Below, one piece after another: positions 1 to 64,000 of a DNA stretch of 64,000 nt. Position numbers and translations under genes: made by a program. Location of the stretch: assembly GCA_047495785.1 (NCBI GenBank), contig JBLDXI010000015.1, positions 1,612,001 to 1,676,000 on the forward strand. Direction: 5' to 3'. The notes beneath the pieces were generated by a model. It did no database searches. It was not told the DNA's origin and worked only from the letters and a program-made list of their open reading frames with translations. This DNA comes from Lepidodermella squamata (taxonomy: Eukaryota; Animalia; Gastrotricha). The stretch's first letter is position 1. Each line of letters starts with the position of its first letter.

Positions 1-1623
1 ACAGCCAGAGACTCAATAAAAAATAACCACACAAAGCGGTCGATTAAGAAGATCATAAATGCCCAAACGTTTCGCAAATACTTACTCAGAATCACTCAGA
101 AAATGACAAGCCGGCATCACGCAATATTTACCGCATTTTTTCAGCGGAAGTAAAACCTTAATTCAACGCAAAACGAAAAACGTACCAAATTCGTAAACAT
201 CCAAAAAAAGTCTGACATTCGCTGCTAAAATATCCGCAAGGTGGTGATTACGCGGTATAATACTACTTTCCCTCAGTACTCCACATCAGTCAACAATTGC
301 AACGCAGGTATCCCTATGCAATTAGGGGCGCCAGTTAGGTATGCACTGCTTCTATTAAGTTGCTTAATAAAACAGCTCTTTGTAATACAATATAAGTTTC
401 TTATTCTGTGAACCCTTGAAATTTCCAGCCGCAACTCATATACTTGTAATGGCGCGGCTGCTATACTGGTTTAGACTGCCAAGCTTTTTAAGGATTATAA
501 GCTGGGGGATCAGGTGCAGGCAGAGCTGTGGTACATTGAGTTCTATTTGAGTCAAGTTAAAGCCTTTAAATTTCACGGCTTTCACAAATTTTTTGCCTCA
601 CGTAATTATAATTTGTTCGATTGAAAAATCAGTGCTTGGAACTCTAAAACACATGGAAATCCATATTACCTTGAGGCATATTATTTAAAGGTAGAAAAAA
701 TGATCAGCACTGGAATTTTTCTTATCATAGCGCTACCATATTGTTTAGCAATTATTTTTTAAATTACCACTAGCCGCAGAAGCTAAAACATATAGACCAC
801 GTGGCTATGCGTGATACGTGACTAGTTTTTTTCGGACCGTAAAACTGGTATTATAGTCAAGTTTATACGAGCATATTTAATTTTGAATTTTTATATAAGA
901 AATATTAATGAGGAATAATTATTTAAGGGTGATCTACTGTACATTTAAAATTAATATATCGTTTACTTTGCCTACATTTATCGCGAAGCTCCCAGACGTT
1001 CTGCCGTAATTTTCAGGTTGAGGGACATTCTCTCACCCACCCGTCTTCCAACTGCGCGCTGAGCGCATCCTATTTTTCTGTTGAATTTTCTGAAATATTT
1101 TCGAATATTTTTCAAACTTGCCGTGATAACTTCAGCCCAAAACTTAGTATTACAAGTTCATCGGTCTCAATTTGCCTTCTTCAAAACTTGGCTAAAACTT
1201 GGTTAAAAAATAGTTTTTCAACTTAGGGGACACGCTGTATGATTTTCCTTTCACTTCACTCTTCACTTGAGATTTTGACTTCTATGGTAGGCTTTTTTAT
1301 GTGCATAATCATCGAGATCACATCACATTTGCAGCGTAATAAATGTTATGAATTCAAAAATTGTAGCAGCTCAACCGAATATTCGTGGGAGTTCTGAGAG
1401 TGTGGTCTTCCTTTCATGCTTTCGTCCAAAATAATACCTTCCAGTATCTTATTGTTTTACCATCTAGAGATATTGGATACATATGAATCAGTTATTCCAA
1501 AATACCGGAAAAACCTGATCTTATACCGATTAATTTATTGTTTACCGGGCGTGCGCAGTGGAGCGTGTCGGTATTTTTATTACAACCTGCCCGCATCGCC
1601 TGCTCGCCGGCCCGCCCAATACT

Positions 1624-3877
1624 ATGAACAACAACAAAAATAACAACAACAGCCCGGATCAAGCGATACTAGATAGCGATTATTCGTCTTGCACGGTTGC
1701 GCTCTTCACGCTTGTTGGCCGCACTTTCATCCAAGCAGCCACCTTAATGTCCCTCGCAGTGCGGCGACGGCGCGGGTCGTGCGCCCGATTTATCATCAGC
1801 TCAGGCCTAGCTCTAGTCACATTTTACATCGCAATCGCAATTTTGCAACAAGACGGCAATTACAACTCAAATTTCACGTATCAATTAACACCCCAGGGCT
1901 TGTTTGCAATCAACCGTGACGGAGAGCGGAAACCAAATACCGTCAACTTGAACCAGCCTATTGAAATTTCATCACCGAATTGTACCGAGAAAGATGCTGA
2001 GCTATGTGTCTTCCGGAGGCAGTTGATCTCGGCCGAGGACAGGCAGTTATTACGGCTCACTTTTGAAAAATGCTCAAGTGTTCTTATGCAACTCCCGAAA
2101 GCGGCGTACTTCCTCTACGGAACTTCCTTAGTCGGTTATTACCGCCATAATTCATCAATGATTCCGTGAGTTTTTCCGTTCTTTCCCGATATTTCTCTGA
2201 ATTTTAACTATAGTTGGGATGATTTTATCAATATTGCGCTATTTTCTACTGATATCGAGTTCGATTTGGCTAAAACAGTGCGAACATTCCACCACCTGTT
2301 GAAAACTGCCCTACCGCCTGGGGAGTACGGCATGCGATACGACCGGGAGCAGCATATCATCAAATGCTACGGTCTATTGGCGAAAAATTCGCGCCGAATC
2401 GAAGATCCGGCCATTTTCTGGCGTTGGCCTTACATTGAGATTCAAATAATGAATGTAACTCGCAATTCGAGAGGAAAAATTACAACAATAGTGGACCCTA
2501 ACTGGTCTGATTTTTCGGTAATTTTTAAATTCAAAATTAAATTAAATTTCAATTTAGGTTACATTTTTAAAAGATTTACATTTTCAATTTAATTTTTTTT
2601 AATTTTGAAATTATGAAAAAATTACTTTAATTTAATTTAAATCTTAACAATTTGAAATTTTATTTTTAGTACCCTGCTGAAATCGTTTTGCCGTTGAAAT
2701 CTATCGTTTTCGAGGGCTCCCCATCCTATGTCCCAGGCGATCCTTTACTCGCCCTGGAGCGAAACTACAACCCTTACACATGCCGCTCCCAGTATTACAG
2801 CCATCGATTAGAAAAAAGCCTACATTCGTCCGAGATCGTCAGTAGGCCGTGCCAGGATCTGCGGCATTTCGTCAATTTTACAAATCTCGACTTTTACGAC
2901 GACTACAACTCGGGCACGCCGTCGTGCGAGATCGGCAAGCTGAAAGATGACCCGAATCTGTGCGCGTTTTTGCCGCTATTAACGCCTCAGGACAAGGCTA
3001 ATGTTCTCAGGCTGATGTCGGTTTGTGTTGAAATGCTGGAAAAACTTACCGAGGCTAGTTATTTCCTGTACGGTGGGACTTTGATCGGCTACTGGCGACA
3101 TAATGGCACGATGATACCTTGGGATGATGACGGTGAGTGTAAATTTTTTAGGCTTTAGAATATTATTTAAAATTAGTAGGAAAATTAATTTAAATTTTTA
3201 AATTTTGAATTATTTGAATTATAATTAAACTTGTTAATTTTAGTTGATCTTGCCATTGTTCGAAACAATCCTAATCGGAACGAGTCTTTCTACGTTGACC
3301 AGCTGAGGGAGTTGGTCACGGAATACCCGGGCTATGCAATTCACTACATGGAAGATCAAGGCAAGCTGAAATGCTTCGGCACGCTATCGAGTAATTCGCG
3401 TAAAATCGGCCACGGTGAAGATTTCGAATGGCGCTGGCCGTTTGTTGACATTCAACTCATGCGGACCGAATTTGAAGGCGAAAAAATCGCCAATATCAGC
3501 GATCAGTCGGGCTTTGACAATTATTGGGTTAGTAATTCGAAATATAACAATCGTCGAAATTTTTTAAATGTTTTAGTATCCTGGGGATTTAATTTTCCCA
3601 CTGCAACGGGCCACGTTTGAATCATTGCAAGTTTGGGTACCAATTAACATTCAGGCCGCCCTGGAGAGAAATTATGACATTGAGCAGTGCACAGCTCCTT
3701 ATTACAAGTAATTACTGATTTTTCCGCAATTTTTTGAATTTTTACGATTTTTTTGATCGCAGTCATCGATTTGAAAGAGCTGTGGCAGATGAGCGGCAAG
3801 TTTCGCGGCCGTGCGTTCAATTGACCTCGTTGTACACTTTTACAAACATCGACGATCCTTATTACGACGTGTCGTGA
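1624..3877 (+). CDS. Tandem two-domain LicD/fukutin-family protein 1 (type II membrane)
   Basis: Exons 1624 (or ATG 1747)-2165, 2214-2517, 2670-3132, 3244-3527, 3577-3707, 3763-3877, joined by GT-AG introns in frame. Basic patch plus hydrophobic anchor (RRRRGSCARFIISSGLALVTFYIAIAIL). Domain 1 YFLYGTSLVGYYRH..IPWDDFIN; domain 2 YFLYGGTLIGYWRH..IPWDDDVD...WRWPFVDI (LicD-type motif). Confidence 0.9.
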
Positions 3878-4246
3878 TGACCTGACCTACTTCTGCTGGT
3901 GTAAAATTCGGTGCCGCTTTTTATTTCTATATAATTAAACAAACTACTGCGCAATCGGGGTCATGATCATTATTTTAGGCTTTTTCTATCATAATTCGCA
4001 GCGATATCTTGTCATTCAATACTTGGTTTTAATGAGAATAAAAAGGACGCAATCAACGCTGAAAAATTGGTTGAAATGATTAAAAAAAATTCGGGTTTTA
4101 ATTGGGAGTGCGCCACTTTAATTCCGAGTAATAATTCAAAATGTTGCTGTGAAATCTCGGAATTTCCATATTTGATGCGATTTTCCTGGAAAATGTCTGT
4201 CGGACTTGATGTTCACAATGATAATTACAAATGCTTACAGCCTATC

Positions 4247-6386
4247 ATGCCGCAAACTTACCGAAGTCGGCGCAGATTTCGACCGGCGTTTATCATCAAG
4301 TTGAGCCTGATTTTCTGCTCAATTGTGTTGTTATCCTATTTATTCTCGCATTGCGATTTCGACTCATCGGAGGATTACTATCTGTTGAAGTTGAAATTTC
4401 AAAAATATCGCAACATTTCAGCTGAAGAGGTTGAGTATTACGGCGAGGATTGCAGCGAGTCTGATCGCGATTTGTGCATCTTTCGGCGGCAAATCGACGA
4501 CGTGAAAGATTTCAGGCCGATGATGGTGACAACTCTAGAAAATTGTTTGAAAGTTCTCAACATGCTACATGGAACTACACATTTTCTCTACGCGTCTACT
4601 TTGCTCGGATATTATCGGCATAATTCATCAATAGTTCCGTAAGCGAATTTTCTCAATTTTTACAAAATAATCAAAATTCATGAATATTTGTTTTATAAAT
4701 TAAAAAAAAATCAGAAATGTCAAAAAAATTATATTTTAGTTAGCTGATTTCTTTGATTTTTCAGGTGGGACGATAGCTTGAACATAGCTCTCTTGCCTAC
4801 TGGCCATCGGCTTGATACAGCCACAGTTGTTCGAAATTTTCATCGCCTAGTGAAAGAAAAATTCAATCAAGCCGAGAATCAATATTCGATGATTTATAAC
4901 AAAAACGCCAAAGTGATCCTATTTTTCGGCACCAGCCCTCGAAATTCGAAACTCATCGCCAACGGCAATATTCCTCATGTATATTGGCGCTGGCCTTACG
5001 TCGCCGTGCAACTGCTCGAGCCAACTCACGGCCGGCATAGAAAATTGGTTCAAATTACTCAATCGCGCTTCAACACGTCATTCAAAGTCGAGACAATTCT
5101 GCCTGTTCGACAGGTTGTTTTCGAAGGCGTCGAGGTTAACGTACCCCACGACGTTCAGGTCATGCTTGAGCGATTCACGAACCCTGGCCAGTGCCGCAGT
5201 TTGACATTTTCGGCCCGGAAGGGTCGTTTCATCGACAACAGCTTCGTCAAACTTAAGCCATGCTCGGCGTTGGGAAATTTTGTTAAATTCACGAATTTAA
5301 ATCTCGCCAAGCCGAGTGGCCAATTAACGGCCGCTAAGACGCCCCAGTGCCAGATTGGCATCGACCGTGACGACCCACAGTTGTGCCTGTATCTTCCGGT
5401 TCTGAGCCAGGAAGAAAAGTCGAGAATGTTGGAGCTGCTCAGGGTGACTGTTAAAATTCTGGAGAGAGTGAAAGAGTCGCAATATTTCATCTACGCTGGG
5501 ACTTTGATTGGCTACTGGCGGCATAATCAATCGATCATACCTTGGGACGACGATGGTTAGTCAGTAAATGAATTTTTTCTGATTTTTTCAAATTATTTCA
5601 GATTTTTCAGAATTATTCAAAATTTTGAAATTTTGAAATTTTGAAGTTTTGAATTTTGAATTTCTTTCGGATTTTCGGAATTTTATTAATTTTTTTAAAT
5701 TCTGAAAAAATTCATAAATATTGCTAAATTATTATTATTTAAATTATAGCCGATATTGCTTTGGTGCAAATGAATCCTGACCTTGGCGATAATTACTACC
5801 TGCGCCAAATCAAGCACCTCCTGACCGATTATCACGGCTACGACATGAACTACCGAGCTGATCAGCACAAGTTGAAAATATTCGCAGCTTCATCTTCAAA
5901 TTCACGGCGAATCAACCAAGAAACCTACGCGTATGAATACCGATGGCCTTACGTCGACGTTTTCTTCATGCAAAATGAATACTCAGACGCGAATTATGGG
6001 AAAATTGAGTCGATCACCGATCCAAGTGACTCAACATTCAAGGTACACTGACACCTCTTATTTTATCGAATTTATTTAATTTTAAATTTTAGTTCAAAGC
6101 CAGCTGGGTTTTCCCGATTCGATCAGCCATTTTCGAGTCGATCCCTGTGAAAGTGCCTCATCGCATTGAAAAATTTCTCAAGCACACGTATGACCTTCAC
6201 ATGTGCAAGGCCAGCTATTGGAGCCACCGCGACGAAGGCCCTATCGACTGGGACCGCCAAGCTTCGAGACCGTGTCGCCAGCTCGATTTTATGTACAACT
6301 TTACGAATTTGCAGGATAATGATTACTATCACTATGATGATGATGGAAAGAATAATTTGGCCGAATATAATGAAAATGATGATTGA
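4247..6386 (+). CDS. Tandem two-domain LicD/fukutin-family protein 2
   Basis: Exons 4247 (alt ATG 4193)-4638, 4765-5555, 5750-6042, 6093-6386. Anchor AFIIKLSLIFCSIVLLSYLF. Domain 1 IVPWDDSLN; domain 2 YAGTLIGYWRH..IIPWDDDAD...YRWPYVDV. Confidence 0.9.
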
Positions 6387-6590
6387 AATATCAATAAAAT
6401 ACCTGGATTAATAATAAATTATCATCGGGATTTCAAAATAAAAATTAAATGAGAGTGAAAATTTATTTCAAGCGAACAAAATTCACCATTAATTAAAAAT
6501 TCAGATTTTTATTTCAAAATGTAGTGATTTTCATTTATAAAAAAATTTCGAATAAAAAATATGAAATTTTTTAAATTATCCTCTTTAATT

Positions 6591-7510
6591 TTATCCGGAG
6601 CTTCCAGACCAATAGGGATAGCCAAAACCTCCGTTGCCGTTGCCGCTGGATAGAATAAAAACAAATGTTGCGATTTAAGATTTCGGACTAAACTAGCTTA
6701 CCATGGAGCGTAATTGCAGACCAGCATGGTTTTCAGGGTTCCGGCGTTAGCTAGGGCCGTGCACGTTGCACTTCCACATCCTATGTACAAGGTTGTATTC
6801 CAAACTACTTGCGTAAAATGTCCCACAACGGCAGTTGACGGACTTGCACCAGTTCCATAAACCTAAAAGGTGATTTTTTTATATTAAAACAAAATTAATT
6901 AAAATTGTGGAAAATTTCAAAAATATGCAAACAAATTATTTTTTTGTCATTTAAATGTTTTGAATATTCATTCGATTAAATAAAAATTAAATAAAATATT
7001 TTTTTAAAAATTTACCCAATTTTTATATTCTTCGTACCAACTGTCAATACCCGCAGACAAGTCTAAATAGGTCACGGAGGACGCGTAGATATTTTGCCCG
7101 ACACAATTACCCCACGTTGTATTAGCTGGGACCGTTCTTTGGGTACCGCTATCGTGGCTGAAATCACACTGAGCCGCTCGGCGGGCAGCAGTTAACGCCA
7201 GATCAGCATTCCAACTCAGCGATGGCAGAGACGGGCTAGCTGCCGGGGTGACATTAGCGCGATAGGTGTTATGCCGGCTGAGGGTGAGGTCAATAGAAAC
7301 AGGGTTGAAGTACAGAAAACGCGAGTTATTCGTCGAATTGCAAGAGCTGTGGTTGCCTGACGCGCCTGTAATGCAGCTATTGCCACTCGTGGCGTTCGGC
7401 TCCAGATTAGTCAGCGGGAAATCGGTGCCGGGATTTTTAGTCACCGAACTGCAAGCTTTGATGCCTCCGATAACAGCGATGATTAGTAAGGACAATGTGA
7501 AATGGATCAT
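6591..7510 (-). CDS. Secreted CAP/SCP (CRISP/PR-1/GLIPR-like) protein
   Basis: Exons 7510-7016, 6862-6702, 6645-6591. Signal peptide, HNTYRA, LSWN, CDFSH, GQNIY, CAP signature GHFTQVVW, VCNYAPCGN. Confidence 0.9.
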
Positions 7511-7922
7511 TTTGAGGCTGATATGAAATTTAGGCGCACCAATTTCGTGGGATGAAAATTAAACCAACCGCCGAGGCAGCGCGTTGCTATACAGTTTGGG
7601 CATTAGTCATGACGATCGGCTTATAGCGAAGCGCTTTGGTTTAGCGTGAGTAAAGCCGCACGGGTGGTGGCTACAACTTATACAACAGCCCACGCGCATG
7701 AAAAGATTGACGAATGTTCAACTTTCAACTATTTTCAGCTTTGCTTTATTAACCAGTACAGTGAAAATCGCTTATAGGATAGAAAATAGCGCTAGAAAAT
7801 ATTATAGAAATTAAGCCTCAACTCTGTTATTTAACCAAGGTTTGGCGGTAACAATAATTTCAAACCAAAGACACCATTTTTGTATGTAATAAGTTGGGAT
7901 TCGATTGCCAAAATGATGAAGC

Positions 7923-7996
7923 TGCCCCCTGTGAGGATCGAACTCACGACCTCCAGATTATGAGACTGGCGCTCTAGCCAACTGAGCCAAGGAGGC
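7923..7996 (-). tRNA. tRNA-Met(CAT), elongator type
   Basis: Reverse complement gives a cloverleaf GCCTCCT...GGGGGCA, anticodon loop CTCATAA, TTCG T-loop. Confidence 0.93.
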
Positions 7997-8082
7997 GCTT
8001 GTGGTCACCCTGGATCCTATTCTGACTTCGTAATTGAACATTGAACTATCTATTTATCAAAGCTGGGGAAAAATAGAAGCCG

Positions 8083-8154
8083 AGGCCCAGACGGGGATCG
8101 AACCCGCGACCTTCTGTTTACAAGACAGATGCTCTACCACTAAGCTACTGAGCC
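8083..8154 (-). tRNA. tRNA-Thr(TGT)
   Basis: Cloverleaf, anticodon arm TCTGT-CTTGTAA-ACAGA. Confidence 0.93.
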
Positions 8155-8222
8155 GGCTGATAGCTGAGCCCATCGTTGATTTTGGAAGAAGAGCCGGTGT
8201 GTTTATGATGACAAAAAATTGG

Positions 8223-8294
8223 CGACCCAGATGGGACTCGAACCCACAATCTCCGGCTCCGGAGGCCGACGCCTTACCATTAGGCCACTGGGCC
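8223..8294 (-). tRNA. tRNA-Arg(CCG)
   Basis: Cloverleaf, anticodon loop CTCCGGA. Confidence 0.93.
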
Positions 8295-8455
8295 GGCTTG
8301 AAACAGCAAATAGCGAAAGGCGTCCCGTTGAAGGTGAATTATTTCCAGATCCTCTGTTTGACAACAATTCATCTAATTATTTCTCCGCGAGTATAATGCA
8401 TGTGAAAGCAGCGAAATTGAATCACTATTTCGTTTGATACTGCAATGTTCACGAA

Positions 8456-8537
8456 GCTGCTATGCCCGAGTGGTTAAGGGGTCTGACTTGAAATCAGATG
8501 CGGTCTCCGCGCGTAGGTTCAAATCCTACTGGCAGCG
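8456..8537 (+). tRNA. tRNA-Ser(TGA)
   Basis: 82-nt cloverleaf with long variable arm, loop CTTGAAA, downstream T-run. Confidence 0.93.
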
Positions 8538-8838
8538 ATAACATTTTTGGATTTCGATGACGACGATTCATCCGTCAAATCCGATATATCAAGGTTACTC
8601 GGTACCGATACTCGGTTTTTAATTTCCAGTTCCCAAATGCTCTAAATTATTTTCCTGCATCTTCGACCGAAAAAATAAAAGGAACAATTCCGATGAATAA
8701 AAAAAACGTGTGAAATTGATAATGAAATGGCAGAGTCGGATTTATTTTCTGTGTTCAGCACATCTCTGTTACTAAAAACAAAACCAGTTCAAGCTTTACC
8801 TCAAAACTCAAAGAAATGCTTTCAAAATGAAAAAGGGA

Positions 8839-8912
8839 AGGTTCCGGCGGGGTTCGAACCCGCGACCTTCTGCGTGTAAAGCAGACGTGATGAACCACTA
8901 CACAACGGAACC
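8839..8912 (-). tRNA. tRNA-Val(TAC)
   Basis: Cloverleaf, arm TCTGC-TTTACAC-GCAGA. Confidence 0.93.
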
Positions 8913-8979
8913 TGTTGATACTGAGGATCAAATGCACAGCTTTGAAGATTCGTTAAATTTAGTTCTAGTTTCAAAAATT

Positions 8980-9051
8980 TGGAGATGCCGGGGTTTGAAC
9001 CCGGGACATCTTACATGCAAAGCAAGCGCTCTACCACTGAGCTACATCCCC
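8980..9051 (-). tRNA. tRNA-Ala(TGC)
   Basis: Cloverleaf, G3:U70, loop TTTGCAT. Confidence 0.93.
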
Positions 9052-9123
9052 ACATGATTTCAAGGGACCTAAATCCTCTTTAATGGCAATGGGACCTTTT
9101 TGAAGTTTGAAAAAGGTTCGGCG

Positions 9124-9196
9124 AGGTTCCGGCGGGGTTCGAACCCGCGACCTTCTCCGTGTGAAGGAGACGTGATAACCACTACACTACGGAACC
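9124..9196 (-). tRNA. tRNA-Val(CAC)
   Basis: Cloverleaf, arm TCTCC-TTCACAC-GGAGA. Confidence 0.93.
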
Positions 9197-9268
9197 TGGA
9201 TACTAAGTTCAGCTCCGGCGTCAAACACTCGTTTGAAACCTCGATCTTCTGCCAAGCGATAGCAAAAG

Positions 9269-9340
9269 TTCCCTGACCGGGAATCGAACCCGGGCCGCCG
9301 CGGTGAGAACGCGGAATCCTAACCACTAGACCATCAGGGA
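9269..9340 (-). tRNA. tRNA-Glu(CTC)
   Basis: TCCCTGA...TCAGGGAA, loop TTCTCAC. Confidence 0.93.
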
Positions 9341-9413
9341 GCATGAACATGGAATTTGATTAGAATGTGACCTTCGTTAGGAATTAGAATTCTAATTGTC
9401 AAAAAGTTGAAGC

Positions 9414-9487
9414 TGCCCCCTGTGAGGATCGAACTCACGACCTCCAGATTATGAGACTGGCGCTCTAGCCAACTGAGCCAAGGAGGC
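9414..9487 (-). tRNA. tRNA-Met(CAT)
   Basis: Identical to the 7923-7996 copy. Confidence 0.93.
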
Positions 9488-9753
9488 GCTCTTAGAGTTC
9501 GTCTTTTATCTTTACCCTGTAACGGTTTAATAAAGTTACAGTTTTCTATGAAAAAAGATTATCGTGGTCAATGAAATCGTTTAAAACTGAGATAGCATGC
9601 GCTATAGTTTCTGTTATGAGTGTGCATATCCTCCCATTTATTCTCAGAATTTTTTATCGTTGAGATATAGCGTCCATTATCACTATTCCTAATTGCTTGA
9701 TAATTAAAACAGTACGCAGATGCTCTTTGCCCGCCATTGCCAAAGCTTTCACA

Positions 9754-10910
9754 ATGACAGCAACACTAGCACGCCATTTCCTAATTATCGGTGCATTGGT
9801 GGCTATAAATGTTAAACTCAGCCACGCAGTAGAGTGCTACGACGTTTGGGCTGATGGCGATGATAGAAAATTTCCGACAGACAAGACCAATCTCAATAAG
9901 ACTACTTGTGAAGGAGAATTTGCATCATGCTGGGTAGATTACTCTTCATTCATACTACCACAAATTCATAACTTCGATTTTCAGAAAGAGATAGATTACG
10001 AAACTCGGCATTATCCCAACGGATCAAAAGAGATAACAGTAAGGGTCCACTGGGGTTGCAGCAACGGCAGGTGGCCTATTGTTGGATATTTCAAGTGCGG
10101 CGAGCCGAGTGAAGCTAGTTTGGGGACGATCTACGGGATGAATGATAACTTGATAGGGTACCATGCGACCTGCTCCTGCTGCGGTGATCTATGCAACGAC
10201 GAGCGGCTTGACGATCAGTGCAATACCAAGCCTGTATTCGACGGCAGGGAATGCTATTCCAATGCTAATGTGAGTAATGACCCTTTGAATGGAGATAATC
10301 TTTCCATGATGTTTTCAGGCTACTCATTCGAATCCATCGGTTTCAAGTACCGACACTCTGGCAATTCCTATAACTAAGTCCATGGCATGTTTCGTAAGGG
10401 ATTCTATCTGTAATCGCCAGCCGGCTTTATTCAGTTCTTTAGAAAGTATCTCGTAATGACAAGGGTGCGATTGGTTACAAATGGGGCGCAGTAAACTTGC
10501 CGCATGGTACGGAATGCGGTTACAGCGTTAACACAATTGAACCGGGCTACCATGGGAAATTCTGCTCATGTTGCGGAAACATGTGCAATGGCGCTTTAAT
10601 GGACTCAATTACGGCAGACGGGACAAGTTGCGACTTTTCGAGTGGGTCGACCACCCAAGTCCCTGGTTCTACGACCGAGGCGGGTGATGAAGTAACAGAC
10701 ACGGGCCCAGTTGTCGGAGGAGTCTTGGGTACCTTCTTCGCGATTTCAGTTCTAATCATAGCAGCTCTGTCGTATGTTTCACTTTGAATTCGGTTTATCA
10801 AGCCGATTTCCCATTTCTTAAATAGGTATTACATTTACCGGTCAAGGAAGCGTAACTACACCAGATACACTGATCGGATAGAGTATCCTCAAAGTGCAGA
10901 CTTGGAGTAG
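9754..10910 (+). CDS. Type I membrane protein with two Ly6/uPAR (three-finger)-like Cys domains
   Basis: Exons 9754-10269, 10319-10393, 10443-10771, 10826-10910. Signal peptide; two domains starting ECY and ending CSCCGxxCN; TM VVGGVLGTFFAISVLIIAALSYYIY; short Tyr-containing tail. Confidence 0.75.
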
Positions 10911-11781
10911 CCGAAAGAATGATTCAGTGGGTAACAGATGATACTGCGACCATAATTTTTTGGCTTGTAAACATGTTCGTTGTTCGTTTAATAAACCCAA
11001 AGAAACTTAGTGCCTGCTTGTTATACCGAATTGAGACAATTCATAGGAGCAATTAGGAAAGAAAAATAAAGTATTTTCCAAAACTACATTCTGGGCTTTA
11101 ATGGGCTTTAATGGGCTTTATATGGGTTTCAGCTTTTCTCAAGTTTTCCAGTCAGATTCTTTTGAGCTATCGAAAGCCGCTTTCCGGAAGTCCGGACGAT
11201 CTTCATCAGGTACCCGATTTACATGGGTAATTTTGAGGTCATATTGACTCCGGGCCAGAATTAGGTGCTGGGGCAACTCATCCTGGTGTATCCATACCTC
11301 AAGTTGAGTGTCAATTAAATTTGCTACTATCTTGCTTTGCCATCACGGAAGCAGCAGCAGACAGAGACTACAATTAACTGCATGACAAATTCGCGCTCGC
11401 AGCCAGGTATAGCAAAGCTTGTGCAGCTCATTGTGTTGCCTCCATTACGAGTAATAATAGCTGCCAGCTCAGCAACAATGCCACAAAGCTGAAAATAACA
11501 ACTATAGTAATATGAAGACGTGCGCACGAATTTCTCGTGGACACTTGTTCGGAGGAGTTGCACAGTTAAATTTTAGCTCAGCAAACCAAAATGACGTATA
11601 TTGTTTTTTTGCGTGAAACCCTGATGGTGATGCTTTCTTCGCTTGTTTCCCTTCCCCTTCGGCATGCTTGACACATCGTTGGCTCGACTTGAGCGGGTTT
11701 ATCGGGTCGATTCTCTCCTCTCTTATAAACTCTCTTATCCCAGCTACGGATCAATTTCAAGGGTTCAGGGTTAAAGTTGAA

Positions 11782-11812
11782 GTTAGGGTTAGGATTAGGG
11801 TTAGGGTAAGGG
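11782..11812 (+). repeat. Short interstitial TTAGGG-like repeat
   Basis: gttagggttaggattagggttagggtaaggg. Confidence 0.7.
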
Positions 11813-11864
11813 GCTGCTTATATATGCAAGTGAGGGTCATTCATACTGAAATAAAGTTCCTTCA

Positions 11865-12032
11865 ATTCTCTATCAAATAGTTATAGGGTTTTCGCATATA
11901 TAGAAATCAATGGAAAGAAGCATTTTAAATTTTGCGGACAGGTTGAGAGCGCGCGCTCTTCCATTCAGAAATTTGGTGTGCGCATAAATGAATTTTTATA
12001 TGCGAGAACGCTATATCTATTTGATAGAGAAT
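11865..12032. mobile_element. MITE-like inverted repeat
   Basis: ~36-bp imperfect TIRs (attctctatcaaatag...cgcatata / tatatgcg...ctatttgatagagaat) with central palindrome agagcgcgcgctct. Confidence 0.6.
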
Positions 12033-12444
12033 AGTCGTGCCTTTACTTTGGCTTTCGCCTGAATAGTCAGAGCTACCCTATTGACTGAGAACGCAAGACA
12101 CTGAAATTGACGAAAATTTGCGCACGCAAGTCTCTTTCCCCCCCGGCTGTGATGTCGGGGTTTGCACGAAACCAAGGGGCTGGGAATAGGTTATAAGACC
12201 TATAGGCTAGAGGAAATAAATCTCGCAAAGCTATCTCGATCGATTATACTTGCTTTACCGGTAAACGACCCGCTGCAGGAATGACTCGTTCGAATCGTTC
12301 GATATTTCACTGAGTTAAGCCTACTGAGTAACTGAGTTGATGCGAGTAAAAAACCGAGGGTCATGATGTCTTTTATTGCCAGAATTTTACATAAAATTCG
12401 TAGCACACGACAAATTCGTTGTCCAAGCTTGACAAGCCCTCGAA

Positions 12445-14254
12445 ATGCACGGCAGGCTGTCGAAGTATGAGCTTTCCTTTTATTTTTGCTACTGGGCGGC
12501 TCTCTTTGGAAAGATGGTCTATCACCTGTATCTCTTCTGCCGTGGTATGAATTATTGAACTGCATCAGACGTCTAGAGTTGCTACGAATTTCTTCATATT
12601 TTCAAGTCATAGAGCTGGATCATATATTTGCAAGCTGGGCACTGACTCCAGGATTCTTCATGAATTACAAATTTCGGGTTTGTTTTCAATTACTCTTTTA
12701 CCTATTATCCAATTTTTCCTTTGTTAGGAAAAGCTCGACGCTGAAATGTGGGTTTTGTTCGACCATGGTCTATCCTATCTAGCTCTTGGGCTTGGCCATG
12801 CCATCTTGCGTCACATCATTTTTAGGATTATAATTCGCCCGGAAGCAAAAAATCGTGACGAACTATTTCTGATCTTTTGTATTATCTACGGCGTATTGGC
12901 TACAAGTTATATAACCGGCCGCTACTACGGTGCTCTACATTTCCTGATTGCCGTGGCCGATTGGTTTATTGTTCGGAGGTTTTTCAAAATAACTCCGCTG
13001 ATCAGTAGAATTTCACCTCTTTGCCGAGCATGGATAATTGCCATCGCGCAAACGATATTGTTTCATCGGAGCACATCGTATTTGAATCCGTTTAAATATT
13101 CCGAGGCATCCCAAATCGCTTTCTTTTGGGCGATCGGGTGGCATCACTTGAAGTTTATCAGCTTCACTGATTCTAACTCGAAATTTCAAACTGGATTTCT
13201 TCATTACATGGCCTACATGTTTTACTATCCTCTAATTGTCGCACCTTTCTCACCATATTCTCGATTTCTGGTTCATAATGATTTGAAACATGCTGGCGAT
13301 ACCGAAAATTTCTCATCATTGAAGAAACCATTTGGCCAATCTGTGAAGGAGTTATTTAAAAAGCTTGTGATTGTATCGCTATGGCTGTTAGCTCTTATTT
13401 TCGGAAATCACGCCTTCTTCCCAACCGGCTTGGCTTTCTATCCAACAGCTTATCTTCAAGCTGACATATGGGCTCGAGCTGGCCATGCTTGGATGATGGG
13501 GCAATGGTTCCAGATTAAATACATGGTTATGTACGGAGTTCCTTGGATCGTCACTTTTTTGGATACGGGAGTGCCGTTACCCGAGTTGCCAATTTGCATC
13601 TCCAGAGTATACCGTTATTCTGTAATGTGGCGGAAATTTGACACTGGCCTGCACGAGTTCATGCGGGATCATTTATACGGGCCAACTTTAGCTACGATCG
13701 AATCAATAATTTCCTGGTCCAAAGGTCGGACCTTTTTCCATCGCAGCGTTATCTTCCGGAAAATGTTGGCCCTTGCAATTACATACAGCTTCATTGGAAT
13801 TTGGCACGGTTTAGGCAGTGGCAGCTTGGTTTTCGCAGCAATGAATTATATCTGCCTCGTTGTTGAATTCATGTCTGCTCGTATGAGCGGGCATTTTAAG
13901 TTAGCCGAGAAATTGGGTCCGCAATGGTATCGTCGATTTACAGCATTTTGCTGCTCATTCAGCGTGCAATGGTCCTGGATATCGTTTTTCTTTTTCAGTA
14001 AGTTCAGCGAAACTTTCGTGAAATTTACAGAGCTTTAATTCATAGAGACCGACTGGAGAACTGGCTGGTTTATCATAGAAAATTTGTTCTACCTCGAGTT
14101 ATGGAGGTATTCCATCGCCTTTTTTGCATTCTACTGTTGGGTCAACTTGTGCATGGAGCTTGAAATTCTGCTGGACCAACCAGAGGCCAAGCTGGCTATT
14201 GATAAGCCGCAATCAACATACGCTAAGCAACTTTCATCGAACAAGAATAAATGA
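12445..14254 (+). CDS. HHAT: MBOAT protein-cysteine N-palmitoyltransferase, HHAT/Rasp-like
   Basis: Exons 12445-12544, 12607-12677, 12728-13997, 14046-14254. Multi-TM; MBOAT motifs YMFYYPL, MWRKFDTGLHEFMRDHLY and catalytic FIGIWHG; N-terminus LSKYELSFYF resembles the HHAT start. Orthology not tested. Confidence 0.72.
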
Positions 14255-15342
14255 ACTTGATATGATGTAATATATATTATAAGTAATATTCGTTTAGGAT
14301 TCTCAATTAAAATTCGTTTAAACCCTGGATTCAGAGACCATGTTTTATGGGCATCTAAAGTTTGGATGTCCGAAGTTGCGATACACACGCGCGCGCTCGA
14401 ACATGATTGTCATTTTTAAAAGCGCTGAACTTCGATCGACGCGGACGACGGGAGATTAATAGGTGCACCAAAGTATCCACAGTTCGCGAACAAAAAACTT
14501 CGACCGAACTGCTTTGGCAGTCATTCTTGACCTCAAACCAACCGCGGCAGAATAATGGTAAATTTGCCGCTATATAACAAATCATCACGGTTGTTGCGTG
14601 CTGCCACCAGGTAACAAGCGAATTTATACACATTTTTGTTAAAAATGTAAATAATATCGCAACACCAGCCCTGGCAACACACGTGAAGGCGCAGAAATAC
14701 TAGAGCTAGGCAGACGTCGACCGGCCGACCAAATGAGGTTCGTCAGCCAGAAAATCAAGGTTGATTGTGACATTACCGTGGTGTGTGGTGTGGAGCTACT
14801 GGGTCGGGAACATGGTTTTTTGAACCTCTCATGTCTCTGGTAGCTCTCTTTGCTTTGAATTTAATGACAAAAAACCAAGTTCAATTCTTGCTCGATTGGT
14901 CAAAACCCGGTTGACAAACCGCTAAATTCAGTCGATGCTGTGGAGGTTGAAGTGATTGAGGTTGACCAAGTGGGGTAACTTGGCCCATGGCTATATCACT
15001 TGCAGATGAACCATCTTGGAAAAGCTTGCGAGTTGTTGAATTTCTTCGTAGCTCATCGCGTTATTGTTGCTGCGTCCTACATACGTCACTGGATCAAATT
15101 CCTGCTGAGGCGCCGTCGAGGTGTCATGGGTGTGATTTTTACAGAAATAAACGCCTGGCAACATGATTTGTTAATTTATCAACACTATGATGGCTTGATA
15201 TTGCGAACTACATACCGAGAAATCAATACATCATGTAGAAAAAACAGTTCACCACTGCGGTCTTCTGTCGACGCTTCGTACGGATAGTTATAAAGGTTAA
15301 TATAAATTTACGAATTCGCAAGCATAGGATATATTCGCAAAA

Positions 15343-17194
15343 ATGGAAAGATATCTAGCTGTTTTGTTTGCACTAGCTTTCACAGGTCTTAGCTCAGCGC
15401 AAAGTGAGTATTTTGACTCTATATAAATCCTGTGACGTAAATAGGACGCCGCTATATTGTCTACATCAAGATGTAGTCACCATAATTAGGGCAAAAGGGT
15501 TGAGAAGGGTTGAAACTATTTACGTAACGTTACATATATTCATACTTTACATATAACTTCTAACAGCTTGCAGTCCTTCGTGCCAGAACGGCGGTACCTG
15601 TATTGCAGGAGTTTGCCAATGTGCTGTTGGCTGGACAGCCTCTGACTGCAGCTTGCGTAAGATATTTGCGCCATTACACTCACTTACTAGACATATTAGG
15701 GAAGAAGAATGCTGTCTGTGACCAGTTTTGATTTTCTGGAATTTCTTGTTTCATTGAGATATGCTGATTCATCTCGTATACCAGAATATTCGTATATCAA
15801 TGGCGAATTTCCATGTAATTTTATTCCTATGATTAAATCAGCTCGAATTTGAAGGATGATGTATTGCAGATACTAACTGGTGGCTGAGGCGGAATATTAC
15901 CTCGAAAAATAACGCAATTCAAGTGCTGACGTCTGGTGGAGATAGATATGGCTGTATCACGACGAGGAAAGTTAGTCTTAATGTTGGTTTGCTTTCGATT
16001 CCCTTTGTCAATAATTTTAAATAGAAGTGGAACATGACGGACTTTTCTATCAATATCACTGCTGAAACTAGTGGAATGGATACCCTTGGGCAAGTGTGGC
16101 TGTCAATGATATCCAACAACTCATACACGTATTATCAATCACATGGTATGGGGGCGTACTGGAGCGCTAATTTCAGTTTGGTCGGCAGCGTTCTCCGCTA
16201 CGCCCAACAGTCGAAAACATTCGAGTTCGTGTCAACACCCACTGCCATCGGCTTTCTCGTAGCACCTAGATATCCGCTTATTGACGTGAACAATGTCTAT
16301 TACAAAGGGCGATTCCACCTTGGCTTTGTTGTTCGCAATGGCGGACAAGTCTTCGTCGAACACTGCAATACGACAGTCTGCGAGCGATTGATCGATGGCA
16401 TTGCCGTCCCCAATTTCATAACGGTGAACAACACCGCGAACGTTGTCATGGGTATACTTGCTGATTCTGAGAATGATGCCCAGCAGTTCGACATAATTGA
16501 TCTAAGAGTCTATCGAATAGGTGTGTTAGAAATTTGCATCTATTTTATGGTTGCTTTACGTCATGCCATAGGATCCTGCTACCCTGAGTGCAACAGAGGC
16601 TACTGCATTGCTAGAAATACCTGCCAATGTTATGCTGGATGGACAGGACCAAGGTGCAATAATCGTAAGTAGCAAGAAACAAGGAAATTGCGAATGCGTA
16701 GCAGAAGTTTGATCCCTTATCCATCCTGAGATCCTACGATATTATACACCCGAATATTATATAGGGTTCTGATGGGATGAAGGTAGCTAAGAAATAGCGA
16801 TTTGCAGCGCTTGAACTTACTGTTTTGTGGTCTTCCGGACAGAAAAATATGACTATATCTTGACATGTTTCATATCACTGGCTCAAGTTTCGTGTGAAGC
16901 CTGCTCGCTTAATTTTTTCCTTTTGTGCTTTAGAAATATGTGGTTCGGATATCTGTCCAACAAATGGCTGGTGTTCCGGATCGAGCACGTGTTCTTGTTT
17001 TGATAAATGGAAAACCGGCCCTGACTGTCTACAACGTAAGCTAAATCTTGGAAAGTTTGAAACTCTGAATTTCATTGTCTTTATCATCAGCTATTTGCGA
17101 CTGCGCTGTAGCGAAGCGATGTGCGCATATGCTATGCGACTGCCCAGACGGCAGCCAACGATACGACTGCAATGATCCAAACGCACTGGTTTGA
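15343..17194 (+). CDS. Secreted EGF-repeat protein with a central uncharacterised beta-rich domain (copy 1)
   Basis: Signal exon MERYLAVLFALAFTGLSSAQ; EGF exons (CSPSCQNGGTCIAGVCQCAVGWTASDC; CYPECNRGYCIARNTCQCYAGWTGPRC; CGSDICPTNGWC...). The acceptor of the exon near 15760 could not be put in frame, so intactness is uncertain. Confidence 0.7.
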
Positions 17195-19144
17195 ACACAG
17201 TAACCAGAAGTTGTCAATGCTGACTCAAGGAAACAAAAACTAGTTTTTTCCTGATCATATACGTAAGGAATGTATATAAAAGCATGTATGCTGTGTAATC
17301 AAGGTGTAATCGATGTAGGAAATGATCTAATAAAAAGATAGCGACGAAAAGCTGTTGTTTTATGTTACGCTACCGTCTTCAGTTTTATCAGCTTCAAAAT
17401 ATATACCGTGAATTTGGCTTCGGAGTTGTCGACCATTTCAGCTATTTATCTTGGGTGGTTGGCTTCTTCTGAGAAATGAACAAAAAGATAATGGAATAAT
17501 ATTTTAACCACATTCAAAATATCCTGTACCCAACGATATAAAATTTGAGTTGTAATTTTTATTTTTTTTTTATTTGCCGACATCAGTCGGTTTTGGATAA
17601 CAAATGACGAGGCTCCCGTGATAAGTGGAGGTTGGTGCTGGCTGGTGAAAACCCGCTGATTAGTTCGATGCTGTTTCAAAAAAACGAACCCGAATGGTCT
17701 ACATCTTAGAATATGACTGAGGACCACACAACGTCACTATCAATTAGTTTTAATGAATTACATCCGCTTGAACGAAGTTGAAAACACAAAACTACCATAC
17801 ACCACACTCGTCATTATTATCATCATCAGCGTCAAAATAGACAGGCAGCGTGCTTCCGCTCACTATGAAACTCACATGCACGCAAATAAATAGGCGTGCG
17901 CGCGCGCTTGGAGTGGTGGAGTAACTTGATTACCGCACTGGTGCGCGCGCGCAGCCTTAATTTATGTGCGAGTGTGTTTGTATCCACCAGAGTTGACGCG
18001 CGCGCACTAAATTAAGGCCGCCCAGTCGAAAAGCGCATCGCTATAGCTGTAGTTCTGCATCGCGCTTCACTGGCCGCAGAGTGACCACTGCTCAACAAAA
18101 AGTCGAGCTATAAAAATTAAATTCCCAGTGATGGCAGATACAATAAAGTAAACAACTCACTAAAATCGAGTTATCATTAGCTGTTGTAGTCTTTATTCAC
18201 CGATTTCCATACGAATCGTTAAGCTCTAAGAACAATTTCCACCCAAAATATGTCCACGCAATTTCCCCATCGTATCGCTTGCTTTAGTCCTGCCTTCATA
18301 TCCAGGTGTTTCTTTTTCACCCGTTTTGATTGATTCACCTCTATTCCTAATTTGTCTGATACCACCTGGCCACTGCTACGCAAGCACAACAATCGTTAGT
18401 GCGAAATGTGGTGTGTTTTCGCAACTATAGCGCAGCCACTGTTACTGAGGCCGAGAATGTCTAACAATAGAGCCTTTAATTTCAACAATTAAGAGGGACT
18501 GACTTTTTCAGCAATAAAAATATTGCTACTAACGCGTATTGTGAATAGTCAACGTGGGCTGTGGGCTGTTAACTCTTCTGCTCTATTGTCCGATTTTTTC
18601 GGCCTCGGTAAGCGATGTCGGTCTAATAACGTTCAAATAGCTGTAGTTTAGAAGTGCTTTTTCTCGCTAATTTGATGATAATTATTTCAATGTTTACTGG
18701 GACGCATATGCGGCATCGGATTAAGAACCTTCACTCTTTTCCAGTTTGATACTTTTATAATAAACTGCGATTTAAAGTAATAATAAGGAAATCATGTTAA
18801 TAACCTATGCATCAATCAATATTAGGGCCGTTCCAATTTTAGTGCTTAAATATTGACCAGTAGATAGTTTGGTGTAAGATATTCCTCCTTAATCCATAGT
18901 CCGTAATCAAACGGATATGAGCTGCTAAAATACCCAATCGGCCACAAAATTCCACGATTTCCAATCTAATGGAAAGTGGACTCCTTACTTAGGGAACTAA
19001 TCAAAAAGTAGCCCAGCCCTTTGTTTCTTAGCTAACATATGGAGAAATTTAGCAACAAAAATCTTCCCGATCGCTTTTCACTTCTCAATTTTTTCAGATA
19101 GGTACCAGGTTTGATGAAATGGACTCGTTGCGGGGTTTCTATCG

Positions 19145-21312
19145 ATGAGAGTTCCCAGTGGGGCCGGCGGCTCGGCGAACCCTGGAGTCGGCCCGGCAGC
19201 ATCAACAGCTCGTCGCCATGTTGTCTCGTGCTTCCTTCGAAAGTTTCGCGGCAACATTTCGCGCTTCTTCCGGCAAAACTTCCCACTCCAAGCCGGTCGA
19301 CACAACAATGTCGGCCTAACTTGCTGGCCTTTTCTTACGATCTTCCTCGCCAGCGTCATTATTTACTTACTTGCAACTAGCCGGAGACAGGATTGTCCCC
19401 CTATTCAGGTCAATAGAAACTTTAAATTGCTTCGACAAGTTCTTGTTACCGAGAAAATCGACGTAGCAAGCAAGAATTCAGCAAAAGTTGTGAAGCAGGT
19501 AACAATCAAGCCTGTTTCGTCTACCGCCAAAGTTGAGACGCATAGAGTTGCAAAAACTGTATCGCCGGAATGCCCTTTTCCTGAAGTTGAGGATGACGAG
19601 ATCTGTGCGTTTCGTCGCATGATCGCTGCAACAAAGCGTGACTACTCCCTGTTACGCGCGACTTGGTCCGTCTGTGCGCAGGTACTCAACCGCTTCAGTG
19701 ATGCAACGTCCTGGTACCTTTACGGGACTAGTTTACTCGGCTACTACCGGCACAACGGCTCGATTGTTCCTTGGGACGACTTCATAGACATAGCCATGTT
19801 TTCGAAATCGGGCAAGAAGACGGCCAAGCCCATCGAACTCGCAAAGCAATTTCAGGGTTTTGTAAAAAAATTCCCTGGTTACACGTCGTATTTTGTGGAA
19901 AATCAGGCTAAAATAAAATGTTTCGGGTCCTGGGCAAACAATTCGCGAACAATTGTTGGCCGAGACCGCTGGACACCCTCGTGGAGATGGCCTTACGTGG
20001 AAATTCAAATTATGCTGACAAACTACTCGGCTTCACTAGAAGTTATGGAAACTGTGCAGGATCCTTACTGGCCAGAATATTGGGTATGACCTTTTGACAA
20101 TCAGTATTCATCTTTCATAATTCAGTAATTTAGTACTCAGGAAAAGACATCCTGCCGCTTCAACGAGCAGTTTTTGAATCGCAACCGGTTTACGTCCCGA
20201 AAAATATACCAAATGTCTTGGATAAAAATTACGACGTATCATGGTGTTCGACTCGGTTCTACAGCCACAAATCGGAACGGGTAGAACCAAGCCCGAATTA
20301 CGTGTCAAAGCCATGCGCCGAACTCCGGCATTTCGTAAATTTTTCCAATCTTCAAATCCCGGATGATTCATCCGATCACTGGAATTCAACCTGCCCAGAG
20401 GGTGATGCAGCGGATGACCAGTCGATTTGCAGTTTTTTGCCCGTTATCTCCGCTAAGGAGAAAGCGAATCTAGTGGAAACTATGAAAGTCTGCCTGAAGA
20501 TTGTTGAGCAGCTTGATGGAGTTTCTAACTTCCTGTACGGTGGAACTTTACTCGGATGGTATCGGCATAACAAGTCAATGATTCCGTAACTAACTTTTTT
20601 ATAAACTCGAATCAAATTCAAGTGGCCTTTTCAGATGGGATGATGATGTTGACGTCGCTCTCGTTCCTATGTCGCCATCGCTGGCTGCTAACAAGGCAGC
20701 TCAAATCTTAGCTCAATTACGCGTTATATCGCCGAAATTCCCCGGTTATCAACTGTTGTTCGTTGAGAGTCAGCTCAAAATCAAATGCTACGGCAATAAA
20801 GCCAGCAATTCAAGACCGGTTCCGCGGGTTGGCAATTGGCGACCACCATGGCGATGGCCCTATGTCGATCTTCAAATAATGAGGACCAATTTTACGGTTG
20901 GTCGGGGAAAAAACGCCTCCTCAATTTCAACAATTGAAGATCCATCAGGCTTCTCGGCATTTTGGGTGAGGCGTGAAGTTATTTTTATCATCCTCAACAT
21001 GCTTGGTTTCTCTACAGTATCCAAGTGATTTAGTCTTTCCTTTGAAGAGAAGCTCTTTCGAAAAGATCCCAGTTAACGTTCCTCGTTTGGTGAAACAGTC
21101 GTTGGTGAGGAACTATGACATCAAAACCTGTGTATCACCTTATTACAGGTAAATTTACAACTGAAGTGACATTCCATAATTTGAATACTTGCTTTTCCAG
21201 TCATCGCAAAGAACGAGTCTTGAAAAGAGATCACCATCCAACTGTTAGGAAACCTTGCTCACAACTCGGCCATATGTACACTTTTACAAATTTGGAGGAA
21301 GATGAAACTTGA
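19145..21312 (+). CDS. Tandem two-domain LicD/fukutin-family protein 3
   Basis: Exons 19145-20083, 20134-20585, 20635-20965, 21018-21148, 21201-21312. TM FLTIFLASVIIYLLA. Domain 1 IVPWDDFID; domain 2 YGGTLLGWYRH..MIPWDDDVD...WRWPYVDL. Confidence 0.9.
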
Positions 21313-21421
21313 TCCAAGTCGAAACAATATTATTTTTTGTTGAAAAATTAGCAATAAATTTGACATGGTTATAACTCATAACGACGATTTTATTAGTTTA
21401 CTAGTCCTATCATAAAGGCTT

Positions 21422-21930
21422 TCACCAGATAATGATGACAGGGGCGAAAGCAACAATCAAGATGTTGAGTAAAAACGGACCGTTGAATGATGCTTCGTTC
21501 ATAGGTTTCTTCGCTGTAGGGGTTGAAGTATTGTCATTGTTCGACGGCTTGTTGTCATCTTTTCCCTTATCACCGGGTTCTTCTGTCTGAGAAACTTTTT
21601 TCGCCTTATCTTTAGGCTCTACAGGCGTGTCGTCTTTGCCTTCTGGATCGGGCTCCGTTTCGTTTTTACGATTTGCAACCGTAGTAGGCTTTCCCCCATC
21701 ACTAGCAGCAGCCGTCGTTTCTCGCTTCGTCGACAGAGCTGCAGTGGTTGATCCAGCCATTGCTGTTGTCGTATGCCCATGTGTCGAAGTTGGCGCTGAT
21801 GTTGAACTCTGCATCCAAACAACTAGAAGAAAAATCAATTAGATTTAACAGTAATTTTCATGTTAAAATAATGAATACCGTCAGCGAGGAGCGTCGCGAA
21901 AACGATGGCGCTACTGAAAGTACTGAACAT
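21422..21930 (-). CDS. Small Thr/Ser-rich, charged, putatively GPI-anchored surface protein
   Basis: Signal exon MFSTFSSAIVFATLLAD (ATG at 21930) spliced to ORF 21422-21838; low-complexity body; hydrophobic C-terminus FLLNILIVAFAPVIIIW with no cytoplasmic tail. Confidence 0.7.
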
Positions 21931-22085
21931 TGGGCGCAAAGTAAAACTTGAATGTAATTTTCAATTCAAAACGATAAGAATCGCGGAAACGTCAGTTTGA
22001 AGATGTTAAGGTGGATTTTTTATTTTTACATCTCATTATACTTATTACACGCGTTCGCAATTTTAACTCACATTCTTGCTTACTA

Positions 22086-22238
22086 TTCGATTAAGATCAA
22101 TATAAATGGTTTACCGATAGGCAAATAGCGAGAGTTTCACAGTCAAACAGGCTAATTTTATTCTCAAAACCTCTATTTCTTAATTGAACATGGAATTATT
22201 TGCCTATCGGTAAGCTATTAATATTGATCTTAATCGAA
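22086..22238. mobile_element. MITE-like element
   Basis: ~42-bp imperfect TIRs ttcgattaagatcaatat...taggcaaata / tatttgccta...atattgatcttaatcgaa. Confidence 0.65.
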
Positions 22239-23703
22239 ATTCATCGAGTATGGTAATGTTTCCTTTTGACCTGGAATAATTCTCGTAAGTAGGTGCTCAA
22301 ACCTCAAAGCATCCTTTCATACCCGTAATCTTAACTTTATTACATCTATAATTGCCGCAAGCAGTATTCGCATCCATCCTTAATTTTAACCGTAGACAAA
22401 AAACGCGCTATAAGTTCACAACTACAACTAAGCAATTTTTCAGCATTGTCCGATGTTGATGGTCTATTTCAGTTCTCCGCAAACTTTTTCCACCGCCGGC
22501 CTTTTTGGCGGCCGGAAAGCCTTGGCTTCGGCCGCAGATACAATCAGACCCTTCTCCGCAGATACAATCAGAATTTTGTAGCTTCAAGCACATTTTTCTT
22601 TCGCGACAATGCTATTGCTTATAGCGGAGGCCTTTATTATCAGGTTAATTCTGAAAAACGAACCTCCAATACCTTAGCCGACTGCTTCCCCTTAACTTGA
22701 GTCAAATTGAGAGCCGGAGAAGCGATACCTTAAGCGAGTCTATGCGCAGAGAGAACGAAGTGATCATAGGCATACCGCAAACAACCCGAAAGGGCTGGGG
22801 GTCTTAAACTGCCATTCACGTAAAGTGTTTTGCCCTACCTGTTTCCTACTCGAACAAAGATGAGGGAAAATGCTCAAGGAACCATCAAAGCAGAGGTCAA
22901 TAATATATGCGAGCGAATCGAGCTTTAGCTAACGGTATTTCGCAGAAATGTTGGCTGAAAATAGTCTAAAATAGGCTGATTTTCGCGTCATGATAGAAGG
23001 AAACGGGTAGCCGGCCGCATTCCAGCCATTAATGGAGAAAAGCCCTCCGGCCGCTAAGAACTGCTCCACCGGAAAAACCGAGTTTGCGGAGCACTGATTT
23101 ATTTTATTTGACCCACTAAACGCTAAAACGGAATTGAGATAATGTATCCTGATTCTCCAAGTGCAGCACCTATTGTTCAGATATCATGAACAAGTTAAAG
23201 AAAACATGGCTGAGCTTTGAATTCAAGTGTGCAAGATCAAAAGTCCGGAGTTGTTCTTATCACTGAGCACGGTGTGCGGCACGGCGGTGAGCAGCAAAAT
23301 TTACGAGCGGTAGCGCGGGCATTATCTCAAAATACTGAAGACACTGTGTAATTATTTAATGACTCCACGCAAAGCTAGATATGAGCATATAAACACGGAC
23401 GATTGAGAAATATGAGCTATAACTCAAGCAATTCGACTTTATTTCTTGACTGCTTCGTGTCATTTCTAACGGGAAAAGGGTTAAAGCACGACGTAACCAC
23501 CGCACTAACAGCCCACTATATTGAAAAAGTCAGTACCGCACACAATAACAGAACATCAACAAAACGGTGAATCATTAGGTCAATATGCAAAATACTGTGA
23601 TAAACCCTATCGCAGTTTAAAAATAGACAACATCAGTACTTAAATTCTAGAAAATAGCAACATTTTTCAGATGTAAGGCATTTTATTTTCACTTGCAAGT
23701 GAA

Positions 23704-26700
23704 ATGTGGTTACCATTGCTTATAGCGCTTTCGGCTGTTCTTCTCTCAAGTGCAGGTAAAAATAACTTGTATCAGCTTATCGTTGTTCTATCATAGCCTC
23801 TGCTGTAGAAGCTGCCGATGGCGATGTGATATTTTCATGCGATTTCGAAACAGATGCCTGTGAATTTATCACCGACAGCCCGCGCACTTGGGCAAGAAAC
23901 TGTTACTCGGGATGTGCGGGATGCAGCGGGGTGATGCAGGATCACACAACCAATGATTGCGGGTATTATTTTTCTACTCCTGCGTCTGGATACTCGCCCG
24001 CGGTCCTTCAGCGACCTGTCAATGAAACAAGCGATATGAACTGCTTGTCCTTCTACTTTTTCTCTGGAAGTGGCTCATTTCAACCGCAACTTAGTGGCGG
24101 AACTTATACTAGAACAGCTTGGAATTACATATGGGCGGTTGAAGGTGATCAAGGCAGAAGATGGACTTACAAGCAAGTCAATATTCCTGGAAGGATGTAC
24201 CAGTCTGTAAGTTGTAGCTTCATTCAGGAATGTAAAAAACTAAATTTGAGAATGGAAGGTCTTCTTCATGGCTGAGCTCTCAATATCTGCAGGGGGATCC
24301 TTCGGAATTGATGACGTAGTGCTGCGAAGTGGGGCATGCCCTCGTGTTTCCGATCTATACTGCGATTTTGAAGATGCCAAGAAGTGCAACTTTGCTTCCT
24401 CCGGCCAGGAATTATGGCGCATTGGTACAGTAGACCACTTTTCTGATCACTCGTACGGCGCCGACGAAGGAAACTATGCTTACTTGAAGCCGAAAAATGA
24501 AAGAGCAGCAGAGTTATTGGTTCCCTTTTCATGGCCGAACGCCAATGTCAATAAGGAAGAAACGGTGATATGCGCCGAATTTTGGTACCAATCGACCCCG
24601 TCGTCGAAGAGTTATATCAGCCAGCTTGATCTCTGCGTTGACGATTGCGATAGCGGGATGGCGTATTCCGGAATCCATGGTGTCCTAACATACGAGTGGA
24701 GATTGGCTCAATATGAGCTTCGTAAGTCTCTTGAAGAATCAGATCAATTGAAGTTCACCTATTCGCTATAGCACCGAGAAATGCTGAGAAATTCAACCTA
24801 ATCTTCCGCGGCGGTGTTGTGGCAAAGGACAAGCCAGACAACTCAGTAAACCAGCTTCTAGCCATCGATGACATCAACTTGAGAGGGGGGCCTTGTAATA
24901 TCAATTTCGTCGCATGTACCTTCGATACAGCGTGCAGTTCGAGTTGGACAAGCAGCCAGGATCTTGTTCCGGAAACTTTCCAATCTCTTGGCTTCGAGCC
25001 AATGGTATGGCAAATTGGTCAAGGAAGCACAGGCTTGCCGATACTTCGAGATCATACTTACGGATACGAGGACGGTAAATATATGTATGCCAAGCCCGTG
25101 TCTTCGAAGCTTTCATACGCCGCTCTAGCCTCCGTTAGCCTAGCGGGAAACAAAGCCTATTGCGTGCAATTCTTCTACACCGGGAAAAATGTTTCTTCAA
25201 TATCGGAAAGCAAGAAACCTCTGCGGATGGTAGCCTTGTTCTCAACAAACTACCAACGAACCATTTGGGAAATGGCGTGGAGTGACATTAAGGATTACTG
25301 GCGACATGGCAAGTTCGAGGCCGATTTCCGAACCATAGCTGGAAGTGCTGCATTCCAATTGATTTTCGAGGCATATCTTGATAACGAAAATGACATTATT
25401 GCTGTTGATGATATCCGTATCGATGCTGTTAGCGATGCATGCTACAGCAGCAATGTAAATCCTATACCGAGTAGTAGTTTGAGCGTTGGTAAGCTCTACC
25501 CTTTTAGCGAATCAGCGTTTCAAAATTTCTTCTGCAGGCAACCAGTATCTTTCATGTGATTTCAGTAAAGGATCACTTTGCTATTGGCGTTCGAAAGGAT
25601 GGGTCCTCCAAAACGATCCTGTTGACGACAGTAAAACGAATTTCTCTTTGTAATCCCATTGGCTAACACCTCTGACTTAGAAAATTCTGCAATGTTTGTA
25701 TATTCCGGCGCGCCTGGTCCCAACTCGAATTTGCTAGCATCCGAAATTATTCCAGCTTACGGAACTTACTGTTTCGAATTCGATTATGCCATGTATGGTT
25801 TGCACCCTGTATTGGTGTTTATTACAATGAGAAACGGAGAACGCGAGAAAACAACCAAGACTCTATGGACCAGAGGGGGTTCAAAGGGATTCCGTTACCT
25901 CAAAGGTCGCGTCCCTATTCAGAGCGACTATGACTTTTCTGTCGAATTCGAAGTCAGGGGATCTGGCTTGGGAGTTTTAGCATCAAGCGACTGGCCTTAT
26001 TCCGGTACATTTGCGGTTCGCAACGTGAAGCTCACTCTAGGTCTGTGTGAAAGCAATCCTAGAGAAGAATGCGACTTTGAAAATGGCTTGTGCAACTGGA
26101 AGCTCGATAGCAGTGGAACCTACATCTGGTTGTTGAGTAAGTTTCTTGCTCGCCTGTTAACACTAGAATACTTGTTTTCAAAACAAAAAGGAAAAGGATC
26201 CGAAATTAAAGTGTTTCCAAGTGACCATTCGACACGTACGCCGCAGGGCACCTTTGCTGTGCTACCTGGCAGCACAAGATCCTCAACGTTGACGATGCAA
26301 ACGACCGGCGGCCCTAAAATAGCGTGTCTCAGCTTCTGGTACCAGCTAACAAGCTATCGGCCGGTGGGATTGAGGTACCCTTCGCTAAGTGTTACGGCTC
26401 GGTCTTCCTCAGCAAGCGTCCAGGAGTTCTGGGGCACTGACGTTAAAACTCGGAATTGGCAATTCGCTCGCGTCGAAATGACATACTCGTTTGGATCGAT
26501 AGCGTCTGTCATCATAACTGGTAAGAATCAAGATAACGAAAATTGGATAGCGGTGGACGATGTTCAGCTTCTGCAAAATGAATGTCCCGATGTTGCCGCG
26601 TGTGACTTTGAAACAAGCAGCTGCGGCTACCAGCAATACAACCCTCTGACCGCAGTGATTGTCGCATGGATGAGCCCTGGCAGCCCCGATTCGGAATCAA

Positions 26701-29508
26701 TTGCCCCACAAACTGACCATACAAAGGGTACTAAGCAAGGCCAATACTATTACATCTCTGGCAAAGCAATGGTAGATAGCAAGCTAAATTTCATCACGAT
26801 TGAGTCACCCTTCGGCACAACTAAATCATTATCATCATCGTGCGTCTCTCTCTGGTATCAAATCGAGGGGGGAATGAAATGTGGGCTATTGACAGTTTTT
26901 GGAGAAGACGAATCCCCTGTAAAGCCTATTACAGAGCCTTCATCTGGCAATTGGACGCAAGCATTTATCAAAACTAATGCAGAAGGTGATGATTTTTATT
27001 CATAATTCTACCCATCTCATTGAAATAATTTTATCAGGGATCTTCAAAGTGAGAATAACTTGTGATCTCGGTGATGCAACATCGGCGGATTTCGCTGCTT
27101 TTGACGATGTCAAGTTCCACGCTTCCTGTCCATACAAAGACCCTATTCCAGGTAATTTTCCTTTAATCTCACTCGGCCTAGTCCTCACTCTGCAAAATTC
27201 TCAGGATTTTAATCTAATTGCGAACTGCTGTCAACAACCAGCCTCATTCACCTAAATTCGATAATAAGACATCATCACCGTCGTTGATTACTGAACTCAG
27301 ATTCGAGAATAAAAATGCTGATGATAACTCACCTGTGTTTTTTGTGTAACAGAAACAACCTTAGCTCCGATTACCACGACTTCAACTGCCCAAGACGCCT
27401 GGAGCAGCACTATTGGCCTTGTGACAACTACTACTATTTCAGAAACTATTGCAGACTCGACAGTTACAGATCAGGTTACTACTGTAAGTGAGACAACAGC
27501 AGAGCAGGAATCTTCCACACTGACTCAAGTTCTCGAAACTACAACGGAAGAAATCCCAAGCTCTTCGGAAGGTCTCACCACACCTATCGAGGCTACGACA
27601 AGCCACTCGACTTCAATAACAACTCACTATCACGAAACCACTGCGGGAGAAGTGCAAACCTCATCTGCGTCTTCAGCAGTGACTCTAATTTTCGATACTA
27701 CAACGGAAGAAATCCAAAGCTCTTCCGAAGGTCTCACCACACCTATCGAGATTACGGCAAGTCATGTGACTTCAACAATTAGTCAATTCCACGAAACCAC
27801 AGCGGGAGAAGTCCAAACCTCCGCCGAAACTACTGCAGGTGGTATTACGACATCCCTTCTAAGTGAAGCGACTACATCCCAGACCAGTATTGGCGAAGAG
27901 ACTTCGTCATCATCTTCGGAAATTCTGACGACAACGAGTGGTGAAGAAACTTCATCCGCCCCTATCGATGTGACTTCAACCGTATCAAGCGCTACGAATC
28001 CGAACGAAGAAACTGGGACGTCGCCAGGAATAACCCAGCACCAGACATCAACCTTGACATACGAAGAAACTACTACTCCGCTGGACGTAACAGTGAAAAC
28101 GACAGAAAGTTTGGTTTCAAGCTCCGCGAATCCGAGCGAAGAAACTGTGACGATGCCAGGAACAACCCAGTACCCGACATCTACATCTTCCTTCGAAGAA
28201 ACTACTACTCCGCTGGACGTAACAGTGAAAACGACAGAAAGTTTGGCGTCAACTGCCGTTAATCTTTATTCGTCTACAACCAATTTATGGGTCGAAAGTA
28301 ACTCTACGACATCGGAAATGACGTCTGAGGTTATTCAGACAACCACGGCTAATGACGCAAGTACAACGGCAACTCCAGGCAGAGGACTGTTTGTTGGTAA
28401 GGCGTGTTTCGATTTTCGTCAACTAAATATTGAGAAAATCAATGCAATAGAAATAACAGGGTCCCTGGAGTCAAGCCAAGTAATAATTGCTGGACAAGCG
28501 ACATTTTGGAGTGAGGTCTTAGCTGACCCATCTAGTTCGGAGTACAAAGCAGTCGTATCAACGTTTGAGAAAACAGTAATTAGAGCAGAAGATTCAATTA
28601 CGAGGCTCAAACATTCATTTTTACATCACAGCTAGGCAGCATATATGAGATTGCAGATTTGAATCCCAACCAAATTTCAATTGATAGACTAGCGTATGTT
28701 CATTCATTTTACCTCTTTCTTGATCAAGTTTTGAATATTTTTTATACAGCCCAGGATCCATCCTTTCTCTAACTCTTAAAAATCGACGAACTCAACGAAG
28801 CTCGTAAGTCATAACTTTTCAGTACATATTTGCTTAATCTGCATTATATATTACCCGCAGGCTCGGAATTAAGGCAGAATACCGCTCGAATGTATCCTTC
28901 ACTCGCGATGATGCCAGCGGAGATTCTAAGCGACTCCTGACCGCTATCAACGAAGCTCTTGTGAATGCCACTAAAATCTACCAATCGACGACTGAATTCA
29001 CAGATCTTTATGGTTCGGATGCTTCTATCACTAGTTCCGTCTCGTCGACCAGAATTTTAAATGAAATTGATGGTAAGGTTGCCGTTTCTTATTTCCCTTT
29101 TTCTAAATCTTTGAATTATAGTTGTGGAAGAAACTAAAGAACTCAGTGAAGCCGCTCTGACAGCGATCATTATCGCTGCTGCTTTCGGTGGTATCATAGC
29201 TGTGTCTATCACAGGGTTCCTCATACAGTGAGTATTGTTGTGAGATGAAACCAGATATATCCGAACGATTTCTGTGTATAGCAAAACGGTGAGTGGAAAC
29301 TCGGTCGATGGCTCTGTTGCATCTTATAACCGGGACGTCGAAGTCGATCCTACAATAAGAACTGATGACAGTGGAAGTTTAGAAATGCGCGCAACTTCTC
29401 CACTGCAGGCATCTGCTATCGACACCACTGAGGTAGAAACTGAAAGTTGAATACAAAAAATTCATTCATTGTTTCTCTATTGTTTTTTAGTATGAAGCTG
29501 AATTTTAG
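23704..29508 (+). CDS. Multi-MAM (6x) / mucin stalk / SEA-like / TM protein, copy 1
   Basis: Signal MWLPLLIALSAVLLSSA; six C[DT]F[EDS]-type starts with DH[TS] and [AG][IV]DD[IV] MAM motifs; Thr/Ser/Glu stalk 27350-28380; SEA-like segment with PGSIL; TM AALTAIIIAAAFGGIIAVSITGFLI; ends YEAEF*. Confidence 0.85.
27531..28245 (+). repeat. Internal coding repeats of the mucin stalk (2 x 159 bp; 2 x 132 bp)
   Basis: acaacggaagaaatcc at 27541 and 27700; gaagaaactactactccgctggacg at 28063 and 28195. Confidence 0.8.
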
Positions 29509-29886
29509 ATCCAACTGCCAATCTATCGAACACGTTGGTTGATTATTGAGCTTATGAGCTGAACATAATAAATCAGTGATAATGCTTAGTTGAGTTGGAA
29601 CTTGTTGAAAAGATTGATAAAAACTTAATTTTTACTAGTACATGGTACGGGGAGTGTGATTCCTAGAATATTTAGTTAAATCCTTTTTTTCACTCACCAT
29701 TTCATCAATTCGTTGATTTTCGGTCGAGGCAACATCCCGTTCGAATTGCCAATCTCGCCAGCTTTTTCGAGCCATCGCCCATGGTCGTGCAATCAATAGC
29801 TGAGAGCTAAGGTAAGGGAAAAACTAGAATTGAATTATACAATGGCGCCTGTATTATTGAGCCTAAAGGCCCGGCCTGTACTACCC

Positions 29887-29958
29887 GGCCCAGTGGCCTA
29901 ATGGTAAGGCGTCGGCCTCCGGAGCCGGAGATTGTGGGTTCGAGTCCCATCTGGGTCG
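29887..29958 (+). tRNA. tRNA-Arg(CCG)
   Basis: Same gene as 8223-8294, opposite strand. Confidence 0.93.
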
Positions 29959-30031
29959 ATCACTTTTATGTTTTCATTGAATTTTTCGAGTCAATCGATC
30001 TGCGAATTGACGATTGGCTTAGCTATCAGCC

Positions 30032-30097
30032 GGCTCAGTAGCTTAGTGGTAGAGCATTTGTCTTGTAAACAGAAGGTCGCGGGTTCGATCTGGGCCT
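30032..30097 (+). pseudogene. tRNA-Thr(TGT) pseudogene
   Basis: 6-nt deletion removes the 3' side of the T-stem (ggttcgatctgggcct vs ggttcgatccccgtctgggcct). Confidence 0.85.
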
Positions 30098-30139
30098 CGG
30101 CACCACTTTTTCCACTAGCATCAACCATTCGATGATTAA

Positions 30140-30527
30140 CCCATAGCCGCCGGCGCAATGACGTGTTAACTCGAGCACCTTTCAGAAAATCCCAGAAAAT
30201 CAAGAAGAGGCTAAAATCAAATTCAGAGTCGGCAGAAAGTCTTACATATAGCCTTAGATTGAAAGCCGAACCTCTTTTTCAGAAGAAATTTACCTGGGTT
30301 GCCGTTGCTATGACGTGTTAACGCGTTTTCATGACGTGTTAACAAGTCATTTAAAAATTTGCTCACTAATTTCAATCTGGTCAGAATGGCTTTCAAAATT
30401 ATTTCTTGCTATTGATGGTCATTTATCATAATTTATGACGCAACAATGGGTTCGATAGCCCAAATCCTCCGACCACGGTGAATTTTCTCCGGAATTAACG
30501 CGTTTACACGTCTTCGACGGCTAAGGG
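30140..30527. mobile_element. piggyBac-type MITE
   Basis: TTAA at 30136-30139 and 30528-30531; TIR CCCATAGCCGCCG / CGACGGCTAAGGG; internal tgacgtgttaac repeats; empty site visible in paralogous spacers at ~38290 and ~45680. Confidence 0.85.
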
Positions 30528-30568
30528 TTAATTAAGAAATGGGAATGGGACCTAGGGTGGCCACAAGC

Positions 30569-30642
30569 GCCTCCTTGGCTCAGTTGGCTAGAGCGCCAGT
30601 CTCATAATCTGGAGGTCGTGAGTTCGATCCTCACAGGGGGCA
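30569..30642 (+). tRNA. tRNA-Met(CAT)
   Basis: Intact cloverleaf. Confidence 0.93.
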
Positions 30643-30715
30643 GCTTCAACTTTTTGACAATTACGATCCTAATTCCTAACGAAGGTCACATTCTAATCAG
30701 ATTCCATCTTAATCC

Positions 30716-30787
30716 TCCCTGATGGTCTAGTGGTTAGGATTCCGCGTTCTCACCGCGGCGGCCCGGGTTCGATTCCCGGTCAGGGAA
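30716..30787 (+). tRNA. tRNA-Glu(CTC)
   Basis: Loop TTCTCAC. Confidence 0.93.
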
Positions 30788-30857
30788 CATTTGTTATGGC
30801 TTGGTAGAAGATACAGGTTTCTCTCGAGTGAGAGTCGCCATAATTATTGGGCATCCA

Positions 30858-30930
30858 GGTTCCGTAGTGTAGTGGTTATCACGTCTCCTTCACACGGAGA
30901 AGGTCGCGGGTTCGAACCCCGCCGGAACCT
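30858..30930 (+). tRNA. tRNA-Val(CAC)
   Basis: Intact cloverleaf. Confidence 0.93.
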
Positions 30931-31003
30931 CGCCGAATTTTTTTCCAGCGTCGATGAGGTTCCATGGCCATTAAAACAGAATCTATGCACTTTGAAGTCA
31001 TGT

Positions 31004-31075
31004 GGGGATGTAGCTCAGTGGTAGAGCGCTTGCTTTGCATGTAAGATGTCCCGGGTTCAAACCCCGGCATCTCCA
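31004..31075 (+). tRNA. tRNA-Ala(TGC)
   Basis: Intact cloverleaf. Confidence 0.93.
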
Positions 31076-31137
31076 AATTTTTGAAACTAGAACTAATTGT
31101 AACGAATCTTCAAAGCATTTGATCCTCAGTATCAGCA

Positions 31138-31211
31138 GGTTCCGTTGTGTAGCGGTTCATCACGTCTGCTTTACACGCAGAAGGTCGCGGGTTCGAACCC
31201 CGCCGGAATCT
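31138..31211 (+). tRNA. tRNA-Val(TAC)
   Basis: Cloverleaf with two substitutions relative to the other copies. Confidence 0.9.
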
Positions 31212-31610
31212 TCCATTTTCCATATTAAAATCTTTGATGAGTTTATTATGCAATTTTTGATCTTGGAAAAAATGCAACCAAAACTAAAACTATGCGCGCG
31301 TTCACCACGGGTCCCTACAACGGCATCCGAATGAATCGGCAACAACAATCGACAAAACCAGAAAATCACATTTTTCAATATGATGAGGTCAAGGTGTAGT
31401 TTTGGGGACCCGACAAACTGGCGAACGGGCGCATAGGGCGCTTCCCGATCGATCAGATATGGCGAAATGTTTATGGCGAAAACATTTTATTCGACATATG
31501 AATATGTGCCGTTACCCCGCAATTACGTTGATGACTTGCGAATTGAAAAACGTTAATGATGTTCTTGACATTTTGGATTTGATAGATGAGTTAATTTCCA
31601 AAAATGCTTT

Positions 31611-31692
31611 CGCTGCCAGTAGGATTTGAACCTACGCGCGGAGACCGCATCTGATTTCAAGTCAGACCCCTTAACCACTCGGGCATAGCAGC
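31611..31692 (-). tRNA. tRNA-Ser(TGA)
   Basis: Reverse complement of the 8456-8537 gene. Confidence 0.93.
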
Positions 31693-32194
31693 TTGTTGGC
31701 AAATGGGGAGATGGAACAGCGACTACCCTATCGCGTCCTCCAAGGCCAAGTGAATAATGAGCACTCAAAACAAAATGCAGGGGGCGAAGAATGGCGAGGA
31801 GTTGAAAAAACGGACAAGCATGACTCAAGACTCACCGGACACTATTTCTCGATAAAGAAGTGGGCAGACATCTTTTCGTAATCATTCTTAGCATGATTTA
31901 TAGGTCTTTGGCGATAATTTCTATTGAGGAATAGTAAGCCTTAGACTTTCTTGTCCGTTTATTATTCTAATCTCGCTACAAAGCAACGATACTCGAGATA
32001 AATTTTAAATAGAGAGGTGTACTCAAGAAGGCATGTCTTCTGAAGACTATTACTAAAATCATATATTTTGTCGTATTATCAAAAGACAAAATGGCCGGAG
32101 ATATGATTTATCGCAACGTGCCACTAATAGCCAACCACTGGTATAATTACCCGAAAAAAAACCATTTTTTCGTTATTTTCCAATTTACGAGACA

Positions 32195-35100
32195 ATGCGA
32201 TTTTTGCTTTTCTTCTCGCTTGCTGTCACTTTCTTCGTTCAAGGAGGTATGCTTTTTTATTGATGTAAGAAATTATACTTAGTGCTCTTCTTGACGCAGA
32301 AGCTGCAGATGGCGATTTGATATTCTCTTGCGACTTTAATAACGATAACTGCGGATTTTTCACTCAAAATGAGTACACTTGGGTGAGGACGTGCCATCGG
32401 AATTGCGATAGTTTCAAGTGTAGAGGGCTCATGCCGGACCACACGAACAGCTCTTCAGAAAATTGCGGTTCTTACTTTCAAACTATAGCTGGCCAAAGCA
32501 ACGCCCTACTCGCTATTCTTCAACGAGCAGTTAATGGAACGAGTGATATGAACTGCTTATCCTTCTGGTATTTCTCGATAGGCAGCAATCCTCTGCAACT
32601 GAGCGGGGGCAGCTACACTAAAACTTCTTGGAATTACATATGGGCTAATGATGGTTCTCGGGGGAAAGAATGGCATTTCCAACAGCTAAATTTTCCCGGA
32701 AGAGCTCATCAATCTGTAAGCTTTCTTTCAACAGACAATTGTAATACTATGCCATGCTTCGAAGGTTTTCTTTATTGGCGAGATAAATCGTTTCGGAAAC
32801 GGGGCTTATGGGATAGATGACGTGGAACTCCGAAGTGGTTATTGCCCTCGAGCATCCAAACTAATCTGCGACTTTGAAGACTCTGAGCAATGCGGCTTCT
32901 CGAGTTCTGGCCAGGGATCATGGCGGGTAGGTTCAACTGATCATGTTGCGGATCATACGTACAATGCTGACGAAGGAAACTATGCCTACCTGAAGCCAAC
33001 AGTAGAAAATGCGACCGAGCTTCATGTTCCATTTTCTTGGCCAAAAGATGAGACGGACAAAGATAAAACCGTGATATGCGCCAATTTTTGGTACCAGATG
33101 TCGAGCAACTATGCCAGCCAGTTGGATCTGTGCGTTGACGATTGCGAAACAGGAATGGCATTTTCCGGAGTCTATAGCCAAGAGAATTACAAATGGAAGA
33201 ATGCCCGTTTTGAACTCCGTAAGTTTCATAAACCCGTTATTGAAGGATCCTTGATTATGCTTCTTATTAGCCCCGAGAAAAGCGGAGAATTTCCACCTCA
33301 TCTTCCGAGGTGGCTTACTCGCTAAAGATGAGCCAGCCAACAATCTGCTGGCCATCGATGATATTAAACTTGAAGCAGGACCATGCGGCTTTAACTTTGC
33401 TGCTTGCACTTTTGATAAACCGTGTGAATGGACAAGCAGCCTGGATCTTGCTCCCGAAATCTTCCCATCCCTTGGCATTGAGCCCATGATCTGGCAAATA
33501 GGTCAAGGCTCGCCGATACCTCGAGATCACACTTACGGCGTTGCATCTGGGAAGTATATCTTCGCCAAAGCTGTGGCCTCGAAACCATCTTACGCGGCCC
33601 TGGCTTCAAAAGTCAGGCTCACCAATGATACTCTATGCGTCCGTTTCTTCTACACCGGCATAAAGTCTCCGTCAACTAAAGAGAATTCTTACCCCCTCCG
33701 CTTGGTGGCTTTGTTCTCATCTAACTATCAACGTACCATTTGGGAAATGCCGTGGAGTGACGTGAAAGATTACTGGCGAAATGGCAAGTTCGAGGTCGAT
33801 CTTCGGGCGATGATGGCTAGCGGTGATAAGTTCCAGTTGTTATTCGAGGCGTATCTTGATAACGAGAATGATGCCATTGCATTGGATGATATTCGCATTG
33901 ATACGTCTCGAGACTCTTGCTACAGCAACAATATACATGTCATACCGATAAATGATGTTGAATTGGGTTAGCTTGATACAGTTTCAATTAGGGCTTCTAT
34001 ATTTTTTCGTGAAACACAGGCAATCGATATATAGCTTGCAATTTCAATGGAGGATCGTTTTGTTCATGGCGATCAAAAGGATGGGTGATCAAAAGGGACC
34101 CAGTGGATTACGGTAACATTTTCGTTTTAATCAATTCATTCTTACTCATTTCTAACACAGGAAACTCGGCCATGTTCGTCTACTCCGAAGTACCAGGACC
34201 CAACTCGAATTTACTAGCATCAACACTGATCCCAGCCTACGGAGAGTACTGCTTTGAATTCGACTATGCCATGTATGGCTTGCGCCCTATTTTGGTTTAT
34301 ATTACAATGAGATACGGGGACCGTTCGAAAACTTCCAAGACGCTATGGATCAGGGGCGGTAGCAAGGGTTTCCGTTACCTCAATGGTCGCGTTCCTATTC
34401 AGAGCGACTATGATTTCACGATTGAGTTTGAAGTGAAAGGAGTTTCAGCCGATGACGAATCGTCATTTTCCGGAACCTTCGCGGTTCGCAGCACGAAGCT
34501 TACTCGTGGCACCTGCGATATTGGTCGCGAAGACGTTTGTGACTTTGAAAATGGATTTTGCTACTGGAAAACCGGTTTGAATGCTACTAAACCTTGGTCG
34601 CTTAGTATGTTGAATTTACCACGACTGCGGATTTAACATAATTTTTTGTGTAACAGTCAGAGGTGCTGAAAGCACAATTTTTCAAACTGATCATTCGACG
34701 CGAACCCCTCAAGGCACTATGGCTGTATTGCCAGGAAGCCAATCGAGATACTCAACTATGACGATGGTTCCTTTCGCTAATGGAACATTCGAAGACATGG
34801 ATGGCCCACTGTGTCTCAGTTTGTGGTACCAAATGACAAGTATTCGACCTGTTGGCTTGAGATTCCCCACCCTCAGCGTATCAGCCCTGTCTAAATCCAT
34901 TGGGCTGACAGAGCTCTGGAAAGATGATGAGAAAACTCAAACATGGAAATATGCTAATATACCAGTCCCTGACATCCCTGGAATTGTTTCAGTCAGCATA
35001 ATTGGCCAGAATGAAGATGACGACAATTCGATTGCAATTGATGATGTTCAGCTGCAGGCGAATGCATGCCCCTATGTAGCAGTTTGTGACTTTGAGACGA

Positions 35101-37870
35101 GCACATGCGGATACCAACAATACAAGCCTTTAACCGCAATAATTGCCGCATGGATTAGCCCTGGCAGTCCCGATTCAGAATCAATAGCGCCGCAAACCGA
35201 TCATACAAAGGGTACTAAGCAAGGCCAATACTATTACATCTCTGGCAAAGCGATGGTAGATAATCAGCTTAGCTACATCAAAATCGACTCGCCCCTAGGA
35301 TATGGGGTAGCAACAGATCGGGATTGCATTTCACTTTGGTACCAAATTGAAGGCGCAATGAAATGCAGGCTATCAACGGTGACTGAGGATGTTGAATCGC
35401 CAGCTAAATTGATCACTGAACCTTCTTCCGGTAACTGGAAGGCAGCTTTCATCAGCGCAACAACTTCAGGTAACAGTAGTCTTCAATTTCCACAGATCTT
35501 AAAGTAATGAAATGATTTCGAGCAGGCCTATTCAAGCTGAGGATTACATGTGAACTCGGTTTAGCAACTTCAGCCGACTACGCTGCGTTTGATGACGTCA
35601 TGTATCATCCTTTCTGCCCTTACAAAGACCTAGTTCAAGGTAATTGATGCTCGCTTTCACTCTACTTATATAGACATTACACTCCGAAATTCTTAGGACT
35701 TTGACCTATTTGGGAACATCGGTAAACAGCGAAGTCCTAAATCACCGAAATTTCATCGATAGACTTTATTAAGACAACTTGTGCTGAAAAAATGCAAGGA
35801 ATATTGTTTGATTAGATCCGAGAATAAAAATTGCCTATTTAGCGGAAAGCTTTATTGTATTTTTTCGTGAAATTATAGAAACAACTGTAGATCCAATCTT
35901 GCCCTCTACATCAACCTTATCTATGACAAAGCAAACTGAGACCAGTCCTTCCTTAGCTGTAACTAGCTCACCGGTTACAAGTCTGATTACTACTGATGTT
36001 AGGACAGAAATCGTCACTGAAACTACAACAACTACTACAAAGGTTACTGAACTTGAACCTTCAACTACCACAAAGCAAATTTCAACGACAGCGCTTGAAA
36101 TCGGCAGTTCCTCTTCAGCTCAATCGACCCTGAATGGAGGAACTACCAGTTTTGCAGACCAGAGCACGTCTTCCATTGGGATTATTAGCTCTACCGCTAC
36201 GAATCCGGCTACTGCAGTTTTTGAGACCGGTATTACGACCGAAACTGTCACGAGCACTAAGGCTGTGGAATTAGAAGCTTCAACTACAACCTTAGAAATC
36301 GGCAAATCCTCTCCGGCCCAATCGACCCCGAATGACGCGACCACTATTTCTGGAGAAGTGAGCACGTCATCTGCCCTGAATGAAACTTCTACTATTGGAA
36401 CTTCATCGGCATCAACCGACGAAGTGTCGGCAATCTTCAGTTCTACTCCATTTCATGAAGTATCTTCAACAACTTCAGAACCCTTATTTACCGGGAATGG
36501 TTGGACCTCTACGTCCATCTATGAGGAGTCGACAACCTCATTGGTGATATCATCCGAGGCGACAACGGACTACGCCTCAACAGTTGAAACAACGACCAAA
36601 CAAGACGTAATAACCGCAGCCACGACTGAATCTATAGAAACCACAGCAGCGCAGACTGCTCAGACCACATCAAAGTCAAACATCGGAAGAGAGCTGCTTA
36701 TCGGTTTGTTACAGAGTTCCTGCTGTTTTGAGAGACTCTAACTTCGATTTTGTAGAAGTGACTGGGACAATGGAGTCAAGTCAAATTATAATCGATGGCC
36801 AAACAATCTATTGGAGTGAGGTTTTAGCTGACTCCTCAAGCTTGGAACATGAAGCTGTGGTGTCTGCTTTCGAGAAATCGGTAATTTGCTCTTCAAAAGC
36901 CACAAGCAGAGATCGAATCATCTATTTTATTGTTACAGTTAATCAGCATCTATCAGATTGCAAATCTCAACCCGAATCAACTGATAGTTGATCAATTATC
37001 GTAAGTTGAACAAAATTGACTGTTTATATAAGGACCCTGTTGCTCTCTTCCATTTTGTAGGCCAGGATCCTTCATGTATTCAAGCTCGAGAAAGTTTGAC
37101 GCAAGCTCGTAAATTAATCGAGATATTGAGACTTTTTCAGAGTGATAATTGTTCTTTTTATACTTGCCTTAGAGTCGGAATTAAGGCGGGATACCACGCA
37201 AATGTCTCTCTGACCCGGGATGAAGCGAGCGGAGAGGCGAAAAGTTTACAGGCCACTATCAACGATGCTGTCGTAAATGCAACCAAAGTTTACCAATCAA
37301 CAGGCGAATTTGCGAATTTATTCGGCTCGGATGCTCTGCTAACTTCTACAGTCTCGTCTACTCGGATTGTGAATGAGGTTAAAAGTAAGGATACCTATTC
37401 AACTCAAAGGCGATTTGATTGAATATTCTTATTCCTGAAAGTTGTTGATGAAGGAGATGAACTTAGCGGCGCTGCTTTGACGGCGATAATCCTCGCGGCT
37501 GCTTTCGGTGGAATCATTATGATTTTTATCACTGGTTTTCTGATACAGTTAGCTTTAGAAGACAAACATCTTGTGTAAACCTTATATTGACGTAATTGCC
37601 GTTATTTAGCAAAACATTGTCTTCTGCCGATTCGATCGTTGACGCTGCATCTTCTCCTCGACAGGACATCGCGGTAGAAAAGGCAGACAAAACTGTTGCT
37701 GACAATTTTGAAACTGGAAAGAGAAGTGATTCGGAAACGGGAATGCAGTTGCAGGCACTGGCTATTCAAAAGCAGTTGCATGCTGCAGCAGTAAACAACG
37801 AGGTTGATTGTTTTGTTGTTTTTTTATCTAGTCATGTCACTTTTTTTCTTAGTTTGAAGCGGAATTTTAA
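32195..37870 (+). CDS. Multi-MAM (6x) / mucin stalk / SEA-like / TM protein, copy 2
   Basis: Signal MRFLLFFSLAVTFFVQG; exon-for-exon colinear with 23704-29508; divergent Thr-rich stalk; TM AALTAIILAAAFGGIIMIFITGFLI; ends FEAEF*. Confidence 0.85.
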
Positions 37871-38182
37871 CTGTTACCGGGCGATTGATGCGAACCATCG
37901 AGGATCTAAATCGTGACATCCATATATGCGTACTCGTTTCATGCGTGAACAGTGAATAGCTGATAAATAATTTCGTTATAGTGAATAGCTGATAAATAAT
38001 TTGTGGCAATTCTGATATTTGAGATTATTTCTTTCTTGTAACTTCAAGCAAAAGGTGAATTTCTCGTGTACCGCCCCAAAAATGATAAAATGAGGCAAAA
38101 CATTAGGATATTTCAGCTCCATTGGGAGCACAGACTTCTTATTATTGTTCACTTTTGATAACTCATGATTACGGATTATGCC

Positions 38183-38254
38183 GGCTCAGTAGCTTAGTGG
38201 TAGAGCATCTGTCTTGTAAACAGAAGGTCGCGGGTTCGATCCCCGTCTGGGCCT
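38183..38254 (+). tRNA. tRNA-Thr(TGT)
   Basis: Intact cloverleaf. Confidence 0.93.
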
Positions 38255-38326
38255 CGGCTACTCTTTTACCCCTAGCATCAGTCATTCGATGATCAATTAA
38301 GAAATGAGAATAGGATGACCATAAGC

Positions 38327-38400
38327 GCCTCCTTGGCTCAGTTGGCTAGAGCGCCAGTCTCATAATCTGGAGGTCGTGAGTTCGATCCTCACAGGGGGCA
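38327..38400 (+). tRNA. tRNA-Met(CAT)
   Basis: Intact cloverleaf. Confidence 0.93.
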
Positions 38401-38438
38401 GCTTCCATTTTTATGGCTTGAGGATCCCGGGACATTCC

Positions 38439-38480
38439 AGGATTCCGCATTCGGCCCGGGTTCGATTCCCGGTCAGGGAA
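38439..38480 (+). pseudogene. tRNA-Glu remnant
   Basis: aggattccgc...ggcccgggttcgattcccggtcagggaa; 5' half and anticodon deleted; expected cassette position after Met. Confidence 0.8.
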
Positions 38481-38560
38481 CACTTTTTCTCCGCCTTGAT
38501 TCATGTATGTATCAGTTTTCTGCTGACAATCTTCAAATTCTAATGCGAAAGTGTGAACTC

Positions 38561-38603
38561 CATCTCGTTCAGACGGAAAATGTCACGGGTTCGATCTCGG
38601 ATT
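38561..38603 (+). pseudogene. Highly decayed tRNA-Val(CAC) remnant
   Basis: tctcgttcagacggaaaatgtcacgggttcga aligns to tctccttcacacggagaaggtcgcgggttcga; expected cassette position. Confidence 0.55.
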
Positions 38604-39630
38604 GTCAATGAATTGTCTTTGGAGGCAATCAGAGTGAAAGGTCAAAATAGCATCCAAGCTCGCCCCAAATGGCGAAATGTAGACCATAATGCGACCTACT
38701 TGTGTTGTTTTCAACATTTCAACATCATTGATCCCGAAAATCACTAAATTCACTATGGAAAGATCGTTGGTGTCCTATCTGTAACAGTGTTGTCTATGCC
38801 GAAAATACTGAATTTTATTTGCAATTGCGAAACCATTTTTCGTCAGAAAAACATTCAAGATTTCTATAAAAATGTCCAAAAAATAACCGGCGCGTTTCTT
38901 GTGATTTCCGCTGCCTCAATTATCAACCAAACATGCAGAAAAATCGAAACCGTCTCGGAACCAGTATGAATCCAGTCGAATATTTTGTTCACTTCACCTC
39001 CAAGCGCTGATGAATCAGCTGAACATCCGGCGCCCTTGGCGTAGCACCCTTTTCTCGTGAGTAAGCGGTCTATCCTAAAGAATTTCTATGACTATAAGTG
39101 CACTATGGCGAGGACTGGCTGTAACCTTACTTCTGACAACTTTACTTTGGCTTGGGCGATTCATCTCATTATTTTGAAAAAGTGAGCTTTGGCCTTATCT
39201 AACATCACTTTATTTCTCGTAAAAATAACCCAGCTGCGGCGACCTAACTACGTCTCGACCGCGGTGTCCTACTTACGCCGCTTGATAAAATTCGCGCTAA
39301 GGTGCTGTCGAGGTGTGATTTGCAGGAACAAATGCCTGGCAACACGATTGGTTAATTTCTCAGGACTGGAGGCTAGTCGTTATGAACTAGTCATGAATCG
39401 ATAAATTATATAGAACAAAAAAACAACCGTTTCTTCAGTGCTTCACTCGAATCTTCTATCAACGTTTCAAACGAAATGTTATCGACGGTCGTATAAATGT
39501 GGAAATCTTGATGTTAGGCACTTTTTAAACAGAAATGAAAATATTCGCAGGCATTATTTTCGCACTTGCTTTCACAGGTCGTAGCTCAGCGCAATGTAAG
39601 TATTCTGATAATTCGACCATATCTTCATCA

Positions 39631-39860
39631 GGTGACGTAAATAGGACGCCGTAATTAGGGTCAAAGTTAGCTTACTCAGAAGAATTGAGAATCGTCCCTA
39701 GCGTCATATTTAATTCAATTTTTTCAACAACACTTTTCGTAACGAGGTTTAGACGGCGGCGTACTATCATTTGAAAAGCCCCTCTATGAAAAGCCCATCT
39801 ATCTGACCTCAATTGTTCGTGTCCGAAAACCTTTTAGTCTGGCGTCCTATCTACGTCACC
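39631..39860. mobile_element. MITE-like element in intron 1 of EGF copy 2
   Basis: TIR ggtgacgtaaataggacgcc / ggcgtcctatctacgtcacc; a shorter derivative lies in the same intron of copy 1 (15432-15528). Confidence 0.6.
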
Positions 39861-41140
39861 TCGTCACGTGATATTCATGCGTTACGATATTATCGTTAGC
39901 TACGCTGAATAACTCTGATGTAGGCTTGTATGCGACAGCTTCATGGTTAGTGGTGGCAAGTAGAAAGTCATTTGATTTTTGTCCCATCATTCATGTGAAA
40001 ACCCCACTTTGGGCTTTTGCCACCCGTCACCTCAAAGCTGGCATAAACAAGCCTAAATCCGAGGTATTCAACGATGCTAACGATGTGAATTTAAACACCA
40101 GCTTGCAGTCCTACGTGCCAGAACGGCGGTAACTGTGTGGCAGGAGTTTGCCAATGCCCTGTTGGTTGGGCAGCCTCTGATTGCAGCTTGCGTAAGATAC
40201 TTTGCCATTACAGTCGCTTCCTAAAAAATATCAGTAGATGAAATAAAAAAGGCTTAGGAGATGTACTTATCCGAAAGGGTTACAGCAACGGCATCAGTTC
40301 AAAATCTTTCGTTGAAGTGAGGTGCACAGGTTTCTTACTTTAAAATGTCGAACTTCGCACAGATCCGTCGGACTCTGAGCCGAATGCCAGACGCGGTCGC
40401 CAAAGCCCGCTATGATAAGAGATTGCTAATTTTCAATATAAACCTTTCGGAAATGAAAGAAAGACGCGCACCCTTTGGTGATTTTAGCATGTCGATCATT
40501 TCTGAAACCATTTGAATAGAGCTTGGTATCATGAAAATCCGTTATAATTTCGATTGCATCTCTTGCTACACTTTATCTTTGATCTGTCATATAGCCGTTT
40601 GCCAGCCAAATTGTTCGCCCAGAACAGGCGTATGTCCCGGCCCTGGTAAGCCGTGCAAGTGCCTTAAAAGATTCAGAGGCGAAAATTGTTCGCAGAGTAA
40701 CTTTAACTTCATGATCACTGATTATATCGAACTCACTCAATCATTTATTTTCAGTTGTTGGCAACCCGCTGAGTGATCCGGATTCATATCTACCAGACTA
40801 TTCGTATATTAATGACGACGGTTCAAGTTATTTTTGTTTCTATTTATTCAGCCGAAATTTGAAGGATAATTTGATATTGCAGCTGCTAATTGGTGGTTGA
40901 GGCGGAACATTACGTCGAAAAATAACGCAATTCAAGTGCTGACTTCTGGTGGAGATAGATATGGTTGTATCACGACGAGGAAAGTTAGTCTTAATGTTGG
41001 TTTGCTATCGATTCTCTTCTTCAATAATGTTAAATAGAAGTGGAACTTGACTGACTTTTCTTTCAATATCACGGCTGAATCTAGTGGAATGGATACCCTT
41101 GGGCAAGTGTGGCTGTCAATGATCGCCAACAACTCATACA

Positions 41141-43393
41141 CATACTAGTCCGGGTTTGCAGGGTGACCTAGATGAATCATCCTCAATTATTTATTTCTAG
41201 CTATCATGTGTGCAGTACTTCTATGTATAGGCGGTGGTGGTGTGGTGGTGAGGTGGTGAGGTCGCGCTATCGCGCTGTTCGCTTTTTTGCTCGCCGTTTA
41301 TTTTCAAATAATCTTGCAATCATTTCGATAGCTGAATGCGATCTTAATAATTCAGAGCCGAGAATTGGCAAAAAAGCGACAGAAAGCCTTCGAAAGAGAG
41401 ATGAACAGTCAACCTAATACATTTTTTACTAACTTTTCACACTTAATTTGTTTAATTATTGAAGTAAAAATTTACAACTACTTTATTTAGCAGATTAGTT
41501 TAGTTTCGATTCGCTGGTTACTAACGGGGTGGGCAGACAGCGGGGTTGCATATATCGGGGAACACTGAAAATCGTTGAAAATTCGTGCTGAAATTCATGT
41601 AATATTCATGTGATTCTCGAAAAATCGAAAATCAGAAATAATATTTTCACACTTCGCAAATAAATCGAAGGGTAAATTATGTTGACTGTTAACAACAGCA
41701 TAGAGTCCGCTGCGATTAATTTTCCTGACTTTCGAGAAAGGGATGAGTAGTCAGAGCGAGGATTTTACTATCCGCTTAGCAGCGCGGATAACCTTCCTAC
41801 TTGGCATCACCCCAGGTATCTCATTGATGGCGACTGCTAATCGCTGGCAGGTGCGGTGATTATTGGAGTCACCGGCCATTTTTCACGATGCGGCCTTTAT
41901 GCTGTAGTTTCCGGTACTTATTTCACGAATAATGAATCATTCAGTCATGAAAATGTTGGGGTCCGAGTCCGAATTCTGCGTTCAGGCATTCAGGCCGGCC
42001 GGTACGCAGACGGGTAACATTGATTTGCCGCTCTGCGTTCGGGCTGCTTTCAAACATGCACGTATCTGACGTTAACAAATTCGAAAGATTAAAGCTTCAC
42101 TGCACACGGCGTTGGCCCGAGCACGCCGGAGAACAATGGGAACCAGCGCTATTGCTCAGCGCCGCACTCGGGCCGCCGGGCTTGGGTCAAACTACAATCA
42201 TTGCCCTACCCGATAAATGTATCAAGTCCCAGCCCTAGTACGGTGGCCCGAGTACGGCACGCGCGAGCGCATAACAATAGCACTGGTTCCCATTGTTCTC
42301 CGCCGTGCTCAGGCCAACACCTTGGCCGGCTCATGTGCAGTGAAGCATGATTCTATCGAATGTGTTACAGTAAAATTCGCATACGGGCACGTTACAGACG
42401 GAGCGCGAAGTGGTAAAGGGCCTTTACCCGGCCGCGTACGGGCCGAAATCGGTCTCGGGCTCAACCAAAAACACGGAATACCTTTCAGCAACAACATCAG
42501 AGCTTTCTAAATCCCTATAACGATTTGAAGCAACACGAAGCCGATGGTCTCAATGCGTACTCTACAATGAACTTCGCCGATTTTATCACCGCGCTGTTTA
42601 TAATCTCCTAATAATACGGCAACGAAGATACCATTTTCAGAATCGTTATATATGCCCATATTTCGCTCACGATTACCGATTTTGCAAATGACCATCGCCC
42701 ATCAACACTATGGGATTCGCCGTATTCGGTGTTTGATCGACGCAATCGCAAAATATAAGCGGCTGGCATTCTCTTGACAGTGGGAAATCATCATTCGAAT
42801 ATCTCCTTGGTTTTGGTTTGATGTCGGCTTAGGTCGCAGTTGCGTCATCACGAAAGCTTCGTCTATCATTTCAGTCAAAACAATGTGTGAGCGAATTGTG
42901 CTCCAAGTTCATATTGTGATTTTTGAGTATATGAGAAATATTTGGAATTCTCAAAACTACGAAAACCATTCAACCCGGCGATCGCTGGTTGCAATTTTTT
43001 AATATTGCTGGCAATCAAGTTTGAAAAATTCAATTCAAGTTATTTTCATCAACTACGCGCAGTGTGCCGCATCAACAATTGTACGTAACTCATGTCAACT
43101 CATAGGGTCCTTATCCGGCTTCGACTGGGAGCTCTGAGAACGAGGCGCCCGACGCCATTTCGTACATGACACCACAGTGGTATACATACTTTGACGCGAG
43201 TGACATCGTGCGTGAATAAGCGGCTGATTTTGGCTGACAGGCGCGTTGCTGCTAATAAAACCTCACGACCTCACCACCACACCACCACACCACCGCCACC
43301 ATCTAAACATGCAAGTACTGCACACATAATAGCTAGCAATAAATAACTGAGGATGATTCATCTAGGTCACCCCACCAAACCCGGACTAGTATG
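41141..43393. mobile_element. Non-autonomous TIR DNA transposon (2253 bp)
   Basis: ~125-bp imperfect TIRs CATACTAGTCCGGGTTTG... / ...CAAACCCGGACTAGTATG; 2-bp TSD CA deduced from the empty site aactcatacacgtattatc in copy 1; no transposase ORF. Confidence 0.9.
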
Positions 43394-45179
43394 CACGTAT
43401 TATCAATCATCGGGTTATGGGGCGTACTGGGGCAATAATTTCAGTTTGGTCGGCAGCGTGCTTCGCTACGTCCAGCAGTCAAATACATTCGAGTTCGTGT
43501 CAACGCCCGTTGGCATCCCCTTTCTTGTAGCGCCTAGATATCCGCGTATTGACGTCGAGAATGTCTATTACAAAGGGCGATTTCACCTTGGCTTCGTTGT
43601 TCGCAATGGCGCGTAAGTCTTCGTCGACCACTGCAATACAACAGTCTGCGAGCGATTGATCGATGGAATCACTGTGCCCAATTTCTTAACCGCCGCTAGC
43701 CTCTCGAACATGGTGATGGGTATACTTGCTGACTCTGAGAATGATGCCCAGCAGTTCGACATAATTGATTTGAGAGTCTATCGAATAGGTGTGTTCGATA
43801 TTTACGGCTATTGAATGGATGCTCTACTTCATTCATGTCATAGAAACCTGCTTTCCTGAATGCAGCAACAGAGCCTACTGCACTGCTAAAAATACCTGTA
43901 AATGTCATGCTGGATGGACTGGGCCTAGATGCATGAATCGTAAGTAGCAAGAAAAATGGCTATTTATAAGAGGCAGCTCCAGTGTGCAAAGTACCGGGGT
44001 ACCGTCCCCCAACCTCGAGAAGTCAAGGCAAGAAAACCCAAAAAAACCACATGTGGACCCTTTGGTCAGATAAATTCCCGGCTGAAATTACCTAAGCGTA
44101 GAGGGTTTTACATCATCCACTGGGCAGCCCGTTGCAGAAGTTCAATTCCGCATCCATGATTCATGATTATGCACACTTGCTCAAATAACCCTGAGATGAA
44201 GGAACTTTCTAATGTTTTAGAAGATCTTGTTGTTCGCGTGTAAATACTCTCAGTAAGCTGAAAAAAGGTGAAAGAAGCTAACTGGATGCGAAAAGTAGCT
44301 GAGCTTGTTTTAGATGAGTATTATTATGTAAAAACCACGTTTTTCAACTCTGCGACGAGAGCCAACTCTTAACTCCGAGCTCCGAGCTAAAAACTACAAC
44401 CTTTTCCTAGTGTTTGTGGTCTAATGAACAGGAATAAGACTATATACTATATCTTGACATGTGAAGCTCTCTCACTTGATTCTTGATTTATTCCTTTTCT
44501 GCTTCAGAAATATGCGGCTCGAAAATCTGCCCAACGAATGGCTGGTGTTCCGGACCTAATACGTGTTCTTGTTTTGATAAATGGAAAACGGGCCCCGACT
44601 GTCAACAACGCAAGCTTATCTGAAAAAATGTAATAAAATATCTCTGAATTTATTTTTATTTTTTCCATCAGCTTTTTGCGACTGCGCTGTTGCAAAGCGA
44701 TGCATGGGCATGTTGTGCGACTGCCCAGACGGCTACCAACGATACGATTGCAACGATCCAAACGCCGTGGGCTGGACGCAATGAACGGGAGTTGCCAGAC
44801 CGAGCATGGCTAACGCAGGGACACAAAAACTTGTTGCTTCTATCTTAACTGAAACGCTAGTTTTTCCTGATAGTACCCCAAAAGGTAAAAGCATAATGTT
44901 TTCTTAATCGTGTATTCCCGATACTTGCCGTACAAGAACGCATACTAGTTTACTCTAGTCCTTATGTTATACGTTGAACCAGGCAAGCTTTCGTATTTAA
45001 TCTTTTTTGACCATCCACCATTAAGGTGCTCTCGGTCTCCATGTTGAGTCATTCGAAGGCGTTATACGTCATTATCACTTCATCAATTAGGCACACAAAT
45101 AAAGCATAATATAATATTCATTTTATATAATTGTTTTCTGGATTTTTTGTTTGTTTGTTAACGGTATTTTCGACTCTTT

Positions 45180-45341
45180 CCCAGACCTTGTTCGTCCTTG
45201 TTCATCAAAATGGTGAGGCGAACAAAGGCGAACATTATCACCGTTGTTCACCGCTGTTCACCGTTGATCGCCTAAAATGTTGATGAACAAATATGAAAAT
45301 GATTTCACCCTTGTGTTCATCGAGCATGGTGCCGGTCTGGG
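45180..45341. mobile_element. CMC/EnSpm-like MITE
   Basis: Termini CCCAGACC / GGTCTGGG flanked by TT(T) on both sides; multiple internal tgttcacc/gcgaaca subterminal motifs. Confidence 0.55.
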
Positions 45342-45572
45342 TTTATTTACAAGATAAACAATTGACGGAATACCAGATGTCGAAGTGTTGAAGGCGCCTA
45401 AGCGCTGTCGGATGTGTGACACCCGGATGGGACAAAAGATTAATAACGGGATTTTAAAAAGACTTGGCATCACAGCCTCAAGAGCTAGCTATTTTTTCAT
45501 AGCACAAGTGCACGCGCCCTTTGATCCTGTAAAACCGAAGTATAATGATGAGTTACTGTTATGTTTTCAGCC

Positions 45573-45644
45573 GGCTCAGTAGCTTAGTGGTAGAGCATCT
45601 GTCTTGTAAACAGAAGGTCGCGGGTTCGATCCCCGTCTGGGCCT
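45573..45644 (+). tRNA. tRNA-Thr(TGT)
   Basis: Intact cloverleaf. Confidence 0.93.
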
Positions 45645-45710
45645 CGGCTTCTCTTTTTCCCCTTGCATCAGTCATTCGATGATCAATTAAGAAATAGGAT
45701 GACCATAAGC

Positions 45711-45784
45711 GCCTCCTTGGCTCAGTTGGCTAGAGCGCCAGTCTCATAATCTGGAGGTCGTGAGTTCGATCCTCACAGGGGGCA
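45711..45784 (+). tRNA. tRNA-Met(CAT)
   Basis: Intact cloverleaf. Confidence 0.93.
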
Positions 45785-45859
45785 GCTTCATCTTTTTGAC
45801 AATTAGGATCCTAATTATCCTAACTAATGTCACATACAAATTAGATTCCATCATCATCC

Positions 45860-45931
45860 TCCCTGATGGTCTAGTGGTTAGGATTCCGCGCTTTCACCGC
45901 GGCGGCCCGGGTTCGATTCCCGGTCAGGGAA
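45860..45931 (+). tRNA. tRNA-Glu(TTC)
   Basis: Body identical to the Glu(CTC) copies but loop is CTTTCAC. Confidence 0.9.
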
Positions 45932-45994
45932 CGTTTTCTATGCTTGGATCCAGGTTTTTGCTGATTGTTTAGTGCCAGAGCTACTTGTCATCTA

Positions 45995-46067
45995 GGTTCC
46001 GTAGTGTAGTGGTTATCACGTCTCCTTCACACGGAGAAGGTCGCGAGTTCGAACCCCGCCGGAACCT
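45995..46067 (+). tRNA. tRNA-Val(CAC), T-stem mismatch variant
   Basis: gcgagttcg instead of gcgggttcg. Confidence 0.82.
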
Positions 46068-46133
46068 CGTCCAAAATTTTTCCAATTGTTCACCTCAGCT
46101 ATAAATGAATGTTAATGTCCTGTTAAACCATGT

Positions 46134-46205
46134 GGGGATGTAGCTCAGTGGTAGAGCGCTTGCTTTGCATGTAAGATGCCCCGGGTTCAAACCCCGGCAT
46201 CTCCA
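46134..46205 (+). tRNA. tRNA-Ala(TGC)
   Basis: Intact cloverleaf. Confidence 0.92.
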
Positions 46206-46398
46206 ATTTTTCACGCTGACTTTTCCACCCCGCTACCCCGTACATTTTCTAATGGATTTTTTAATAAAAATTCATATGAGGAAAATAATTCTCTCAGTTT
46301 ATTAAATAATGATTCCTTTAATTCTTTTGAAAAATAATTTGGCACAACATTATACGACGCGAAATCCTTGCAAAGACATCGAAGCTGTTCGAAGACCG

Positions 46399-46818
46399 TC
46401 AAGCTGACCATGCGCTGAAATACGGAACTTTACTGTGGCTCATAACTTTGTCAACACGGGGCAAATTAGCTCGGTGATGAGAGGTCAAAAGGCCATAATG
46501 CCCTGCCAGCATGAATAGAACGACAAAAATGAAGAGAACCGTAATGACGATGACCATGACTTCCAACAACAACGACTGCTCCACATCGATTCGATTCCAA
46601 AATGCATTTACATGGCTGTCATGGTTCAAATGAATTGTCGTATCGATGATGCCGTTATGTAGCTTTTTTGAAAATGAAGAATTAAGCGAGCTCGAATTAT
46701 TTTCGGTTAATAAATAGCTCGCGTTTGGAGTAATCAGAGCATGAGCGATGCGGATGAGGCTTGAAACACTCTGCAGCATCCATGCTATTGAAAGCTTCGA
46801 ATAGATGCACGATGGCAT
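46399..46818 (-). CDS. Small single-pass membrane protein, unknown family
   Basis: 139-aa ORF with N-glycosylation sequons (NAS, NNS, NSS) followed by a strong TM VMVIVITVLFIFVVLFMLAG. Confidence 0.55.
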   Translation of the reverse strand: MPSCIYSKLSIAWMLQSVSSLIRIAHALITPNASYLLTENNSSSLNSSFSKKLHNGIIDTTIHLNHDSHVNAFWNRIDVEQSLLLEVMVIVITVLFIFVVLFMLAGHYGLLTSHHRANLPRVDKVMSHSKVPYFSAWSA

Positions 46819-48681
46819 AGCTTATTCTGTGTTTTGTATACACGCTGGAGGTTTAAATTCTCACATTTGCTCGTGTATTAATATATGTATTTAGAGTATA
46901 TTTGCGAGGGGTGTGTATAAGATGTGCGCTCCATGTTTGATCACCTGCTCGTACGAATTGGCACCAATAACGCCGCGACAGGAAACGCAGCCGAATATCG
47001 AGAAAGACAGTGATTAAGCAATTGTTCTTAAAAGCATTTAAAATCAAATCTCGTAAATATGAAAGATGCGCCTTACAACTATTGAACAAGAAAAGTCCAT
47101 TTTTCGGATATTTTTCATGTACTAAAGGCAAAAGGGATTAAAATGGGCTCTTCGTTTTTTGGCTTTCTAGAATTTTAAGATTTTTTAAGATAAAATCCTC
47201 TTTTAAAATATTCGCATCAGTTTCAATTGGGAAGGTTTAACGAAGAACGAACCAAATGAAGACCGAAAACTTGATTACAAATCGTTTTCCTATTTTTTTC
47301 ATTTTCACTATACCTATTATTTCGCCTGAAAAATGACGGATGGTGGCATTCCTCGTCTCTTTAAGGAATATCGCATTTCCGTAATGGAGACAGCACCTTT
47401 GAAGTTGCCTGGCAACCATAAACACCACGGTATACAAAATACATAGCAATATGGCTTCGTCACCGCTATCTTGTAACTCGCGATTCTTAACAATAGATCT
47501 TCAAGCAGCATGAGAAGCTTTGTCTCCGAGAAAACAATATAAATTGAGACATCATGTTCTTGCAATGAACCATGTACCAGAAAATGTGGGGCATAATTGT
47601 TCACTTTCAGACTGAAATTTCATTTAAGCGCCACAGGCTACCTTATAAATAATATAAAAATAACGCATTGTGTCCTTCTCATCAACAATGCGGTCTTACC
47701 ACTGGAAGTTGCACTGTAATATTCTTCTTCATAGGTAGCAATAGCGCAGCAAGAAATATGCATGTTAGGTTTCCTGATAAATCGGGATTCAATTACTGAA
47801 TAAGATTGCTTATTTTACGCGTGTTTCTGATAATTTCTAAACGCGTTAATTAGCGTAATACACACGCAAATAATTCATTCACGTGACATGATGATAGCTA
47901 TCATATTATTAAAGCTGCACCGTTACACCTATAGTAAGAAGGGCTACCAAAAAGTCTGCGATTTATTGCAGCCGACACACTGCACGCTATTAATTAATAG
48001 CCAAAGCCGCGCGCCGTTTTGTTTCTGCACGTGTGAGGTCACTGCAATATAATCGGCACATCGACAACGTGTGTTTTGATTATTGGTCTTATTCACTTGA
48101 GCAAATACTTTCAGCCTGTAATTTGTGGACAATGATGAGTCATTAACGGCGAATTGCTACCGGTGAAGCTACTGACATCCGCCATTATTTACTCGTCGAG
48201 CCAAATTTTCTACGCTCATTACTTTCTTTTGTAAATTTATTTCCGGGAATTCATTCGATATTTTTTATTAATATGTATAATAGCAATAGAATGAGGGCGA
48301 ATTATTTATGCCTGAGATTATTTTCGCTCGCCTGCCTCTCGCGTGAAAGTAATCGAATTTTCGAAATGAAGAGTGATTACTTTTACGCCAAGGTGGTTTC
48401 TCGCACTCGACGCGCACCTGAGGTGGTAACATAGCGCAACTTGTTATTGCGGCGCACTCTCGTCAGAACAAGATGCGCGCCGCTCTTCGCACAACAAACA
48501 CCGCGCTACAAAAACACCTCACTTGCGCGAGATAGGATTGCCTTAGGTTATGCTATTACACCTCCGGTATCCTTTTACTTATATTGACACCGCCGCTGCG
48601 CAAGGTAATGGGGTTCCACTCTGTATAACTGGGTCATCATCTTACCATTTTCAGTCTCGATTTATTTCACCGAATTTAGGT

Positions 48682-50641
48682 ATGAAATTATTGAGTAAAC
48701 GATATCAAAACTGGTTTAGTGTCCGGTATATCTGCTTATCTCTCACGTTGACCGTGCTCTTGTTACACCTGTTGTGGCCGTTTTTCTGCGCGTTTTGCGA
48801 CCGCGTTTTCGGGACATGCTTCAAGTGCAGCGTTTTTGAGCAGAAAATTCGAGAGGCGGACGGCCTGAGACCACGGCTGATCGGTCTCCTGTCCGCGTCC
48901 TTATTCACCCTGAACAGCTTACAGAATGCCGGCGAGTTGGCTTATTTTCTGTTTGGTGACACCCTCCTCGGTTATTATCGCCACAATTCAAAATTAATTC
49001 CGTAAGTATTTTTTTTTATTTATCAAAAAAATTATTTATGAAATTTAAAAGGTGGGATAATACTCTTCAGTTTGCTGTGGTTACCTTCAACCACGGGGCT
49101 GGCTTGTCCTCAGTTGCGAAGCAGATTTTGAATGTCTCGAAGAATACAACGCTCGGCCGTCTTTCATTTACCGTCGATTCAAAAGCCTGGACAATCACGT
49201 TTCAAGACCGCGATCTCAGCGTTCGAATTCAAGTCATGAGCTTTACTCCCGAAGAAACTCTCGTCGACATGAGCAGAAATATTTCGGTAAAATTCTGAAA
49301 AAATTTCGAAGTCTTAATTTTAAATTTTAATTAATTATCAAAAATCCAAATAATTATCAAACATTTTTAATATTAAATTTAAATTTTTCCGATTTTTTTA
49401 GTATCCCGCTGATCTTATTTTGCCGCTAAAACAAGTAACTTTCGAGCAACACTTCAGCACCTATATCCCGAACGACGTCATCGGAACAATCGAGCGTGGT
49501 AAAGTTAATCCTTACATCTGCCGGATAGATCAGGGCGGCTCGAAATCCTCAATACCTTGCCGTAAATTGCGCCATCTAATTGGAAATCTCACCAATCTGC
49601 CACTTATCGAAGACCGGCAACTTTGCCCAGCGCACAGTCAATTTTTGAAAAGTGACCCTGAAATGTGCGCGTTTTTGCCGCAAATTACTGGCAAAGAGCG
49701 CCGGTCTATGGTGGATTTACTCGCGGTCTGCATTGATGTCCTTGATCAGATGAACAGATCGGATTCTAAATATTTCCTATATTCTGGGTCGCTACTCGGC
49801 TATTGGCGCCATAATGGCTCTATGATACCGTGGGACGACGATGGTATGTCATGAAAAATTGAAAAATTAAAATTAAATTCGAAAAATTTTGACATATTTA
49901 TTAATATTTTTTTTTAATTAGTTTCATGATTTAATTTAATTTAATATAATATTTTAATATTTTTATTAAATCGGTATTTTTATTTTATAGCCGATATTGC
50001 ATTTTTGCCGACCAATCGAACCCGGTCGTTCGAGTCCTATGTCGATGAGATGAATTCGATGTTAGCTAAACGCCACCCCAGTGGCTACCAAATGCTGTAC
50101 GTCCCGGAGTCGAAACGCGTCAAATGTTTCGGAACTCGAAGCGACAACTCGGTTTTGGTCGGGCAAGGCGATGAAGAATACCCGTGGCGGTGGCCATTTG
50201 TCGATATTGATTTTCTAACGGCCCGATATTCTTGGTCGTTGAGCTCCGGCGATAAGCCGAAAATTGCGAAAATCAGCCAGGCGCATGGATATCATGAATT
50301 TAGGGTTCGTTGAAATTTTCAATAAAAAAATTTAAATTTAATTTTTTTTGAACATTTTTCCAGTACCCAGCTTCTATTGTTCTGCCGCTTAAACGTGCCT
50401 ATTTTGAGTCGATTTCAGTCAATGTACCACATGATGTCGAATCAGTCTTGAAACGAACATATGATCTCGATCAATGCGTTGGGACATCTTACAAGTAGGC
50501 TGAGAATAACTTCAAATATTTTGTCTAATTTTCCTTAATTTTTCCAGTCATCGATTTGAACAATCCTTTCAGAAACTTAACGTGAAGAAACCTTGCCGAG
50601 AAGTTGCGGAGGCTCACGGATACTATCTTACGAACATCTGA
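48682..50641 (+). CDS. Tandem two-domain LicD/fukutin-family protein 4 (shortened N-domain)
   Basis: Exons 48682-49001, 49052-49286, 49402-49843, 49991-50304, 50364-50494, 50548-50641. Domain 1 YFLFGDTLLGYYRH..IPWDNTLQ; domain 2 YSGSLLGYWRH..IPWDDDAD...WRWPFVDI. Confidence 0.88.
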
Positions 50642-53316
50642 CCATAGCCGTTTGTGCTGCCATGCATGTGTATCGAAAATTTCTATGCAAATTCTGGGAT
50701 CTGATTTTTTTTCTACGAAATGTTTCCGCTCAAAATAAACAAGAGAGGCGCAAAAATGGTTGTGTGCCTGGATTTTTTGTGATATTATAGTGATTGCACC
50801 GAGAGGCCGCCAGCCTAGCAACTGTTACCAAGGAAATCAGGCGGAAGTTGGGCGTGAAACGTCTCATTTCGGAAACAGCGACGCGATAGCTGAAATAAAT
50901 CGATCTAAAGACGTATTAAATGAATTCGTGATAAAAAATCAGGCAAACTGAATTTTTCAAAATTCTCTCATTATTTTGTTATGAATTATTACTGCGAAGC
51001 CAAATTACAGTTCTACAGCGTAATTAAAAAAATTGAATTTTAGAATTAATCGATATCGATTGCTCAAAGCTCTTTGTATTGTTTACTCGAGATTTTAAAC
51101 AAACAGTTCGGGATTAATTAATATCCTTTTGCTATAGACATTGATACGCGTCACACATTACGTGCTGAATTCTTAGTAATGCCTGCGCTCAAATCGCTTG
51201 TCGCGCGACCTGTCTCCTGTATCCGCTATTATTAATATTATTATTATTATTTTAATTAAATGAATTTAGAATAATATTATTATTCAAACAATGTATCATG
51301 TATCACGTTATGTGAGAATACCTGCATATTTGAGGCATATTAGCTTTCGATCGATTTCACGTCTAATTCCTCACACATCAATGCCTCGTTCGAAAATAAC
51401 ATTTTCACTGATATGCCAGGTTATGCGGCAAATTTTAAACTGAAAAATTTCTCCTTGTCATCACCGTTTTTAGCCATTTCGCCAAGGCAACCACGCAAAA
51501 AAGTGACATTGACTAGGTGAGACATCACGCAACATCGCCATTTTCTTTATTTTAATTGATGAAAAAACCCTATATGACCTAATCGAAAATTCAGAGCATC
51601 AGCCTAGAGCGAAACGTAGTCTCCGAATTTCGATTAGACACAAATTCCGCTTTCTTAATTCGCAATAACAAATTTTGATTACAGCAGGAATATTTTTCAA
51701 ATTAATTATTTTTTGAGAATATCTTTAAATGTCCCGCGCACTTCATCATCGGTATATTTCATTTCCGCCCTAATAACATGAGTGGAAAGGCGAAAATTCC
51801 GGTTCATTTATCATGCTCAGAAACCATTTTTGAAATTCACCTTGAAAACTGCAACGAGCCTATTATTTAGTGCGCTAATAATACTATACGTTCCCAGGTA
51901 AAATCATCTATTTATAATTCGCTAAAATAATGTTATGGCTCATGGCTTTGTTCTGATCTCAAGAGACAATAGCTCGCAGCCTAAGAAAACTATAGTTTAC
52001 ATTGTAAAATACGTGATGTCTCAAAAACAATCCCATATTTGCTGCAGCTGAAATTGTGTAAAATTTTTCCAGAAATTATTTACTCGCCTGAAATATCATA
52101 CTGCGTCATTCAAGCGGTATTTTCAATGTGTGCTACTAATAAATGCATGTGCTCCTTTTTTGTATAACAAACACGCGTGCGCGCGCGGGCACCCCTGTTA
52201 CCGCAAAAATTACCGGGTTTATTATTCTATACGTACGCGCAATAAATATAATGTGAAGTGCACGATTCTGTTGTGTGTTCAAGTTTGACTTGTTTTTCGA
52301 CAACATTACATCAAAGCGTACTTGTTGGCCTGTTTCAACGACGTGGAATTTTTTGATCCATTGATTAATTATTATTACGGGAAAAATCCGGGTGTGGATT
52401 TGGTTTGATTTATATGACTATATACTTTTTTAGAATACATGGAATTCGCTATTTTATTTTATTTTATTTTATTTTATTTTATAGGCAATAAATCGCTTCT
52501 GCCATTCATAAGCTACTATTGACTGAGGAAACGTGACTAGATTTTCTTGAAAGTGCTGCTTAGGAATTTATTATTCAAGAGTGTAGTTAAAAAGTCCGCC
52601 TTAAAAATTATATAATTCTCATTTTTTTCTCACACATTTTTTTGCATCGCAGCAATTTTACGCGAGACTGACTTGGCGAGATGCAAAACGTTGGTTCCAC
52701 GCTATTTTTTTCTATTCCAGGAAATTCGTTCTGTTGCCCAACCCGCTAAAGACCAAGTGCCGCTTTGAGTTTTTATAATTTATCCCGGGTTCCGAAAATG
52801 TGTGGGCTCTAATTTGCTAACATCTTAAATAACCGGGTTTCCTATTCACGCAGTGCGTTCCCAAAATGAATAGTAAATTGGTGATATCATGCGCTTAGCA
52901 ACGCCTCCGACTGAAAGAAATTTCTTTTTTTTTTACATCGCATCGTAATTATTGGCACCAATTAACAGCGTCGACATTGGGGAATATTATTGCAGGCGTA
53001 ACCTAATTTTTGTTAGGTCAACGAGCAGCATCATTCATTATTACACGTGCTAGATTTGTCACGCTAATAATAAAAGTGGCAAAACGTTGCTCATAGGCAG
53101 CGAAAGGAAATGAAATAAGTCAGCAAACTTCCGTTATACCTAGAATTTTTGTCAACGCCATTGTTTATAAACAACCTCTTCAAATAAACAGCACAGACTT
53201 TTCCCAATCAGGCTCTCTCTGCGTATTATAAGTGTTATTGTTTTTATTTTCGCCTTTTATTTATAGATTGATTTTGGACGCATGCATTTCTGCAATTATT
53301 ACCACCTGCAAAATTT

Positions 53317-56300
53317 ATGGTCTTACTAAGAATTGATGGCAACGATTACGGCAGGAAACGGTGTTTAATTTTTGCTTGTCTCGTTTTTCTGCTAATCGCC
53401 GGCAATAGCATCTACTCGCTGATTTACGTCGGCGAGCTCTTCTCAACTAACCACCTGCTCAAATTTATACTCAACCAAAACGACTCGACATGGCTTGCTA
53501 GGTCGAAGCTGATCAGCCAGCGGTATTCGGCTGTTTTCGCGGAGTTATCGAAACTTGACCTAGTTCTGGACACATCGCCGCCGATCAAGAGTCAACAGGA
53601 TGAAATTGATCGGTTATGGAATTCCGCGGCGGTTAGGCATGCGCGATTTTCGAAACTACTCACCCCGGCTCGGATATCGGCTTTCACGAATTATAACCGA
53701 TTTTTCGGCATCGACAACGCAAATTTAACGCAGCCTGATTATTACTACTGTGGCGCTGATGGCGACGAGACAAATTTTCGCAACCTTGACGCCGATAAGG
53801 CTAGGCATTATTTTGAAATGTGTGTTTTCAAACGGCAGTCGTTGGCCGGCGAGCAGAGGAGAAAATTGGCGGATTTGTTGGCGAAATGTACGGCAGTGTT
53901 GAGCCGGTTCGATGCAGCTGGCTACTTTTTGTACGGAAATTCGTTGTTGGGGCATTATCGGCACAACCATTCCATGATTCCGTGAGTTATTCTGTTTTCC
54001 TTTCTCGTTTTAAAAAATTTAAAATCAACGAGCATTTCCCGAATCTGGGGTAATTTTCAAGATTTTCTGTTTTAAGAACTTCAACGCTGCTAATACTTTC
54101 CAACTAAAAAAAGAAATTGGCTGAAATGTCCCATAAGTTGCGCAACAGTTTGATATTTTACAATTGTTTTAGGAATTTAAACTAATTTTTAGTTTCCACT
54201 GGGGGAATCTTCCACTATTTCTATTTATCCACGATTTTACCGAGGAAATTAAAAATTCGCCGGAGAGAACCCTGAAAGCCCCGATTGTAACTGTATCGAA
54301 TAAATGTAATAACTGTAATTTTCGGGTTTTACCCGGCTGTACCAAATTTCTCCGGACTTTTTTTAATCCAATTCACAAGAGACATACTTGATTATTACTA
54401 TTCTTTTATGGCATTTTAGAAATTTCTAAGATTTTTCTTGCCATGATGTATGACTTCCCATCTCATTGCAGTTTCTGATCGCTTTTCCGTGTATTTCCTT
54501 TGTTACTTATGGGACACTCTGTAGATAAGTTTTTCACAGAAATACGTGGTTTTTTTTGGAAGAAGTTCATTCATTCATTCATTCATTTGGGAAGAAGTTG
54601 AAATATTCGATAACTTGAAGCACGGAAATTGAGTGACAAAGCGAATTAACACTCGCCAAAATTACACCAAACAGAACCTTGACTTTCGAAACTAAGTTCC
54701 AGTTGAAGTTGACGGAATTTTGTTACACTGCAATTTTTGTAGGAATATATTATTGTCTTGAAATCCAATTTTTACTTATATCTCTGTCACTCGCGAGGCT
54801 CTCGCTCAAGCGAATTTTTGGGTGGACTGGATGAGTGTGACGATGTGCGCGAAATTGTAGCCGATTTACGATGGTCCGGTGCCGCCTAAAGAGTGAAGGC
54901 TAGTTAGGGCGAACGTATCTTTATATCGCTCGCTCACCCCTACTTGTCAAAAACAGTGATTCATCAACCTCGCTAGAAATTCTTGCCCGAAAATGACTCC
55001 TTTTCGAATATTGCTCTTTGGTTGTTGGGCCTCGGTCTTGCGTTTCTTCGGCGGAGGAGCGACTTCTTCATCAGATCCACTTGAGATGGTGATACCTGGT
55101 AGATTCTGTCGAGCCGGCGTTGACGTAGTAACGCCGCCAGGGCCGGGTGAGAGCTCCATTGTGTGAACAAGAGGGTACCAAACCTTCCGTCCCACGTTCC
55201 AGTGACCTTCAACTTCTTTGCTCGGAATAGTAATTATTTGAAATGCGCGGCTCTTTCACCAGTTGTTTTTTCTGTGACCCGCGCGGCTAGAGCTAACTTG
55301 GTTTTCTCAGCTCCTTCTAAGCTAAGTAAGACGTGATCCGGAGGCGCATCAGGTTTTTGAAACTATGAAACTACCCTTTTTATCCCGCAAATAGAGGAGT
55401 AGCCGAAAAATCCCTGCTTCGTAGGGTATAGTCGATGGAAAATCGATATCAAACGCCCAGGGTGATCAGAAATGAGATATTAGTTGCACATGATCATGGA
55501 AAATTGATGATCAATCTATGTAACAAATGATGACCCTTCAGAAATTTTTGGAAAATCGCAAGTGATGTCTAGAGTCTCCATAAATAATAAAAGCTTTTAA
55601 TCGATAGTAAATTTTATTTCATCGATTCAGCTTTAGCCTAAATAACAGTTCTGGGACCGGTATTCCATTTGAAACTTCAAATAGTTGCGCAAGGGTAATG
55701 GAAGGTAAGGTTTAAGTCCTTCGTCGATTGCCGTCATTCGACTCGCGTAACCTATCGGTAAGCTGTTGAGCACAGCCATGCGAGCCATGAATTGCAATCG
55801 CATGGGAAAGACAATGTGAGCAGAAGATCTCGCCAGTTCATTTATTTCCTGGCTCTCATGACTCTCAAACTCCTCGTATGATGAGTCGCGCTTTGTCGAA
55901 AGTAAAAGATCGATAAAGTCGACCTCATAGTCGTAAATCGGAAGACGATTCGCGGCAGTTGCTAGCCTAGCTATTGCGACCAGTTGGTAATACGAGTGAG
56001 ACGTTCTGCAACCTGCTAGGACCATTGACTTGATAAAAGTGACCACTCTTGAGTCGTCTTCGCCCTCGGGAATCGCACTGATTCTACTCGAAACCAAGTC
56101 AAGAGGTGATTCCAAATAACCGGACCTCGCAGCTTCTTCTGATAGACGCGCGAGGCATTCCGTTTTAGGGCTAATGACTAGCCAAGATGCCATATCGAGC
56201 TCGCCAGCATGAACCATCCACGTCAAAGTGTGATCACCCCCATGTTTGACGAGCTGTTCACTGTTTTCGAGGTCTAACAGCTTCATTATGAGATCTTGTT

Positions 56301-59300
56301 TTCCTTCGACGCAGGCGTACGTCAAAATTGTGTAGCAAGTGTCCCTTTCAATTTCCAGCAAATTAGCTCCATTTTTGATCAGCGTCATCAATGCATTGTC
56401 GCTGCAGGATGAGCGAAATGCCCGGCATAAGGAGCCAATAACGCCGAGTTCGATCAGCTCCTCTGCAAAGATTGCGTTATGATCGGCGAATGCTTTGTTC
56501 AAATACGACTCTAGGAATTCGGTCTTCAATAGCCCGGGATCGATTCTCAATATTCTGCTGAGTTTGGAGTAGCTTAAGTTGACATGTCCATACTGCAAGT
56601 TACGTAGAACTCTTCTGATACCACAGCGTCTTACCGGGCGAGGGAACCGAAAGTAGTGATGGCTGAGTTCATGGTCGGTTTCGCATTTTTCGAAAATAGC
56701 TAGAAACCTGCTGGTTTGGCGATGATCTTCATTCTGATCTTCCTTCGCTTCGACAGTCGTAAAATCAAAATCAAAATCCATGTGTAAGCTTAAATATTTG
56801 CGCTATAAGTGATAACATACGAAGAGTGGAGCTGTGGTAGGTATTAGGGCGTGTATATACCTATTTGTTTAATACTGACGCAATACGTAATAAGGCATGG
56901 CATGATTCATCCCGTATGAAAACATCAGTGCGCATGATTCATCATATTGATTACTTGGTGCGTTGGTAAAAAAGGCTTAGGAATATCTAAATTATGCGTT
57001 TGAGAATAGAAAGTAATAGCTGTAAGCTGTGAAGCGAATTTAGAAATTGTAGTTTAATGGTTTAGTTTAATAGAACATCTATTAATTTATGTTCTATGTA
57101 TATGCGAACTCTAAAGGTTGCGCCAGTGTTTAACGGGATTTACAATCAATAAATCATTCATTATTTGACTGAAGAAAAGTAACAGCAAACTCACTGGAGC
57201 TGAACCTTATCTATCAATTCTTTTATAGGTGGGAAGATGGCATTACTCTGGCAGTTTTTTCAATCGATTCTATTTTCGACTACGCTCCCGAGATGTTGGC
57301 GCGGTCTCTCCTCAGTTTCATTAATAAGTCAAACAGCCGTAGGAACTCAACGTTATCGATTTCTTACAACCCTAAACGCTTTACGATTATACTGTTCGAA
57401 GCCGAATCCGCCAAAGCTTCGCTGGATTCTTCATATGGTTCAATAAATGCAAGCAATCATAGCAGTCTAACTGAGAACCCTCAATGGCCATACATCGAGA
57501 TTCAAATTCTCAACGTGACTCGCAATGTGGACGGCTCTATTTCTGGATTTGTCGACCCCAATCGGCCTGATACTTCCATACCGGCTGATTATATTTTGCC
57601 TTTGAAAAGAAGTCATTTCGAGCAAGATGCGGTAAGCATACCGAACGACAGCCTCGGCCTTATCGAGTTGACCTACGGCAATCCCTACGTGTGCTGGTCA
57701 CGTTCGTATGAATATCGTGAAAATCGCGCCCTAGTTCAATTCTCATTGCCATGCCATCAACTGCGACCCTATGTCATTCCCGCTTTTACCAACTTGCCAT
57801 TTTTCCAAGACGAAAAGCCATGCAACCTCTCTGAAATTCTGGTCAATGTTCAGAATCTAACGGCTGGGGATCCGAATCTTTGTGCATTTTCATCCGCTTT
57901 CACGCCACAAGAAAAGGCGAGTTTCGTGACAACCTTGGCAATTTGTTTGGAGATTATTGAGCAGCTAACTGACGCGGCTTATTTCTTGTATGGTGGCACA
58001 CTGATTGGCTACTGGCGGCATAATGGCACGATTATTCCATGGGATGATGACGGTAAGTTGTTCTTTTATGTATTCGATTTCAAACTACGTTATGTGGTTT
58101 TAATCAATGGAAAATACAGACAGGGAAAAAGACTATTAAGACCACATTTTACGAGAAAAAAAAGCTTTTTTCGTTGAGGTCAGATAGTACCGATTACAAT
58201 GCTCCATATTTCATATTTCAACAAGAATAAGTTTTAAAAGGGTGCTAATGCTTAATCACCAGTGTCTGCAGCTTATCAGCCCAGACAGGGTAGAAAATGA
58301 TTGCGAAACTGCTGAATGAGTAAGCGATTTCCAGGCACGCCAGTGTAAGCAACTGATGCATCCACTTGTTGACTACTGCCATTAGAAAGAATCCCCCTCC
58401 AAATATTGTTGCGGCATTTAAGACTGCAATCCTTACGGTGGAGACATCTAGACGAAACATTGCTTGCGTGACAAGTATTTTGGTTTCGAAAAGCCGAGCA
58501 GTAGAGATCACTAGCAATATCAGATTGAATCCAGCGAACCCTGCGGACCATGCTGGTAGGTCTTTGGCGTAGCATCTCTCTGACGTATTCACGAAGTAGG
58601 TGTCAAGTTCGTAATCAAAGGAAATTGCGCTAGTTTCTTTCGCTTTTGTAATCGGATCAGAAACTAAGAGCCAGATTAAGAGAAGGATAGTGCACATGAT
58701 TGTACTGCTACCAACTACCCTTGTCTCATTGATTGCCATGCGCTTTGAGGTTTGCAAATTATTGGAGGGTTTTCTGCCTTTAGTAAAGTGCCGATGAAAT
58801 TTCGACCTGATAGATCCCGTTTCTCTCCGCCGCTGCTCCGTTAAGCTCACTAGTGTTAACGATCTAAAGCATAGTACACTGTTTATAACAGAAAATCCCA
58901 TCACTGGAAGAATTGCTATCCAAGAGCATTCATTTATCGGTCGAATTTGGACAAGTACGGCTATATCGAGGGTGATGCATCCAAATGCTATGAAAAGACC
59001 TCCAGGGAAGTCGAAAAATACAGCGAAATATGGGGTCTTTGATTCGCAAACGAAGATACCGCACGCTTTAACGACGACGCCAATTTTAACAATCACTAGG
59101 ACTGCAGTGATACAAGAGAGGATTATTATGACCTCTGATGGCATCTGTAAGCTGACGATTTCGATTTGGGACAAATCATTCGGCGGTAATCCCGATCCAG
59201 TGGCCCAGAGTGGCGATATGGGAAAATCCCAAAAGGGCTCAATCGCAAAATTTGATAAATTCAAGCTCCCGTGATCCGGATCTTTAATGAAAACGTTAAA

Positions 59301-62000
59301 AATATGAAGGATTGTTCTGTTGACGAGCTGCGATATGGATTGATTTTCGCTGTCAACCTCCAGTCTAGGCGAGAAATTGATGCGACTCGCTCGGACCGTT
59401 GAGATGTTCAATTTAGCTGCAGATTGATGCAAAACTTGGAATACCAACTCAGGTTTACTGCGGTAGTCAGCTAATGATAAGTTATAGTGATTTCTTAGTT
59501 TGTAATCTGTCGTGTTTAGCGTGAAGATAGCAGCCATCATTACATCTTGACAGAAGAGCCTGACGCCATAGTCTGCAACTTCTTTACCGGGCCTACCAAC
59601 AGCTGTACTAAGGCGATCTTCAAATTCGGAAACATTGTATCCTAGACTGCTTTTTCCGCTAAAAACATTTGCATATACTTTTGTTAGTCCGATCCAAAAT
59701 GTTGCTCGCATTTGTGGTTCAATCATGTCGTAGTTCGAGCACTCAGCAGGCAGTCGTGAATTGCTAGTTAGAGCGCAGCTGTAAAGTGCCACGAACAAGT
59801 AATGAGGAGGCGTGGCACCAGTTTTGTCTGGCACCATAAACGGCGGCAGAATGTTAATTGCATGGTCGCGATGAAATAAATTCTCGCATCGCCCGACTTT
59901 ATTTCGTCAAGATAGTCCGTAGTGGTGAAATCAACCGATACAACTGTTGTAACTACCTTTATGCCGCTATCGCTCGCAATTTCAACGAAATATTTTGCAA
60001 GACTATAATCCTCAAGACGCGTCGAAGTTATCACTCCAACTTGTCGCCATTTTCCTATCTCAGTCATGAATTTGATCGCTGCGTAAATGACATTTTCCAT
60101 GGGTATTTGAGGTCGGAAAAGGGCTGCACGGGTGTTCCGTTGAGTTAAAAAATTGATAGCTCCACAACCATAGGAAAAATGTATCGATTTGTAAAATTTG
60201 AACAATAAGGATGAAAACTGGCAATTGACCTGCTGGCCCACAAAAACCGGAGCTAGAAAGGTTTTGCCGTCGGAGTAAGATCGATCAGACTCCATAACGT
60301 TGATTACGCTTGGAATAACGCCAATTCCATCGACTGCTTCGTCCTCAGGCTGGATTTCGAGTTGGTAGTCAGGCAGAATGTCAGGCCTTCGGTTCGCTTC
60401 GTCTACTGCGATGCGATAAGACGCCAGACAAATAGTGCCGTTTGTTTGCTGTATGTAGTTGTTTAGTGAGATGAAGCTAGGTATCCTGAGAACGTTTGCT
60501 CTGTTTGCAAAAAGTGGCTCAATTGTTAGACTAGCGGCGACTATCATTTTAAGAATGTTCATCATCTTGCTGAACTAAGCCGTGTGAGCAACGCGTAAGT
60601 CATCAGTTGTTGTCGACTGTTTCACGCTGGCTAATTTAGTAATCTTCTCGATGCCAACCTTTTTCAAGTGTTAGAAAGCAACGTCGGTTGCAACTCTAAT
60701 TAGCATTGACCTCTCCCACACAACTTTGAACAACACATTCGAATCATGACGACGAGGTCGTTCGACCAGTTAGGAATTATCCATCCTGTACTCGCACGTG
60801 AAAGATTGTCTATTTAGACAGCTAATTTGCTAGTTCAAGACAAGTCTAGACACTAGACAAGAGTTCTACCTGCTTTATGACTTGCTGTAAAAGCGCAATA
60901 ATAGCTACTTTAGATTAAACTTTTCTTGTTGAAGTACCTGTGTAAAATTACGGTCAAGCGGCCAGAGTGATTTCAATAGATCGTTCGTATCGTGAATAAA
61001 GTTCCCAAGTGACATTTCTTCGGAAATCGTTAGTCTCCTGAGTCGATGTGCATCGAAATTTCATTGTGAATTAAATACGGGTAGAATTAACGCCGGAATC
61101 TATCTAAAATTGAGTGAATTTATTAAATTAGAGTTGAGAAACCAGATCAATTTAGAATAAACACTTTTTTTCGTATCCTGGAAAAATATGAAAAATTCAC
61201 TTGGCACCTTTATTCGCGATACCAACGAGATATCAACCCGCTAGTCGTAATCACGTCTACCTCATTCGAATAAGATCGCTTGTGACTGCGAAACCCGATA
61301 ACTTCCTATCACCCACTTTGATTTATACCTGGTTCTTACCTATAATTAACACTAATTTTGGTTTTTGCTGCAGCTGATATCGCCTTAATTCCAATGAATC
61401 CATCTCGTGGTCCATCGTATTATGCCAATCAGATGGAGAAGTTGACGAAGCGTTACCCCGGCTACGCGATACACTACGTTGCCGACCAAATGCGCTTCAA
61501 GTTTTTCGGAACTCGAACGCACAACTCACGGGTCATCGGCCAGGGTGACTACTCCTATGCATGGCGGTGGCCTTTTGTTGACGTACAGATCATGAAAAGT
61601 GTGTTCACGACCAAACGCAAAATCAAGGAAATAGCCGATGCAAGTGGCTACGTTTCTTTCAAATACCCTGCCTCTATGGTGTTTCCGCTTCGACGAGTCT
61701 CTTTCGAGTCGATACCTACCTACGTGCCAGCGAATACCAAAGCTGCCGTCGAGCAAAACTACGACATTCGAGTGTGCAAAGCTGCTTATTATAAGTGAGT
61801 TAAAGAAATATGATTGTTCGGTTAAAATGCTGACAATTTTCGAGAAATTCTTCGGAATATAGTCAATGTGTATGGTTTAGGTAACTTTTATTCATTTTTG
61901 CAGCCATCGTTTCGAGGAACGAGTTCCGGTGGAGAAACAAGTGACCAAGCCGTGCAGCGAAATAGCCAGAAAGCTCGGATATGTGATGACCAATATTTAG
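53317..62000 (+). CDS. Tandem two-domain LicD/fukutin-family protein 5 (host of nested genes)
   Basis: Exons 53317-53981, 57229-58052, 61374-61794, 61904-62000 splice in frame at the same positions as the paralogs: MIP|WEDGIT and IIPWDDD|ADIAL. Confidence 0.85.
54121..54523. mobile_element. Tc1/mariner-like MITE remnant
   Basis: Right end acttatgggacactctg+TA; degenerate left match tgtcccataagt. Confidence 0.45.
55633..56781 (-). CDS. Ankyrin repeat and SOCS-box (ASB-like) protein, intronless, nested
   Basis: 382 aa; ankyrin-like LIKNGAN...TILTYACVEGKQDLIMKLL; C-terminal SOCS box PMRLQFMARMAV...LPLPLRNYL. Confidence 0.8.
   Translation of the reverse strand: MDFDFDFTTVEAKEDQNEDHRQTSRFLAIFEKCETDHELSHHYFRFPRPVRRCGIRRVLRNLQYGHVNLSYSKLSRILRIDPGLLKTEFLESYLNKAFADHNAIFAEELIELGVIGSLCRAFRSSCSDNALMTLIKNGANLLEIERDTCYTILTYACVEGKQDLIMKLLDLENSEQLVKHGGDHTLTWMVHAGELDMASWLVISPKTECLARLSEEAARSGYLESPLDLVSSRISAIPEGEDDSRVVTFIKSMVLAGCRTSHSYYQLVAIARLATAANRLPIYDYEVDFIDLLLSTKRDSSYEEFESHESQEINELARSSAHIVFPMRLQFMARMAVLNSLPIGYASRMTAIDEGLKPYLPLPLRNYLKFQMEYRSQNCYLG
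58245..60565 (-). pseudogene. GABA-B-like class C GPCR, intronless, one frameshift, nested
   Basis: Signal peptide; Venus-flytrap motif IAVDEANRRPDILPDYQL; IKSGDARI..CRRLWCQ continues as KTGATPPHYLF in another frame near 59827; C-terminal 7TM; no Cys-rich linker. Confidence 0.8.
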
Positions 62001-62741
62001 GACCACAATTCATCGCTACAGTGATACTCGGTTTAAAGCGAATTGCAGGAGCCGATCTTGGCGAGCAAACAAATCGATGCTATTATTAGTGAATTTAACA
62101 GTCGTGCTATTGAATGCTGCGAAGTTTGAGATTGTTTTCCAGCATGTTCTACATTGAGGCCTTGGGCCTTGACTATTTTTCGCCTTATCGACCGTAAAGG
62201 TGACGATATTTCTTTGGTTGTGGTATGGGTCACTCGCTCCTTTCTGAAACGATGATGATAATCACCTGGTAATGTGTAATGCCTTTGTCCTACCTTGTCA
62301 GTGCCTATTTCGACCAACAGCTGAATTTTTTATTTTCCACGTCGCCTGATGCTTATGCTATGAATGATAAACGTCAAAACCTTGATTTGAAATGACAGAT
62401 GAATTCGGAATGAATAAACAATTCCTATCATTTTTAATTCTTCTCTTCGAATCGACTTTTTTCAAGAGGATAGTCCTGTAAATTAACCGAACCAGATGGC
62501 GAACCAGTGAATCGAATTCGCTAAATTCGGCTCCTGAGACGGGGTGAAGCAAAAGGGCAACATGGAATATTATGGTTTTCTTCAGGAATAATCATATCGC
62601 AGTAAGCGGCGCATGAGGATTGTTGAACGTTTCCCCGAATTTCCTTGACTCAGTCTCTCTCGCTCGCTAGCAGCAAGATTTGGCGGAGAAGCTATCATTC
62701 AAAGTTCGCTTTAGTTCGAAATAACAGTTGATAATAACCAA

Positions 62742-62823
62742 GCTGCTATGCCCGAGTGGTTAAGGGGTCTGACTTGAAATCAGATGCGGTCTCCGCGCGT
62801 AGGTTCAAATCCTACTAGCAGCG
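62742..62823 (+). tRNA. tRNA-Ser(TGA)
   Basis: Intact cloverleaf. Confidence 0.93.
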
Positions 62824-63179
62824 ATAACATTTTGGATTTCAGCTTCAGCTGTGCGATATCAAGTGATACGTGAAAGTAAAAAGCGGCACTTTCTAACGTG
62901 AATCAAAAGGCAAAAAAATACTTTTTACTATCACCTGACACCTCACATCTTCAAACTGACTTGGACTACAGTAGATCCGTGTTATTTAACAATGCTAACG
63001 ATATGTCAACTTGAATGTCAAAACGCAAGAGTTAATCGCCAACCGATTCGCAATTTGTTGCCTGAATTCACGCATTGCCCGGCACCTCTTTGGCCACCCG
63101 TAACGAATGGGCTTGTCGCTCGGCAACACGACTTGCATAGGTTTAGCAACATAGCAGCTGACTCTATTTGTCAAAAAGA

Positions 63180-63253
63180 AGGTTCCGGCGGGGTTCGAAC
63201 CCGCGACCTTCTGCGTGTAAAGCAGACGTGATGAACCACTACACAACGGAACC
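63180..63253 (-). tRNA. tRNA-Val(TAC)
   Basis: Identical to 8839-8912. Confidence 0.93.
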
Positions 63254-63325
63254 TGTTAACACTGAAGATCGAATACAGACCTTTGAAGTTTGAGAATTTG
63301 CCTAATTTGTTACAGTTTCAAAAAT

Positions 63326-63397
63326 TGGAGATGCCGGGGTTTGAACCCGGGACATCTTACATGCAAAGCAAGCGCTCTACCACTGAGCTACATCCCC
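63326..63397 (-). tRNA. tRNA-Ala(TGC)
   Basis: Identical to 8980-9051. Confidence 0.93.
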
Positions 63398-63469
63398 ATA
63401 TGATTTGAAGGAACCTTAACTTTCAAATCAGTGGTCCCAAGGAAAACTGAATTAGAAAAAATGTGGGCG

Positions 63470-63514
63470 AGGTTCTCCGGCAGGGACCAGTGATCTTCTC
63501 CGTGTGAAGGAGAC
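63470..63514 (-). pseudogene. tRNA-Val(CAC) remnant
   Basis: Anticodon arm cttctccgtgtgaaggagac retained; T-arm decayed and 5' half lost. Confidence 0.75.
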
Positions 63515-63604
63515 CTGGATGTTGAAGATTCACAGTACTAACGTCAACCACGGTGAACCTGCACAGTGAATCAACCTGCACTGTTAATCTTAAAAACGCG
63601 AAGC

Positions 63605-63678
63605 TGCCCCCTGTGAGGATCGAACTCACGACCTCCAGATTATGAGACTGGCGCTCTAGCCAACTGAGCCAAGGAGGC
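63605..63678 (-). tRNA. tRNA-Met(CAT)
   Basis: Intact cloverleaf. Confidence 0.93.
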
Positions 63679-63704
63679 GCTTGTGGTCAATCATGACCCT
63701 ATTC

Positions 63705-63777
63705 TTATTCTTGTATGGCGGCACACTGATTGGCTACTGGCGGCATAATGGCACGATTATTCCGTGGGATGATGACG
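63705..63777 (+). pseudogene. Duplicated fragment of LicD5 exon 2 (LYGGTLIGYWRHNGTIIPWDDD)
   Basis: Near-identical to 57979-58052; 5' truncated; splice donor GT>AT at 63778. Confidence 0.85.
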
Positions 63778-63966
63778 ATAAGTTAAATTTTCATTACTGT
63801 TGCGGTAGAGCTCAATGCAGTTCCATTTCAAACTAGGTTAGGTGAATTTTATCATTAAAAAAACGGACATAATATATTAAGCCTATTCGAGACCACATTT
63901 CTTGAGAAAAATATCGCTTTTTCATTGAGGTCAAATTTCAGCAAGAATATTAGTTTTAAAAGTGCG

Positions 63967-64000
63967 CTAATGCTTAATCACCAGTGTCTGCAGCTTATCA
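63967..64000 (-). CDS. 3' end of a second copy of the class C GPCR (continues beyond window)
   Basis: Identical to 58245-58278 (DKLQTLVIKH*). Confidence 0.75.
   Translation of the reverse strand, partial: DKLQTLVIKH

Follow-up and report, generated by a model that had tools for sequence, protein, structure and literature searches.

A lineage-restricted family of membrane-anchored tandem LicD proteins in Lepidodermella squamata, with an intact C-terminal and a degenerate N-terminal LicD domain

The window, a stretch of 64,000 nucleotides from the gastrotrich Lepidodermella squamata, contains five genes of the LicD/fukutin type, referred to here as g1 to g5. Gene models were built by hand from six-frame motif scans and stop-to-stop ORFs followed by enumeration of GT-AG junctions, so that splicing was deduced from GT-AG sites together with alignment of paralogues and orthologues. 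The results gave five spliced models, all on the + strand, encoding proteins of 555-668 aa; none has a stop codon within its 4-6 exons, and each junction is of the GT..AG form. The span from 1624 to 62000, given in an earlier note on this DNA, runs exactly from the ATG of g1 to the stop codon of g5. The genes are scattered among unrelated ones (tRNA cassettes, MBOAT, MAM, CAP) and form no functional cluster. Their features are as follows, with N and C denoting the first and second LicD domain.

1624-3877, + strand: g1, 612 aa; exons 1624-2165, 2214-2517, 2670-3132, 3244-3527, 3577-3707, 3763-3877
1789-1845, + strand: g1 anchor
1999-2906, + strand: g1 N-domain; PWDDFIN spans intron 2166-2213, WPYIEIQ at 2425-2445
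2952-3874, + strand: g1 C-domain; PWDDDVD split after PWDDD by intron 3133-3243, WPFVDIQ at 3435-3455
about 4076-6386, + strand: g2, about 646 aa counted from 4076, the first ATG; start ATG uncertain (further in-frame ATGs at 4175, 4193 and 4247); exons to 4638, 4765-5555, 5750-6042, 6093-6386
4289-4345, + strand: g2 anchor
4472-5329, + strand: g2 N-domain; PWDDSLN, WPYVAVQ at 4991-5011
5375-6383, + strand: g2 C-domain; PWDDDAD, WPYVDVF at 5944-5964
19145-21312, + strand: g3, 654 aa; exons 19145-20083, 20134-20585, 20635-20965, 21018-21148, 21201-21312
19316-19372, + strand: g3 anchor
19604-20373, + strand: g3 N-domain; PWDDFID contiguous at 19769-19789, WPYVEIQ at 19988-20008
20419-21309, + strand: g3 C-domain; PWDDDVD split after P by intron 20586-20634, WPYVDLQ at 20855-20875
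48550-50641, + strand: g4, 555 aa, alternative ATG at 48682; exons 48550-49001, 49052-49286, 49402-49843, 49991-50304, 50364-50494, 50548-50641
48730-48786, + strand: g4 anchor
48835-49617, + strand: g4 N-domain; PWDNTLQ, LSVRIQV at 49215-49235
49663-50638, + strand: g4 C-domain; PWDDDAD, WPFVDID at 50191-50211
53317-62000, + strand: g5, 668 aa; exons 53317-53981, 57229-58052, 61374-61794, 61904-62000
53368-53424, + strand: g5 anchor
53815-57826, + strand: g5 N-domain; PWEDGIT spans intron 1, WPYIEIQ at 57485-57505
57872-61997, + strand: g5 C-domain; PWDDDAD spans intron 2, WPFVDVQ at 61568-61588
63704-64000, + strand: orphan fragment, an incomplete duplicate of g5 sequence from late exon 2 into the beginning of the following intron

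The architecture proposed in the earlier note for all five genes, an anchor followed by two LicD domains, was upheld by the spliced models, by Pfam and by the hydrophobic anchors. Each protein carries a single N-terminal hydrophobic signal-anchor with basic residues ahead of it, and no separate anchor accompanies the C-domains. Exon 2 of g2 is one 263-aa ORF, and that of g5 one 274-aa ORF, running from the N-domain through into the C-domain. Since g2, g5 and two genes (r1 and r2) of a distant relative each have such a continuous ORF across the domain boundary, both domains belong to one gene. Against the Pfam LicD model (PF04991, gathering score 22.6 bits) both halves exceeded the gathering score, with 26.5 bits for the N-half encoded by g3 exon 1 and 31.5-45.2 bits for the C-halves, and g2 exon 2 matched in two stretches, one closing a domain and the other opening the following one. 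Introns split the key motif in four of the five N-domains (that of g3 alone is contiguous) and in all five C-domains, as had been claimed.

Once spliced, the genes yielded every motif string listed earlier. The N-domain motifs of g1 to g5 read PWDDFIN, PWDDSLN, PWDDFID, PWDNTLQ and PWEDGIT, with third sites YIEI, YVAV, YVEI, SVRI and YIEI, whereas the C-domains read PWDDDVD or PWDDDAD, with third sites FVDI, YVDV, YVDL, FVDI and FVDV. The glycine motifs divide likewise, being GTS, AST, GTS, GDT and GNS in the N-domains versus GGT, AGT, GGT, SGS and GGT in the C-domains. Three genes of a distant relative (r1-r3, located on metagenomic contigs), whose ORFs match the window at 28-46% identity (tblastn), have the same architecture and intron positions, and their N-domain motifs are degenerate in like manner (PWDDFIN, PWDDTVH, PWQKTMQ). 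As a reference for all eight proteins we used 19 positions that are 96-100% conserved among about 110 family members. All 19 are intact in all eight C-domains, including the hG[GS] motif, the DxDxD motif and the third Asp, which correspond to FKRP Gly345, Asp360/362/364 and Asp416. The N-domains have lost G50 (8/8), D68 (8/8) and D70 (7/8), and D140 is Glu in four and lost in the other four; the residue at the Asp362 equivalent is F/S/F/T/G/F/T/T across the eight. Of the conserved positions they retain L, G, R, H, P, W, P, P, P, C and C, with L52, G54, R57, H58, P64, W65 and both Cys present in essentially all eight.

In phmmer alignments to FKRP (E 0.004-0.03, over about 45 residues round the motif) D68 and D70 fall on Asp362 and Asp364. 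In FKRP, Asp360, 362, 364 and 416 are each reported to be required for activity, as judged by mutagenesis; Asp362, 364 and 416 hold a two-metal site in which Asp362 contacts both metals (PMC6965139). Because this two-metal site is lost, the N-domain is a pseudoenzyme domain, and its description in the earlier note as a catalytically dead module is borne out by losses that map onto FKRP Asp362, Asp364, Asp416 and hG[GS]. The fold is nevertheless kept. The r1 N-domain (P0159:56-335), modelled with AF2, reached pLDDT 90.2 and pTM 0.81; its best 13 matches in the PDB were all FKRP chains (top E 1.7e-8, probability 1.0, TM 0.51), and in AFDB it matched LicD/FKTN/FKRP proteins at TM 0.6-0.66. By this model the N-domain retains an FKRP-like nucleotidyltransferase fold, while the Pfam score and the phmmer match to FKRP (E 0.004) point to a fold of the LicD/FKRP type for the C-domain, which would be a CDP-alcohol:glycan phosphotransferase.

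In a domain tree, the N- and C-domains together formed a clade (99/100) apart from spiralian single-domain LicDs, and all N-domains formed one clade (99/96); therefore one internal duplication and inactivation predates the spread of the family. The N-domain is the more variable half, as had been proposed, with pairwise identities of 23-41% versus 38-54% among C-domains and with longer terminal branches. Its evolution is nonetheless non-neutral: pN was 0.32-0.56 against a saturated pS of 0.66-0.90, and in the r1-r2 pair omega was about 0.26 for the N-domain and 0.23 for the C-domain. The N-domain is thus faster-evolving yet under purifying selection. Its presence in a second, distant species, its single clade and its non-neutral evolution sustain the view that it is conserved as a module, and with fold kept and catalytic residues lost it corresponds to the sequence definition of a pseudoenzyme. 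Decay is strong in the subclade of g4, g5 and r3, where the g4 N-domain, the most degenerate of the five in the window, has a deletion of about 29 aa and that of r3 a branch length of 3.2. Two relative contigs that are 99.3% identical differ in the r2 N-domain by six non-synonymous and one synonymous changes, tiny counts but a hint of relaxed or diversifying selection in that domain.

Among characterized enzymes, the ribitol-5-phosphate transferase FKRP (PDB 6KAM and related) is, like g1 to g5, a type II protein whose catalytic domain, of the LicD-type NTase fold, lies at the C-terminus, and its hG[GS], DxDxD and third Asp are all present in the C-domains here. Its N-terminal GT-A-like stem is catalytically dead and needed for acceptor binding and dimerisation, whereas in g1 to g5 an internal duplication has supplied a second LicD fold as the dead partner, and a zinc-finger loop is not apparent. 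No match to FKTN_N (PF19737) or FKRP_N (PF22921) turned up in the g1, g3 and g5 N-terminal exons at E up to 1, and in the protein atlas these two domains are confined to separate clusters. With no such stem detected in those exons, orthology to fukutin or FKRP was rejected. The similarity to FKRP covers only the residues round the motif. The nearest named relatives are uncharacterized spiralian single-domain LicD/FKTN/FKRP proteins (Littorina saxatilis KAK7100954, Lingula anatina XP_013386528, Tubulanus polymorphus XP_074647956), which consist of an anchor, a stem and one active-type LicD domain and share PWDDDxD, WxWP[FY]xD, H.xE and PC..L with the proteins described here. The bacterial phosphocholine transferases LicD1/LicD2 and Mycoplasma fermentans mf1 are likewise members of the Pfam LicD family, and bacterial LicD enzymes decorate glycoconjugates from CDP-choline or CDP-ethanolamine (PMC11982090).

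The earlier suggestion of an undescribed system was overstated. Tandem LicD proteins also exist in bacteria and in other eukaryotes, and we found no paper that describes them. The bacterial chains (P0029, P0122, P0134, P0140) are distant from g1 to g5 and have no signal-anchor; they look active twice, since both domains keep PWDDDxD. P0132 (556 aa, eukaryote-like and fukutin-like, from an ENA metagenome) likewise pairs a dead with a live domain, with an anchor, a degenerate first LicD domain (PYDRYIS, third site N) and an intact second one (PYDPDMD). It belongs, however, to another LicD subfamily (IPYDxDMD type) with a sister, P0024, that has three intact domains, and therefore arose independently, outside this clade. 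The g1 to g5 genes are a hitherto undescribed, lineage-restricted domain architecture within a known enzyme family, with a narrow distribution comprising this genome and one metagenomic relative.

The explanation that we favor, and consider moderately likely, is a tandem family combining a live C-domain transferase with a dead N-domain accessory module. The proteins would be lineage-restricted type II (Golgi-type) membrane proteins, derived from a spiralian-type single-domain LicD/FKTN/FKRP gene through one internal, intron-containing duplication. The C-domain would move a phospho-alcohol (candidates are phosphocholine, phosphoethanolamine, ribitol-P or glycerol-P) from a CDP-activated donor onto a lumenal glycan. 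The N-domain may act in cis, positioning or recognizing the acceptor and/or holding the catalytic domain in an oligomer, a part comparable to that of the dead stem of FKRP; by this analogy we infer an accessory or acceptor-binding role. The roles put forward in the earlier note for this domain, in glycan specificity, in allostery or in an intramolecular pseudo-dimer, are speculative. A bolder version, which we regard as unlikely, is that the dead domain was re-used as a cis recognition module for glycan or nucleotide, whose rapid divergence between paralogues sets acceptor specificity and provides a combinatorial toolkit for phosphodiester decoration (phosphocholine, phosphoethanolamine or ribitol-P type) of invertebrate glycans; if true, this would be the first pseudoenzyme of the LicD fold whose function is defined. 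Which enzymes attach phosphocholine, phosphoethanolamine and related phosphodiesters to animal glycans is largely unknown, and the expanded LicD families of spiralian-type invertebrates are obvious candidates. Of such transfer "very little is known" according to a 2025 study, which presents its work on a bacterial enzyme of the LicD family as the first in-vitro characterization of any phosphorylcholine transferase (PMC11982090). A dead and a live LicD domain, joined in an ancient and conserved fusion, make a natural experiment that could reveal how LicD-fold enzymes recognize acceptors, in parallel to the reliance of FKRP on its dead GT-like stem.

Alternatively, the N-domain might serve purely as a stem or spacer, a duplicate in decay that persists because it keeps the catalytic domain at a distance from the membrane or because folding depends on it, with no role in ligand binding or specificity. 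Its faster divergence and the r2 polymorphism suit this reading, the N-domains of g4 and r3 have gone so far as to lose the WRWPY region or almost all of the DxD segment, and single-domain relatives (P0006, P0019, P0036) bear long low-complexity stems at the same place; the decay in the g4/g5/r3 subclade is as compatible with an undemanding spacer as with a specific binder. We nevertheless hold a spacer to be rather unlikely, given the non-catalytic family-invariant residues kept in essentially all eight N-domains, the r1-r2 omega near the C-domain value, and a confident compact model in which the domain is folded throughout, beyond the needs of a spacer. Compared with the accessory module that we favor, it is highly improbable that the N-domain is not dead, having a non-canonical activity or a regulatory nucleotide/metal site built from the WDD acids and the third-site Glu. 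The Asp360 equivalent is acidic in 7/8 and followed by a second Asp in 6/8, the third Asp is replaced by Glu in g1, g3, g5 and r1, the g3 N-domain retains the Asp364 equivalent, and migrated catalytic residues are described for some pseudoenzymes in a review (PMC10211241). FKRP, however, needs each of its four Asp residues, and the Asp362 equivalent and the hG[GS] glycine are gone throughout, with g2, g4 and r3 also lacking the third acid. That the models are artefacts, the halves being separate genes or the loci pseudogenes, is barely conceivable despite the two long introns of g5 (3247 and 3321 nt, with opposite-strand ORFs inside) and the orphan exon fragment, given the stop-free models, the bridging ORFs, the intron positions and phases common to paralogues and second species, and a pN well under the saturated pS.

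Apart from g1 to g5, the only match of the relatives' ORFs in the window (tblastn) was this orphan fragment at 63.7 kb, with no exons found upstream of it. Its identity to 57978-58278 is about 70%; it reads ...FLYGGTLIGYWRHNGTIIPWDDDD, adjoins a tRNA cassette and is probably a pseudogene fragment.

A six-frame scan of the window with the patterns PW[DE][DN] and G[YW][YW]R[HN] identified ten LicD-like motif sites on the plus strand and, at 63.7 kb, one orphan copy. The DNA is eukaryotic and has a G+C content of ~42% and short, AT-rich GT..AG introns. For gene modelling, in-frame GT..AG junctions were listed between adjacent ORF segments and the choice among them was made by paralogue alignment. 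This yielded five models without internal stops and with GT..AG at all junctions, each encoding an anchor, a first LicD domain (N-domain) and a second LicD domain (C-domain):

1624-3877, plus strand: g1, 6 exons, 612 aa
~4076-6386, plus strand: g2, 4 exons, ~646 aa, start ATG uncertain
19145-21312, plus strand: g3, 5 exons, 654 aa
48550-50641, plus strand: g4, 6 exons, 555 aa
53317-62000, plus strand: g5, 4 exons, 668 aa

Two introns of g5 are ~3.3 kb long and the remaining introns of g1-g5 measure 48-194 nt. As the earlier note had stated, introns hide the pattern in the ORF track, interrupting four of the five N-domain motifs and all five C-domain motifs. Each protein has a single hydrophobic segment, located near the N-terminus and preceded by Arg/Lys, which makes it a type II signal-anchor; there is no second segment, and the C-domain is without an anchor of its own. 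When ORFs of a distant relative, known from metagenomic contigs that carry three genes of the same architecture (r1, r2 and r3), were compared with the window by tblastn, the matches listed comprised only g1-g5 and the 63.7-kb fragment. That the gene models are artefactual is very unlikely: in g2, g5, r1 and r2 one ORF of 263-376 aa runs from the N-domain interior through the linker into the C-domain, and both domains thus belong to one gene. No contiguous ORF holds both full domains. The orphan copy itself (63704-64000, plus strand) is ~70% identical to the last part of g5 exon 2 together with the beginning of the next intron. It lies immediately beside a gene for tRNA-Met and probably represents a pseudogene fragment from a segmental duplication. 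The two long introns of g5 contain nested opposite-strand ORFs (58245-60565 and 55633-56781, both on the minus strand); those of intron 2 are 530 and 265 aa long, the latter with an ANF_receptor ligand-binding domain (E 1e-10), and that of intron 1 is 382 aa long with a faint ankyrin match and nothing else.

An internal repeat of ~250 aa was clear in an alignment of the ten window domains, and both halves matched the Pfam LicD model (PF04991) above the gathering score. The motifs quoted in the earlier note reappeared after splicing: in g1-g5, respectively, the N-domains read PWDDFIN, PWDDSLN, PWDDFID, PWDNTLQ and PWEDGIT with third sites YIEI, YVAV, YVEI, SVRI and YIEI, while the five C-domains read PWDDD[VA]D with [FY]VD[ILV]. 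The Gly motif was split in the same way (GTS/AST/GTS/GDT/GNS in N-domains versus GGT/AGT/GGT/SGS/GGT in C-domains). An exhaustive HMMER search provided a family alignment of ~110 members, in which 19 positions are conserved at 96-100%. All 19 are kept in every one of the eight C-domains, five from the window and three from the relative. The N-domains retain the structural positions (L52, G54, R57, H58, P64, W65, three Pro and two Cys, in alignment numbering); lost are G50 of hG[GS] and D68 (8/8 each) and D70 (7/8), and D140 is Glu in four of the eight and lost in the other four. By phmmer against an FKRP chain, D66/D68/D70 align with FKRP Asp360/362/364. The two-metal site of FKRP is held by Asp362, Asp364 and Asp416, and mutagenesis is reported to show that Asp360, 362, 364 and 416 are each required for activity (PMC6965139). 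Judged by the family's own criteria, the canonical reaction cannot be expected of the N-domain and can be expected of the C-domain.

Among 1.84 billion representatives, the only close relatives were P0001 (E 8e-46) and P0002 (E 2e-25), two proteins from ENA metagenome contigs of a compact, intron-poor eukaryote. The proteins of the window itself are absent from the protein collections searched. Models of r1, r2 and r3 each showed an anchor, a dead N-domain (PWDDFIN, PWDDTVH and PWQKTMQ, respectively) and a live C-domain (PWDDD[VIA]D). P0001 was also used in a word-indexed search for annotated homologues with the tandem architecture and a length of at most 639 aa; apart from the metagenomic relatives, this returned just a single, unrelated fusion of LicD with a cytidylyltransferase. 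Of the proteins with a name, the closest come from Littorina, Lingula and Tubulanus; they are uncharacterised and annotated as 'LicD/FKTN/FKRP nucleotidyltransferase domain-containing'. Synteny with the window was absent from the relative's contigs, where the neighbours are Forkhead, HAD hydrolase and dUTPase genes, and in the tblastn comparison mentioned above every match among those listed and examined was to a LicD gene. Intron positions and phases are common to the window genes and the relative's genes. Since the N and C halves also have introns in common (I^PW in phase 2 and ^YP in phase 0), the internal duplication was a genomic event, introns included. In an IQ-TREE phylogeny of 16 tandem-family domains and 18 single-domain relatives, N-domains plus C-domains split from mollusc/brachiopod/nemertean-type single-domain proteins with support of 99/100, the N-domains formed one clade (99/96), and the subgroups {r1, r2} and {g4, g5, r3} were seen among the N-domains and again among the C-domains. 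This topology indicates one duplication and one inactivation, both of which took place before the paralogues radiated and the species diverged.

Given that introns split every complete N-domain of g1-g5, the orthologous r1 N-domain (P0159:56-335), with a PWDDFIN motif like that of g1, was folded instead from a 119-row alignment. The model had a mean pLDDT of 90.2 and a pTM of 0.81. Its 13 best matches in the PDB were all FKRP chains (top match E 1.7e-8, probability 1.0, TM 0.51), followed by other NTase-fold proteins, and in the AFDB clusters the best matches were LicD/FKTN/FKRP proteins with TM 0.6-0.66. The confident model and these matches argue that the N-domain is a folded LicD-type NTase domain rather than a disordered remnant.

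Saturation of the synonymous sites (pS 0.66-0.93) made classical dN/dS across paralogues unusable, and the informative measures were raw pN versus pS and the r1-r2 pair, nothing else. N-domain evolution is not neutral: pN was 0.32-0.56 in N-domains versus 0.29-0.47 in C-domains, and in r1-r2, the least saturated pair, Jukes-Cantor-corrected omega (correction by hand) was ~0.26 for the N-domain and ~0.23 for the C-domain. The N-domain is also the more variable half, as had been proposed, with pairwise identities of 23-41% versus 38-54% for the C-domain and a longer terminal branch in every gene; the strongest decay was in the g4/g5/r3 subclade. Terminal branches of the two halves rank alike across genes (Spearman rho ~0.9, by hand from the tree), which suggests that their fates may be coupled. 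The r2 gene was also compared between two 99.3%-identical contigs from different samples:

L002 10001-11741: r2 gene, compared with L001

The r2 N-domains of L001 and L002 differ at 6 non-synonymous sites and 1 synonymous site, too few for a test. In the first part of the r2 C-domain the two contigs differ at 9 synonymous sites packed closely within codons 327-361, a possible gene-conversion tract.

LicD tandems occur outside this clade too. The bacterial proteins P0029, P0122, P0134 and P0140 have two LicD domains, both intact, and the metagenomic or Logan sequences P0059 and P0024 have two and three domains, respectively, all of them intact. In P0132, of another, fukutin-like subfamily (IPYDxDMD type), the first domain is degenerate (PYDRYIS) and the second intact, an independent 'dead + live' tandem. 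This subfamily (ENA metagenome P0132 and P0024) also builds tandems. Protein-atlas clusters near the query were all single-domain, and the literature searched yielded no description of tandem or duplicated LicD proteins or of a LicD pseudoenzyme. The earlier interpretation stands for the architecture and for the dead but conserved N-domain, and gives way on the 'undescribed system': the tandem is an ancient, conserved and new arrangement of domains within a known enzyme family rather than a system of a new kind. As an evolutionary case it is clean, and it bears on which enzymes put phosphodiester groups on invertebrate glycans, its weight limited by the narrow distribution of the family and by the inferred nature of all functional statements.

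LicD transfers phosphocholine and fukutin/FKRP transfer ribitol phosphate. By likeness to either, the C-domain would be a lumenal CDP-alcohol:glycan phosphotransferase. The N-domain may be an accessory pseudoenzyme module, for which FKRP offers the best analogy: the N-terminal stem of FKRP, a GT-A-like domain that is catalytically dead, contacts the phosphate of the acceptor in trans and is required for the active dimer. That the N-domain, non-neutral in its evolution, is a stem or spacer and no more seems rather unlikely. That the WDD and Glu which it retains still bind metal or nucleotide in part, in a domain without D68, is unlikely. The accessory-module reading is preferred.

A functional cluster of the LicD genes with their neighbours was considered and rejected, the neighbours being tRNA cassettes and CAP, MBOAT, EGF and MAM sequences with no evident link:

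7004-7510, minus strand: CAP/CRISP-domain ORF, domain match
12746-14038, plus strand: MBOAT-family ORF, single exon, 430 aa
16034-16672, plus strand: EGF-like ORF, weak, sub-threshold EGF-like matches
23826-35507, plus strand: long run of ORFs, each with a MAM domain
7923-9487 (minus strand), 29886-31692, 38183-38400, 45573-46206 (plus strand) and 62742-63678: tRNA cassette copies

The sole database relative of the MBOAT ORF is a metagenomic ENA protein (42% identity). The MAM run, with at least 9 MAM matches, resembles a giant gene, or several such genes, for extracellular multi-MAM protein. The 27 tRNA genes belong to a single cassette (Met-Glu-Val-Ala-Val ... Ser ... Arg-Thr-Met) that is present in five full or partial copies, scattered in both orientations between the LicD genes, with flanks 95-97% identical between copies.
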